A DNA stretch of 64,000 nucleotides from Rhynchopus sp. YZ270_cl-10 (taxonomy: Eukaryota), in the NCBI GenBank assembly GCA_964035575.1, contig OZ037833.1, positions 1,922,001-1,986,000 on the forward strand. Reading direction: 5' to 3'. Made by a program: the position numbers and the translations under genes. The notes beneath the pieces were generated by a model. The model was not told the DNA's origin. It did no database searches and was given only the letters and a program-made list of their open reading frames with translations. This document shows, piece after piece, positions 1 to 64,000 of the stretch (position 1 is the first letter of the stretch; every line of letters begins with the position of its first letter).

Positions 1-882
1 CTGTGCAAGATACGCTGGCGGGCCGTCCCCACGCTTGGCCACTCTGCGTATCAAAAAGTCGTGCAGCGTTGTCGCCTCCTCATGCCAGACATAGCTTGCA
101 CGGCGGTCCACATTGCGTTTACAACCTACCTCTGTGGGGACCACACGCCAACCACCTGCCTCAACAAAATACCGTACACTTGACCATTTCTTAAACGCAT
201 CCCATTCAGCCAATAGCGTGGGACTCTTAATAACAATCGGAACCTCCTTTTTGTAGTATTCGCTTTTGAAAGTGGCTGCGTTGATGTCTTCTGGTGCAGT
301 GTCGATGGGGTAGTCCAGCTCCTTCTCTTCGGGGTCTTCTTTGGGGAAAGAGAACTTTGGGACTCTTTTGCCCATTTTAGCGAAGAAGGCTGCTTTGCAG
401 AGCGGTTCTGCTTCGGCGAGGATAGAGGCGTAAAGCTCATTGGGTGCACCAAGGATTATGCCCATATCGATATCACGCATTGCGTCGAGAGGGGCGTCCT
501 TCATAGTGCATATGGCGCGTGTGAACAGACAAAGAACGTGAAGTTCTCTGTAACACACATGGTCCCAACCGCTCTCCTGTTTCGTGGTTGTTACCTCCAA
601 AAGCGTGTTTGCCTGCGCCAGACTCGCAACAGTGTCTTCGGACATAGCAGAGTTCTGCAGTGCCTTCAGCGCCCCGACACATCCCGCATCCAGCACCGTC
701 TCGACATCCGCCAGCAACTCCGCACCAAAATTGTCAAAGAACATAGTAATGCATTTCCATGCCATGATAAAAAGACCTTCTCGAAGAAGGAAAAAAGAGT
801 GTATTTGCTGTAGAGGGGTGGTAAAAAGATAAGTGCAAAACGCCATGTCGGATTATCGAAACCGAGAGCACTTCATTTTGTC

Positions 883-1551
883 ATGCACACGGTTACCACG
901 AGGGAGGTTGTTTGCAAGGTATATAATCATTGCCCCATCCAGAGGGAGAGGGGGAGAGAGTATCTTATAAGAAGTTACAAGAAGATGCCCAGCGACCCGT
1001 CGTACAACACCGACTACGAATCCTGGGGGAAGTGGTCCGACATTGGTGAAGACGTCAGGGCAGGTTGCCAGGACCTGAAAGCCATCCTGACCATGCAAGG
1101 GAAGGCAAGGGGCTTCCAATCCCACCAAAACTGGCCGCAGCGGAAGAAGACGTGGGTGTGGAAGCGTTTCGACACTGACATGTTGGAGGATGTTGCCTTC
1201 GAGAAGAGCTGGGTGGCGCTGGCGGATGGGGCTGCAAAGGCATGGGATCAGCATATTATTGATGAAAAAAGGAGAGCAAAAGAAAAGGAGGAGGAAGAAA
1301 AGAGGAGGGAGGGGGAGCTTCTGGAAGAAGCGCGTGCACGTGCCATGACGCTAACACAGACGCCATTGACGCAAGCATCATCCACCACTGCCGCCCCCGC
1401 ACCACCATCGCAGGAAGCCCCGGAGCCGACCAACTTCATGTTCTCAATTGTGCCCGACCAGCGCGCTCCGATGCTCTTACTTACAAAGAATTATTCGTAC
1501 AAAAAAAATATATATGGGGTGTGGGGTAGATTTCGTTTTTTTTTTACATAA
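883..1551 (+). CDS. Hypothetical 222-aa ORF, possibly mobile-element derived
   Basis: The only sizeable plus-strand ORF with coding-like composition. Contains MPSDPSYNTDYESWGKWSD and a charged helix; the C-terminus runs into AT-rich sequence. Confidence 0.35.
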   Translation: MHTVTTREVVCKVYNHCPIQRERGREYLIRSYKKMPSDPSYNTDYESWGKWSDIGEDVRAGCQDLKAILTMQGKARGFQSHQNWPQRKKTWVWKRFDTDMLEDVAFEKSWVALADGAAKAWDQHIIDEKRRAKEKEEEEKRREGELLEEARARAMTLTQTPLTQASSTTAAPAPPSQEAPEPTNFMFSIVPDQRAPMLLLTKNYSYKKNIYGVWGRFRFFFT

Positions 1552-3068
1552 AACCTCAGAAAAAAACGTAACGGAAAGACATTCGCTGAGGGGCCTAAAA
1601 TAAGAGAGAGAGAGAGGAAATGAAACAGAGTATATAGAGATAGCAAAAAGACCTTTTGAACGGCTCAAAAAAATACATCACGTATTATTATTAGTTTTTA
1701 CACAAAAAAAGAAGAAAAATGGGTATTGGGAGATGTACCTAAGCCTCTCTTTTGTACTTAGCCATCAAAAATAAAAAATAATCAACAAAAAAAAACCCTT
1801 TTTGACAACGAAAACACTACGGCGTTGATACGAACAACAAATCTCTGGTTTGGCGAGGTTTCTTTTTGTGTTGTCTCGACCATCGCCTTACCGTAACCAA
1901 GGTCTGTCCCTCAATGTTGGCCGAAGCTGTTTAAAAAAAAATTGACAGCGGAGCTTGCACAAATGGCAACTACACTATTCCAAAAATTCTTCTAAAAAAT
2001 AAAACAATACTTTTACAGTAACTCATCGAAATAGGGAGTTACAAATGTACTTAAAAAAAATAAGGGTGAAGTTGAAAGTGCAATACATGAAGGACGTATT
2101 TCGTCCATTTCCTCGCTTGGTTATCAAACTGAAGTACTTCGTTGGTAGTCACACGAGGGAAGCTTGTATGCAAATAAACAATATTAGAAAGAAAAAAAAA
2201 TGCAGAATAAGGAAGACAGACGAATAATAAAGGGGGGAAAAGACGCTTTTTATCTCACCCATTTTTTTCTAATCTCTTGGAAGCTGGACACTTCGAGTTT
2301 CAAAACATAAAAGGGAAGTTGATAGTGAAAAACAACGCCTTTGGGACGCAGGCACTGACTCTACGGAAAAAGAGTCTTTGAAAACCTCCCTTTTTTGACA
2401 GCGTATTGCACGCGTATGCCAGCTAAAATTCAAAATGGAAAAAAAAAAAAAAAAAAGTTTGTAAGATGAACCTACTGGTAAGCCTCTCGTGCTCAGGCAC
2501 CTTAACCAAATAAAACATAAACTCTGAAGATGAAAGTCCAATCTACGCATCTTGAATAAAGTTAGTATCTCAGAATCTAATGGGGAAGCAGGGATGGGGA
2601 ACATGAAATAAGTTAGAAGAACCAGCACATTTTTTTTAAGATTTAGAACCAGGTGTCTAGAATCACTGCCCCAGAAAGAGGGGAAAAAGGCAAATTGGAA
2701 AGGGAAAAATAAAACACTTTTTTTGAGTAGCAAGAGAGAGAGAGAGAGTAACATATTACGTTCGAACACTCGCTTTTCTGTGTTTAGAGTTTGTAAGGAT
2801 TTTTTTTATTATTTGTTGATGTAAACTCTACAACATTATTAGTTTTGAGCTCCGGATCGCTCTGCGATAGGAAGAATCGTGCGAGGTTTAATCACACTCT
2901 AAGAATATAGAACTGACTTCGCGAGATTCGACCCCCACAGCGATTTGAGAAATCCAGATAACCTCAGAGAGAAAGAAACTCCCCTTGGGGGAAGTTTTAT
3001 TGGTGGAAAGTATCACCATAATTTCACTGAGGAACGGACAGCATAGGAGAAAAGTCTTGCCCAAGATT

Positions 3069-4017
3069 GGGGTGGCATCAAAACAAAAAACGCGGACAAT
3101 GTCCGCGTTTTTGGGGGGGGAGGGGGGGGGTCTGAAATTCCAGAAAACGCGGACATTTTGGGGTTTTTTTTTCCTGGAAATTTTTTTTCTTTGCCGGGGT
3201 TGTACACGATTTTGACCAAAATTTATAAAAACTCGTCCATTTCGGCAAATTGACCCCACCACAGAACCAGCGGATTCAGGAAATGCAAATGCCGGTGTTT
3301 TCGGGCAAAATAAAAAATACAAGATGCCCGCGTTTTTTTTTGCAAAATGTACACGCATGGGGGGCCCTAAAACCCCTGCTACCACGTGTTTCTACAGGCA
3401 AACACTTGGACCCATTGACCTTACACGACGGGTTTTGACCAAAATCATTGTTGGCAAATTGACCCCACCACAGAAAGGACGGATTCCGGAAATGCAAATG
3501 CCGGTGTTTTTGCGCATTTTCATGGTTTCAGCATCAGAGAGAGAAAATCTGCGTTGTGGGATTTACCTTGGCCCCTTTACCTTACACTCATTTTGACCAA
3601 AACCAAGAACTTGGCCATTTCGGCAAATTGACCCCACCACAGCGCGGACAGATTCCGGAAATGCCAATTGCGGCATGTTTTGGGGCTGAAAAATTTTCAC
3701 CAGAAAATTTTTTTCAGCAGCATTTTTTGGCCGAAAATGGGCCCCACGTATTAGTGACCGGGCTCATATTTTCAAAAATTTAAGTGGTCAAAAAATTGTC
3801 CAATTTTCGAGATTGACCCCACCACTTTCTGGACGGATTCCGGAAATGCCAAAAAACTGTGTTTTGGGTCACGAATTTGCACCCTGTCACCCAAAAACCA
3901 GCAAAAAATAGGGGGAAAAAAAACCAAAAATGTCCGCGTTTTGGGGGGGGGAGGGGGGGGTCTGAAATTCCCCAAAAACGCGGACATTGTCCGCGTTTTT
4001 TGTTTTGATGCCACCCC
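3069..4017. mobile_element. Non-autonomous TIR element (~950 bp MITE)
   Basis: ~48-bp TIR GGGGTGGCATCAAAACAAAAAACGCGGACAATGTCCGCGTTTTTGGGG at 3069 with its reverse complement ending at 4017. ATT flanks both ends (3-bp TSD). Confidence 0.8.
3200..3900 (+). repeat. Dispersed repeat family R, built from CGGCAAATTGACCCCACCAC subunits
   Basis: Reverse-complement copies at ~41560-42330 and ~54480-54815. Fragments at 9065-9180, 23240-23350, 23985-24130, 24395-24560, 32500-32615 and 52925-53010. Confidence 0.85.
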
Positions 4018-6350
4018 ATTCTCAAGCTTCCTTTTAAAAAAAAGACACACGTTACACATACCAATTCACACTGCGCGTATGCAAATATACAAAAATACAG
4101 AGCAAAACACAAAACAAATATTGCGAAATCGGTGCCCCCCAATCATTTTCACCTTTTGCCCTCTGAAATAGGCCAGTTACTGCGAGGTATCTTTTCTATC
4201 ATTTACGGGTGGGGTGCTGTGTTGGGAATCCTTCTACCACTTTGCCACAAAAAAAATAAATTGCACACGAAAAGAAAACAAAAATGGTTTAGCAGTACCA
4301 ACGTCTCCGACGTAAATACCCCATTTGTAGACAATAAAACAACTGATTGATTCAAAAAAAAAAAAAAAAAGTTTAGAAAAAATTGGAAAGAAGAAGCCAA
4401 GCCTTGCATGCTTAGTCTGCCAAGAAAGAAAAAAATTCCCTTCAGTGCGGTCGACAGTCTGCTAACTGGGCGCGAACCTAAGACTCACCTCCAAAAGAAA
4501 ATCTTAATCCTCTCGTGAATAGTCACCTCTAAAAAAGATTTGCCTTGCCAAAGGTAATAGTGCAAATTGGGGGAAAACCCCCCGCAAATAAAAGCCATGG
4601 TTGTTGCGCGAAAAGAAGCAGAAATTTTGTGACCACAAAACAAAAAGGGGTGTGTTAGCGAAAAGGGGGAAATGAATGCATTGAGTGATTTGGAGGTGGA
4701 GACGTGGGTAAAAAAAGGTAACAATTTGTGCAAAAATCATTGCTTGAGAATCGTGCGTTTTTCCACATTTAAAGTGAAGTGAAAGAGGTGCAGTTGAAAG
4801 GCTTTAACACTGAATGTCAGTAGGCAAACATATAAAACCAATGCAAAATAATTTGCCCCCTCTTCCCCCTTTTTTGAAAGGGTTTTGGAGAACAGCTTTG
4901 AGCACACAAAGGCGTACCATTTTTTTTTCTCTTTTTTCCTTTCAGCTAGGACCACTTAGCTCGCTTCCATGACAAAAAAACGAGAGGAGAAAACGCTTGC
5001 TGATGGAATAAATACCCCCTTTTTTTTTTGCCCCGACGAATTCGAATGGAGGCTTGAACCACAAAGACAAAAGAAAGAGACAGCGGCGGGTAGCACATCT
5101 CTCGATGCATTCTCGCAACGCTGTTCATTCTTTTTACCCACAGCTCACACACACCCATGATTCGCTAACTGAGGGGAAGAGGGGAGGGTGTAATATTATT
5201 ACCTTGTGTGTGTGCTTTCTGTGACCCAAAAGTTTCTTTTTTTTTTTTTGAATCCTTGAATAATCGATACCGTAGACACTTCGCGTGAAGTTGTGTCAGA
5301 ATATTGTTTTTTCTCGAAAAAAGGAGGACACAACATCGACTAGGAGTTTGACACAACAACAACAAAAAAGCTCCCCCAGATATGGCCGGAGATGGGCTCA
5401 GACTGAGATTAAGCAAAAAAAAAGAAGAAAATTTGAGAAGAGCGAATGAAACTCTTGCCACACATCTGACAAGAAGAATGAACAATTTTTCTTTTTACAG
5501 TATTTCTCGACTCTGCCAGATTCTTTTCTTTCCCCATCTCAACAAAATCAGCGCAAAGTCTCCAATACCAGGCAGGAGGTATCCAACATAGGGTATTTTT
5601 TTTTTTGCCCCCCTCTCCCCTCCACATAAACTTTACTCTGCGACAAACAAAAAAGCATGAATGACGAACGGTCATTGCGCATAACAGTGTTAAAGAAAAA
5701 ACGAACAAGAACTTATTTAATACCACGTGGAGCGTGGTATGAGGGAGAGGAGGGGTTTATTGAACAACACAACTCAGCCTGGAGAGAAAAAGGTCTTGGT
5801 ATAACTAAGAAAACAGCCCAAAAAGGAGTGGGATTCGAATACTGTTGCGGGGAAGAAAAAAAGGGGGAAAAAGTTGGTCAGGATGAACCTAAGCACAATG
5901 TACTCAGTCACCTACCTTAAGAGAAGTGGACAGAAAAAGAAAATGGGAAAGAATGACAGTGTCTCTCATGGACACAGAAACGAAAAAGGCAGATAAAAAA
6001 AAAGGGGGGTTGAAAGTTGGAAGGTGAGAGTGCAAAAAAAAAGATAAAAAAAAACGTCACAAAGACGCAGACACCAGATCTCCGCAGGTTATCGAACCGC
6101 GGAGGTTATAAGAACACTATTTTTTGTATCGACAATCACGTTATACCTACTATAACGATCTGTACTCAAATGTCGGCCGAAGCCTTTGTACTACGGAAGG
6201 TATAGACGCAGATCATCCTCAACCCTTAAGAGTAACGTAATTTTTTTTGTTTATGCAGAAGAAAGGTTGTTTCGATTGCTCAATTACCCTGAGGGGTGAT
6301 TAGCGACCGCATCTGAGGAACTATTTCTCCTTTTAAAGCTACGCTTTGTA

Positions 6351-6462
6351 CAGGGCGTTCGCCCCGGGGCGAAAAATATTTTTTTTCGTTAAAAAAATCT
6401 TTTCCTGAAAAAATGACATTTTATTTCGCCCCAGGGCTTCGCCCCACCGGGGCGAAACCCTG
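6351..6462. mobile_element. Small MITE with TA target duplication
   Basis: TA|CAGGG...CCCTG|TA ends, with internal TTCGCCCC/GGGGCGAAA palindromes. Confidence 0.6.
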
Positions 6463-6467
6463 TATAA

Positions 6468-7282
6468 ATAATATATATTATTATCGTGAATTTATTTTCC
6501 AGTATTTCACGCACAGGTGGAAACAGCCCGAGGGGAAGCATTTTTTCCCGAGGGCGAAGCCCGAGGGGAAAAATGCTTCCCCGAGGGCTGTTTCCACCTG
6601 TAAGTGAAATACTGGTATAAATTCACGAAAATATATTATTTTATCTCCAAATGAGACCATGAATTTCACAACCCGTTTTCACGTACAAAGAGACGAGGGT
6701 GGGGTGGTTCTTTTTATGATGATTTTTGATTCAGTTTTTTGATGTGGAACTCTTAGCGCTGGACAGCGCCTTGAGCCAGAACTGGTGCAGCGGGTTTGTG
6801 GCGCTTACGCGGCTGTACTTCTGATGAAGATGAGGAAGACGATGACGATGAGTCACTTGTGTTCGTGTCGGACTCACCCTCCACAGGTGCCCTCGCACGC
6901 TTTTGAGGTCTCATTTGGGATTTTTTGATGAAAATTTGGGAAAAAAAACGTGTAAATCCGTGGTTTGTGTGATACAGAAAATTAACTCAAAAATGCGTTT
7001 GAGACCCCCAGAATGGCTCAAAATGCCTCTTTTCTGGCTTTAATTGCAAAATTGGGCCTCCAAAGGCCTCCAAAAAAATTTTCGAGAGTTCAGTTCTACG
7101 ATTTTCTGAGCGTGAATTTATTTTTCTGAGCGTGAATTTATTTTTCTGAGCGTGAATTTATTTTTCTGAGCGTGAATTTATTTTTTGAGCGTGAAATACC
7201 GGAAAATAAATTCACGCACCTCCTTCACGATTTTGTGAAGGGGCGTGAAATTCATGGTCTCAAGCGGGGATAAATAAATAAA
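6468..7282. mobile_element. Foldback-like element with nested inverted repeats
   Basis: ~170-bp near-perfect palindrome at 6470-6640. 6485-6512 is inverted at 7189-7216 and 6637-6669 is inverted at ~7246-7282. About five copies of the 20-bp unit TTTTCTGAGCGTGAATTTAT at 7102-7196. Confidence 0.7.
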
Positions 7283-7429
7283 TAAAAAAAAGGGGGAAAA
7301 AAAAAAAAAAAAAAAAGAGAGAGAGAGATTTCTCCCCACCACCCTGTCGACCCCCCCCGGAGGGGGGGTCGCAGAGGGGGTGTCCACTGTACTCAAAATC
7401 ATCCGCAAACCCGCCTGCCGTGAAAGGAA

Positions 7430-7700
7430 GTTTCCCCAGCACTCCTGCTCGCTCCTCAATCCTGCAGTCTGCTGAAGGTGTCCAGTACCCCCTGGTATAG
7501 AAGGTGTCACTACTCGTGTCAACTCTACCTTCAACGGCAGAGAGACGTTTTAGTTTATTGAAAATAGTCAAAATAAGGATGAAGTCTCATATGACAGATG
7601 CCTCTCTCTTGTACATCTGTTTGATTAAACAGCACAAAGAGACCCTCAGTGAGGGGGGATTGATGAAATTCTCCATCGTTTTGCTGGTTTTAGTATCAGG
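7430..7700 (+). pseudogene. hAT transposase C-terminal dimerisation domain remnant
   Basis: STLPSTAERRFSLLKIVKIRMKSHMTDASLLYICLIKQHK matches the hAT dimerisation pattern S/T-x-x-ERxFSxLKxIKxxxRSxM. No intact upstream ORF. Confidence 0.6.
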
Positions 7701-8715
7701 AAAGTTCAGCTGTAATAGCACTTGTGCTGGGGAAGGGATCACGCGCAAATCGCAAAATTTTTTTGACCACTCAGTACCAGGGATTCACCCCCACGAACTA
7801 GCTTCTCTCCGGCGGGAAATTTTTTTTGACCTATTTTAAGCACTAGTAAAAAACCAAAAATTTCGGGTTTTTTGGCATTTCGCCACGATCAGGAAAAAAC
7901 GATGGCGATAGCGAACGCCCTGGCTTTGTAGGTAAAAAAAAAAATCTAGAAAAATAAAAAATGAGGCTGCGAGAATGCAAGAAAAGTGAAGGTGGAATGA
8001 AGTGCAGACCGTATTGCGGGCTGCTCCAAAAGAAAAAAAAAAAAAAAAAAAAAAAAAAATCCGTTTTGTGAGATGAACCTAAGCCTCTCATGCTTAGCTC
8101 TAATAAAAGGTGACCGTGCAATACCATCGTCTAATAAAACAAAAAAATGACAAGACAGTATTTTTGGTTTCTTAGCAACAGATGCCACCCAACAAAGAAG
8201 GGCCAGAATTATGTTTTAAAAAAAATGTTTGTAAAAGGGGCTTGTTTTTTGTTTAGTTGTGTCGACAATCACTTTACACCAGTTGGGTAAAAGATCTGCA
8301 CCTTTTATTTTGAAACGTGTGTTTTTTTTTAGTATCGTGCTATATTGAAAGTGAGATTGCGGGTCATGTATCACAGTCACCCCTTCACTTCTTCCAAGTC
8401 GGAGCACAAATACAACACAGAACAGGACCAAATGAGGACTGGCTTGTTAAAAAGACACTTTTTTTTGTTTTGTGTGCATAAAAATATGGAAAACAAATAA
8501 AGCAATGACCAGAACATTACCCCCGGCCAAATGGTGTGAGGAAACCATTTTACAAAAAAAGATTGCCTTTCTCATGTCCTATATTTGGCGTTCTGCACCC
8601 AAAAACAAAGCGCCCGTCCGAAGACAAGGGCGCACGTACAAACAGTTTAGACCCGTGCCCAGGGGTACGCGAGGAAACACATCACACCCATACGTGCAGA
8701 GTTGAGATTTAAAAA

Positions 8716-9182
8716 ATAAGTAATTGCTATCGGAATAAAACGGGGTGTGCTGTGGATATGGGGAGGCTCAGTAACCATTTGCTCGATGACTGTAGAGGGG
8801 GACTCGGCGTGTTCCAGCTCGTAGTCGTCCACAGGCTCCCACTCATCGTCGTTGATCACACCAGGCGCATCAGCACTCATCAAAGCGCCAGGATGCTACG
8901 GTGGTTTCGAAAATTGGGTGCGGGGAGTTTTCCACAGCACACCCTGTGTTTTTTTCTTCTTCTTAGCAATTCATTGTTTTTTGTTGTTTTGCACACACCT
9001 TCCTTCAACCTCTGTAATCAGTTGTTTGCTTTTGAAAACCCGAAATAACATATTTCAAGGGAACAAATTAAAAAGGGTCCTTATTTGCATTTTTGGGATC
9101 CGCCCGTGCAGTGGGGTCGATGTTGAAAATTAGACAATTTTTTGACCACTTAAATTTGGAAAATATAAGCCCGGTCACTACG
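8716..9182. repeat. Dispersed repeat, second copy at ~22696-23350
   Basis: Shared blocks AAGTAATTGCTATCGGAA, CTCGGCGTGTTCCAGCTCGTAGT, GATCACACCAGGCGCATCAGCAC and GGGTCCTTATTTGCATTTTTGGG occur in the same order in both copies. Confidence 0.8.
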
Positions 9183-11510
9183 GTTGAAGGAAGGTTGTGG
9201 GAAAGTAAACAGTACTCTGATCGAACCAAGAACCAGAAAACTTTGGGGGGTGGGTGGTGGGGTTGTTGGGATGAATGTAAGCCTCTCCCTAGCTTAAGTC
9301 ACCATACATACTTTTAAAAAAATGTAATCAGCAGGTTTCGTTTTCAAATATTTTTTTTTTCGTTAAAACGTTTCAAAAAAGGGTGTTTGTAGGGGAGAGG
9401 GAGAGGGTATTTTTGAGGGAACGAGAGTAGCGTGGGTGCATTAGAAAAGCCAACGTTCTCGAGGGTTGGGATCATACCGTAGGGAAAAAGAAAACTTGGA
9501 AGATGAATGTGCCGCTTGTGCACACACATCTTTGGAAGGAAATATTATTATTTTTTTTTTGTTTGCTTCGAATGAATGGGCCTCACAGGCACTGTCCATC
9601 TACAATAAATCAATTTTCATATACTTTCTATTCAAAGAAAAGAAAGCAAAATAAATAAATATAATAGTGGAGCACACTCTAGGGTGGCTACACTAATACA
9701 ACCAAGTTTTCAAATAAAAAAAATATACACGAACGGAGCTGGGTAAAAAGCTCACTTCTATTTGTGGGTATCGTTAAAACGGGAAAATTTCATAATTCCC
9801 ATAAAAATCTGAAGCCTCCCTATCGAAGGGGGTTTAAAAAAAAGCTGATAACAAAATAACGGGTGAAAGGGGGTGATATAGTGACACTGAGAGAAAACAC
9901 ACAAAAAAAATAAGCCTTTTTTTTTCTGAGGGAGGATGGCATGTATTTTGATAAACCGGCTGTTCCTCCCCCCGACTAGGACGTTTTACAGACCGCACAC
10001 CTTACCCTACGGTGTAGCAGACATCCTGTAACAGGAAACTCTGGCCTGACAACTTTTTTTTTCTCGCCTTTCTTAGGCACTTTTGTTTGGTTCTTTCATT
10101 CTTTTTCCCATTCTCGAAGAAACAGCTAGGGTAATTTTTTTTTTTGAATGATGTAAAATGGAATTGTGGAGCCACCTCCTCTGACCATGTGGTCGAACGA
10201 CTGGAAAAAACGTACTAAGGTCTGTCCGTGTACACCTACATGATTTTTCAGGAGTCATTTGTTGACATCAATACTGGCCCCATTCCCCAAGGAAGGATGC
10301 AGGTTCTGCTAAAATGGGACATAAAACAAATGTATTTTTTTGCCGAAGCATTTTTTTTTTTTTTTTTTGAACCATAAAAAAATAACCTCACAAAACACAT
10401 ACGATTTTTTGTACACACCGTTTTTTTCTGTTTTCGTTCTCGTCATTTTCATCAACATATTTTTTTCCCCCCTCCCTTGGCCAGATTGAAAACACAGCAA
10501 GCTCAGGATGCAAACGTCTGTTTTAGTCAGATATCTCTGCAAGACTGTGCCTTTTATCTGTATTTTCTTTTACCATTTTTTTCCAGTGTACTATGTTCTT
10601 ATTTTTCAGGCCAAAAGAAGGGGGAAAAAATCAGGAAAAAATTTAACTTTATCTATACAGGATTTTGTTTTGATTTGCGTTTTTTGAAAACTTGGTTGTA
10701 TTAGTGTAGACACCCGAGGATGAACTCCACTATACGCGTTTTTTTTTTCTCTCGACAAACGCAACCCTCAGTCGAAGACAGAGGATGCATACGCAACATA
10801 GCCAAAAAAAGGGGAGAATAAAGATGTAAAAAAAAGGGATGTTTCTTTGAAATCATCTCAAAAAGCGACTTTAAAAAAAAAATAAAAAAAAATCAAAACT
10901 GCCCACAAAAGAGAAAGGTTTGGTAAGATAAACCTTAGATTCATGCACTTTCAGTTCACAGAATTGAAAGTATTTGAGAGGATCAACCTTATACAAGCCT
11001 TGTACACCTTCTCCCAAAAGATAAACGAGAAAACTTTGCAGCCATGCCATTCGCAAATCACAAATATTTTCATTTCAGGCGAGAACGGGGGAAAACATTT
11101 TTTTTCCTGCAACCCTCTTTTCTCCTAAGCCCACTATTATCGCACAAAAAAATCATTTAAAAAAGAGAAAAGTTTTGGTTAAGATGGACCTAAGCCAGCA
11201 TCATGCTGAAGTCACCTTTAAAAAAAAATTATATAAACGGGGGACCTCATTTTGCATGAAATTTGGTGGAAATTAGTGGTATTTCACCCCCCCTTCAAAC
11301 TCCACTAAACCCCACCAAAAATTTCAGGCAAAATCAGGGGAAGGAGAGATAAGAGAAATCTTCCAAAAAAAAATATCATTCTTTAAAACAAATTGAGTAC
11401 TCAGAGAAACATAAACCCATCAAGGATTTTTTTTTTCCCCCTTGACTCTCTTTTCGGTGTAAAATCCTCCCCTCCCCAAATAGAAATAAAAAAAACGCGA
11501 GAAAAAAAAA

Positions 11511-12221
11511 CTAATCCTGAATAGGTTGTATAAACCGTGCTTGAACTGTCCCTGCTGCGCGGAATTGCGAGAGAATTGCCTCGAGTGTTGCGGTCATGGT
11601 ATGCACCTTGGCTGTGTTGATGAGGGCGAGACGCATGTTGGGTTGTATGTTAAATTCTGTCGGAGGCACTGATTCCACGTTGAGGTGGTCTGAGAGAACG
11701 ATACCTCCGAGGAAGCATGATAGCGCTGAGGACGCAACGAGGGGGCTGGAAAATTCGTGTTGCGCCAGCTCCGCGGCTTGGTCCGCGAGGTCCGCACAGC
11801 GCACATCCCTGCTCACATTGAAGACCACCGACCCCACCAACGCTGTCTCACTATCCAACACATCCGGCGTCACTGTCAACACATTTACCGAATAGCACAC
11901 CACAAACGTTGCACACATGAACAGCATCCCCAACGTCATTCCCCGCGCCCCATCATTCGCTTCACCATCCAACATAAAAGAATCCCCCGGAAGTCTCGGA
12001 TCCCTCTGATACAATCCATTAGGAAACAACGACCCAAACTGCCCCGATCGGTTCGAATGCGACGGTGGTGTGATAGGGTACTCATCGTGCAAAGACCCTT
12101 CACGGAACCAAACGCGTTTGGCAGACCCAGTCGGTTTCTGCAGTGGAGTGGGCATGCAGACATCCTCATCAAAGCTCTGCCCTAATGGATGCAACTCCAC
12201 TACCTCAATGTGGTGGCTCAT
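11511..12221 (-). CDS. Hypothetical single-pass membrane protein (236 aa)
   Basis: ATG-started ORF with coding composition; hydrophobic segment GMTLGMLFMCATFVVCYSVNVL. Confidence 0.7.
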   Translation of the reverse strand: MSHHIEVVELHPLGQSFDEDVCMPTPLQKPTGSAKRVWFREGSLHDEYPITPPSHSNRSGQFGSLFPNGLYQRDPRLPGDSFMLDGEANDGARGMTLGMLFMCATFVVCYSVNVLTVTPDVLDSETALVGSVVFNVSRDVRCADLADQAAELAQHEFSSPLVASSALSCFLGGIVLSDHLNVESVPPTEFNIQPNMRLALINTAKVHTMTATLEAILSQFRAAGTVQARFIQPIQD

Positions 12222-12647
12222 CGTCTTAAATCAAAGAAAAAAAAGAAGGGATGGAGAGAGAGAGAGAGAGAGAGAGGAGAGGATAATAGGGGGGGAATTT
12301 AAAATGCTGGATGTTGTTGCGTTTTGAAGGGTTTGAAGTGGTTTTGATTGCAGATCTGTTTTTTGTCCTCGATGAGAGGACTAATGTGATGCTGCTGGAT
12401 GAAATATGGCGAAATATAACGCCTCTATACATAAGCCAAAACCCGTAGATATGAAAATATTTCGGGAAATTCAAAATTTCTTTCAAGACAGTAAGATTTT
12501 TCATGAAGTAAGGGGGATTGTAAGAAAATTTAAAAAAGGGGACAAAAGGTGTTCATGAAGTAAGGGGGGAGAAGAGGCTTTTGTTTAGAACTCAATGTTA
12601 GAAAAGTGTAAGTAAAAAAAGGGGGAGGGAAGAATGAGAGCCCCACT

Positions 12648-14069
12648 TTATGGGTACTGTGTAACCCAGGCAGCATCTTTGCCGATGCGCAAAAGCTTCT
12701 GGAGGTTCGGTGCTTTGCAGTACAGCGATTTATAGGCTGACAACGCAGCATTGATCTTTCTGGGCAGCATCTCAAGGAAGAACAGTGCATTTCGCTCGGG
12801 GGTTTGGCTTTTCGAAGTTTCTGTAGCATTTTTTGCTGTTTTCAACAACGCAGGAAGTTCCCAGAGAAGATGCGACGCACATGCCAACACCCCCGAAGGA
12901 ATTCTCTCCTTTGACAAAAAGAAATATTCAACCAGACTGCGACCATTTGCCACCTCCCAATTTTGTTGAAAATACGCTGGTAGAGGATAGTCTTCGTCTT
13001 CGCTTAGACAGCTTAGTTCGAAGGGTTGAATGAATTTGAGGAGAAGCGGGGGTACCTGGGTGGGAGAGCTCCATCGGGCGATCTCTTCGCTGTGCAGGGT
13101 GACGTTGAGGATGGAGAGGCTCAGGCTTGCTGCTGCGTAGTCCGATCTCCAGCCACCCCAATACTCTCTAAAGAGTTGGGTCAGCCTCAACCACATTGGC
13201 ACCATGCCCACCCAATCCCTTCTTGACAATGCCAAAGGCAACTCCACCTCTGTCACATTCATTCCGCAAGAAACGTTCATTCGTCCACAAATCCTCTTAA
13301 CCTGTCCTTTCCAAAGAGCAGACTCTTGTACAAGTGCTGTCTGCCCCACAGCACGCCCCAACGACACCCCCGCCGCAATCCCCGTAAAAGGCCCCAAAGG
13401 AACCGAATCCAAATCAAACAAAACCAAAGTGTCCTCCTGCGGCACAAAATAGGCCAGCCAAAACAACACTGCCAGAGGTCTTCCCAGTCGGGGGTATGCG
13501 GTGCGCAGTGTCCTAGGCGGCATTCCCTCTGGAGTAAAAAAGACGAAGTAATGGTCTCTCTCAGAAAGCCTCCGTGCCGTGGTAGCCTGTTGCGGAGAAA
13601 CTACCCCCTGCGGGGAAACACAGCCGCTGACAATGCGGGACAATGCTGCGGAGGGTTCGTTTTGGTTCACCTCTAACCACGCCTTTTCGAGGGTGAGCGC
13701 ACGCCACAGATGGCCTTCTGTACAGCGCATGGAGAAGAAGGAATGTGTCCCTGAGGGGCGGAGGTACGCTGCGTCTCGCTGTGCGAGGGTCTTGCTGTTG
13801 AGGGCTGCCAGGGCTGTGAGCATGGCGGGGTTGCGCAGTGGTGCCAGGTGTGGAAGTTCTGCTACTGCTGACTGCCATTCCTCGGTGATGTTGAGTGGTC
13901 TTTTTGTTGGGGTGGTGGTTGTGATAGTGCCATGAGACGTAGATGTTGTACGTGCCTGTGCATGTGCACTATGAGTGAACGCTGCCTTACTCGCCGCCCC
14001 CCCAAGCTTCACACTACTCAAACAAAAAAACACGATTCCGACAAGCGAAAAGACACATAGTTTGCTCAT
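12648..14069 (-). CDS. Secretory-pathway glycosyltransferase-like protein (peptidyl-serine galactosyltransferase / HPAT-like)
   Basis: Signal or anchor peptide and Thr-rich stem. Motifs FFSMRC..W..L, SRIVSGC, DxD-like FDLD, PMWLRLT..GWRSDYAAASL and C..LLWELP. Confidence 0.6.
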   Translation of the reverse strand: MSKLCVFSLVGIVFFCLSSVKLGGAASKAAFTHSAHAQARTTSTSHGTITTTTPTKRPLNITEEWQSAVAELPHLAPLRNPAMLTALAALNSKTLAQRDAAYLRPSGTHSFFSMRCTEGHLWRALTLEKAWLEVNQNEPSAALSRIVSGCVSPQGVVSPQQATTARRLSERDHYFVFFTPEGMPPRTLRTAYPRLGRPLAVLFWLAYFVPQEDTLVLFDLDSVPLGPFTGIAAGVSLGRAVGQTALVQESALWKGQVKRICGRMNVSCGMNVTEVELPLALSRRDWVGMVPMWLRLTQLFREYWGGWRSDYAAASLSLSILNVTLHSEEIARWSSPTQVPPLLLKFIQPFELSCLSEDEDYPLPAYFQQNWEVANGRSLVEYFFLSKERIPSGVLACASHLLWELPALLKTAKNATETSKSQTPERNALFFLEMLPRKINAALSAYKSLYCKAPNLQKLLRIGKDAAWVTQYP

Positions 14070-14270
14070 ATCTGGGGGGAAGGATGATGACGATGGGGGT
14101 TTTTTTGATCATAAATGGTGCTCGGAAAGCACCGATATCGACAGGTCCTTGACAGGATTTCGGTATCACCATTTAACAAAGGTTAAAAATAGAAGACCAT
14201 TTTTTTTTGTCGTTTCGGGGGGTTTCTTTTCTTGGTAGAACCCTGTAAAGGGCACTCCCCAAAGAGATTC

Positions 14271-15925
14271 TCACCGTACGACACTGCCACTCCTGCTCGC
14301 GGGAAGCGAGAGTGGTAGGGACGGTGTTGTGTCGCCCCTGATGTGTGTTGGGAGGGCGGGGAACATGTCGGACCTGGCTGGGAGTCTGGACATGAGTTTG
14401 CTGTTGATCTTCTTTTCGCTTTCGGTCATACACTGTATTGCGGGGAGGACATTTGGGGTATGAAGTGTTCCACATCAACACAAACCAAAACCGAGGGTTT
14501 TATGTTGATGGGGTAAAAAATGCAAGGGTAAAGGGGGAAAAAGCATACCTCGGGTATCCTATCTTGCTTTTCCCGAATCTGCTTCACAACCTCTGTAAGA
14601 AAGCTTTTGTCGATCTCTCTCCGTTCCGCACGCTCTCGTTGCACCTCTGCCGCCGCACTCTCGACAGACTCGCGGATGCGTTGCTTGTCCTCCAAGGCTT
14701 CTTGCTTCTCTCGGAGTTTGAGTTCTTCTTTGTGCTCAATTTGGCGGCGAAGGAAACGAATGGTACGCTGCTGCTGTCGCTCCTGTTCAGCGCGCTTCTT
14801 GGCATCTGCCTGCCGCTGGAGTTGAATGACCTGCTCTGTGACAAGAAGGGCACGCTGTTCGTCAGCCGCCGCCTTTTCTGCGAGGGAAGCGTCCATAGCC
14901 TCACCCATTTCCTTCTGGCGGGCCTGCTTTAGAGCGATTTCTGCCTGATATGATTCGCGGAGTTGTTCCTCCTTTGCAAGGCGTGCGGCGTGCTGTTGTG
15001 CGAGGCGTGCATCTAGCTTCTGTTCTTCGATAACAGCGAGATCCTTTAGTTTACGCTGTGCTTCATTGTAGTAAGCATTGCGTTTGACACCGAGAATCGC
15101 GGCTTCACGCTTTTTGGTAAGCTGTGCCTGCTCCTCGCGTCCCTGCTGCATGGCTTGCTCGTAAAGGTCTTTCTCCTGCTGGAGACGTACATCCGCTTCC
15201 TTCTGTCTGCGTCTCTGCCGCTCTCGCAGCTGCGAGTCACGCTCTTTCTTCTCCTGCACATTCACTGCCCGTATTTTCTGCTCCTTCTCCGCCTCCTCAG
15301 CCTTCCACCTCGCAAGCTCCTGTTTCTTCTCTACATGCTCCTCCTCTTCTTGCTGCCGCTGCAACGCTTCGAGGTTGCGTTTTTCCAATATCTGTTCATC
15401 CAAAGCACGACGTTGTCTGCAGGTTGCGTCATGTCTTGCCTGTTTCTCTGCGTCCTCATCCTTTAGGTAATCATCGTGCGACACTTCAACGAGGTGCGCC
15501 CATATGTCACGTTCTATGGCACAGCGTCGTCGGACGTGGTTTGGTTTGGGGCGGAGGGTGTCGGGGGGCATGGGGGTATGTGCCTGCGAGCTGTGCTCCC
15601 AGGAGGAGGTGGTGTCATCGTTGAGAAGACGTTGCAGCTCGCTGATCTGGGAGACCTGGGAGAGGGCGCTGCTGGTTCGGGTGCAGAGGGCGTCGGTGAT
15701 GCGTTGGATCGCCTTTTCGCATGCCTTTCCCTCCCGCAGTAGTACCTCAATCTCCGCCGCCACAGCGTCCTCCTCTTCGTCAGTCAAGTGTCTCCCCTCC
15801 CTCTGTTTGTGCACCTTATCCACCTGAGTAACAATCAATGGAATACACCTCCTTAAACGCTTCTCACTCTTCGGGTTCCCCGCCTCAAAATGCCTGTTAA
15901 ACGTCGGAGCAGGCGTGGAGGCCAT
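14271..15925 (-). CDS. Coiled-coil (trichohyalin/TPH-like) protein, possibly flagellar; 2 exons
   Basis: Start MASTPAPT at 15925; E/Q/R/K-rich. Intron 14433-14548 (GTATG..CAG). Last exon CMTESEKKINSKLM...VVR*. Confidence 0.8.
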
Positions 15926-16190
15926 ATTAACAAAGAGGAGGGGGAGGAGGGGGACATCTGCCAAATGAGTGATTTTTTTTTTGAAAAAATATAAAAAGCA
16001 GAGTTGAAAATACAAAGGCCCTCTCGTGAAGAAGTGTACCTTTGGTATGACCTGGCTGTACCGGAGGGGGGTGGACACCCCAACCATGCATTTCGTTTAC
16101 ATAAATAAGGTTCCCTTTTTTTGTCTACACACAATCTAAAGTTTCTAGTGGGGTGGGGAGGGACAAAATAGCCCTAAAAAAAAAATCCCT

Positions 16191-17804
16191 TTAATTAGTA
16201 GGGACGGTATAGTGCTGGGGGATGCCTAGTTTCTTTTCGAGCTCGCGGACCCGCAGGCTGTCTAGCTCCTTTTGTGCCTTTTGGGAGACATCGGGGGGAG
16301 GGCCTGGGGGTTGGAGGGGTGGGCCGCCTGCTGCACCGCCACCTAAGCCAATATTCTTTTGCCGATGCTCAAGCCTGCGGAGAATGCTGTCCAGCTCTTT
16401 TGTTGCTGCACCGGGGCTGGCACCCGGTAGTGTCGCGCCACCAGCGGCCCCTCCTCCTCCTCCTCCCCCCCCTCCGCTGGACACAGCATTGATCACACCA
16501 CCAAACCCTGCAAAGGTGGTACGTTGCTTTGTCATACCAGCATCATCTCTGAGACGGTTAGGTGAAACCTGACGGCTTTGTGGGTTAGGGGAGCTGGTAG
16601 TGTGTCTGCGTCTGGGGCTGAGGCGGACGCTTTCTGGGTTTCTCGGGTCCGCGGTGATACCAACACCATTATTGGGATTGCCACCCCTGGAGAGAACATC
16701 CATTTCAGTACGGCTAACCTTCTCTTTGTGGAGAAGGTCCAGATGTTCGTCGACACCTAGCAAACGGTCGACCATTTTGTTGAGAACGTTGTTGGTGTTG
16801 CTGAGGCTTGTCAGCGAGACGTCTACCTGGCTGCCTATGAGGTCACATTTTGCAAAGACGTCTCCCATTTTCGCGTCAAAATCCATTTTTAGCTCGAGAA
16901 GCGATTCGGTTGCGTTTGCGTCAGATCGGAGGGTCAGCTCTGCGAGCCTCGCAATGGTGTCCTCCCGCTCTCTCTCCCTATGGAGGAGCTCCGCAAAGCG
17001 AACGAATTTATGGAAGAATTTTGAGAGAACGGTCTGCCGGGTTTTGCCTGCAAGCTGTCTGAGACGGTCTCCACGCAGACGCCTCTTCTGCTTCCAGCTG
17101 CGGATCAGCGCTGCCCACTGCTTCCACCGCTCAAAATGCCCTTGGCAGAGCACCTTCCCGTTTTGCACCAGAAGTGCGTGCGAAATGGTTACCTTATGTC
17201 TCCGCTTCTTCGCAACCCTTTCGAACAACACAAACTTCGTATAATACCGTGAAATCAGTTTCGTTCTGTTCTTCCCATCCAACTCCGATGTCACTACCGG
17301 AAGGCGGTTCAGCCTTGCGTTTCTCCGATTCACCTTAGAGTACAAAAAATCGGTCCATTTGCGGAACGCCTTCTGCAACATGGCGGTCATCGTATTCAGC
17401 ATGACACTCCGCATTCTTCGGGTCCTCCGTTCGGCCACCTTACGGAAAAGTACCAGCCTCTGATAATAAACTCTAAGAAGTGAAGTTGTATGTTTCATTT
17501 CAAGGGGAACAACGCGAAGGTGTTTCTGCTTGCGTTTCGTTTTTTTTATAGCAAATCTATTCCATGCGTCAAAGCAAGATTTAACCATAGGGGTATCAGT
17601 GTTCTTCTGTAGAATGAACGTCGCGACCTTAGTACGGAAGCTGTCAAGGTACTGCACCCTCTCCCGCAACGCGGCGATGTCCTGCTCTGTATCCTCCTGT
17701 TTGCTCCTCAACGTCCGGATCGCATCCTGGACAGAAACATTAAACGCGGAGAACACTGAAAGGTCTAACAACTTTGACGCCTCAAATGAGAGGACATCGT
17801 CCAT
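16191..17804 (-). CDS. Coiled-coil protein with Sfi1-like repeats (537 aa)
   Basis: Periodic motifs CFDAWNRF, LLRVYYQRL, LQKAFRKW, LCQGHFERW and LSKFFHKF; low-complexity C-terminus. The ORF is solid, the family call is tentative. Confidence 0.7.
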   Translation of the reverse strand: MDDVLSFEASKLLDLSVFSAFNVSVQDAIRTLRSKQEDTEQDIAALRERVQYLDSFRTKVATFILQKNTDTPMVKSCFDAWNRFAIKKTKRKQKHLRVVPLEMKHTTSLLRVYYQRLVLFRKVAERRTRRMRSVMLNTMTAMLQKAFRKWTDFLYSKVNRRNARLNRLPVVTSELDGKNRTKLISRYYTKFVLFERVAKKRRHKVTISHALLVQNGKVLCQGHFERWKQWAALIRSWKQKRRLRGDRLRQLAGKTRQTVLSKFFHKFVRFAELLHREREREDTIARLAELTLRSDANATESLLELKMDFDAKMGDVFAKCDLIGSQVDVSLTSLSNTNNVLNKMVDRLLGVDEHLDLLHKEKVSRTEMDVLSRGGNPNNGVGITADPRNPESVRLSPRRRHTTSSPNPQSRQVSPNRLRDDAGMTKQRTTFAGFGGVINAVSSGGGGGGGGGAAGGATLPGASPGAATKELDSILRRLEHRQKNIGLGGGAAGGPPLQPPGPPPDVSQKAQKELDSLRVRELEKKLGIPQHYTVPTN

Positions 17805-20299
17805 ATTTTTTGTTTTTTTGTCTCCCTGAGAAAATGTAAGATATTGTGGTGGGTTGGAGGAGAAGTGAAGAAGTGAAGAAAAATTGGGTCATCTGAACAG
17901 GGCTATCTGATAGAAGGTAGATGCAGTGAGAAACTGTGAGACCAATAAACAAAAAAAGATCTGTCAGGCGCTGTGATATAGGTTGCAGTTTGGGTCCGAA
18001 GGTGGAGATTGGAATTAGCAAAAGGGGGGGGAGGTATCTTTCTTTGTGTTTTAATGCAAAAAAAAAGAAAGGTAGTATGTGTGTGTGTGTGTCAAAAAAA
18101 AAGAGGGGGTTTTTGTGTGTCGCTCCTCCTTTTGTTGTTTTGCTGAATAATCTCAACATTTTTTTGACTTTCTTTTTTAGAAATCTCAGCCTTATTACCA
18201 AAAAAAAAAAAAGCAGCCATTTTTTTTTTTGAGGAAACTCTGACACTTGAGGGGGAGGGGGGAGAGATAAAGACACACGCGATGCCTCATGTCAGTGTAA
18301 CATGTCATTTCACATGTGGTACGTGTTAGTACGTGTCATTCTCAGTAGAACACACACTTACACGTGTCATAAGGACATGTACCACATGTCATCGTTTTTA
18401 CCATGTCACGCTAACACGGCGTCGTGCAACTCAACCCATCCCTGGCGTTATGTGAGTGACAGAGCTGAGATAAAAAAAAAAAAGCTCTGGTCTGGCCAAA
18501 AAGAAAGAAAACTAATACTTTTTCCCATCTCAAAAAATTTACAGTGTCCTTTGTACTTTGTACTTTGTGTGTGTGTTTTTTTTTTTTTTTTTTTTTGCTT
18601 TTTTTTTTTTGCATTTTTTTTTAAATTTGAAAAGTGTTGGAAATAGTGTAGTCACCGCAATCTCCATTTTCCAGGTGGCCATTCTGAGAACGGCACAATT
18701 GAGGGGAGGGTGGAAAAAGGGAAAACGATTTAGTTGAAGAATAAAATTAGGGTAAAAACCCCCCCCATCGTTGTTTTTTTTTTCTTTTTTTTTTTTTTTT
18801 GCCTTTTTTTTTTTTTTTGCGAGAACACTGCAAAGAACAGTGTTTTGTACCACTTTCTGGTGGAAAATCGCACAAAAATATAAATATAAAAAAAGGAAGG
18901 GTTTGTAAGAGGAATACAAGCCTTGATGTGCTAGTCACCTTGCAAAACAAAAAAAAATCTGTCCTTTTTTTTTGTGATTTTTATCCCCTTCCTTACCAAC
19001 CCTTGAAAGGGTTGGAAACGGCTTTTGAAAAAAAATAAAAAAAAATAAAAAAAATACCCCAAGAAAGAACGTAAGGGGGGGAGAGTGGGTGGGGAAAGAG
19101 GAAAACTCAAATAAAACACGTAAAAAAACCGCCTATAAGTGTTGTTATGTGTAGCTCTTAATACTTTGTTGTTTTTTTGTTTGTTTTGTTTTTGTTTTTT
19201 TTGTTATATTATTGATGTTGATTTGTGTGCTTTTTTTTTAAATGTTGGAAATGCCATCCCATGCAACCCCGTTTTTTTTATCATTTTTTATTTTTGCTCT
19301 TTTTTGAATTTTTTTTTTTTTGCGATTTTACCCCATTTCTCCCCAGCTAACTGCAATAATAAAAGGGGCGACATCTTTTGCTTCAATCAACATTCAACCC
19401 AGAATAACCCTTTTTTTAAAAGAAAACGAAAAATACAAAAAAAAAATCCCTCCCCCATAAAACCTTGTCTTTCCCCCGCAGATCTCCTTTTATTTTCCTT
19501 TTTTTTTTTTGTACTACCCCATACACCATTTGCTCCATTATTTCTGTTGGTTGGGTTTTTTTCTTCTCTTTTTTTTAAGTTTTGCTTTTTTATTTGACAA
19601 ATTGTTGTTTTTTTTTTTGGGGGGGGGCATTTTGTGGGAGGGGGGGTGGATTTGGGTCTCCTTCTGGTACTGTACAGTAAAACAAAAAAAAAAAAAAACA
19701 CAAAAAACAAAAGTGTAAGATGAACCTAAGCCTCTGTGCTGACTCACCTAACCAAACAACACAATGTTTACGACATACTAGCAATACATTTTAGTACAAA
19801 ACTTTTGTTTTGAAAATCTGTTGGGGCTTTTTTTTTTTTTTAAATGTGTAGCTGCCATACAAAGCAGGCTTCACTCTCCATAAAAATAAACACTTCGCGA
19901 AATAATGTTTATTTCCTTCGGGATTTACACCAATCAGGAGATGTATGCTTGAGGGGGAGGAAGATAACGGGAGGGGGGGCATAATTAACTTTTTTTTTTA
20001 TATTTTTTTTTGAAAAATGGAACCCTACCCACCTGCACTCAACATTACGTTGTATTGACACATCGTGTGTTTGAAAAAGGAAGAAAAAAAGTGCGTTACA
20101 GCTTCCAAGCTGCCGTGTAAAAAGGGTTGAGGGAAAGGGGGGGTCTGCACGACAGTGAGGTAAATGACTTGACTTGTGATTTTACTTGTAGTTTCACTGT
20201 TGTAAGGCAACGATGAAACCATAAGTCAAGTCGTTTGCTTCACTGTCGTGTGTGTTAACGATAATCTGTGTATTTTTTTCTCTCTCTCTTTCCGTGGAC

Positions 20300-22056
20300 C
20301 TAGAAAATGCTCATGGCCATTTGGATCTTCTCTAACCATATTTCCATCTCTTCCTGTATGGGTGTGTTGTGTGGTGTACGTTGTGCAAATATTGGCGTGG
20401 CTGAAAAGGAATTTTCTAAAGAACCTAAGCCTCTGCTTAGTCACCCTACAATAACCAAAAATTCATGCGAAAATATGGCATTCATTCAATGAATGATTTA
20501 TTTTTTGTAACATACCTGCGAAGGTGCTTGCAACCATGTCGCTTTCAAGCCGGTGATGTTGAGCGCAAACACGTTTTCCTTCTGTGCAGACGACGCCGTG
20601 ATGCGGCAGACAGACTTGATCTGCTCAACCAAAAGCGCCTTGCCGGACTTCAGGTCCTCCTTGCGCTCGCAGATCACGAGCTCTCCGTTGCGCAGGTAGA
20701 GGTAGCGGTCCTGTTGCGTTTTGTTATCATTTTGACACATTGTGCTGCCTGCATACCTTCCATGAGCGGCCAAAGGTGCCACCGAGCTTCTTGACAGGCC
20801 CTTCGTGCGTGGCGTCCTTGGAGACCTTTTTGCTTGGGGAGGACTCGAGGATCTCCTTAACGTGGTGGTCGAGCTCCTTCTTGGTCTCGCCTCCGATCTT
20901 CTGAGAGCGGTCCACTGCGTCGAGGAACATCTTCAGCCCGTCGCGCACGTACTGCTGCTCAAAGATCTCTCTCACGGTGGGACGTTGGTCAGGGTCGCTC
21001 TGCAGAATGAACGAAATCAGGTCATGCATCTGCTGCCTGCAGTGCGACGGCGGTGGGGGGAACTTTCCTTCCAAGACCTTGTCCATCAGACCTACAGTAG
21101 TGTGGGGTATTTTAAATTATGAGTGAGCTGCCATACCTCTCATGTTCTGTGCAGTGTAAGGTCTCTTCAGTGCAAGCATTTCGTACAGCAGCACACCCAG
21201 CGACCATACATCCGCCTTTTTGCCGTACTTCTTGTTCTCCCAGAGCTGTCGTGTTGGGTGTTAGGAAAAACTAAAAAGGGGTTGTAACCTTATGAGAAAT
21301 TAGTTGGCTTGTATTTCTGAAAGGGAGGGGATGTGGGCATACCTCGGGCGCAAGGTAGTACGGTGTTCCACAGAATGTGCCTGCCACAGCGTTTGACACT
21401 GTCTCCTCATACTCGTGGGAGAACCCGAAGTCACCCAGCTTGATGACACCGGTGGAGGTCAGGAAGATATTTGCACCCTTGATGTCGCGGTGAAGCATCT
21501 TCTTGGCGTGGATGTGGTCTAGCGCCATACAGAGCTGCAGGAACATGAACAGCACCTGTGGAAAGGGGGTGTTTTTTTTTTTTATTATTGTGTTGTTTTG
21601 TTGTCACCGTTTTAAACATACCTCGTGTTCTTGGAAATATTTAAAGTTGTTCGCAGCTCTTTGCTTGACCTGTCTATCGAGGTCACCACCATCTGCGAAC
21701 TCCATGATTATAAGAAGGCAGTCGCCCTCCTCTTTGTCTTCGTAGTACCTGATCACGTTGGGGTGGCGGACGAGGGAGAGGCACTTGATCTCGCTATATG
21801 CGTACTGCACGTCGCGGTTCGACATTTTGGGTAATTCCATGACCTTTGCCACGCACACCGTGGAGTCAGAGCTCGCCTCCACCAGCCACGCCTCTCCGTA
21901 GCTGCCCCTTCCTATCTTCTTCTTTTTGAAGTACTTTGCGGAGCTCCCTTTCTCCCCGATAATACTGCTAAACTGCGGATCAGAGTCATCCTTCCCTGCT
22001 TTGTCTTCGGTTGATTTCGCCGGTATCGACGCAAGAATGCCACCCTTGTTCGCCAT
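20300..22056 (-). CDS. NEK: NEK-family (NRK-type) Ser/Thr kinase with C-terminal PH domain; 6 exons
   Basis: Kinase motifs IGRGSYGEA, VAK, HRDIKGAN, KLGDFG, GTPYYLAPE and KADVWSLG; PH domain ending EEMEIWLEKIQMAMSIF*. Exons 22056-21622, 21555-21343, 21245-21137, 21091-20757, 20710-20516 and 20353-20300, all GT-AG and in frame. Confidence 0.95.
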
Positions 22057-23241
22057 GGTTCGCTCAGGAAAACAAACCCAGCCGAAACCTTATAAAGAAC
22101 CCCGGTAAATACCCCGGTAACCCCGCTACCTTCCCGTTGTTGTGTAAAAACAAATGTTCACACGGTGAAGATTTGTATTGTGTGGAGGGGGGGAGTGTAT
22201 TTTTTTTGTGGTGTGTAGATCCCCCTGAATAGGTGTTGAAGAATGGTATAGGGAGGAGATGAATGAAGGAGGGTAAAGGGGAGAGAGAGAGAGAGATAAA
22301 AGTGGAGTGGGAGGGGGGACTCTTTCTTCAAAAAAAAAAATCAGTAAAAACTGTACCAGGCACCTCGGAAGGAGCAAAAGAAACAATAATAACAAGAACA
22401 ATCAAAATACTTTTAAACGTGTTTTCTTTTGGGGGGGGAGAGGGACGAAGGGAATGGGAATGTATTTGTTTCTGGATAATACTACTCCCTTTGGGAGGGG
22501 GTATTTTTTGCTTGAGTGTAGACAGGAGACCTGCCACTGCTTTTTTTTTGAAAAAAGAGGTTTTTTATGAAAAGTTTGAACATGACACTCACTTTATCAT
22601 TTGCCATAATAATGTGTATTTATAAAAAATTGAATTCCCTTATGTAGCCAGCATCTTCGAGGAAGATGAGGGGAAAAGAGGAAAAGAGGAAAAACAAGTA
22701 ATTGCTATCGGAAAAAAAACGGGGTGTGATGTGGAACTCCATCCTGTAGAAATAATCTACAACACGCCCAGCATTCTGCTCTTCTGCAGGTATGCTAACG
22801 CTCTTCGTACGCTGACAGACCCACTGGGACGCCAGCATCTGAAACGTTCAAGAAGGGGGGCTGTCCTCTTCATCCAGCACCATCTGCTCGATAGCGTTGT
22901 TGGACGTCGGCTCGGCAGGCTCGGCGTGTTCCAGCTCGTAGTTGTCCACAGGCTCCCCACATTGTCGTCGTCGTTGGAGCAGTGCGGAAGGAACACAGAA
23001 TGCACAGACTACAACACATCGATCACACCAGGCGCATCAGCACCTCCAGCAAATCGCCAGGATGCTACGGTGGCTTCGAAAATCGCGCGGAGTTTTCCAC
23101 AGCACACCCCGCTTTTTTCTTAGCAATTAGTTGTTCTTGTTGTTATTGTTATTTTCAACCACCTTCCTTCAACCCTTGTAGGGATCAGTTGTTATTTTTT
23201 TCGCGAAAACATGAAATTATACATTTCAAGAGAACAAATTA

Positions 23242-23765
23242 AAAAGGGTCCTTATTTGCATTTTTGGGCTCCGCCCGTGCAGTGGTGGGGTCAATCTCGA
23301 AAATTGGACAATTTTTTGACCACTTAAATTTTGAGAAATATGAGCCCGGTTGCTTCTACGTGGGGCCCATTTTCGGCTAAAATTTTCCTCAAAATCTGGT
23401 TTTGTAAAATTGACCCTTTACTCCCCCCCCACATCGATTTCAATACTATACCTTACTTCACCTACGGTTGCCCTTACAGGGGGGTGAAGGAAGGTAAGTT
23501 GAAAAGGGTCCTTATTTGCATTTTTGGGCTCCGCCCGTGCAGTGGTGGGGTCAATCTCGAAAATTGGACAATTTTTTGACCACTTAAATTTTGAGAAATA
23601 TGAGCCCGGTTGCTTATACGTGGGGCCCATTTTCGGCTAAAATTTTCCTCAAAATCTGGTTTTGTAAAATTGACCCTTTACTCCCCCCCCACATCGATTT
23701 CAATACTATACCTTACTTCACCTACGGTTGCCCTTACAGGGGGGTGAAGGAAGGTAAGTTGAAAA
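23242..23765. repeat. Tandem duplication of a 260-bp unit
   Basis: Near-identical units start at 23242 and 23502. Confidence 0.9.
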
Positions 23766-24162
23766 ATGTTGTTGTATAGTGCTCCCAAGACTCTGCTCAG
23801 TCACCTAAAACAAAAAAGAATAAAACCATTACAGAAACCACAAAAAAAAGCGGACACAGCAGTTGGTAAATACATCACACAAATCAGGCTTCGCGCTAAC
23901 TTTTGGAAAAAAATCTGAAAAATCGTGCTCCGGGCCCAAAAAAACGTACCTCAAGGTAGTTACGTCTGGGGGTGAAAAAACAGTGTTTTGTGGCATTTCC
24001 GAGCCAATCCCGCGCTGTGGTGGGGCATATTCGGGAAAATGGACAAAATTTTAGTGACTTAAATTTTCACAAAATATGAACCCATACTCCTAAACAAGGG
24101 GCATTTTCAGTCCGAAAACCCAAATTCAGATGAAATTGCGGTGTTTTTCACTGGCTGTTGGC

Positions 24163-24955
24163 AACAGGTAGCGCCGCAGGCGCACGGTACCCAACTTTTT
24201 TCTTTTTTCTTTTCCGTTTTCTCTGCTTTCTTTTGATTGCGCGAGCCGATTGCTCTCCACGGTGGGGTCACATGTGTGTACAATAACACTCTAAAGTACC
24301 CTTACTATGAACTATGAGATTCTCTGGTTTTCTTAAGGAAACCCCGGTCTCAAAAAGTGCGTAAATTTCCTTTTTTTTTTTCTGCCCAAGAGGTCGTTTT
24401 GTTGCATTTCCGAACCAATCCCGGCTTGCGGTGGGGGATATACGGAAAAATGGACAAAATTTCAGTGACTTAAATTTTCACAAAATATGAACCCATACCG
24501 TAAACAAGGGTCATTTTCAGTCTGAAAACCCAACTTGGCATGAAATTGTGGTGTTTTGACTGCAAACACCAATGAACTGAACAAGCTATGGGGTTTCTGT
24601 GACCACAGAGAAGAGTGAGAACAAAAACCAGGACGGTTATGGCCTCGGAGGGGTGCCGCCCTCACGCAGCGAGGGTGGAGACGGTTCAGCAGCGCATTGC
24701 CGTACTCAAAAGAAAATGAACACTGTACATAAGTACATCATATTTAGAAATAAAGTAGGGTAGGGAACAGGTAGCGCCGCAGGCGCACGGTACCCAACTT
24801 TTTCTTTTTTCTTTTCCCTTTTCTCTGCTTTCTTTTGATTGTGCGAGCCGATTGCTCTCCACGGTGGGGTCACATGTGTGTACAAAAACACTCTAAAGTA
24901 CCCTTACTGTGCAATATGGGATTCTCTGGTTTTCTTAAGGAAACCCCGGTTTGCA
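24163..24955. repeat. Direct repeats of a ~190-bp module (AACAGGTAGCGCCGCAGGCGCACGGTACCCAAC...)
   Basis: Copies at ~24163-24350 and ~24766-24952, further copies at ~42126-42320 and 54783-54815, usually abutting family R. Confidence 0.85.
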
Positions 24956-26326
24956 AAAAAAAAACGTACCACAAAAATATCCAAAAATCCCGGGCCAAGG
25001 GCCAAAAATTAGCGCAAAGCCTGACACAAATCATGGATAATTTTTTTTTTTTTTTGACACAAGAAATCTGTTCACAACTGAGCTCCGAAGTTGCTCAGCA
25101 ACAAAAATGAACAAAACCTTTACTACCTCTCCCATAACCTTCGGAACAACTCTCGTTTTCCACAAAAGCATTGAAGAAATAACAAGGGGTCGCAGCGAAG
25201 AATGTTTTATGATAGGAACCTTACCGGAGTGGGTTCAAAACGGAACTGAACGTAGGGGGTGTGAAGGGAGGGGATGGGAGGGAGGTTTTTTCCCCTTTGT
25301 TTTGGTTTTGAAACATAGTTTCCAGCCGCGCGGTCCCACACATCGGTATTTTTTTTTTCTTTGAAAACTTGGAAAAATCACGTGTCGCAACAGAATATAT
25401 CCACGCCACGCCCACCCTCCGCCCAGCTTACTTCCATTTCGCGGTCTACGTTGAGATGTCCTACTCCCGCTACCGCTCGTCAGTCAACGAAACGGGTATA
25501 ATAGGAACACAAGGGTGCAACTCCTTGTGCGAAGTAAGTGACTCGGGTTTCTTTTTTTTGCCGCACCGCCGCCCCTCCACCCCACACGGCAGGAAACTAT
25601 GTTGAATAAAAGAAAAAATCATGGAAAAAATCATGGAAAAAATAGTGTAGTCCCCATTTGCGCAAGCTCTCCCCTATTTTTTAAAATAAATAAATTTACA
25701 CAACCCTTACCTGCCCAAAAACAGAGCAAACGAGATTAACACTTGAAATACAAAGCCCTCTCATGACAGTGTACCTAAAAATGAATATGAAGAACCATCG
25801 GGTGGCCCCCCTCAGAAATTACACCTTTTACTTTTTTTTTCACATTTTTTCTGTATAAAACGAAAGCTCATATGATAGATTCCCTCCCTCTCTCTCTCAA
25901 CAAACAGATCTTTTGGAACGATACTCGGATAAATATCGGGGGTTTTTCCGACTCAATGTATTTGCCATTGTTCTATTTTGTTTTTGATAAATTATTGGGT
26001 AGTAGTGTAGTTGCCTCGGTTGTGTTGCCACAGTTGTGCAATCTCCACTTTCTTTTTTTTTTTTTTTCTCTTCTTTTACGTTTAATTCTTAGAATAGTAA
26101 AGCGTTACCTGATTCCTTTCCTTAAAAGTCATTTCACTTTCGGGGGTAAAATTGGCGTTTTAATGAAACTACCCCCATTTTTATTTGAGGGGTTTGCTTT
26201 TATCTGGTGTGCAGCTGTCACACCGACTTTTTTTTAAAAGCCGTCTTGAAATCTTATACCTTGAATGAAAAGGGTGGAAGGGGGGTAGAACCCAGGCACG
26301 ACGTTTTTTTTGGGAAAATGACTATA

Positions 26327-28282
26327 ACACCCACGTTACTAATACCCATTTACGATAATACCCACTGGGTATTATCGTAAACTTTTTGGGTATTATCGTA
26401 AAGTTTTTGGGTATTATCGTAAACTATTTGGGTATTAGTTTTGGGTATTATCGTAAACTTTTTGGGTATTACCCAGGTACCCAGGTCCGATGTGATTTAG
26501 CTGGCTACTCGCGCAAGGTATCAGAGGCGCTCGCACGCTGGTGAATGTGCAGACAAGGTATGGTTTCATCGACCCCAGAGAAAATACAATTTTCACTAAA
26601 TATATGGGGGGGGGGTTTTTTTTTACACAACTTTTTGCATCCCTGTCTTACATCCTCAAATTCAGGGTAACCATTTTTCTTGACAATTAACAATTAATCT
26701 TTCTCCAAGCGACATAACTTAATTACACCCACATTTACACTCATCACAGGATCGCGAAATCTGAACTGCATCAGCGATTGCGCTTCTCCGTCTCCGACAT
26801 TCTACACCTCAACATACGAAGACCTGGGTGGGAACATTTAGTCAGTCACTGCTATAGCCATTAACCCAGGGAGCATAGCTAGTGCAAGAAATTCGACTTT
26901 GGCAACCTTCCGGAAAGTCTGTCCTCTGCTCGCGGAGGACTAGACACAAGAAAATATTGCGTTCCCCCAGAAAACCAGTGCACAATTCACACTCCTTGTG
27001 GGTGGTCTTGTTGCCTTTTCGTCATAGTAATTTTGGCCCAGGCATGTTCTTGAAGCATGACAATTTAGTGTGTATGGGGCAGGGTGTTGTTTTGTTCTGA
27101 ATTCTCTTTGTTATAACATCTAAGTCAATCGCGGGTGGTGGTTTGTGTAGCGTGAGGCACTCTTTTTAGCAAACTTCCTGCGGCTGCTAAAGTGTTATTT
27201 CTTCGGATTTAACAACGTACAGCGTAACATAGTGGTTTCGCCTGGTCGACACAACCTTTGATAGATATGGGATAACCAACCCCCTTCGACCCCTTGTGGG
27301 TTCACTGAACAAGCCCTAGTGGTAGTTAAACGCGATTGACATTTACATTCCTAGAGATGAAAGAACAAGACAACACTTCTGTACCCGCGCATCAAAATTG
27401 TGGAAAACTTTGCACCCCAAACACCCTCAACAACGCCCGCCAAAAGGCGCCCCTTGTTGCTGGGAGTTGGTTCTCATGATACCTGCACAGCAGGCATTCC
27501 TCTGAGTCCAACGCATGTTTGGCCTGTCTGCGGCGTTGTACTTAAGGTGCACGAAGACAGGGTCTGGTGGTAAATTTTGCGTAGTACTGCGACGTGGTAC
27601 TGCGTGGGTCTGGGAATATGGGTACCTGGGTACAGGATATTGGTTGTGTAAGACATCTTCCACCATGCATTGAGGAGGGTAAGACAGTGTTCGCAGTTTC
27701 TACCTGATAGCATTACAACATTTAACTTCTCCACGGGGGTCTTGGGCCGTTCACTCGGTTCTACCTTGACTACCGGAAGATATTCTTGAGGCCTTTTTGG
27801 TCTCTAGAATATCCGGTCTTCCCGAACGGAGGCACACTTTGTGTGTTACTACGACCTGGCAATTTCCAGCAGTAGGTTAAGTAATCTTTCTTGTAAATTG
27901 TTGGATCATTATCTCCTCAGTGCATGAATGCCCCATGTGACTGGACACTTTTGTGTTTGTCATGTGGAGCTGTGGTTGCTCTTTCACGACTTTTTTCCTG
28001 TTCCTGGGTACCTGTTCCTGGACCTGGGTACCTGGGTACCTGGGTGCCTGGGTGCCTGGGTACCTGGGTACCTGGGTACCTGGGTGCCTGGGTGCCTGGG
28101 TACTACCCAACCTGGGTAATACCCAAAAAGTTTACGATAATACCCAAAAAGTTTACGATAATACCCAAAACTAATACCCAAAAAGTTTACGATAATACCC
28201 AAAAAGTTTACGATAATACCCAAAAAGTTTACGATAATACCCAGTGGGTATTATCGTAAATGGGTATTAGTAACGTGGGTGT
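26327..28282. mobile_element. ~1.96-kb TIR element with long internally repetitive TIRs
   Basis: TA|ACACCCACGTTACTAATACCC...GGGTATTAGTAACGTGGGTGT|TA. TIRs of ~150-170 bp made of GGGTATTATCGTAAACTTTTT units; 9-bp CCTGGGTRC array at ~28013-28102; interior has no intact long ORF. Confidence 0.85.
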
Positions 28283-30851
28283 TATGATAATTACCCCGTT
28301 TTTTTTTTGTTGATAAAACCTGGATACTCTTGTTGCTATGCAAACACCAATCCTTCAACACTAACATTTTTTTCTCTCTCTTCCCACACCCGAAGTACGG
28401 TATCGTGTAGATGGGAAATCACATCCATTTTTTACTGTCATTTCTTATGTTTGAAAAGAGAAGTTGAAAAGTGCAAAACTCGGACACCTGCATGCAGGCA
28501 TTAGATAGTAAAAAGATTGGTAAGATGAACCTAAGCCTCTCGTACTTAAGTCAGGACCAAAAAAAAAAAACCCCCCTTGAAGAAAAAAAAATAGGATATT
28601 TGCCAACATGCAATTTCCCACTTTTCCCGAAACAAAAAAAACATTTGGGAAAAAATAATAATAAATTGGAGCAAGGTGCTACATAGCGGGATGGAGGAGT
28701 GTGTGTGGCGGAGGGAGGGTTGAGCGAGGGGAGGCGAGAACACGCGCAAAAAGGAAGAAAAAGAGAAGGGAGAGGGGAAAACAAAAGAAACCCCACACAC
28801 CACGTCCTAGTTACCACCCATGACTAGTCATGTGATAAGGTGTATGACTAGTTACATGACAAGACCCTCCCATACCCATATGACATTTCTCATGTCTCAA
28901 AGTGTAATTACATGTGTACAAAAAAAATCAAAACAAAAGTGAAGTTGATAGCGCCAACGCCTCTGGGACGCAGGCACTGACACTCAAACAAAAAAAAATA
29001 GTGGTTGATGCAGGCACCTCACCGACTGAGCCACTTACGATGCCAGTCATCCGGATGAAAGCACAAAAAAAGAAGAAATTTTGAAAGATGAGCCCTATTG
29101 TGCACGCTTTTAAACAAATATGAGATGAACCGTTAGTCACCTTGAAAAAATGGAAGCGAGGTGGAATGAGGTTGTCTCAAACACAGTTAATGCTCAAGTG
29201 GACTGGTGCCAATAGCATAAATGTACACCTTCAGGATCTTTTTCATCCCCACCCCCTTTCTTTTGCTTTTGGAAACACCGCAGAGTTGATGCAAACGCCG
29301 TTGGACGCAGCTACCTTTTTTTTTGTTCTTGTTTGTTTGTTTTCGCTTTTTTGGGGGGTTCCGTTTTCTAAGTTTTTGTAGACATTTAAGTCCAAGAGAA
29401 AGGGTATGTTACTTTGTTTGAGATTACGACGCATCCACGATCTCAGAACTAAGAAAAGGTTTTTTTTGGCCTCAAAGAGGTTTCCTCTTCACGGCCAGGT
29501 AGTCAGTGGGAGCGTAATTGCAGTAATAAAAAATATCACCACAGAATATTGTGTGTCGACAATCGCCTAAGGACCCGCTTGGGGGGGGTTTTTTTTAAAG
29601 TTATTTATTTGTAGTTTTTGCTTTTGTTCGCAGGTTTCGGCCGCTAATTCCTCTGACCCGCTAAACAAAAATTATTTTCATCATATGCAATCAATAAATT
29701 GATAGTAACAAAAATAAATAACTTGGTGCTCCGGGAGGGGTCGATATTGACAGGTCGTTGACCGACTTCCAAAAGCACCATAAACCTCGACCAGGGCCCG
29801 ATCTTGAGAGGGCAGGCGAAAAAGGAGTTGCCCATACACCTCACAAACACAGCCGAGAGAACAGCCAACAGCCGTAAGGATGACTCCCGCAGCAGGCGTG
29901 AAACATGTACAGATGCAATAAAGGAGGAAAAAAAACCCCGGGGGAAAAAAAAATCCCTGCTTTGTAATAGCCTAATAACCTGACAAATAACGAATAATAA
30001 CCCAGACACATTGCATACCTTTTAACAATAGGAACACAAAAGACTGGGGACTCCTATCGCATATGGGGAAACACTAGGGGAAATGGGGAATGCGGGTAAA
30101 TACACAAAGGAGCCTTTTTGTGGGATGGAAAGACAGAAAGAAAGAAAGAGATGTAAAAGGGGGGGAGAAACACGAGGTTTTATTTTGTAAATACACTTCT
30201 TTCACTGATTTTATCCCTTCTTTTTTTTTGGTCAAAAAAACGGAGAGTCAGGTAGTGCCTAGTTACCACCTGGTAATCACCCAGAAAGGGATTTTTTTTT
30301 TCTTCCCGCTATCAAAACAAAATTTCTAAGGTTCAGATGGGGGGGAGAAGAAAAAATGGGCCAATGAGAATACACTACTAAGTTGTCTGGGTGTTCCTCC
30401 TGGTCCACAAAAATCCAGGAAACATCCATTATTTCATATACTATCTATTCTACTGAATAGAAGGTATAATAGGGTGCACTAAATGTACCCAAACTTTTTA
30501 CTTTATGCGGATTGTTTGTTTCTGACATATAAAAAAAAAATGTACAGGTGATAGGTCATGAAGGACGATTTCGTTTGTTGCATTGAAAGTCACCCCACCT
30601 GGGGTGCGTTCTTCTCCTCATTTATCTCCCTCTGTCTATCGCTAAGATACGACAGGTAGAGATAACACATTTTTCAAAACTCTTTTCTTTTCTTGAAAAA
30701 AAAGAAAAGAAAATTTACCATTCCTAGGGAACGGTCCTTCGAAGCCCAATAAAATGGAGTCGGTGGGCTAAAGAGGAAGTTGCCTTCTAAACATCCACAC
30801 AACAACTGAAAAAGGGGGAGGCATTCACCTTCATTGAAATAACATTACCCA

Positions 30852-31003
30852 ATTGGTGCTCCTGAAATAATAAATACCAAGTACGCAACAACTACGCACT
30901 AAGTACGCAACAAGTACGCAAGGGTATTCCTGTATTTTTTTTTTTTTTTTCGTGCACAAAGTGCGCAACAAGTACGCAAAATGGGGTTTTCAGGAGCACC
31001 AAT
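30852..31003. mobile_element. ~150-bp MITE-like element
   Basis: 16-bp inverted repeat ATTGGTGCTCCTGAAA / TTTCAGGAGCACCAAT enclosing AAGTACGCAA repeats. Confidence 0.6.
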
Positions 31004-32201
31004 ACTACATAAAACACCTCTGTTGATAACGATCAGCCACGCAACTTGGTCAGCGCAGTCATCACATTTTTTTTTGTTTTGACAATCACCCAAAAGGGGG
31101 CAGGTTGTACTCCAACCGCACACTGGAAGGTTAGGATACTTAACTTAGCATGGCAACTATTTCCCCAAAGACGGGGCTAAAAAAAGGTGAGCTGTCTTTT
31201 TTTCTTTTTCTCAAGTTGTGTGTTGTTGCTTTGGTTGGTTCGCACATCGCTGTGCGAATACTTTTAGACTGTTCTTCGGGAAGGGGGAAGGCGGAAATTT
31301 GGAAAGAAAAATGGTTCACATGAAAGCACAAATAGGAGGGCATTTATTCTTGGAAAAAAAATGGTTCATTTTGTCGCTCAAACTAAACCCCACCCTAAAA
31401 ACGGTGCCTGCATTTTATGTACACAGGCGAGAATAGGGGGATCACAAAATAAAACAAAACAAAATGGACTTAGTTTTGTTATCCTTGCTGTTGGGGCAGT
31501 ATAGCGACCGTCACACTGGGTGGGTGATGTGCCGCCCAATTCAACTATGCAAGAACAAAACAAAGAGAAAAGTTTATAAGATGATCCTAAGCCTCTCGTG
31601 CTTAGTCACCTTACCCTAAACAAAAAGAGGGAAAGTTGATAGCGCAAAACCCCCTCTGGGGCGCAGGCACTAACACTTCCATTTGTCAAACCTCATCCCG
31701 GAAAATTTTGAGGTAAGACAACCCCCCTTTTTTTTTTGTGATGACTTAGTCACATAGTGGAGCTCATCCTTGGGTTACACTAATACAACTAAGTTTTCAA
31801 AAAAAAAAAACGTTACCAAGAAAGAGATGTGATCACAGCTCTTGCCGAACCTTTTAAAAAGGCAAAGCAATTCAGCCACTTTCCCCCTCTACACAATACA
31901 AAAGCGAACAAAACATGGTGCCATAAAAAAAAGCAAAAGAGTCTTCCTATGTTCTAGGGAACACCACGCAGAAATGACATCCCTTTGCTTTGATCGGTTG
32001 TGTTGTTCGAGAGGGGGGGTTTGTGAAAAGTTGAAAATACACATAAATGGCCTGTTTGTATGTGTTCTCATGGAACCACCCTATGAGAAAGAAAGAGTTG
32101 AAAAGTGCACACAGCCGCCTCGCCAGACAACTTAGACACATGAAGAAAAGAAAGAAATTGTTTTCATATACTAACTATTCTACTGAATAGATGGTATAAT
32201 A

Positions 32202-33689
32202 TGTACCGTTTTTTCCGGGTGTCGGTGGGCTGTAATTGGGTGTAATTGGGCTGTAACTGGGCGTAATTGGGTGAAATTGGGCAAAAATGCCGTTTTTTGC
32301 CGTTTTTTGCACTTTTGACTTGCTTTTCGGTCCCCACACCCCCAATTTTTCCCACTTATGTGCTGTTTCCCTACAAATCCATATAAAATCGAAAACGGCA
32401 ATGAAAAAGATGCCTTGGTAAGTGGTCACAGGTTGCACCTGCGCGGTTCCAATGCGAGAATGGAGGACACATGTACCGTGTCCCCCAATTGACCTGCAAG
32501 AAATGGCGTAAACCCGCTGCTTTTAAACACCGGCATTTGCATTTTCGGAATCCGTCCGGCCAGTGGTGGGGTCAATTTGACGAAATGGACAAGTTTTCGT
32601 TTTTGGTCAATTTCCTCACAGTACACAGTACACAGTACACAGTACACAGTACACAGTACACAGTACACAGTACACAGTACACAGTACACAGTACACAGTA
32701 CACAGTACACAGTACACAGTACACAGTACACAGTACACAGTACACAGTACACAGTACACAGTACACAGTACACAGTACACAGTACACAGTACACAGTACA
32801 CAGTACACAGTACACAGTACACAGTACACAGTACACAGTACACAGTACACAGTACACAGTACACAGTACACAGTACACAGTACACAGTACACAGTACACA
32901 GTACACAGTACACAGTACACAGTACACAGTACACAGTACACAGTACACAGTACACAGTACACAAACCACCTGATTGTCAACTTCCGAAAACCATCACCTG
33001 TACCGATGCACAAACTCCACGGTCAAAAATAGTTTATTTTTGGAGTGAACGCCAGTGGTCTGAAGAGTGATCTGACCATATTCTCCAGGTATAACAAATG
33101 CTCAAACAATGCATTGTCGAAGGAATTTTGTACTTTTGACCACCACAGATTACATGTGTTTTTACCGGTTTTTTTATGTGATGTGTGCTGGGAAGCATGC
33201 CACCAGTGTTACCATTTTACAAGGTAAAAATGACTATGTACGTACGTATGTGAGGAAGAAGGCTGAGTGGGCGTGTAGTGCCACAAAATATATGGGAGGC
33301 ATGCAGTCCCCTGTCCGGTTACCAAAACCCGCCCGTCATAGGCGTTCCCACTTTTCGGTGCCACACCCGAAAAGCGGGTGTCATCACACCCTCTAGTTGA
33401 GTATCCCGTTTGACCCGCTCAGAGAGAGCTGGACCCCACCGTGTGAGCAAGCAAAACAGGTCACCCCCTGGTAAGCCCCCCTCAAAAACACCTGAGTTGT
33501 ACTAGTGGTGTGACTGGGTGTAATTGGTTGTAATTGGGTGTAATTGGGTGTAATTGGGCTGTAATTGGGCGTAATTGGGCAAAATTGGGCTGTACTTGGG
33601 TATAATTGGGTATAATTGGGCATAATTGACCCGAAGTGGGTCCAGATGGGCTCTGTTGGGTCCGGTTGGGTGGGTGAAAAAACGGTACA
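32202..33689. mobile_element. ~1.49-kb TIR insertion with demonstrable target-site duplication
   Basis: TIR TGTACCGTTTTTTC / GAAAAAACGGTACA with TAATA on both sides. The uninterrupted empty-site sequence is at 30433-30500. Subterminal TAATTGGGYG 10-mers. Confidence 0.85.
32617..32963. repeat. (CACAGTA)n 7-bp satellite, ~49 copies
   Basis: Perfect tandem array. Confidence 0.98.
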
Positions 33690-35019
33690 TAATAGGGTGC
33701 ATTAAATGTACCCAAACTTTTTTTTTTTAGAAAGAAAGAAGTTTTGTTGATAGAATTCTAAGCCGCTTAGCCGCCTCTAACATCAAAAGAAAAGCGAAGT
33801 TGATTAGTGCAAACGCCTCTTGGGACACGGCACTGAAAAAATAGAAAGAAAAAAAGTTTGATATAATCCCAAGCCGCCTCTAACAGCTATCAAAGTTGAC
33901 TTGAAATACAAAGCCCTCTCGTGAACAGTGTACCCTGGTATGACCTGGCATGTACCGGAGGGGGGTGGACCCCCATGCAATCCTACATCCATTTCGTGGT
34001 TTACATCTGATATCAAAACGCGAAGTTGATAGTGCAAAACGCCTCTTGGGGGAACTGAAAAAGAAAGAAAAAAAGGGGTTTTTTTATCAGATGAACCTAA
34101 ACCGCTGTGTTTAGTCATGGAAAAAAAATAAATATATGCCTCTCATACACCGCATATCTCTACAAAACAAAAGAAAAAGTTGGTAAAAGGTGGGCTCAGT
34201 GCGCGATTGCGATTGTTGGCTAAAAAAACTCCCCCTCCCCCTTCTCCCACAACCACTACACACCCCCTTTATTCATCCCTTTTTTCCAATCTAAAGCGCT
34301 ACGCTACACGAAGCCCCCCTATTTTTTTATTTCTTTTTATTCTGGCACTAATCTTCTGAATAGGGGAGGGAAGTGGGGGGGGCTTTTAAAGGTAAGTTGA
34401 GAACCCCTTTCATTGACGTTAAACACATAGTTATGGTGAATCTCCTTGGTAACCACCGTGCTGTCAAGACACATTGGCGGGTCAGGAAAATGAACCATTC
34501 CAGGAGTGCTCTGCCGTGAAGGTAAAATGGTTAAGCGTGTGACCAACGTATGGGCAGATGGTCGAATCGGATGCCTCGAAAAGCCTTATTGCAAGAAGAG
34601 GAGCAACGTCGACGAAGGTGACGCGTACAGAACCTTGCGAACAAAGCATGACGAATTGCATACCAAAAAAGGAAAAGAAAAGAAAAAAGAAAAGAAAGAA
34701 ACTTGAGAGATAATGTGTCCAATACAATTCACATAACAGACGTCCTTTAAAGCAAATCTGAAGTTTGATAAAAGAAAGATTCCAAAAAAAAAATAAACAA
34801 AATCCCACGAAGGGAGAACACAATATTCCCCCTTCATCCCCTTTCCCCTACCCGACCCGTATATAAACACCAAAAAAACATAGTCGAAAGTGTCGCCACC
34901 TGGTGGTCAAAGAGGACACAAAAAAAAAAAATCGCGATGAGTTGTTGCTTTTTGTGCGTAGATATCAAAATATTGTCAAATGACAAAAATGTGTCTTGCT
35001 TTTTGCTAACAGAACAAAA

Positions 35020-35823
35020 TTACTCTAATACTTCGGTCAAGGTGACGCGGAAGAGAAGGGTAGAGTTCTCGGGAACGCCTGGGAGGGCCTTCTCGCCGTA
35101 GCCGTGGTGTGGGGCGCAGGAGATGATCGCGGTTTCGCCAACAGCCATCTGTGTAGGGGTTTTTGTTGTAGTTTCGACAAAGTTTCGACAATCACCTCTC
35201 CGAGGACGGGTTCTGTACCAAAGTCGCCTGAAGGCTAATGAATTTCAAAGGTAAAAATGCAGTTTGTTCTGAAATCACTAGAATTTGATGCAAATCACCA
35301 CCTCCAAATACACGATCCATACCTCAGGAAGCCCTTTGTTCATCCCCTTCACGAAGCCCTTTCCAGTCTCGCATTCCTGGGGGGTGTTTATGATGATTTT
35401 TGTTATGTCTTGGAGGATGCTGTTCAGTCTAGGGTTGCCTTAATCTTCATACCTTCCCTTTACCTTCCCCAAAGCATGCGTACGGAGGGTCTGCAGTGTA
35501 GCCCTTGAAATCAATGCGGATTTTTTTCCCTTTCCCGACAGGGATAGGCGGAGCTGTGCCTGGTTCGAGAATCTGTTGTAAATTTTTTTCCGTAAAATAC
35601 TCGCTTTTGTCTTGAAATGAAGTACAAAAAAGAAGGTTTATAAGATGAACCTAAGCCTCTCTCTTTGTGCTGAGTCATATAAAATAAAGAATTGAGGGGG
35701 GGAAAGGAAGAGATATACCTTCTTGTGCCACCCTCGCTCGTTCAGCTCGCTGCGCTCAATAGGAATTTCCAGAGGAGGTTTTTCTTCCTTCGCTGCAGTC
35801 GTGGTACTGCTCCCGCAACCCAT
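35020..35823 (-). CDS. FKBP: FKBP-type PPIase-like protein with N-terminal MGCGSS acylation motif; 4 exons
   Basis: Exons 35823-35719, 35572-35453, 35376-35323 and 35148-35020 splice to MGCGSS...GWHKKILEPGT...IRIDFKGY...GKGFVKGMNKGLPEMAVGETAIISCAPHHGYGEKALPGVPENSTLLFRVTLTEVLE*. Confidence 0.88.
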
Positions 35824-36507
35824 TATATGCGAGGTTGTAACGTTTGAACACCTGGCAAAAGGAGCAAAAGAAAGGTACTGTGTGGGGGGGTAGATATACT
35901 GAAGAAGTGGGTACTGGTATATGCCGTTTGTGTGTTTTTTTGTGTGTTCTCCTTTTTTTGGTGATGCTGTTTGTTTGAATAAAATGGGCAAATAATTCTT
36001 GTTGTGAGTAAAGAAAAGCGAAAAAAAAAGGGGGGAGACGACTGTTTTTTCGTTACGCTATTATATTTTTTCGGTACAAAAAGTAGGAAAGAAAGGGCAT
36101 TTTTTTGGAAATTCGCTTGCAACACTCTGGGTGCAAGCTGAACTTCTAAGAGTCAAAAAAAGAAAAGAAAAGAAAACAGAATAAATTGAATGCTGTAGGG
36201 AATTGCATAGGCGCTCCCTCAGGTGAAGAAGATTAAAGGGAAAAAAAAAACGAAAAAGTTCTACAAGACAAAATGGATACAGTAATACAAAAATTTGAAA
36301 GATGAATGGGCCTCCGGGCTCATACATGGTTTTATTATAAACAAAGAGGGGTTAGGGTCGAGAAACATCTTGAGAAAATGCCACAAAACCCTCTCAAATG
36401 CTTTTGTTTGGTTATAGACAACATAAAGTCGCCAAAAACCCTCTCAAATGGTACACTACATTCCCCTCGGCTATTTTTCCCCTAGCAAAACCTGCAATTT
36501 ATTTTTT

Positions 36508-37114
36508 TCAGAACTTCTGCACGGTAATCTCTACTGGGGGGTACGACTGGTCGGGGAGCTTATCAAACCAGGCAGCGCCCATTGGGGTTGCTTCTATGCC
36601 AAGAATCTGTTTATTATTTTTTTGGTTTCTTTTCCCCTCCAAATTGTTTTGTTCCCTCGAAAAAAGCTCTACCACCTCAGGCGGTTTCTTTCACCCAAAT
36701 GGACTACCTTTATTAGAAATCTTCATACCTCTGGTGTCGCACCCCTCACGGACGACCGCAGAGAGGAAAGGTGGGGTAAATGCATGGGCTCCTGCGACTG
36801 CGGCTGCAGAGGGCCATTTGCACCTGCACCTGCACCCCCTCCACCTCGAGCACCTTGGTACGTCTGGTGCATGTGGTAGTGTGTCTGCTGCGACTGCGGC
36901 TGCTGCTGCTGCTGCCCCTGCCCCTGCGATTCCGGCACCTGATGCACTGGGGTGCGCTCTCTCGGTGGTGCTGGCGGTGGTGGAGGCGACCCTGGGTGCA
37001 CACCACGGCTGCCTTGGTTGCTTACCGTTGGGTACTGTGAGTGGGAGGGGGCCTGGTGGATCGGGGTTACCTGGTAGCTGACTGGGGACTGAGGAGAGGA
37101 GGGGGGGTATTGTG

Positions 37115-37146
<32 letters not shown>

Positions 37147-38075
37147 GCTGTCTGCATCGAATTCAAATGAAATGCTTGCATGGCGTGCGAATGTCCAGCC
37201 TGATATGCCTGCATCTGCGACTGTTGCGCCATTGAATTCTTCAACATAGCAACTTCCTCCTTTAAGTGCCGCACTTCTTCTGCCTTCTTCATATCATCGA
37301 AGGACACCTTCAAGCGGTTCAGCTGCGAATGCAGCATCGACATCCCCTCTTCATTCTCCTCTCTCTCCCTCTCCCTTTCTCTCTCCCTCTCCATGTCACG
37401 TCCAATTAACCGTTCTCTTTCCCTTTCCCTTTCCCTTTCCATCCGATCATCGTATACTACAGTATGTGAGACCGATGCAGATCGCTCTGGGCGCTTTGGT
37501 GATATCGCTCTCTCATCGTCTCTGATTGGGGTGCGTGGAGTGTGAGGCATCACCAATGATCTGCTGACGGAGTTGTAATGCACGCCGTGGTATGCGCTCC
37601 CTTCTTGGTTGAGTTGATGTGGGGGGCACCACACAGCAGCTTCTACTGGCTCGCCTTTGCGAATATAACCTGGTGCTGCGGTGCTTTTGGTGTAGGGTGT
37701 TTCCTGAGGAGGAGCTGGTGGTGGTGCAGGGGTGCGGGTTGGAGACACGGAGTAGGTGAAACGGTTTGCTGCCGCAGGGGTGTAGTTTCGTGGGTCGTTT
37801 GCGGGTGAGTCAGGACGCAGGGCAAGAGGTGATATCGCCCGCGGTGCACCTACTGCAGCTTTAGGGGATCCGACAGGTGGTGAATGCGCAGACCCCCTGC
37901 GCCGTCTCGACGCCATCGTTGTCCCGTCGCCACGTGACCGGCCCCTCCCCTCAGACCCAGTGCTGCGCTCCTTCGAAGAGGCACGTCGACGGCCCTTCTC
38001 AGTATGTGGTTGTGCGGTCGTAGATGCATGAGAGGAATGACCTGCTCGGCTCCGCCCTACAGAAGGCAGGGGCAT
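36508..38075 (-). CDS. Hypothetical low-complexity Pro/Gln/Arg-Glu-rich protein with coiled coil; probably 2 exons
   Basis: Start MPLPSVGR at 38075. Predicted intron 36607-36728 (GTATG..CAG), last exon ILGIEATP...VQKF*. Confidence 0.7.
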
Positions 38076-38786
38076 TGTGTGGTGTCTTTCTGGGGTTTTT
38101 GGGGTAAATGGATGTAACAAAAAATTGACTTGAAATACAACAGCCCTTTCGTGAACAGTGTACCTTTGGTGCATGACCGGGTGTACCGAGGGGGGGTGGA
38201 CACCCAACCATGCAGTTCTACCATTTCGTGGTTTACATCTGATATGATAAAAAAAGGGAGAGTGTGGTTTTGTTTTTTGCCCTGCTACTCACCTTGAATA
38301 CTCGAAGATCTTTATGAACACCGAGTCTGGGGGGAGGGGGGAAATGATCTTCACCACCGAAAAAAAAAACCCTGTTGAAAAGGATAATGTGCTCGTCAGA
38401 GCACGCTCTCTCTCTCTCTCTCTCTCTCTTCTTTTTCCCCTTTTCCTTGGCAAAAGCGGTGTGCCATAGACATACACACACACAATACAAAAAAAAAAAA
38501 AATCCCCAGACAAGACACCTTTATTTAAATTGTTTGTCACCCCTAATATCTGCAGTATTTTCCATTTTTTTCGTTGCCCCATGAGGCTAGACGTAACCCT
38601 CCAGACCTGAAACAAAAAGCTTTTTGGCCACCCCCTTGTGAGCCAATCTCCACCGAAGCAAGTTGTCGTTTTTTGTTTAAAAAGGGGGCATGGGGGTTTG
38701 TGTGGGGGGATGGGGGGTTAAAGTAACTTATCATATCGTATCGACACTTTGAAAAAAAATAAAGTAAAAAGAAAAACGGAGGGGGT

Positions 38787-39473
38787 CTACTTCGACTGGG
38801 GGTGGTTGGCGACGTACTCAACGGCGTTCTCAACGGTGAGGAGCTTTTCCGCCTGTTGTGTTTTTAAGTTAAATTATTTGATTTTTTTTCCACAAAAGTA
38901 GTCAGCTTTTACAAAATTGGACGGAGATAGTGAAAATCTTACTGAACAATACAACACAGTACGGGTTTTCGCATACCTCGTTGTCAGGGATGTCCAGAAG
39001 GAACTCCTGCTCGAATGCCATCACAACCTCAACCTGGTCCAGGGAGTCAAGACCCAGGTCGTTGATGAAGTGTGCGGTGGGTGTCACCTTGTCTGCCGGC
39101 ACCTTCTGGAAGTTCTTGACCACATCGATGATACGCTTCTCGGTGTCTGCGCGGTCAAGGAAGTAAGATCTGTTGAGGGAAAGAACGGATGCAAAACATA
39201 AAAGTGCAAATGCCTCACCGTTCATCGACGCAGGTACTGATTCTCCGTGGGAAATAAAGACGAAGTTGAACTTAAACCGGAGTGATTAGTTACCTTTAAA
39301 ATGCATGGAGAAAAGAAACGGAAGCTGGAAGAAAAAGAAAGGTATCCTATTGAACCTAAGCCTCTTTGTTTCAGTCACAAAAATAATAACAACAATAAAA
39401 CCCCACAATACCTTCCAAGGTGTGCGCGCGCCAGAGGCGCAACTCTGCTTGCTGCCACGAATCCACGGAACAT
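38787..39473 (-). CDS. ACP: Mitochondrial acyl carrier protein; 3 exons
   Basis: DLGLDSLDQVEVVMAFEQEF phosphopantetheine motif; presequence MFRGFVAASRVAPLARAHLG. Exons 39473-39412, 39169-38977 and 38852-38787. Confidence 0.95.
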
Positions 39474-39624
39474 TTTGGGGTTTTGTTCTTCGTCCGACGT
39501 TGCTGCAAAGGGTGTATGAATTATCTACTTTGTGGTTTGGGGAGGAGAGGACACACAACACACACACAAAACGTTACCACCCCACTTTTTTCTTCGTACA
39601 ACTCTAACAGGGAAGGGGGCCTAT

Positions 39625-41343
39625 TCAAAGACGAAAGGGCGAGGTGATGGGAGGGGAGGTGACCGGCTTTGGTGAGAGCGCGGCTACGGGGAGGGGGAGG
39701 GGGACTGGGTGGGGTAATGCGTTTGGGTGTATAAAGGCGAGTTTTGCGAGGTCTTGGGTGGCGCTGTGGTGCTCTGCACGGGAGAGCTTTGCGGCGTCTG
39801 CGGCCTGTTGGAGGAGTGTGTCTTGAAGATGGTAGTCCTTCACGCGGGCAGCGTGTTCAGAGGCAATCTCACGTTCTGCAGCTTGTGTTGTGGCCAAAAG
39901 GGTCTCCGCCTCAGAGAGACTCAAAGCCACCTCTGCAATGCCCTGCTTCAACGCAACGACATCCTGCGCGCCGGTCTGCTCATCAAACACCACAGTCTCA
40001 TCTAGCAACTGTGCCTGCGCCAACTGTCCCCGTGTACTCTCTGTCTCCTCAGCAATGTCTCGCAAAGCTGCCTCCAAAGTCTTCAGGTTAACCTCCAGGT
40101 CGGTAGCCAAAGCCCGCTCCTTTGCTGCGCCTGAAGCGCATCGAGCTGCGTTTGCTCGGGTATCGAGGAGAATGTTTTGTGCGAGTGTAACCGCCTTCTG
40201 TTTGTTCTCTGCCATCAAGGAAACCTCTTGATACGAAGTGGATGTCGTGTTGGCGGCAGCCTGCGACGCATTGAGTGATGCATACGCCTCCTTCTCGAGT
40301 TGGAGGACGCCGTCGAAGTCCATGTTTGCGGAGGTGAGTTGGTCTTCTGTTCGATGAACAATGCGTTGTGCTTCAAGCGAAGCGTCTGAGGATTTGCGTT
40401 CACTCTGCCTGCAACGGTCCAACTCCAGCTTTGCTTTGACACTGAGGTCTCTTTTGCGCGCGACATCCGCTTCTTGCGCTTTGAGTGCGCTTATCATTTC
40501 TTGCAGCGTGACTTCAGATTCGACCAACGCAGAGTCATGCTGTGTTACCAATGACGTTGCTGCAGCGAGCGCACGTTGCGCTTCTGCGTGGTGCACCCTT
40601 GCAGCCTCATCCTGGGAGAGCGACGCTTGGAGGTCACGTTGCAGCTTTTCCACTGCAGCCTTCTTTGCACCAGAGGACTCTGCGATGGTAGCGATCTGCC
40701 CAAGCAATGTGTTCTGCGTCTGCTGTGTCTGCGAATGTGCCACCTCCGACTCTCTAAGCTGATGAACGGAGTCTGCCATATCCGCCTCCACCTTGGCAAG
40801 ACTTGCTACTGCTTCCGCCTCTGCGAGGGCCGCAGCTTCTCCTTCTGCCGCAAAGCGTTCAGATATGACACGCTGTTCATCCGCCTGGGCACGAACGTGT
40901 TGTGTTGAAAGAAGCACCTCTGCCATCTTCGCCTCCAACGCCGCAAGCGACGTCGTGCAGCGTGCAATATCATTTGTTGCTAGACCGCTCTGCTCCACAG
41001 AGCGTGCATAGTTGAGCGTCGCCGTGCGGGCAGCCTCCTGCAGCCTCGACATCTCTTGGCTAAGCACTTCCACCGCGCTTTCGACTGCATCAGTCTCACG
41101 TTTAGCTTGCTCCAGAGCATTCGCCGACTGTTCTACCCGCACCCCCGCACCCTGTGCAGTTTGAGACTGACGCATCATGTGTTCATGTAGTACCCCAGCC
41201 TTTCCTCCCGCAGCAGCCGCCTGTGTACCAACCCCCGAAGCGATGCTTCCGACAACTGCTGCGTCCACCGAGGCAGCCACTTCTAGTCGTACCCTCGCCC
41301 GCGCTTCTGCTGCATTCCGTTGGGCGTGTATACCCTCCATCAT
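39625..41343 (-). CDS. Ala/Gln/Glu-rich coiled-coil protein (~570 aa)
   Basis: Long ORF. Probable start MMEGIHAQ at 41343; the upstream extension in the ORF track runs into repeat family R. Confidence 0.8.
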   Translation of the reverse strand: MMEGIHAQRNAAEARARVRLEVAASVDAAVVGSIASGVGTQAAAAGGKAGVLHEHMMRQSQTAQGAGVRVEQSANALEQAKRETDAVESAVEVLSQEMSRLQEAARTATLNYARSVEQSGLATNDIARCTTSLAALEAKMAEVLLSTQHVRAQADEQRVISERFAAEGEAAALAEAEAVASLAKVEADMADSVHQLRESEVAHSQTQQTQNTLLGQIATIAESSGAKKAAVEKLQRDLQASLSQDEAARVHHAEAQRALAAATSLVTQHDSALVESEVTLQEMISALKAQEADVARKRDLSVKAKLELDRCRQSERKSSDASLEAQRIVHRTEDQLTSANMDFDGVLQLEKEAYASLNASQAAANTTSTSYQEVSLMAENKQKAVTLAQNILLDTRANAARCASGAAKERALATDLEVNLKTLEAALRDIAEETESTRGQLAQAQLLDETVVFDEQTGAQDVVALKQGIAEVALSLSEAETLLATTQAAEREIASEHAARVKDYHLQDTLLQQAADAAKLSRAEHHSATQDLAKLAFIHPNALPHPVPLPLPVAALSPKPVTSPPITSPFRL

Positions 41344-42526
41344 GTTTTCTAATATGGTTCTGAGTGAATGATGTGAACAGGATGGGGAGTCGGGTGGTAT
41401 TATAGCAGGGGATGTGTAGGATGTTTTGAAGAGAAAAAAGAGGGAAAAAGGGGGGAGATTTTGATATTTTTTGAATATCACGACAGGAGTGGGGGTGGGA
41501 GTGGGAGGAGGAGCAGTGGTCGCGCTAATTATGGGAAAAAATGGGGGAAAAATGGATTTCGGGTACGGAAAAACGTTCCTTGAAAAGGTTAGCTGGGGAG
41601 GCCCGGAAACCCCGTTTTGTGGCATTTCCGGGCCAATCCCGGCTTGTGGTGGGGTATATACGGAAAAATGGACAAAATTTTAGTGACTTAAATTTTCGCA
41701 AAATATGAACCCATACCCGTAAACAAGGGTCATTTTCAGGAAAATTCGGAAAATTCCGAGATTTGGAAGCAATTTTTCTCCTGAAAATCAGTGGGTTTTC
41801 AGCCCCAAAACATACCGCGATTGGAATTTCCGGAATCCGTCCGCGCTGTGGTGGGGTCACTTTGCCGAAATGGCCAATTTTTTGGTTTTGGTCAAAATCC
41901 ATGTGGGTAAAGAGGGCCAATGTAAATCCCACAACCAGATTTTCTCTCCCTGATCCTGACGTCTTGCAACATGAAAATGCGCGAAAACACCGGCATTTGC
42001 ATTTCCGGAATTCGTCCGTTCTGTGGTGGGGTCAATTTGCCGAAATGGACAAGTTCTTGGTTTTGGTCAAAACCCGTCAGTGTAAGGTAAAGGGGGCAAG
42101 TGTTTGCCTGTAGAAACTGGAAGGGAACAGGCAGCGCCGCAGGCGCACGGTAACCAACTTTTTTTTTTTTTTTCCTTTTCTTTTTTCTCCTCTTTCTTTT
42201 GACTTTCCGAGCCAATTGCGTTCCACGGCGGGGTCACATGTATATGCAAGTCCACTATGTGGTGGTCTTACTCAACAATATTAGAACTTCTGGTTTCTTA
42301 ATGAAATCCCCGTACTGCAAAAAAAAAACGTTCCTACCAAAACCCCCAAAAATCCCGGGATGAGGGATGGACTTTAGCGCGAGCTCTGAGGAGGAGGGGG
42401 GGGGGTTTTTTTTTTGTGTGAAATCTAATTTATTTGAGATCTAATACGACAAAAAAAAAAAGAATCTATAATTTTGATGTTTTGGTACATCATTTTAACA
42501 ATGGTTTTTTTTGGTAATATTTATTT

Positions 42527-43327
42527 TTACCTGTAGAGACCAGGAGTTTGCAGCTCTACGGTGGCGCCGTTGCATTTTGTGAGCATTTTTCCGCTGCCGT
42601 CGAGTTTGCAATAAAGGTCGTCTACACGACGGCGGCTGACGTTGCCGAACCAGCGACCCCACTCTGTGCACACGGAGTTGTTGACGATTTCGTTCATGCA
42701 GTTGTTGATGAGGAAGAACATGTTGGAGTGCGTGCCGTAGTGGCCCCAGTCGCTTGCGTCTGCGCAGAGGATGTCGTATAGACGCCGTGCATCGCCTCTG
42801 TGGAAGCCAATGCGCGTTTTGAAATCGCCCGCATTGTTGATGTACGACGACTCGACGGCGCAGCGGATGCAGCGCTTCACCACCGCCTTCTCAAGCTCGT
42901 CGAAGGGCATGAGCTTGCGTGTCTGCTTCTGTCGTGGCGGTGGGAGGCCTTCTTGAAAGCTTGCGTCGTGGTGCTCGTAGAGCTTCTGGTAGCGGTTGTT
43001 CTGCATGTCTGGCGGGGGTGGTCCGAAGGCGGGTGGGGGTATGGTGGGGTAGTTCATGTGGGGTGTGGCCTGCTGGTTCTGCTGTTTGTTGAGTTCGAGC
43101 ATGACTTCGTTGCGGAAGCGGCGCTCGGCATAGCCGACGTCGCGTTTGCTCAGCTTGAACTCACCTTCGCGGTCGACCTCACTCTTGTGCCGTGCCATAC
43201 GCATCAGACAACGATCACGGTCATTCAGATTCGCATCCGAATCCTGCAAAACTCGAAACCCCAACCCCGCCCCATACGTCCCGCTAGACCGTACACTAGC
43301 AGCAGGGGAGGTCGGGCGTGAGTACAT
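42527..43327 (-). CDS. Hypothetical protein (~266 aa)
   Basis: Probable start MYSRPTSP; GC-rich coding composition. The ORF track's upstream ATG at 43474 is the C box of a snoRNA-like copy. Confidence 0.75.
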   Translation of the reverse strand: MYSRPTSPAASVRSSGTYGAGLGFRVLQDSDANLNDRDRCLMRMARHKSEVDREGEFKLSKRDVGYAERRFRNEVMLELNKQQNQQATPHMNYPTIPPPAFGPPPPDMQNNRYQKLYEHHDASFQEGLPPPRQKQTRKLMPFDELEKAVVKRCIRCAVESSYINNAGDFKTRIGFHRGDARRLYDILCADASDWGHYGTHSNMFFLINNCMNEIVNNSVCTEWGRWFGNVSRRRVDDLYCKLDGSGKMLTKCNGATVELQTPGLYR

Positions 43328-43404
43328 TGTGTAAAGGGGAGGGGCTGTGTGGGGGGGAGGGGTGGTGTGGGTGTGGGGGTTTGGGTGAAGTGAAGTGTGG
43401 GTTG

Positions 43405-43474
43405 TCAGCATTGTCGTTAACTTCGTTATAGACTTCAGATTGCGGTGTTGACAATTATTATGTGGATTCATCAT
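43405..43474 (-). ncRNA. Box C/D snoRNA-like, type A copy 1
   Basis: ATGATGA (C box), internal CTGA (D') and terminal CTGA (D box); 70 nt. Confidence 0.75.
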
Positions 43475-43637
43475 TTTGGGGGGAGGGAAAGAAGAATAGA
43501 TTCATATACTTTCAGTTCACAGAATTGAAAGTATTTGAGAGGGTCAACACAGGCACCCTTTCTTCTGAAAGAAGAGAAATGAGTGTTGGTTGATAATTTG
43601 ATTTATGTGATTATTTTGTGGCTGGGGGAGAGGTTTG

Positions 43638-43707
43638 TCAGCATTGTCGTTAACTTCGTTATGGACTTCAGATTGCGGTGTTGACAATTATTATGTGGAT
43701 TCATCAT
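43638..43707 (-). ncRNA. Box C/D snoRNA-like, type A copy 2
   Basis: Near-identical to copy 1; similarity stops close to the C and D boxes. Confidence 0.75.
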
Positions 43708-43843
43708 TTTTTTCGGGGGGGGGGGTGTCGTTGTGATACACGACGGGACCCAGTAGTGAAAAATAAAAATGACAAGTGAAAGGTGACTAGTGAACCACTT
43801 GTCATGACAAGTGATTGACTTGTCATTTCACTTATAAAATGAC

Positions 43844-43997
43844 GCTTGTCGCTTGTCGCTTGTCGCTTGTCGCTTGTCGCTTGTCGCTTGTCGCTTGTCG
43901 CTTGTCGCTTGTCGCTTGTCGCTTGTCGCTTGTCGCTTGTCGCTTGTCGCTTGTCGCTTGTCGCTTGTCGCTTGTCGCTTGTCGCTTGTCGCTTGTC
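43844..43997. repeat. (GCTTGTC)n 7-bp satellite, ~22 copies
   Basis: Perfect tandem array. Confidence 0.97.
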
Positions 43998-44079
43998 ACT
44001 GGGTACTGTCGTGTAAGGAGGAAGGGAAGAAAACTCGAAGAGAATAATAGAATAGATGAGTGTGGTGGAAGAGAGGTTG

Positions 44080-44149
44080 TCAGCATTGTCGTTAACTTCG
44101 TTATGGACTTCAGATTGCGGTGTTGACAATTGGTATGTGGATTCATCAT
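44080..44149 (-). ncRNA. Box C/D snoRNA-like, type A copy 3
   Basis: C, D' and D boxes intact. Confidence 0.75.
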
Positions 44150-44209
44150 TAAGTGAAACAACGCTCTGAACAGTCGTCGAGAAGCAGAGTTGTGTCTTTG
44201 TACGTGGTA

Positions 44210-44290
44210 TCAGCATTGTCTTTGACTTCGTAAGCAGAAAAGCTTCAGATTGCGGTGTTGACAATAATTTTGGAATTGGATTTTCATCAT
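44210..44290 (-). ncRNA. Box C/D snoRNA-like, type B copy 1
   Basis: ATGATGA...TTGTCAACACCGCAATCTGA...GACAATGCTGA; diverged from type A outside the box-adjacent blocks. Confidence 0.72.
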
Positions 44291-44425
44291 TACCGAAAAT
44301 AACAGTGTGCTAAGGATTTTTTCAGCCTCAAAATTTGAACAAAAATAGGGCAAAAAATAAGTGCAAACGCCGCGGGGGAGGAGAAAGAAGAAAAAATGGT
44401 AGGTAGGGGATACTTCCCTTAGTGT

Positions 44426-44495
44426 TCAGCATTGTCGTTAACTTCGTTATGGACTTCAGATTGCGGTGTTGACAATTATTATGTGGATTCATCAT
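44426..44495 (-). ncRNA. Box C/D snoRNA-like, type A copy 4
   Basis: C, D' and D boxes intact. Confidence 0.75.
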
Positions 44496-44661
44496 AGGTG
44501 GCTATATGGAACAAAATACACTGCAAAAAGGAAATATTCGGTGCAATGAAACGAACCGATTACGAATGTCTCAACACATCGTGCAAGGGAACATTGAGTG
44601 AAATTAAGTGAAACAACAACTCTAATAAGTGGTCGAGAAGCAGAGTTGTGCTTTGTTGGCA

Positions 44662-44743
44662 TCAGCATTGTCTTTTGACTTCGTTAGCAGAAAAGCTTCA
44701 GATTGCGGTGTTGACAATAATTTTGAAATTGGAATGTCGTCAT
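44662..44743 (-). ncRNA. Box C/D snoRNA-like, type B copy 2
   Basis: C box variant ATGACGA; D' and D CTGA intact. Confidence 0.68.
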
Positions 44744-45297
44744 ATACTTAGCGATCGAAGACGCGATCTTCGGTGGGAATTTTTTCCCCCATCGATTTTG
44801 ACCAAAAGAAAGTTGCGTATATTTAAATATTGCCAATACTGAATACGTGAAGGGGCTACGAATGTCGGGGGGGGAATGACTTTTTTTTTGTGATTTTTTT
44901 GTGAAAGTGGCTGAATAGACCACTCTCTGATTTTGTCACGGCAAAAAAAATAGCCGTCACAACTGGGGATTGGGTTTGGGGGGTTACTCACAGAAAGGAG
45001 CATAACAAAACGAAAAGGAGTCTTCACCCACCGTCTCCTTCCCTTTGCCTTTGCATCCTTCCTCGTTGTTGATCTCAAGTTTTTTTATTTCATTGCTTCT
45101 TGAAAATATATTTGGAACATATTTTTTTAAAACCCCGCCCCACCTCTTTTCCTCACCCCACCCACCCCTGTCCCCCCTCCCCAACAGAACAAATGATGAA
45201 AGGGCCGTAAACGAGAAAAATACAAAATGGGGTTGGTTTTCTTCTTCTTCTTCTTCCCTCACGGGGGTGAGGGTGGTGAAATTTAAAGCCTCAGCGC

Positions 45298-46364
45298 TTA
45301 CTTCAGGCCAGTCTTCTCTGCGGCGGCCTTCTTGGCGGCCTCCTTGCGTGCAACACGTGCAAGACGGATACCCACGAACTGTGTGTTGTAGTTTTGTGGC
45401 ATGTGTTAAAAGTTACTTGTGTCTCTTGTCTGTAAGTTTCGTGGCACTGAAGCATTCATCAACTTCTGCAAAAAAAATGGCACAGATCCACTGCTAATCC
45501 ATGTGCGCACATGACTAGGATCAACCAGGTTTCTTGTCACTCTAATCGGGGGATTGCTCCCCTGAGATCAGTGATCAAAGAGCCTAATGACGGTTGATAT
45601 ATTCCGGCTTCTGTGAAGAAGCCTTTAAAATCACCCCATTCGGAGACGTTTCTCCATTTTTTGTGTTGATTTTTTTCCCCCAACAAAGACATTACCTTCT
45701 CGTCACGGCTCTTGGCACGGAGGTAGTTGTAGATGAGACGGCTCTTCTCGTCCTTGGAGACGTCACGGGGGGCCTCGTGGGAGTCGGCCTTGACAAGGGG
45801 GAGCACCTGGGTGTGGGTGTTCTGGGTCACAGCCTTGAGCTGCTCGGAGGAGGCCTCGGCGACGGCTCCCTTGGTGGCCTTGACACCTCCCTTGAGGGGG
45901 AAGAGGATGAGCTTGCTCAGGTACTCCTTCAGGCGGAGGGTGTTCTTGGCGAGCCCCTCGTCGGAGTGGTTGCGGCGACGGTGGTCCACGGCAACTCCAA
46001 TGGTGCGTGCGTACCTCGAGGTCACGCCACAGGCCTTCAGCTCCTCAAGGGTGAATCTGTGGGTGCAGTGTGTAGAGCGAAGATAGCCACATTGTGAAAC
46101 AAAAAGTAAATAAAAAATGACATACCCCTTTCCTGCGCGGGACTTCATGTTGTACCTCTGGGTGCATGACTGCACAACGGGGCGAAGGGCTCCTCCCGAC
46201 GGGCGGGGGAAGATGGCCTTAGCCTTCTGCTGACGCCTCACACGGCGGGCCTTCTTCTGGTGTGCCTGCTGGAAGAAGGTCTTGATGTGTCCCTTCTGGG
46301 AGGACTCGGGGTTCCAGTGCTTGCGGAAGTGGTTACGGGGGATGGCCTGGTTGTGCTTCGGCAT
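45298..46364 (-). CDS. RPL13: 60S ribosomal protein eL13; 3 exons
   Basis: Motifs HFRKHW, PRP..LRPVV, RYNMKSRAGKGFTLEELK, VDHRRRN and LKEYLSKLILFP. Exons 46364-46126, 46056-45696 and 45378-45298. Confidence 0.97.
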
Positions 46365-46789
46365 TTTAAAAAAGGGGTTGTGTGGGTGTGTTGAGAAGAG
46401 AAGCTGGACGTTGATAGGGTTTTTTGAGGAAGTAGCAAAGAGGAGGGGTATTGGTATTTGAAAAGGGAGGAGGTGCGATATATTTTGAGAGGACCGTATG
46501 GCCGTCCGCGAAATGAAGAAAAATCAGGTTTAATCTAAATGAGAAATGGAACTGACGGTAGGGTCAGTTATCTTTGTTAATATTATTCAGTGAGAAAAAG
46601 AGAAGTTGAAAGTGCAAAACACCTCACCGTACATCGAATGCATGGGGGGTGGTTCTCCGCGGGGGTTTGCAAACCCCAGAGAGCATTTTTCAACATAAAA
46701 AAAAAAGGATTGATAAGATGCTAAGTCTTGCTTAGTCACCTCAAAAAAAGATCTAAGGAGCCTCAAAACCCCGAATTTTTTTTGGCATT

Positions 46790-47845
46790 TTATTTGCTTT
46801 TTTTTGCAAAGCAAAGCGTAGTCTGCACCGAGCGTTTTGGCGGGGCTTTCTTCACGGAGGTGGTAGGAGCTTTGGGGAGGATCTTCTTCTTTTCCATCAT
46901 GTTCCGGATATCCATTTGACCTAGTGAGCCGAGCATGGTGGGTTTGCTTTGCTTCTTCGTTTCAGCCCTTCCGAAAACAGGACGACGTACTGAACGACCA
47001 CTTGCCTTTCTTTTCCCCGCAAGCTTTTGCTTCACTGCCCATTTATCTAAGGTAAGCTGGTTCGCGTCAGCGATAGACGCACCATCAAGAAACTTTGCTT
47101 CTACTTCGTCGAGCATTTTTTGGTATTCTTTGTACAGAATTGTTACCTCCGATTCGGCAACGGTTTTGTACTTCACAAGAAGCCCACGAATTGAATGGAT
47201 CAATGCCAGCTTCCAATGGTGCAGTTTATGATACGCCATCGACGCCTCACGACACCCTGGCCCTACAGCAAGCAACCCATCATGCGCCACAGCGCAGGTT
47301 CCATCCTCCTTCGAGATATCCCTAATATACTTCTCAATGTCCCCAGGCTTATTGTTCCATAAATGCCGCGCACTGTAGGTAATACCCGATAGCTTCATGA
47401 CATAGCTCGCATGCTTCCCGCACGCAGAACAGGTAAAATCCTTTTCGTTTTTTGCGTCCACCCGGGTCACATCCATTCTACTATACTTATCCAACGCCTG
47501 AACAAAAGACTGCTTCCATACAGTACTATCACAGAGCAAATCTCTACGCACCTTTACCTTTTCCTCTACCCTATTACAGCAATGTTGTATTTCTTCTAGA
47601 TCGGCATCTTCAATACGTGATTTGCATAGAACCCGGCGGATTTCGGTAAGATAAATTGAAAAAATCTGTTTTTCGTTTAAAAAATGCAACGATGCGTCAG
47701 AAGCAGAAGAAGACGAAGAAGATGACGAAGACGAGGAGGAGGAGGAGGAGGAAGAAGAAGAGGAGGAGGAAGAAGAGGAAGTGGTGTTCTCCTGCGGTGC
47801 TATCGGCTCCGCAACATCCTCTGCACAGAGGTCGATCACATTCAT
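46790..47845 (-). CDS. DUF4211 / CCDC82-like protein (351 aa)
   Basis: STVWKQSFVQAL, CSACG..ASYVMKLSGITY and VGPGC..YHKLHHWK fit the DUF4211 pattern; poly-Ser N-terminus. Confidence 0.7.
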   Translation of the reverse strand: MNVIDLCAEDVAEPIAPQENTTSSSSSSSSSSSSSSSSSSSSSSSSSASDASLHFLNEKQIFSIYLTEIRRVLCKSRIEDADLEEIQHCCNRVEEKVKVRRDLLCDSTVWKQSFVQALDKYSRMDVTRVDAKNEKDFTCSACGKHASYVMKLSGITYSARHLWNNKPGDIEKYIRDISKEDGTCAVAHDGLLAVGPGCREASMAYHKLHHWKLALIHSIRGLLVKYKTVAESEVTILYKEYQKMLDEVEAKFLDGASIADANQLTLDKWAVKQKLAGKRKASGRSVRRPVFGRAETKKQSKPTMLGSLGQMDIRNMMEKKKILPKAPTTSVKKAPPKRSVQTTLCFAKKSK

Positions 47846-47949
47846 TGTTTTTTTGTTGGTCTGATTTTTTTTGTGATTTTTAAAAAACTTTAGATATTCA
47901 AGAGGGACACAGACAGACCTTTAAAAGAGTTGAATGAAGGAGGTCTTTT

Positions 47950-48168
47950 TCAAAAAAAAAGGCGTATCAAAGTGAACAATGCAACAACAAGACATATCCC
48001 CCCAAGCAAGGCCATGCATATAGTACCATGCTCCCGACGACGCTGTCGTGTGGCGAGGCCTTTGAGGTGGCGGTTGTTCTGCAGCAGCCTTGCAGCATCG
48101 TGCTGGAGCGCTGCAGGATGTACTGCACTCTGAGCATCATCTGACGGAGCTGTTCCCCCAGAAACCAT
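47950..48168 (-). CDS. Possible small tail-anchored protein (72 aa)
   Basis: MVSGGTAP... followed by a basic patch and a C-terminal hydrophobic helix ICMALLGGICLVVALFTLIRLFF. Confidence 0.45.
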   Translation of the reverse strand: MVSGGTAPSDDAQSAVHPAALQHDAARLLQNNRHLKGLATRQRRREHGTICMALLGGICLVVALFTLIRLFF

Positions 48169-48338
48169 TTTTTTTGTACTGTCGTTAGTGCGCACCTCCT
48201 TTTGAATACACACTATTACCTTCTTTTCTCGAAAGCAATTTCCTGACAGAAGTTGACCCCCCAAAAAACCCCCCTATTGCTCAACCCGACAGCAGATGGC
48301 AAAAAATAGAAACTAACTTCCGGTTCTGAATAAAAAGA

Positions 48339-51300
48339 AAACAATGAAAAACAACTTTTTCGTTTATCGCATCCTTACCCCCTGGGAACTGCGTAGCAGT
48401 GTCAAACTAGGCTGGTAATAAGAAGAGACGTAAAGCCGTACTAGGCGAGAGGTAGTAGGGAAGAACCAAGAGGTTCCCTCCTGGCATCGAACAACATGTC
48501 AGGTAATAACGAGTACACAATACTACTAGAGAGAGGTAACATGCCACATAGCCAAAGCGTACCTCAAAATGGAAATACCTGCATGTTGTACAGGAGTGCA
48601 ATAAAACAAAGAAAGTACACAAACGCTGCATAGCTAAATAGCAACGTGGCGGCTCCCAAGCCTCAGCACAGCAGGCTCCACACAACGTGAGCCGCGGCTA
48701 ATCCCTTCCAAGCGATGGGCATCCGCAACCTTTCACGGGTGTCGGCCTTCACACCCTCGTGACCTCAGTCTTCTGCACCGTTGTGGGCACCCAGGTCAAA
48801 CCTTTTTGCTGTCGGGACGACCCCGGAAACAAGTAGCGAGCGCCAGTAAGATCTTCTGGCACGTTGCAGGGTGGTAGGCTAAACGCAGATAGGTCCCGCT
48901 GTTATCCACTGCAAGACTTTTGCGCATGATGAGTGGAGTTCCCTCAAGCCAAGCAAGTACCGATGAAGCCCAATGAGTGGCAAAGCCGACGATGACGATC
49001 GTAGGAGCCAGGTACTGTCCGAACAGCGACGATCCGACAACTGTACCGAGTGTGCTTGGGACAGTGATGTGGCAGATGTTTTGTTGTCGGGGTTGGCTGT
49101 GTGTGTTCTACGTAGAAACCTACTGCTGATCAGTACTGCGTCTCGGGCGATGGCTCAGAGGAGGACTGGAACAACACGATCAACATCCCGAACAGTGGGT
49201 TAGGGCTACAGCAGCGTTGTTTGACATGCGCTAAAACTCCTGGTAGGGCTATGATCCTGACACGACCATAGTGGGGTGTGATGCTTCGTTGCGATACTAA
49301 AAACGACGGTGCTGGTTGGGACCTAGGATCGCACCGCCCAGGGCGTCTTTCCCTGCAACACCCCGCATATCTTCATCAAAGAGTTGCTGGCAGCTATTAC
49401 GTCAACCCTACTTGTCGCAGACAGTTACACAGTGGTCTAAATGCCCCAACACGTCTGCAGCTCAACATCGACAACTCTGTGGTGGTGGCTATTTCTAAGG
49501 GACATGGCAGCAATTTTGTCAGACAGCAGCACTGTCGCCGTTCGCTAGCACAACACGGCGCATGCTCAGTCTGTGGCCCACCGTGAGCAGAAACGGTGTA
49601 CAGCACTTCCAGAATCACTCCCTCAAGAAGTTTCCTCAAACACTCCCGCAAGCCTTGCGTTCATCTTCTCCTAAGAAGGGGCTATTGGCACGTCCATTTG
49701 CTGTTTCGTCTTTATGCTGAAACCGTGTCAATCGGCCGCAGGTTGTTCGCCGCCTGCGGTGTGTTCAGCTTCATCTTAAACTCTTCCTTCTTGGCATTCA
49801 GCGCCGCAGTCAGCTGTACAAACTCTTGCTTCACGTTTGCTGCTCCCCTGGAATACGCAATCAAAGAGACTAAAGACGGATGATACATAAGTCTAAACCT
49901 GTCTTGCTCACCTTCGAGGACACAGAGGTTCCCATTGTGCCATTGTTGTGTGTGTAGTCAGCAGTCTCGTCCCGAGGAGCAGAGAAGCTCCTCCAACTCG
50001 GCGATTCTGTCCCGCTGGTCCCCCGACGTGAGACGCTCAAATTCAGGAGATTCCTTGACACCCGTCTCCTTCAGTGCGCTGAGCTCAGCCTTGCAGCGGC
50101 AAACACGCCACTGACGGCCTCTTTCTGCGTGGACTCGCTGCAGTGTGTCGTTGAGGAGCGCAACCCCTCCACTGCAGCAGCCCAGCCTGCAGTCTGTCTC
50201 AAGCTCGCCATTGAGTCGTGCTACGCCTGTCTGCTGCTGGGTATGTTCATCCTGTAGGGCTGTAAAAGCCTCCTCACCAGAAGCCTTCTCCCCCTAGTTG
50301 TGTGATAGTCTCTGCGTGTGTGTTCATTGTGGCAGATATGGTAGTAAAAAACGTCCGTCATGTCTGATATCTCAGTGGACCTCGCAGCGAATGCTGTCTT
50401 CTCCTCTTACTGGTCTGCCGCAAACTACCCTGACGCGTCTGCATGAGATGAAGACTCAGACACACGCCTTCCTGCTCTGCCGCAAGGTGAGCCTCCAACG
50501 CGATGATCGACTCCTGACGCGAGGCAGGCTCCTGAGATGCATACTGCAGAGCGCTGAGTAGTGTGAAAGGTAAAAAACCAAGGGACCATCTTCGTACTTC
50601 GCCCACGGTGTAAAAACCCGCACCAGGGACTTCACCACCCCGTGCGCCGTGTTACCCCCCACAATGGTTACTTACTGCTCAGTCACGTAGTGGAGAAAAA
50701 AGGCATCCGTCTCGTGGCGGCTCATTTCGCAAATATCCTCCAGGGTGTAACCCGTCCTGACGATCTCCTGCAGAGCGCCTCTTGAAGTGAATGGCCCAAC
50801 GCCCTGGGGGTACCCAATGTTAAACGCCTTGCAAAAGCAGTATCGGGAAAGAGAAAAACTTGGTAGTTTGCGCTTAAATTCCGCCAAGCCTGCCAAAGGA
50901 CTCCGCTGCCCAAAACGGTATCCCCTTCACAACTGGATCGGACTCTGACCCCGACCAGTCCACCGCTGTGGTCCGTAGGCTGCCCGTAACAGCGGCGCTT
51001 CGTTAGTACCAGAAGGTCCGAGACCTGTGCGGCGTTGAACCCGAACATCAGTGCTACCGCGAAAATGCCGCGAAAAACGTCTTCTCAATGGCACGAAGAA
51101 AAGTTGGGGGCGTCATCGGCCATGCCTGCCGCAGCGGAAAAGAACGTTCGACATCGTGCAACCTGTTCGCGTTCGCACACTATCGAGTGTAGCTGCAGTC
51201 GTTCCCTGCGCCAGAGTGCTTGATATCCGTTCCGCGCCCAGCCCACCAACGCTGTGATGTCGCTCTCCAGGAGATGCACTACTTTTCGTTTTCTGGAAAT

Positions 51301-52429
51301 GGCTCCCGCGACTTCGCTGTCTGCTCCTCCTCTTTTGCACCCCCCGTCTGTTGGGGCCGCCGCAGAGGCGCGATGTTCTTAATGGGCGCCTTGCCTAAAC
51401 GTCCCCAAATCTGGATAAGTTCACTGCCAGGGCGCGATGTTCCTTCTTTGAATTCACTGCCAGCGCGGATCGGTAAACACGGGTTGCATCTCGTGTCGAA
51501 AACGTTGCACCGCCAGACCTCGCGACGAATTGGTCATGCTCAGCCATGTGTCAGGATTCAGGTGCTCTCCTGCTTCCTGATCGCTCGGTGTTCTGAATGG
51601 GGCGCGATGTTCCTCGTTGGAATTCACTGCCAGCGCTCGGTGTTTATAATGGGCGCGATGTTCCTTATTGGAATTCACTGCCAGCGCTCGGTGTACTGAA
51701 ATGGGGCGCGATGTTCCTCGTAGGAATTCACTGCCGATGGGGCGCGATGTTCCTTGTTGGAATTCACTGCCAGCGCTCGGTGTTTATAATGGGCGCGATG
51801 TTCCTTGTAGGAATTCACTGCCAGCGCTCGATGTACTGAAATGGGGCGCGATGTTCCTCGTAGGAATTCACTGCCGATGGGGCGCGATGTTCCTTGTTGG
51901 AATTCACTGCCGGGGCGCGATGTTCCTCGTTGGAATTCACTGCCAGCGCTCGGTGTTTATAATGGGCGCGATGTTCCTTGTAGGAATTCACTGCCAGCGC
52001 TCGGTGTACTGAATGGGGCGCGATGTTCCTCGTTGGAATTCACAGCCGGGACGTGGTCGTCCGTCACGGAATTCACTGCCATTTGGGGCGCGATGTTCCT
52101 TGTTGGAATTCACTGCCGGGGCGCGATGTTCCAGGGTGGAAGTCACGGGCGGGGCGCGATGTTCCGGCCCGTTCCCATTGCTGGTTAGGGCGGAATTCGT
52201 CGCCAAACTCTGCTCAATAGCACGCGTGACAAATCCCTCCAGCCCCGCAGGCCAGGCATCACCCTCCTTCACTGTCGGCACCGCAAGGTTCGGCGGGGAA
52301 AATCGCCATCGTCTCCTCCACAGGCGCCTTTCCCTTCTTGCCGCTCTTCGGTGTCTTAGTCTACCCCATTGTGAAAAAATAAGCGGATAAACTGGATAAA
52401 CAATGAAAAACAACTTTTTCGTTTATCGC
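48339..52429. mobile_element. Decayed tyrosine-recombinase (DIRS-order, TATE/VIPER-like) retroelement
   Basis: 32-bp direct repeats at 48339-48370 and 52398-52429. RNase H-like PHIFIKELLAA and IDNSVVVAISKGHGS on + (~49363-49520, frameshifted). YR box II-like SRGALQEIVRTGYTLEDICEMSRHETDAFFLHY on - (~50685-50790). Confidence 0.65.
51598..52165. repeat. Compound minisatellite, core GGGCGCGATGTTCCTYGTWGGAATTCACTGCC
   Basis: More than ten cores joined by a few re-used linkers (AGCGCTCGGTGTTTATAAT, AGCGCTCGRTGTACTGAAAT, GAT). Confidence 0.9.
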
Positions 52430-52777
52430 TCCGCAAGCTTGTTGTGTTTTTTCGCTGAAGTGTGTGTTGTATGATAGAGAAAAAATAATGAGGGAGAAAA
52501 CACAAGCTGGCGGGCACGCACCTTCCGTCGTTTCTATTTCCTATTGTCAAGTACCTTGATTTACAAAAAAAAAACTCTTCAAAAAAAATGCTCTTTTTTC
52601 TGCAGTTTTTTTTGGAGGGGGCCGAAAAGCAAAAGGGGAGGAGAGGGGAGAGAGAGTGTGAGCGAAGGGGAAAGGAGAAAAAAACGACTTTTTTTTTTTG
52701 TGTCTTCTGTACTATGAATTGTTAGTTTTAGTTTTTTTGGAAAGGAGGGGAGAGGAGGAGGAGGGGAAAGGGGCATA

Positions 52778-53546
52778 CTGGGGGGGAGCTATTAAAGTAT
52801 ACGTATACTTTATTCGGCGGGAATTACTGTTTAAATGGCCAAAAAACGAAAAAGGGAAAAAAAAAAATTACTGTTATTTCGGGGTTTCTTAGTGGCCGAA
52901 ACCTCGCGAAAACACCACCATTGACATTTTTGGGCCAATCCCAGCCAGTGGTGGGGTCAATGTGGAAAAATGAACAATTTTTTGGTGACTTAAATTTTCA
53001 CAAATCTGAACCTCATCAGGCACCAATCGTGTAAAAACTGACACACGCGTTTTAGGTCAAAAATGCACGTTTCTCAGCTCAAAGTGAGCCCATCACAGCA
53101 CGCACAGAATCCGGACCACCGAAATCAAAAATTTTTTTTTTCGATTTTTTGTGCAAAAATTGGTGGAATTTTTTTTTAGTAAGAAAAATGTACACAAAAA
53201 CCGTATACCTTATTTCACAGATTTCCACGCTCAAAATGGGTTTCCGCGCCGTATACTTTATTAGCACCGTATACACGACGGTGAAGTAACGGGTGTTACA
53301 AGTGGAGTTACAAGTGAGTTACATGTAACTTTTGTTACATGTAACTCACTTGTAACTCACTTGTAACCCACCAGTTACAACCTGATTTTGCCTGTAATTC
53401 ATGTATCCCACTTGTAACTCACTTGTAACTCACTTGTAACTCACTTGTAACGGGTTTTCACTTGTAACGTTACATGTAACTTCACTTGTAATGTACTATA
53501 CTTCACCGTCGTGTACTTTAATAGCCCCCCCCCCCCCCCCCCCCAG
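52778..53546. mobile_element. TIR element with a nested MITE (53274-53513)
   Basis: Outer ends TA|CTG(n)AGCTATTAAAGTA...TACTTTAATAGC(n)AG|TA. Inner ends TA|CACGACGGTGAAGTA...TACTTCACCGTCGTG|TA, with CACTTGTAACT repeats inside. Confidence 0.75.
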
Positions 53547-55328
53547 TAACCCTTCGCGTATGGAGATATTCAGGTTGTAAAACCCAATTTATCAAATAGT
53601 TTAGTTTTTGGGGTTCGCGGGAATATTCTAATAGGGACTCAATTGTGAAAAACAGATGGCAAAAAAAGAGAAAAAAACGATACGGACAAACAGAAACAAA
53701 ACTGGGTAAATAAACTACATTTTTTAATCTTTAAAACCCTCAGGGCCTTCAACGTGTCGAAGTTAAGCCTTAACTTCGACAACTTTTTTTTTTTGGCTTT
53801 TTTTTTTTGTCGAAGTTCGACAAATCTAAAAAAAAAAATGGGATTTTGGCAAAATCCTTTTATCTCTGACCGAGTTGCAGGGTAGTCCACGGGAGAAACT
53901 CGGTTCAGGGTTTTAACTTTAACATTCTCCTGTGATCCACTGTGACCATTTGGACAGAGCTCGTAGAACCCAACGAGGAGTGAGCCAGGCAAAAGTAGCG
54001 TACCGTGCGCCTGCGGCGCAAGCAGGCATCCCACCCTTCCCATGACATAGTTTGGCTGTAAATAAAGCGCCATGGTATGCGCAATGTTTGAAACGTTGCG
54101 TACCGTGGCTTCGCCAGAGGGACCTTTGTTGTTATAAATGTACTGAGCTTACTGATAAGACAGGTGTGATACCCACTACGGCTTGTGGGTCACCAGTGGC
54201 TACAAAGCTGCCAATGCTGCTTGTGTTGAAATACACGTGTGTGGGACAGGCGGAGTTTTTTGGCTGACCGAGTTTTCAAAAATGACCAAAACTTGTATAC
54301 ACCCCTGAGAGCTTCTCCCTGTGATTTGCTGCACCCGCGCGCGCGAAGCGCGCGCGGGCTCGGGAGGTCTATTTTTTTCAGGGTATTTCCTAAATCGGGG
54401 TCCCAAAATCTCAAAATCCGGAATCGGGTGCAAAAAAAGCGCGCTGAGCAACGTTAGGGTTTTTTGTGCAGAAAACTGAGTTATGGTGCATTTCCGAGCC
54501 AATCCCGGCTTGTGGTGGGGTCACTTTGCCGAAATGGCCAAGTTCTTGGTGTTGGTCAAAATGAGTGTAAGGTAAAGGGGACCAGGTAAATCCCACAACC
54601 CAGATTTTCTCTCCCTGATCCTGAAAACATGAAAATACCCGAAAACACCGGCATTTGCATTTTCGGAATCCGCCCGTTCTGTGGTGGGGTCAATTTGCCG
54701 AAATGGACAAGTCCTTGGTTTTGGTCAAAACCCGTCAGTGTAAGGTAAAGGGGGCAAGTGTTTGCCTGTAGGAACTGGTAGGAACAGGCAGCGCCGCAGG
54801 CGCACGGTACCCAACATCGGTGAAAATAAAAATTCCCGAAAACTGCTTTATTTGAATGATTGGAGCGATCCAGAACAGCGAACATACTTTTTTCGGGAAA
54901 ATACCAAAAAATAGGCACTTTAAATACAGCTACCCTAACATAAAAAAAAGGGGAAAATGTGCCCGCCGCAGGCGGAATTTTTTTTTGGCCTGTGAACTTT
55001 TTTTCCGGACTTTTTTGCGTTATTTTGCAAGATCGGGGCTCCGAGGTTCGGAATATTTTTTCCTCGGACATTTTTACCTCACCCTGTGCTCCTTCCCACG
55101 ACTACTCTCCCTTTGCAAAAAAACCGCGGAACACCTGAAAACCCCCCTTGCAAAAAAAGCGCGGAACTTTTTCTGAAAAAATCTCGGGAGACGGGTAGTG
55201 GATTTAGGAAATACCCTGATTTTTTTTTTTTTACTTCGACAAAACTGTGGACAGACTTTGTCAATGGTTGAAGGCCCTGAAAACCCTCATGAGACATCCA
55301 CCGTATCCTTCTCGCAAGCACCTAAGCG

Positions 55329-58300
55329 TCAAACCCGAAGACAGCCAACAAAAAGATGCGTATTTTCGTTTGTAATGGTGTGGAAGACACTGAGGTTGGC
55401 TTGGACTATGTCACCGAGTTTGGTTTCAGCTGTGATGGGCTGGCCTTGTTTAGAGAAGACTTGGCGGTTTGCGGTGACACACCCGGACTGGACGAAACGC
55501 TTGAGATATCCGTCGTGCTTGTCTGAGACTTCATCGGGCATGAGGATTTTGATGTTCTTGTCGATTACGTGCTCCTCGTTGAAGCCAAATGTTTCCTGTG
55601 CGGCTGCGTTCATAGAGAGAATGACGCCGTGCTCATTGATGGTGATCAACGGTGAAAGGCTGACTTTAGACACCATTGACGCAAGCCCAACTGCGACCTG
55701 CCGCTGTGCCACTGTGCGGTAGTCTTCCACGAACGCAAAGAAGAGGTGCTGTGAATCCGTGATATACTCAAAGACACGCAGCTTCACGGGGAAGATGTCC
55801 CCCGATTTGTGCTTTGCATCAACAACACGCACCTGGTCGACGACACGCTTTACACCATCCTCAAGGTACCTTCTGATGTAGGAGTCATGGTTCACTGCCG
55901 TCTGCGGGGGTGTGAACATTGCAACGTTCTGCCCTATGGACTCTTCGGCTGTGTACCCAAGGAGGGCCTCCGTCGCATCGTTCATGCTGGTGATCTTCCC
56001 GGACACATCGATCGAAACAATGGCCACAGATGTCAACGCAATAGACCCCGTTGCCACAGCAATTTCGTTGAGCTGCTGGACCTGCACATTGTCGCGGAGG
56101 TACCCCATGTACAGAGATTCGTCCTGCAGAACGACCTCATTAATGTGCGACTCAAACACAACAGACTCGCCAGACTTGCTTCGCCCCTCAAGGATCCGGG
56201 CTGTGTCGATGACGTGCTTCGCCCCCGTCACCTTGTACGACGCAAGGTAGCCATCGTGCTTCTCTGCAATAGCAGGCGGCATCACTAACTTAATGTTCTG
56301 CCCAATGAGCTCCTGCTTTGTGTACCCAAAGATCTTGCACGCAGCAGGGTTGAACTGCTGAATAATACCGACGTCATTTATGCTGCAGAACGGCAAAGGC
56401 GCGTTGTCCAAGACGCTGTTGTTCAGTTTCTCCTTCCGCTGAGACACCTTCATCTCGGTGTTGTCACTGATGAATCCGAAGAAGATGGTTTTTCCATCCT
56501 CGTCCAGAGCGTCTCTCAGGTAGAGTGTGACGGGTACAGTGGTCTCTGTGCCGTCTTCGTTGCGGCGTATCCCTGTGAGCTCCTTGCTTGTGTCGACCAC
56601 CCGTTTCAAGCGTGTGCGGAGGTAGCGCTCGACGTAGCCGTCGTGGTTCTCACGTATCCCGGGGGGTGTGATCATGCGGACGTTCTTCCCCAAGGCTTGC
56701 TCTTCTGTGTAGCCAAAGCAGGCTTCCGAGGCAGGGTTCCACATCTTGATGAGGCAGTCGCTGCCAATCATGATGAGAGGCGACTTGCTCATGTTGGTGA
56801 TCGACTCCGCAATTTGGAAGTTGCGCTCGTTCTCAGAATCTTTGGACGCATCGACGATGTTCCCCACGAAGACCCTGTCCGTGGCGGTGATGACAGCCTC
56901 GCGGATGGAGATGTCTATAGGCACGGTTTTGTTTGCCTTAGTCACACCCATGACACGCAGGGTCTTGCCAATGACAGTCTTTACCTTGGTCTTATTGTAG
57001 CGTGTCAGGTAGCCGTCGTGCTGGACAGCGACGTTCGGGGGCATGACAACTTTGATATTCTTCCCTAGCATCTCCTTCTCCGAGTACCCGAAGAGCTCCT
57101 CCCCGTTCTTCCAGAGCTCGATGGTCCCAGTCTGCGTGATGGTCACTGCTGTGGTGGTGGACAGCGCCAGCGTTGTCACTAAGAGGTTCACCTTGACCAT
57201 GCGCTCCGCCTGCTTGGCGACGGACATCGCGTACGCTACGTACACGACCTTGCCGTGCTTGAGCACCTCCTTTGCCGAGAGCTGCACAGGGAGCACACTC
57301 CCGTCCTTGTGGCGTGCGTCCAGGAGGCGGCAGGTGTCGAGCACGCGTTTCTGGCGCTTCTTCAGGTAGTTCGCGAGGTAGCCGTCGTGCTTCACTGCAG
57401 TGGACTCCACCATAAGCATCTTGACGTTCTGCCCCTGGGTTTCCTCTCCGGTATACCCCCATAGTGTGCGCGCTGCCTGGTTGAAGACCTGTATCGTGCC
57501 AATCTTGTCGATGATGATGATGGGCTCGTGCGAGCGTTCGACGATGGATTCGCCTATAGATTTGTGGACGAGGGCTTTGCGTTCCTCTGTAACGTCGCGA
57601 GCGAAGCCGAGGAAGAGCGACACTCCGTTGGACGGCACCTCGTGCACCCGCAGCTCTAGTCCGAAGATCTCGCCGTTGAGGCGCTGGCCTTTGACGATGG
57701 TTGTTGCGTCGATGACTGTCTTCACACCAAGCTTTCTGTACTGCCTCAGGTAGCCGTCGTGTTTCTCCGCATACTCCGGAGGCATGAGGCTGGTCACGTT
57801 CCTGGTGGGTGTGTTTGATATCAGTGGGCAATTCCTGGATGAATATATAATGTGGCCTGTGTGGAGTGTGCATACTTTCCAATCGCTTCCAACGCCGGCA
57901 TCCCCCAGTAGGTTTCTGCTGCGCGGTTGAAACGCAGGACGGTGCCCTTGTTGTCTATCGCAATCTGCGCCACCGTGCAGAGGTTTGAGAGTGTCTCGGA
58001 CACTGCCTGTTCACTCTCGCGAAGCATCGTGCTTTCCATGTCTTGGATGAAGCCGACAAATATCGGATCCTGTGAGGAGCATGTCATGAGGCACGAGGCA
58101 TGTGGATGGGTGTGTAAAGGGACATACTTCATCTGCTTCGCGGATCTCTTCAACACGGAGTTCGACTGTCAGCACTTTGCCTTGCTTTGTGACACAGCTC
58201 AGCCGGATCGAGCGGCCAATGACCTGAAGGGGTGCAGGGGTGGATGGAAGGGCAACCATTTTTTTAACCATACAGTTTTGTGTCCCGTCTTTCGGTAGGC

Positions 58301-61300
58301 CATGAGGTATTCGTCGTGGCGGACTGCGACCTTGGGAAGCATGAACATCTGTTGTGGTGTGGTTGTTTGTCTCAAAAGCAAAGCTGGTCAAGATTTTCGT
58401 GTTCAGTCACTCATATCTTACCAGGCTGTTGCCGATATACGAATTATCAGCCTTTTTTTCCCACTGGGAACTCATACCTTTACGTTTTGCCCCAGAATCT
58501 CGGACTCTTCGTACTTCGTGAGCTTCGCGAAGGAGCTGTTCACTTCTCTGACCTTTCCGAAGGAGTCTAGCTTGATGATAGCCTCGGGCGAGTGCAGGAA
58601 GACGGACTCTGCCAGCGCCTTGTCGTGCTCCATCTTATCCTTCTCCGAGAGGTCCTCGGCGTATCCAATGTAGAGCCTGATGCCGTCGTTCATCACCTCC
58701 TTCACCCACAGCGAAAGAAGCACATTTGTTCCGTCGGACCTCCGCCCCTCAACAATCCGCTTCGTGTCAATCACCTTCTTGATCCCCGACCGCAGATACC
58801 GTGATAGGTATCCATCATGCAGCGGCTCATGCTCGTCTGAGACAAGCATCTTAATGTTTTTCCCAATAACGTCACGTTTGTCGTACTTCCACACCCGCTC
58901 TGCAGACTGCGAAATCGTTTGAATAGTCCCCTCCTGATCCATAGTAATAATAGGTATCGTGATAGATTTGTTGATCTGTGCGTTCAACAGTGTAATCCAC
59001 TCCAGCTGTTTTTCTTCTTCTATGTCCCGCAGGTAGCCAATGTAATGCGCGACCCCGGTGATCTTCGAGACAAGCTCCTCCACAGCGAGGCTGATGTGGA
59101 AGATGGACCCGTCAGAGCGCTTTGCGGTGGAGTTTATTGTCTTTCCGATGACCTTCTTTACTCTGGTCTGCTGGTAGGTTTGCAGGTAGCCGTCGTGCTT
59201 GGAGGAGAGGTAGGGTGGGAGCAGCATTTTGACGTTGTGCCCGATGACGTCCTCAGTGGTGTACTTGAATACCCTGACTGCAGCGGGGTTGAAGGTTGTG
59301 ACGATGCCCTTGTCTGTTATCGATATGATCGGTGCTGGCGAGTGTTCAATGTTCTTCGTCTGGATGTCGATCATCAGCTTGGCCACCTCTTGTCGCAGAT
59401 CGCGTATGAACGCAAGGAAGACAAATTCATCCGACGGGAGGGTCACCTCCTTCACCTCAAGGGAGATGGGGAACTCGCCGTCCGTCGCATGCACACCAAC
59501 CACCTCCCGAGATAGGTCAATGACATTACGGATGCCTGTCTGCAGGTAGTTCGACAAATACATGTCGTGCTTTGAAGCCACGTCAGGCGGCATCAGAGCG
59601 TTCACACTCTGGTTCAAAATCTTCTCCGAAGAGATACCGAACAATTCCTCTGCAGAATCGGAAAACGACAGCACATTCCCAACATTGTCAATGGACACAA
59701 TCGGAATAGGGTTGAGGTTTGAAATCGTGGTATGTATCAAGTGCTCGTACTCAACAATGAAATCGCCAGTTCGATCGTGAATGTATCCCAGGAACAGCGA
59801 AGAGGAACCGAACTCCTTAAGACGCACCTCCTTGATGTTGAGTACAACCGGGAGGACCTGGCCGTTCTTCTTCATGGCCAGAACGTTCGTCTCTGCATCA
59901 ATGACTTTCTTGACACCGGTCTTCAAGTACGCCGCCACGTAGCCGTCGTGGTGCTTGGCGTGTTCCTCTGTCATGAGCATGTTGATGTTCTGGCCCACCG
60001 CTTCGTCAGAGGAATACCCAAAGCAGCGCTCTGCTGCACGGTTGAACACAGTGATCAACGCCAACGTGTCGATGCATATCATCGGCACAGAGGACATCTG
60101 CTGGATGGTTGCATTGAGCTTGCGGGCCGCCTCCAACTCGAAGGCCTTCGCCAAATCCTTTATGGTGGAGATGAAGACAGGCTCTTCACCGGGCCTGCTG
60201 TGCTCACGCACAGAGATCTCCATTGGGAAGCGAGTTCCGTCCTTGCGGTAGCCCGGCACTCTTCTGACGGACCCAATCACCTTTTTGATACCTGTTCGCA
60301 TGTATGATTGAAGCCAGCCGGAGTGGTGCTTTGCGTATTCAGGTGGCATGAGCAGTTTAACGTTCGATCCGACCACTTCAGACTGCTGCCACCCAAAGAC
60401 ACACTCGCCACCCTGCGTGAACTTTATAACAGATCCTGTGCTGGTGATGGCAATGATGGGGACGGCAGAGAGCTCGACGATCCACTCACTGATTACCTCC
60501 ATCGGGTTGTCGTCACGCACCTTCCCGAGGTCAAGGTACTCTTGGATGACAGGAACGGTTACTCGCACCTCGCTTGGAATCATCTTCAACATGATGTTCG
60601 TCCCTGTGTCTTGGTGCAGCAGCTCCAATATCACAGGACGGAACACAAAAATCAGCTCAGCAAAGACGACCACAACAGTAAACACGATAACGGCGATGAA
60701 GTAGGTAAACCATTCGTCATTGCTATCCGACGCGTCTGTATGGAAATGAGACGTACTCTGCTCAAGGGCGTAGACGAGGGTGTCGACCGACTTCTCCATT
60801 GACGCATAATTCGACTGCGCAACTGCTGCTGACTTAGTCTCTATCATGGACGATGCTGTTGCGAGGAACACACCTGTGGCAATGTCGACACCTTTTTCTA
60901 GTTGCTTTTGGGACTCCATAATTTCGACAGGTGTTTTGCATATTGGGAAGTCGAAGGCTTTGTTTGAGAAGAGCTCCGTTGGGTTGCTTAGACGGTTTAT
61001 GTCGCCGCTCTCGCGGTCCTTTCCAAAGTAGAGGTTACCCACGTTGTGCTCTGCGTCACGTATCGTCTTGTAGAGGCGGTGCTTCTCGATGTACTTTCGT
61101 TGGCCGTCCGTGTTAGAGAACTTCACAGCGCTTACCTGGGCATCTGCCACGCCTGCCTCACGCTTCGAAGAAAAGAAGATAGTGTGGGCATCCGTGTTAA
61201 AGTTGACCAGGGACGTGACCTGCAGAGCGTATAGTGCCGAAAACAAAACCCCAACCACCAACACACACACCTTCCCACGAAGCGAGATCGTCGACCCCGT

Positions 61301-64000
61301 CTCAGAGCCCACACTCGACCCAAAGTGGCGGCTGCTCTCAAGGTAGTGGTTAAACAGCAAAATGAACATCACCACCAAAATCGCAATCGCCCCCACACTG
61401 ACCCCTAGCCATGTGTACGACAAGGACAGGAGGTGGTCGCCCGCATCCTCGCTGATCTTCAGGTACTCATCATAGTTGGACGCCGTCTTCCGAAGAAGAT
61501 ACTGCAGCTCTTCGGTCAAAGTGGAGAAGTGGTGCGAGGAGATAATATTGCGTGCCAGTTTCTTCTGAAGCTTGCTTGACATGGCCTTGTCTTTCGGGGT
61601 GGTTGTGTACCACGCCTGGTCGGGGTAGTTCACCACGAAGCTCTCTGCACCCTCCTCCTTCTTGAAGTCCCAGAACAGCCCCGAGAGCTCGCCGTACGCA
61701 TTCTCGTCGACTTCCTTCTCCTCGGACCACACCTTGAGGCAAATCGATATGGAGCAGAGGCTGTGCAGGTGTGAGAAGAGCCTTTTCACTTCGGCAGCTT
61801 CTTTGTCCTGCAGCACAGCGTCAATGGTTGCACCGAAGTCGTCTTGGGTGGCCAGTTTCCAGAAGAGGATGTACTGTTGGTAGTCGTATGTGGCAACGAA
61901 GATGCGGGTGGCTTCGATCATGCTGCTGGCAACATCTTTCAGGTGTGTCTGCTGTTCGAAGAACAATTCCAGGCGATGCATATCTGAAGAACCGATTTCC
62001 TCCTTGATATCAAGGCACGTATGCAGGCAGAATGCCACCACACCTAGCAAGATGAGCATCCCTATGGCATAGGACTGCTTCCACAGAACAGGGTTCCGGA
62101 TAAGCCCTGTGAAGCTCAGGATGGACGCGACTATGAACAATGCACACACACAAATGCCCGCAACACAGGACAACTCCCCGTAGCTTGAAAAACTTTGAAG
62201 CTCCCTCCCTTCTGTGATATCGTGGCCAAACTTCTTCATTGCCGCCTGAAACTTCCTCGTCAGTTCCCCATTCACAAGCTCTTGTATGAGCACCTCTTTA
62301 TCGTGGTGGCTCATGGAAAGGTCGTCATGCGTGCTCGACAGCTTGGCCAGGGTGGGGTGCAGCAATGCATCAATGGTGTTTGGGTTCCTCCACTCCAATC
62401 CGTTGAGGACATGCTGCAGAGTGATGGCGGTGCCGTGCACGGACGCTGCAATGCGCAGGGCCACTGCCTCGTACCTGCTTATCTCATCCGAAAGGTCGAT
62501 CAGGTCCTGAAAGCTTGCCACCACAAAGCTTTCCGCCCCTAGCTCCAAGATGTCGTGCTTCAAGCCGGTCATGTCCATGTGGACAGTGTGGTTGCTGTAG
62601 TGCACCAAATAGAGCGGGTTCGCTGTCTGCACGAAGGAAAGCACTTCCTTCCGTGTGTCGCGGTGTCGGTCGGCACACTCGCTCAATATTTTGAATGCCC
62701 TGATTTCGCGGATCTGCGGCTTCCATGTCGTGTCCACAAACACGAAGAACATGCCCGACAGGCCCACCAACACAAACGCACAAAATACGAGGATACCAGA
62801 GTTGACGGCAGAAGGCATGTCGATCTCAAGTTCAACCTCCTTCTCGATGCTGTACTGCTCGGCATCGCTGTTCATGAGCTCAACACCCTCCTGCTCTAAT
62901 ACGTCTTCGGAGCTGTCCGAATCAGACTCGCTCTTCTTTGAGGAGACTTGGCTGTTTTGTTCGGTGTATTTGTCGCTCTTTTGGTCGAGAAGGTGCAGCT
63001 TGCCTTTTGTCATGCGGTTCAATTCGTTAAGCTCCGGCTTCGGGATGAGAGTAAAGAGATTCAGTGCCTCCAGCTTTGCCTGGTCAATCTCTTCGAAGCT
63101 TGTGACAAGCAGCACGTACACCAGCAGAATGATGAGAAGCCCCACGGAGTACACGAAGGTTGTCGTCAAGATGGTTGTTCTGAAGTACTCTTCAGACTCC
63201 TCAAGACGGAGGGAGAGTGAGTGGTCGTACATCTCCACCAGGGCGGACCCTGCGTTCTCCTCAACCCATTTGTAAGCGAGCAGCTGTATGCCGGACCCGT
63301 TCGTGCCTAGCGTGCGCATCACGGCGGCAAACTCGTAGCCCAGGTTAAAGAGCCCAAAGCGCTCCACAGAGGACGTCCCGACGTTGAGAGGATGTGGCAT
63401 GAGTGCGCTTGCGGTCTTGTCTTCCATGTATGCGACGTGCGGCTTGTAGGTGCTCACTCCATCACCTAAACAAAGGTAGTCGTGGTGCGCCTCAAAGTCA
63501 GACACAATACTGTCCACAGCGCGCAGGCGGTCCTCAATACGCGTGTGGTCAAACGTCGTCGGCTCCAAGAACGAATCACGGAAAACAAAGTGAGAACACT
63601 CCGGGACCTGCGCACACGCCTGCAAAGAGTGGTACGCTGCCTGCTGGCTCAACGAACGTGCCGCACCAACAGAACGCATTCCCTTGATGATCGCGTCGCA
63701 CTCCTTAACATGTCTCATCTGGAACAAGGACTGCCCTGCCAAGAACAACAAAAACACAAAGACTGTCCCAACCACCGTGGTACGCAGTTTGCGCAGCTGT
63801 GTTTCGTGCAGAGAGTTCGAGAATGACGCTGTCTCCGACGTGGGCTGGAACTTTGTCGTCTTCTTGAAGTCTGCGTCCTGCCCGACATGGTCACGCAGGC
63901 TGGACGCGTTCTCTTCGTCGTTCATGACCTGCTCCAAGAAGAGGGCGTACGAAAGCAGCACGCTGTCGTCGGCAGTTGCGTCCAGCACCCTCCTGAACTG
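55329..64000 (-). CDS. Giant multi-pass membrane protein (TmcB-like region) ending in 13 tandem FixL-type PAS domains; 5' end outside window
   Basis: Exons >=63988-58478, 58348-58274, 58223-58128, 58069-57876 and 57801-55329, joined in frame by four GTATG..CAG introns. About 8 hydrophobic helices. Repeated motif GxNVxxLMPxxxxxxHDGYLxxYxxTGxKxVI. Confidence 0.92.

Follow-up and report, generated by a model that had tools for sequence, protein, structure and literature searches.

The M1 hairpin is a real repeat. In the window (the whole 64,000-nt stretch of diplonemid DNA that we analyzed), a covariance-model search detects it 19 times below E = 0.001 (scores of 27.5-58.8 bits, E ≤ 4e-4), and all 19 copies lie on the minus strand, which is the gene strand. 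Our leading explanation, which we hold tentatively, is that a very small, non-autonomous mobile element, copied via RNA, left M1 as its decaying core; the family is genome-wide, and in the window its copies have T-runs on either side and share the orientation of the genes. On our best reading, the element is modular and behaves like the SIDERs of Leishmania, but it is ten times shorter and U-flanked. A function for M1 as RNA is also possible.

Copies, orientation and genomic setting

The covariance model and an nhmmer profile were both seeded with the 18 copies in a preliminary description of this DNA, and both strands were scanned. All 18 were recovered, within about 15 nt of where they had been placed, and the covariance model added one (39249-39302). 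The nhmmer profile finds 16 copies, again all on the minus strand, that exceed the top score (8.3 bits) among 20 locally shuffled windows. Allowing up to 2 mismatches, a 16-mer from the 3' arm matches 9 times, vs. 0.04 expected. The copies are as follows (bit scores are from the covariance model):

1716-1774, minus strand: M1 copy, 48.5 bits
2449-2509, minus strand: M1 copy, 54.6 bits, 3' arm lengthened by a 6-nt insertion
4374-4428, minus strand: M1 copy, 44.2 bits
5866-5920, minus strand: M1 copy, 45.1 bits, with sense-strand G-U pairs
8056-8110, minus strand: M1 copy, 44.7 bits
9254-9311, minus strand: M1 copy, 29.8 bits
11167-11224, minus strand: M1 copy, 37.7 bits
18893-18947, minus strand: M1 copy, 35.5 bits
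19703-19756, minus strand: M1 copy, 55.9 bits
20402-20453, minus strand: M1 copy in NEK intron 5 (covariance model and gene model)
23762-23813, minus strand: M1 copy with a degenerate 3' arm, 37.4 bits
28508-28566, minus strand: M1 copy, 51.8 bits
29108-29149, minus strand: M1 copy with a deletion of the apex and inner 3' arm, 27.5 bits
31564-31618, minus strand: M1 copy nearest the consensus (covariance model; z = -3.35), unit about 31566-31613, bait in sequencing runs
34074-34127, minus strand: M1 copy with a single G-C to A-U compensatory change (covariance model)
35628-35687, minus strand: M1 copy in FKBP intron 1 (covariance model and gene model)
39249-39302, minus strand: the added M1 copy, second in ACP intron 1, 38.1 bits
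39333-39387, minus strand: M1 copy in ACP intron 1 (covariance model and gene model)
46701-46748, minus strand: M1 copy in the spacer between the DUF4211 gene and eL13, 46.6 bits

Three further sites fall below significance:

33735-33790, minus strand: possible M1 variant, 18 bits, E = 0.12
4493-4535, minus strand: possible M1 variant with an intact apex, 16.1 bits, E = 0.39
10911-10940, minus strand: M1 remnant, 3' arm only

The report that no copy lies in the opposite orientation was borne out: the best plus-strand match to the covariance model scores 14.9 bits (E = 0.82). This orientation lock needs explaining, because control repeats in the window occur in both orientations and T-runs are available on both strands. 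With 273 T-runs on the sense strand vs. 230 A-runs, the supply of T-runs cannot account for 19 of 19 sense copies (P = 9e-6). The bias was measured in a single window whose genes all lie on the same strand. The sole plus-strand ORF (814-1551) has no homologue, belongs to no Pfam family and contains no M1.

None of the 19 copies is in coding DNA (P = 0.001), and there is one per 1.75 kb or so (roughly 2 kb) of non-coding DNA. On our gene map of the window, M1 occurs in 4 of the 12 gene spacers, three of these being the longest, and it is absent from the other 8, so it is not a one-per-gene signal. Four copies lie within three short predicted introns, which are those already proposed to hold M1: NEK intron 5 (20354-20515), FKBP intron 1 (35573-35718) and ACP intron 1 (39170-39411). 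In the predicted gene models, GT-AG splicing yields open frames.

On the sense strand, the flanks are 48% T upstream and 58% T, 15% A and 7% G downstream. As described before, no target-site duplication is visible: a copy's own flanks share 5.8 nt, vs. 5.9 nt between different copies (p = 0.59), and low-complexity flanks and 16% decay could mask a duplication.

Two other modules accompany M1. All 8 copies of a second hairpin, M2, lie within 300 nt of an M1 copy, and 7 of them are downstream, at a variable distance of 57-287 nt (p ~ 5e-5, which is optimistic since the seeds were chosen by eye). All 8 copies of M2 and all 4 copies of M3 are sense to the genes, as is M1.

2310-2358, minus strand: M2 hairpin
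28455-28502, minus strand: M2 hairpin
28935-28980, minus strand: M2 hairpin (z = -2.4)
31630-31672, minus strand: M2 hairpin, the sole case upstream of M1
33790-33836, minus strand: M2 hairpin
34016-34054, minus strand: M2 hairpin
39195-39240, minus strand: M2 hairpin in ACP intron 1
46597-46636, minus strand: M2 hairpin
33890-34014, minus strand: M3 module of about 120 nt, within an M1-M2-M3 cluster
38119-38246, minus strand: M3 module in a predicted intron
15991-16101, minus strand: M3 module, intergenic
25741-25776, minus strand: M3, 3' part only

An HDV-like fold for M3 was dismissed on inspection against the consensus of that fold.

Hairpin structure and conservation

M1 is an imperfect hairpin of 41-48 nt (about 45). 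It has an outer helix of 7-9 bp, a 2-nt bulge, an inner helix of 6 bp, a bulged A and a C-GAGA-G apex, and the stem is followed on its 3' side by a short AYAAAC tail and then the pyrimidine tract. The loop had been said to vary freely, which is incorrect: the apex has a consensus of A-C-GAGA-G (ACGAGAG), and AGAGG is kept in 11 of the 19 copies. The stem had been said to be kept, and this is true for the inner helix (86% paired) but less so for the outer helix (68% paired).

We could not reproduce the covariation that was claimed for the stem. In a structure-blind alignment (A1), which with 19 rows has low power for covariation, the observed score was reached in 291 of 500 shuffles and the percentage of paired positions in 178 of 500. 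An alignment fitted to the structure (A2), which includes 8 weak hits, gave strong covariation (0 of 500 shuffles), but we discarded this result because it is circular. RNAalifold on the gappy alignments of M1 and M2 gave no consensus structure. The individual changes that had been pointed out are present, namely the compensatory change in the copy near 34089 and the sense-strand G-U pairs in the copy near 5881. Overall, the copies depart from the Watson-Crick consensus pairs 45 times: pairing is lost in 27 cases (among 217 cells), becomes G-U in 16 and is replaced by a new pair in 2.

The copies have diverged by about 16% (48 transitions and 52 transversions). Conservation differs among positions (p = 0.018), the stems are less diverged than the apex (13% vs. 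22%, p = 0.024), and G-U departures outnumber A-C departures by 16 to 6 (p = 0.052). All three signals lean towards selection on RNA. They can also arise from detection bias, from slippage in the GA apex, or from strand-biased mutation. CpG decay is too mild to explain the apex (observed/expected of 0.71-0.81 in spacers vs. 0.88 in coding DNA). We also considered M1 as a mini-intron (AG/GT at both ends, with a 23-nt core), but GT (about 13/19) and AG (about 14/18) are no better kept than adjoining positions.

It is possible, although we would not bet on it, that most copies, whatever their origin, are now retained for a protein or RNP that recognizes the sense hairpin together with its tail and the U-tract. 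Such a signal could flag introns and spacers as targets of cleavage or decay, or it could cover U-rich tracts so that they do not serve as spliced-leader acceptors. The sense orientation of all three modules, as against the two-way control repeats, argues for a signal of this kind, because selection would hardly remove a near-palindrome in just one orientation if nothing recognized its asymmetric parts. The invariant positions of the inner helix (T22, A24, T97, T104 and C110 of the alignment), the G-U excess, and the four copies in three short introns point the same way, and SIDER2 elements are a precedent for decay signals (PMC11520807). On the other hand, covariation is no higher than in shuffles, 27 of 217 cells have lost their pairing, the sense strand folds better in just 11 of the 19 copies (p = 0.14), and 8 of the 12 spacers lack M1. 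Nor does the first AG 3' of M1 look like an acceptor: it is YAG for 10 of 19 copies vs. 56 of 135 control tracts (p = 0.46). For the proposal of an RNA-level functional element in the preliminary description, then, the orientation, the G-U excess and the better-kept stems speak weakly in favor, and the lack of covariation and the 8 spacers without M1 speak against it. We rejected the idea that M1 supplies a branch point and acceptor: although 12 of the 19 copies have yUnAy after the stem, this motif belongs to the M1 consensus, and there is no enrichment of YAG.

Abundance and comparison with known elements

In two sequencing runs, 5,492 and 4,247 contig records were placed on a single M1 copy (31564-31618), so the family is genome-wide. 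Summed depth over this bait peaks at 3.6 million, vs. about 100 for single-copy pieces, and is not a copy number. The ends of M1 are well defined, and on one side depth drops from 374,000 in bin 31611-16 to 5,700 in bin 31617-22. On either side, the loose ends consist of plus-strand A-runs, hence T-runs on the sense strand, in agreement with the flanks in the window. Head-to-tail tandems are rare, and among the joints listed, 12 of 12 step back by 33-67 nt on the same strand. The bait received 0 placements in two further runs, which is no evidence of absence.

One suggestion in the preliminary description was a degenerate retroposon like the SIDERs. This fits best with the abundance, the sharp ends, the 16% divergence (mostly pair-breaking), the density that tracks non-coding length, and the sense orientation. 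A promoterless master may have been carried passively within polycistronic pre-mRNA and reverse-transcribed in trans by a LINE-type enzyme, with the hairpin as its recognition structure. Copies would have been inserted into T-rich spacers and introns, often along with M2 or M3. To keep the copies sense, either antisense copies would have been purged or insertion would have been coupled to transcription, which is the weakest step of the proposal. By now, drift would affect most copies, and any constraint on the inner helix would be mild. Diplonemids have polycistronic genomes with many dispersed repeats, and LINE, SLACS, R2 and jockey enzymes are encoded there (PMC10161547). Several results count against a retroposon. 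The sense strand of M1 has no A-rich 3' tail, as its T-rich downstream flank and the loose ends show; such a tail would exist only if the element's RNA came from the other strand. No duplication of the target site is detectable. And there is no autonomous partner in the window: 50 of the 55 candidate frames contain 0 Pfam families (the other 5, which are simple-repeat frames, were excluded).

Like M1, the SIDER1 and SIDER2 elements of Leishmania are dispersed, non-coding, degenerate and sense-biased, and they lie in the spacers of euglenozoan polycistronic units. SIDERs overall are about 4:1 sense (PMC2689281), and SIDER2 elements in 3'UTRs are 82% sense (PMC11520807). M1 shares the sense bias in polycistronic clusters, in one window with one gene strand, and 19 of 19 surpasses the SIDER ratio (P = 0.014 at 80%). 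SIDER2 has a median length of 529 bp, a 79-nt 5' signature, an A-rich tail, and 1,448 copies in L. infantum. In contrast, M1 is shorter than that signature, is U-flanked, consists of a single hairpin, is also intronic, is far denser, and has no antisense copy among 19. SIRE of Trypanosoma cruzi, a non-autonomous derivative of VIPER, is likewise a short interspersed element of a euglenozoan, and it is linked to polypyrimidine tracts and splice acceptors. Unlike M1, it is about 435 bp and is assembled from the ends of VIPER (PMC6681497).

T-runs on both sides without a duplication are also compatible with a rolling-circle element. M1 could be a hairpin akin to Helentron-associated elements or REPs that an HUH enzyme puts into T-runs as single-stranded DNA, with only one strand (non-template or lagging) exposed, but we consider this unlikely. 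Helentron-associated HINE/DINE-1 elements insert into T-rich targets with Ts at both ends and no target modification, and they reach very high copy numbers (PMC4067079); M1 has the same kind of flanks. Helitron-like ORFs are present in D. papillatum (PMC10161547), and the sense strand gave the better DNA fold in 5 of 5 chosen M1 copies. However, HINEs have subterminal inverted repeats and a separate 3' palindrome, while M1 is one hairpin, far shorter than any HINE, and M2 lies at a variable distance and once upstream. No transcription lock is described for HINEs in the sections of PMC4067079 that we draw on. Bacterial REPs and BIMEs are short imperfect palindromes, extragenic and of high copy number, in mosaics with variable linkers (PMC3333891), which recalls M1. 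They are prokaryotic, they alternate in orientation inside BIMEs (PMC2817692), and they have a Y1 transposase as partner. None of this is seen for M1: all modules are co-oriented, the listed tandem joints keep to one strand, and the window has no partner ORF. A cut-and-paste MITE is rejected given the asymmetric bulged hairpin, the lack of a duplication signal, and the single orientation as against the two-way control repeats.

It is very unlikely that M1 is a SINE derived from the large-subunit rRNA helix that bears the sarcin-ricin loop. In all three eukaryotic LSU pieces confirmed with Rfam, the apex can be aligned to this loop (2-3 differences in 13-16 nt), and D. papillatum, another diplonemid, has about 3,600 short dispersed 28S pieces (PMC10161547). 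But the match is not significant (1.5-2.4 bits, E of 0.67-1.3, on non-host LSU pieces chosen for that motif), the M1 covariance model has no matches at those LSU loci, and the helix arms pair otherwise, with a Watson-Crick arm in place of the GAA strand of the loop-E motif. A tRNA-derived SINE is also rejected, as ARAGORN finds 0 tRNA genes and the words in M1 that resemble the A and B box consensus are just 21 nt or so apart.

The least probable of these explanations is that M1 is a class of small RNAs, either single-hairpin H/ACA-like guides or short Argonaute-loaded hairpins, excised from introns and spacers. The sense orientation, the intronic copies, the clusters with other hairpins, and the expanded Piwi/Argonaute set of D. 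papillatum (PMC10161547) would fit. But there are thousands of drifting copies, the guide pocket is absent, no box is consistent (after the stem, 5 of the 19 copies have ACA and 4 have AUA), and Rfam has nothing meaningful for M1 at E ≤ 1, either in the window or in 33700-34200. So this part of the preliminary description, and an H/ACA-like snoRNA in particular, is unsupported. Self-cleaving ribozymes are rejected as well: no Rfam ribozyme family matches at E ≤ 1, and a hammerhead core was dismissed on inspection against its consensus.

Relatives and significance

A strict M1 pattern has 0 matches in metagenome contigs, and there are 0 matches in GTDB genomes. A relaxed pattern has 63 matches in metagenome contigs and 6 in viral contigs; none has the 5' arm and flanks, and none exceeds 18.2 bits with the covariance model. 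No earlier description of M1 turned up in the literature listings searched; one may stand in the supplements on repeats, polycistrons and structural RNAs (PMC10161547) or on intron motif logos and snRNA sequences (PMC12621601).

If M1 is merely a fossil repeat, then it is a lineage-level curiosity. Otherwise, it is a mobile element of unusually small size whose orientation lock calls for an explanation, or else a handle on how precursors are processed in diplonemids, where polycistronic transcription and trans-splicing go together with numerous cis introns and lengthy spacers. Should the lock hold genome-wide, M1 could serve as a marker for the direction of transcription. A more speculative idea, which we think is rather improbable, is that M1, M2 and M3 together form a domesticated mosaic code. 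Its micro-hairpins, sense-locked and numbering in the thousands, would either tag the introns and spacers of polycistronic precursors as sites to be cut or degraded, or keep trans-splicing away from U-rich tracts. With such a code, an intron-rich and repeat-rich polycistronic genome could tell cis introns from outrons.

Orientation and distribution of M1

M1, a dispersed hairpin repeat of 41–48 nt, is a real and abundant repeat family whose orientation lock is striking. It is previously unnoticed as far as we searched: we found no earlier description in the literature searched, which is a weak claim to its being undescribed. The motif is present at all 18 places where the preliminary description put it. 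When the window was searched with a covariance model of 19 hand-picked copies, those 19 seeds were recovered at E ≤ 4e-4, and the next match dropped to 18 bits. With matches at E ≤ 2 included, there were 27, of which 26 were on the minus strand and one, at noise level, on the plus strand. An independent profile with 11 copies as seeds found 16 matches that scored above the best of 20 shuffles, all of them on the minus strand.

The minus strand carries all convincing genes of the window, so all 19 significant copies are sense, as had been claimed. This sense lock is the strongest oddity of M1. Other repeats occur in both orientations within the window (3388-3864 vs. 41607-42117, and 9664-9717 vs. 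10680-10733). As an orientation control we used a larger modular repeat family, which is apparently younger mobile DNA:

3200-3870, 9065-9180, 23250-24560, 32525-32610, 41520-42320, 52900-53010, 54470-54815; both orientations within the family; larger modular repeat family

Sense T-runs and A-runs are nearly even in the window (273:230), so target supply predicts 19 of 19 sense copies at just P = 9e-6. Under a SIDER-like bias of 80%, the probability is 0.014. The sense fraction has a lower 95% bound of 0.85. Transcription and replication are inseparable as the reference for this orientation because a single window has a single gene direction.

No copy lies in coding sequence, which makes up 31% of bases 1-48000 (P = 0.001), and non-coding DNA has one copy per 1.75 kb. 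M1 is absent from 24000-28400 and 48000-55300. The latter stretch is GC-richer, with a nested 33/51-nt tandem array at 51400-52160, and its longer frames give no Pfam family. By our gene map, M1 is found in 4 of 12 spacers, and the intronic copies reported earlier are indeed present in three introns; therefore, M1 is not something that each gene requires. The AG that comes first downstream of M1 resembles an acceptor no more than the one after control tracts does.

Hairpin structure and selection

On the sense strand, the best copy folds into an outer helix of 9 bp (one G-U), a 2-nt bulge, and an inner helix of 6 bp; at the apex, a bulged A is followed by a GAGA loop closed by C-G. Its fold energy is -16.4 kcal/mol (z = -3.35), vs. 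-9.5 for the antisense strand. A short AYAAAC tail and then a G-poor pyrimidine tract follow the hairpin. The loop had been said to vary freely, but the apex is a consensus with slippage and deletions, and AGAGG is kept in 11 of 19 copies. The apex is similar to the LSU rRNA sarcin-ricin loop, although the match is only about 2 bits. Among 120 apex-motif loci, three looked like eukaryotic LSU by their flanks, which Rfam confirmed. The IMG/VR contigs L094, L136, and L174 have eukaryotic LSU rRNA pieces at their ends.

M1 might now function as an RNA, and covariation had been put forward for this. In a structure-blind alignment of the 19 copies, however, no measure beat the shuffles (178–319 of 500), so the covariation argument fails. 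A larger, model-fitted alignment did pass, and we rejected this result as circular; it included 8 sub-threshold matches. After three copies with an extra U were re-registered, 12 core pairs gave 217 cells, in which 16 departures were to G-U, 6 to A-C, and 21 to other mismatches, with new Watson-Crick pairs in 2 more. The excess of G-U over A-C had P = 0.052, or P = 0.16 (21:12) without re-registering, over 14 pairs. M1 divergence is 16%, with transitions equal to transversions; conservation is uneven among positions (P = 0.018), and the stems are better conserved than the apex (P = 0.024). Template switching at the DNA level can give quasi-palindromes compensating changes, and mutation linked to transcription has a bias towards G-U on the sense strand. 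Because both can mimic these signals, they are no proof of RNA function. Overall, selection on the structure is weakly indicated at most, and a present RNA function is possible but less likely than not.

Abundance and origin

We aligned public contigs to the best copy (unit ~31566-31613) with its flanks (bait 31545-31724) at 80% likeness. This recruited 5,492 records from sequencing run X1, possibly the source of the assembly, and 4,247 from run X3, nearly all over 31557-31616. Summed depth over single-copy depth would imply at least 10^4 copies, but depth is unreliable as copy number; thousands of copies in the genome is safe. On the 5' side, 558 X1 contigs fall at the three best-supported loose-end places. 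Loose ends on either side of M1 are T-runs on the sense strand, and the ends of M1 are approximate because the bait's own flanks also fix where alignments stop. The 12 listed contig joints are all same-strand backward steps of 33–67 nt, which are rare tandem copies. The single listed substitution changes a U-A pair to U-G on the sense strand.

Over all mechanisms, M1 probably originated as a mobile element. Copying through RNA would be our favoured route, tentatively. A degenerate retroposon like SIDERs had been suggested: like the SIDERs of Leishmania (PMC11520807, PMC2689281), M1 does behave as a degenerate, non-autonomous retroposon in a polycistronic euglenozoan, but it lacks the expected A-rich tail. 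We therefore did not class M1 as a SIDER; it is shorter than their 79-nt signature. Compared with Helentron-type elements (PMC4067079), M1 fits in its flanks but not in its body. No relatives were found in metagenome, viral, or prokaryotic collections.

Host genes and neighbouring elements

The eL13 frame (45696-46364) shares 65% identity with eL13 of Diplonema papillatum, 61% with an entry labelled Rhum, and 47–49% with trypanosome proteins, so the host is a diplonemid. D. papillatum has trans-splicing and unidirectional gene arrays (PMC10161547). Gene models for NEK (a kinase by Pfam), eL13, and the putative FKBP and ACP, whose earlier names agree with our sequence reading, splice by GT-AG into open frames (for eL13, our check misplaced the boundary of the second intron). 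The window's cis introns have 3' ends that are A/C-rich rather than U-rich, so an intronic U-tract could need masking; they are consistent with the CA-rich motifs and atypical tracts of diplonemid introns (PMC12621601). Very long multi-PAS-domain protein gene(s), with at least 10 PAS stretches, occupy 55329-64000 (minus strand). The sole protein-like plus-strand ORF (814-1551) is head to head with a gene ending at ~760, and neither a homologue nor a family was found for it.

M2 is a hairpin of ~45 nt with a terminal (U/A)UCAACUU. Its 8 full copies above noise, all among our 9 seeds, are all sense and within 300 nt of M1, and 7 of the 8 are downstream of it. M3 (~120 nt) is present as 3 full copies plus a partial one; all are sense, and one is intronic. 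The 3' part of M3 is similar to M2 and carries the M1 apex word. The variable order of the three modules suggests a mosaic, not one fixed element. Other small elements are:

6075-6112, 2105-2145, 825-868; minus; another small hairpin, containing a B-box-like word
43400-44750; minus; C/D-box snoRNA-like tandem cluster, downstream of eL13
10936-10987, 43497-43548; minus; 52-nt hairpin pair, 94% identity

The hairpin with the B-box-like word is twice immediately upstream of a 3' remnant of M2, and at another locus one contig joint shows M1 and M2 with a similar word in between. The snoRNA-like cluster consists of five units, in two variants, that combine a C box with an internal CUGA and, 66–77 nt on, a terminal CUGA; its best Rfam match, snR71, is below threshold (E = 0.12). 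One copy of the 52-nt hairpin, a candidate single-hairpin guide RNA, is within this cluster (z = -4.7), and the other is between M1 remnants. Perfect 7- and 8-nt microsatellites and a 21-nt repeat are at 32617-32960, 43840-43995, 28000-28270, and 26320-26480, and the 21-nt repeat forms an inverted pair ~1.7 kb apart. A 180-nt self-complementary stretch at 6468-6644 is MITE-like.

Follow-up and report, generated by a model that had tools for sequence, protein, structure and literature searches.

The window analysed here, a stretch of 64,000 nucleotides, carries on its minus strand, to which all features below belong, a gene for a large membrane protein that ends in a chain of PAS domains. Once four introns are spliced out, a single open frame of 2,786 amino acids runs from the window edge (64000) to a stop codon at 55331-55329. 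The introns, all of the form GTATG...YAG, lie at 58477-58349 (129 nt, GTATG...CAG), 58273-58224 (50 nt), 58127-58070 (58 nt) and 57875-57802 (74 nt). The long coding exon at 58478-64000 is open at the window edge and encodes the end of a TPR_TmcB domain, eight membrane helices with four loops, five PAS domains and the start of a sixth. The gene continues upstream past the edge: P0001, which represents this gene together with its upstream portion, adds 590 amino acids, and the complete protein has 3,376. Its source is likely a diplonemid, and the protist host that had been proposed is supported.

The gene model agrees with transcript-derived sequences and with public contigs. In an alignment of the spliced protein to two transcript-derived orthologues (P0005 from Lacrimia lanifica, and P0007), 4/4 splice junctions are gap-free; P0005 ends in the same column as the window protein and P0007 four residues further on. 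Contigs from four public runs, one of which may be the window's own source, covered 30/30 bins; they had no joints and, within the gene, no substitution or indel.

The C-terminal part of the frame is the PAS array. A search with a repeat-derived profile gives 13 domains, of which the last extends to the end of the protein, and the Pfam PAS family matches the two long exons at E = 6.5e-58 and 1e-54. Each repeat has a His motif, spaced 123-129 amino acids from the next, and a residue in its FG loop equivalent to Arg220 of FixL (the distal position in what follows). From the N-terminal side, PAS1 (60152-60475) has HSGW and a distal Arg; PAS2 (59771-60100) HDGY and Thr; PAS3 (59396-59719) HDMY and Arg; PAS4 (59021-59347) HDGY and Ile; PAS5 (58649-58969) HDGY and Arg; PAS6 (58037-58597, split by introns 1-3) HDEY and Ile; PAS7 (57591-57985, split by intron 4) HDGY and Thr; PAS8 (57219-57539) HDGY and Arg; PAS9 (56847-57167) HDGY and Leu; PAS10 (56460-56795) HDGY and Lys; PAS11 (56088-56408) HDGY and Arg; PAS12 (55719-56039) HDSY and Arg; and PAS13, with the stop codon (55329-55667), HDGY and a longer FG loop without the Arg. 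The distal Arg is thus present in 6/13 repeats, with Lys in one more. Pairwise identity is 22-43% (mean 33%), and the His is the sole invariant column among the 13. The sequence-only reading had arrived at this count, this motif order, the divergence around a constant His and the stop directly after the last domain, and since PAS1 starts at 60475 its coordinates for the array were right as well.

That the chain bears no output domain, also claimed earlier, stands: the stop follows PAS13, the orthologues terminate there too, the Pfam scan found no kinase family, and the window protein lacks the class III cyclase domain (PF00211) found in paralogues. An additional exon beyond the stop, or an adjoining gene for an output protein, was rejected because the orthologues end at repeat 13, a high-copy repeat starts at most about 110 bases past the stop codon, and 0/13 ORFs in a Pfam scan (10 of them downstream, at 48.8-55.1 kb) had a match. 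An assembly artefact or recent duplication is likewise ruled out by the divergence of the repeats and by their position-matched counterparts in orthologues.

The repeats are of FixL type, as had been proposed: by sequence, they match FixL heme domains best among PDB entries (E 3.8e-21), and PAS5 alone gives a gap-free match at E 1.2e-17. The structural superposition suggested earlier bears this out, modelled PAS1-5 (mean pLDDT 84) fitting BjFixL (1drm/1xj4/2vv6) with an rmsd of 0.9-1.0 Å and a target-normalised TM of 0.93-0.96. This five-repeat model has a pTM of 0.35, at which the orientation of one repeat to the next is not fixed. The distal repeats of the chain lie far from the membrane; both points count against the reading as a cyclase-tuning subunit given below. 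According to an excerpt of the FixL literature (PMC10765370), the proximal heme ligand of FixL is His200, Arg220 hydrogen-bonds the heme ligand, and Ile209, Leu230 and Val232 form the distal heme face in SmFixL. Gap-free alignment to FixL places a His at the proximal position, in the F-alpha helix, in 13/13 repeats, and the equivalents of distal-pocket residues Ile215, Leu236 and Ile238 are hydrophobic in 13/13, 12/13 and 13/13 repeats (one Ala).

The window protein therefore resembles the rhizobial sensors BjFixL and SmFixL in the sequence and fold of its PAS domains, in the proximal His and the hydrophobic distal pocket and, in some repeats, in the distal Arg. FixL, however, has a single heme PAS joined to a histidine kinase, whereas the window protein carries 13 repeats on a eukaryotic TmcB scaffold and lacks a kinase. 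Identity as a FixL sensor kinase was rejected: HisKA and HATPase domains are lacking, and scores with the NCBIfam FixL equivalog NF041777 (cut-off 850), whose matches are confined to the PAS segment of the model, were 356 bits for P0001 and 425 for the last exon, scored as separate window parts, and 816 for the full Diplonema papillatum orthologue P0159. One family member is labelled 'Sensor protein FixL [Diplonema papillatum]' at NCBI; as the cut-off is not reached, this is to be read as a similarity label. Escherichia coli DosP is a further relative (heme PAS, E about 1e-10 to 1e-6) and ties O2 to cyclic-nucleotide turnover, but its phosphodiesterase is in cis, and its distal Met ligand is found in 0/13 repeats here by reading of the alignment. 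A tree of 179 repeats over 108 columns lacked the strength to point to a bacterial donor.

Exactly 13 repeats are found in 46 proteins, with diplonemids and kinetoplastids among the sources. Across these proteins the His is present in 598/598 repeats, no other column reaching 100%, and the distal Arg in 461/598. To judge from sequence and fold models, each repeat very probably carries a His-ligated heme. That the repeats hold no heme, with the His playing a structural part or binding some other ligand or a metal, is highly improbable: the position of Gly217 is indeed Asp in most repeats (350/585; it is Gly in 37/39 repeats of kinase-linked matches) and the His214 position is not conserved, but the His stands at 100% where any structural Gly, Asn or Tyr reaches at most 96%, the distal Arg is kept along with the hydrophobic pocket, and the folds superpose to about 1 Å. 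With the distal Arg absent from 7/13 repeats and Asp at the Gly217 position, ligand behaviour may differ from that of FixL. The physiological ligand is probably O2, and repeats without the Arg would bind it more weakly, letting the chain respond over a wide range. The graded sensing first suggested for the array gains some support, because only 6/13 repeats have the Arg.

Family-wide, the invariance of the His holds less strictly than within this protein: every repeat keeps it in 51/64 array proteins, and the other 13/64 have some His-less repeats, 6 of these 13 still spanning 13 units. Position along the array is conserved between close orthologues; the best repeat match is at the same position for 12/13 repeats with P0005 and 10/13 with P0159, but for only 0-5/13 with the other 41 proteins. 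The direct orthologue in D. papillatum is DIPPA_04458. Two arrays labelled Colponema (P0122, P0133) were rejected as a second lineage. Their repeats interleave with euglenozoan repeats, and several of P0122 pair position by position with P0017, so both are treated as probable contamination from prey; Colponema preys on kinetoplastids. Among the named matches, a minority of all matches, none is from a trypanosomatid.

The inter-repeat linker is 17 residues in 520/540 junctions, 0/65 full-scaffold arrays have more than 13 detected repeats, and 8/29 arrays with fewer detected repeats nonetheless span 12.9-13.2 units. Six of these eight show partial loss of the His, and length can therefore persist without heme. 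Such figures would suit an array that serves chiefly as a spacer or tether of fixed length, a ruler made up of 13 rigidly joined units, with heme secondary or modulating. We consider this improbable given the retention of every His in most array proteins, four degenerate arrays that span 15-17 units, a euglenid (Entosiphon) form with 11 repeats, and the lack of a visible C-terminal anchoring motif. Many equivalent His sites without an output domain would also suit the buffering role raised in the sequence-only reading, in which the array would hold O2, NO or heme at the membrane as a store or sink and would not be a signal source. This too is decidedly improbable, since a constant count and linker would be superfluous for a buffer, as would a receptor scaffold of 1,750 aa on which paralogues bear cyclases at the position of the array, and FixL-type hemes bind O2 weakly.

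That scaffold consists of an N-terminal membrane block, the TPR_TmcB domain and four predicted extracellular, sensor-like four-helix bundles, followed by the array. TPR_TmcB (PF25474), which like the bundles the earlier reading had lacked, scores 50.1 bits in P0001 against a gathering cut-off of 27; only its C-terminal end lies in the window (63887-64000), where on its own it is weak (E 0.047). Hydrophobic segments flank it, at least four on the N-terminal and eight on the C-terminal side, in keeping with the membrane anchoring proposed earlier. Module A (63050-63811) comprises a membrane helix, a predicted four-helix bundle, a second membrane helix and an LFTLIP-type helix-Pro motif. An acidic, Ser-rich loop (62822-62980; pLDDT < 50 at residues 341-393), presumably cytosolic, separates it from modules B and B' (61325-62818), two units of membrane helix, predicted four-helix bundle and membrane helix. 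Module A' (60584-61300) is the final such unit, and a membrane-proximal helical linker (60476-60643) leads into PAS1. Modules A and A' are homologous (hhalign probability 95.8), as are B and B' (99.4).

The membrane-region model has a pTM of 0.73. Its best structural matches, all at 7-11% identity, are the PcaY sensor for module A (Z 13.0, rmsd 2.6, 139 aligned), the Adeh_2942 sensor for A' (Z 12.7, rmsd 2.0, 139 aligned) and the NasR NIT domain for B/B' (Z 16.9, rmsd 4.4, 266 aligned), with HK9 at Z 13.2, values that, NasR excepted, are near the stated background for helical bundles of this common arrangement (about 13). A Foldseek search with the membrane region returned nothing at E <= 0.001.

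The scaffold relates the protein to TmcB/TmcC (PF25474), the family of tiny macrocysts B of Dictyostelium, by a TPR_TmcB match above cut-off in a multi-pass membrane protein; the Dictyostelium sequence itself did not appear among the named matches. Dictyostelium tmcB regulates the cAMP pathway and is slowly induced by hypoxia, according to an excerpt of PMC12750705. Two non-euglenozoan members (P0148, P0151) differ in having four internal PAS domains after the TPR, where the window protein has none, its 13 being C-terminal.

The paralogues suggest an output. Among 93 proteins with a full TmcB N-terminus, 64 have an array, 16 a cyclase, eight one PAS and five none detected; PAS and cyclase occur on one chain in 0/93. 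The adenylyl cyclase of the paralogues occupies the exact position of the array, which makes it a candidate output in trans, and in the alignment the post-membrane linker is common to the array, cyclase and single-PAS types. Array and cyclase forms occur together in six named species. Of 25 scaffold-borne cyclases, 22 retain half the catalytic set (11 the metal-binding Asp only, 11 the Asn/Arg only), and a partner would therefore be needed; all 25 have the adenylyl Lys/Asp pair. We take these residues to have their usual catalytic roles. Among the few species looked up, none had both half-site types.

Catalytic residues are divided in this complementary way in the split-site class III cyclases as well, namely C1/C2 of mammalian membrane adenylyl cyclases and the alpha/beta subunits of soluble guanylate cyclase. 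The latter is controlled by a heme domain, but this is an H-NOX module, whereas the window protein has PAS domains and no cyclase domain and would exert its effect from another chain. FixL-type repeats with His and Arg also occur in tandem in Shewanella hybrid kinases (three repeats) and in three unrelated cyclases of diatom type that carry 7-9 of them fused directly to the enzyme (P0126, P0127, and P0132 from the diatom Conticribra); in these arrays the enzyme is in cis and linkers are mostly multiples of 7 (14, 21, 28, 35, 49), against 17 here.

Our tentative explanation, to which we give a little less than an even chance, is that this TmcB-family membrane protein, with 13 FixL-like PAS domains and no enzyme, is a heme-based, O2-sensing, non-catalytic subunit that tunes paralogous membrane adenylyl cyclases. 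Ligand-driven changes at the putative hemes would reach the membrane-proximal helix by way of the helical linkers, and pairing with cyclase paralogues through the common membrane scaffold would alter cAMP output, a route that we regard as possible but not yet the favoured side of the balance. A heme/O2 sensor might instead signal through other partners, bound by TPR_TmcB or by the array, as could be argued from the TPR domain itself, from TmcB proteins of other lineages that have internal PAS domains but no cyclase (P0148, P0151), and from the array types forming several old paralogue clades and being the most numerous type recovered. This is unlikely, because the post-membrane linker is conserved, the half-site cyclases are complementary and PAS arrays occur fused to cyclases elsewhere, all of which indicates cAMP.

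The preferred reading, an O2-sensing subunit of cyclases, can be extended to an ancient O2 receptor system common to free-living euglenozoans, in which a rigid, fixed-length chain of 13 hemes, tuned by the distal Arg of each repeat, would act as a separate subunit on split C1-like and C2-like membrane adenylyl cyclases. In this full form it is rather unlikely; if true, the protein would be a graded oxygen gauge and a spacer in one.

No description of the architecture was found in the openly accessible literature searched. FXL1-9 of Chlamydomonas are reportedly membrane proteins of a eukaryote that likewise have FixL-like PAS domains but lack a kinase, and a 2012 FEBS Lett study by Murthy and colleagues is said to have found that two of them bind heme via a His and bind O2. 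By description, each has few PAS domains against 13 here. To specialists in PAS domains, a count fixed at 13 with a constant linker would come as a surprise, given that the proteins share only about 35% identity, and it calls for an explanation. Diplonemid protists abound in the sea, and D. papillatum is genetically tractable. An excerpt of a preprint (bioRxiv 10.1101/2025.04.02.646759) gives the HIF network as absent from protists. For oxygen sensing in protists, this protein is a concrete, testable candidate O2 receptor with a candidate cAMP output. If the extended reading is true, oxygen-guided behaviour in diplonemids and in bodonid-like kinetoplastids would probably rest on such receptors.

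The array gene is encoded on the minus strand, in a genome with introns. Five exons, joined across four introns (GTATG...YAG), every one inside PAS6 or PAS7, give a spliced frame of 2,786 aa that stops at 55329 and is open at the window edge. All four junctions are gap-free in two alignments, to the transcript-derived P0005 (Lacrimia lanifica) and to P0007, and the C-terminal ends of the three products coincide (P0007 within four residues). The same DNA is present in contigs from four public runs with zero indels, one run possibly being the window's own source. The 13 His motifs claimed by the sequence-only reading are present in its order, spaced 123-129 aa apart, and a profile built from the repeats finds 13 domains and then nothing, bearing out the claimed lack of an output domain. 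The repeats are indeed diverged (22-43% identity), and His is the sole invariant column among the 13; the array architecture is real. Loose ends of other contigs (3-4 runs) at 57023 and 57359 run on as PAS-repeat-like sequence (reverse complement, read by hand), suggesting that the samples also contain paralogues of the array type.

High-copy dispersed repeats lie directly downstream of the gene at 55000-55220, where contig depth is in the thousands versus ~90-100 for the array gene (two runs); related copies, in both orientations, are at ~3226-3855, 32524-32625, 41809-42085 and 54473-54743. Tandem arrays at 32533-33054, 43798-44028 and 51395-52163 comprise two 7-base microsatellites and one degenerate 18/33-base unit array. 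Other minus-strand features are a ribosomal protein L13e gene with introns (45537-46523, Pfam E 2e-54), a DUF4211 protein (46790-47920, E 2e-12), a trichohyalin-plectin-homology protein (14426-16096, E 3e-5) and a weak cupin-like match (1-852, E 0.01). An 18-base motif recurs at 1731, 8071, 19718, 28523, 31579, 34089 and 35643, all seven copies (within 2 mismatches) on the plus strand, with none expected in 100 shuffles. Most copies come after an A-rich stretch, and a tail with loose similarity between copies follows. Given that the window genes sit on the minus strand, a conserved element of introns or of trans-splicing is one candidate identity, the terminus of a short mobile element another.

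P0001, the same gene with its upstream part, supplies 590 further residues, for a full protein of 3,376 aa. Its TPR_TmcB domain (PF25474) scores above the Pfam cut-off, and by Pfam assignment the window protein is a TmcB family member. Downstream of the TPR, eight membrane helices frame four loops in the order A-B-B'-A', with hhalign probabilities of 95.8 and 99.4 for that pairing and 1.7-49.8 for the remaining four. The membrane region is modelled as helical bundles (pTM 0.73). Among their best structural matches are the NIT domain of NasR (Z 16.9) and sensor domains of bacterial receptors (Z 11-13), but bundles from designed and cytoskeletal proteins appear there with comparable Z, so a sensor role for the membrane-region bundles is a lead only. 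The array is probably cytosolic, since a cyclase occupies its position in paralogues. An N-terminal-region tree places P0002 closest to the window protein, followed by L. lanifica and next D. papillatum DIPPA_04458 (supports 0.95-1.00), so a diplonemid host is probable.

Searching with only the membrane region, a query unbiased as to PAS number, returned 94 proteins; with other homologue matches, 23 proteins had exactly 13 repeats. Adding a PAS-region search, biased to long arrays, and removing two duplicates raised this to 46, with C-terminal tails of 0-69 aa. Sixty-five proteins combine a complete N-terminus with at least two PAS domains; 35 of them have exactly 13 repeats and none has more, and the other 30 include intron-cut gene calls, degenerate arrays and truncated transcripts. 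Neighbouring domains are separated by 17 residues at 520 of 540 junctions (in 45 of the 46 thirteen-repeat proteins, one having been dropped from this count), unlike kinase- and cyclase-linked arrays, where the same profile gives gaps mostly in multiples of seven. Arrays come from named diplonemids (Lacrimia, Namystynia, Artemidia, Diplonema, and presumably Hemistasia and Sulcionema, from label prefixes), prokinetoplastids (Papus, Apiculatamorpha) and the euglenid Entosiphon, with 11 repeats. Separately, P0121 (3,016 aa) has 18 FixL-type repeats, His and distal Arg in all, and linkers in a period-3 pattern; neither a TmcB N-terminus nor an output domain was detected in it.

FixL heme domains are the best solved relatives of the repeats by sequence and by fold (rmsd 0.9-1.0 Å). 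In FixL, His200 is the iron ligand, the distal face is covered by hydrophobic residues and Arg220 forms a hydrogen bond with bound O2 (PMC10765370). The window repeats retain the His and the hydrophobic distal positions, and repeats 1, 3, 5, 8, 11 and 12 the distal Arg (the Arg220 equivalent). Repeat 4 is without this Arg in 5/5 closest orthologues, the window protein among them, and repeats 6, 7 and 13 in 3/3 complete ones, absences that fit position-specific tuning and, given shared ancestry, represent one pattern rather than independent events. The Gly217 position is Asp in most euglenozoan repeats, unlike bacterial ones. Across the 46 proteins His is kept in 598/598 repeats and the distal Arg in 461/598; repeats that bind no heme are accordingly the alternative we find hardest to credit. 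A well-supported clade ending in a single PAS on the same scaffold (P0018, P0048, P0071, P0075, P0076, P0084-P0086) groups with cyclase forms; it has His and Arg206- and Arg220-equivalents, nearer FixL at these residues than the arrays.

By sequence and fold, the window protein is predicted to work like the FixL/DosP heme-PAS sensors, but it is not of the FixL class, being without a kinase; the protein parts scanned stayed below the NCBIfam FixL equivalog threshold. Murthy et al. in 2012 reportedly found that kinase-less FixL-like proteins of Chlamydomonas bind heme and O2. Short tandem arrays are known in bacteria and diatoms. The component parts are thus already known; for a fixed 13-repeat terminal array on a scaffold that split cyclases share, no published description turned up in searches of the literature other than subscription journals and supplements.

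The 93 proteins with a complete N-terminus divide by what lies at the C-terminal end: an array in 64, a class III cyclase in 16, one PAS in eight and nothing detected in five; the first three types share a helical linker behind the last membrane helix. The 25 scaffold-found cyclases comprise 11 with only the two metal-binding Asp, 11 with only the Asn/Arg pair and three with both, all 25 having the adenylyl-type Lys and Asp. Half-site cyclases must pair, which suggests that TmcB-type scaffolds assemble with paralogues. Array and cyclase forms occur together in six named species; none of the species looked up had both half-site types. P0126, P0127 and P0132, one of them from the diatom Conticribra weissflogii, are fusions of 7-9 similar His/Arg-bearing repeats with a complete cyclase of the adenylyl type. 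According to PMC12750705, Dictyostelium tmcB regulates cAMP and is induced late in hypoxia. Because of the shared linker, the half-site cyclases, the species with both forms, these fusions and tmcB, we tentatively favour, at somewhat under an even chance, a non-catalytic subunit whose array would sense heme/O2 and so affect paralogous cyclases. Signalling through other partners is unlikely beside the shared linker, the half-site cyclases and the fusions, and a gas or heme buffer, consistent with so many retained His, is more doubtful still given the scaffold shared with cyclases.

The cyclase-subunit reading is thus ranked above other partners, a spacer, a buffer and repeats without heme. A spacer, the array setting a length, is improbable, if slightly less so than a buffer. 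Each linker is modelled as a helix of ~19 residues, the mutual arrangement of repeats not being fixed by that model (pTM 0.35). His is missing from some repeats in 13 of 64 array proteins (retained in 635/681 repeats), and six of these 13 proteins still cover 12.9-13.2 units; this loss speaks against a heme role in every array. Two groups of degenerate arrays (P0049, P0052, P0077, P0095; and P0057, P0058, P0129, P0130) have lost His from several repeats at a length still of roughly 13 units, and provide natural controls for ruler versus sensor.
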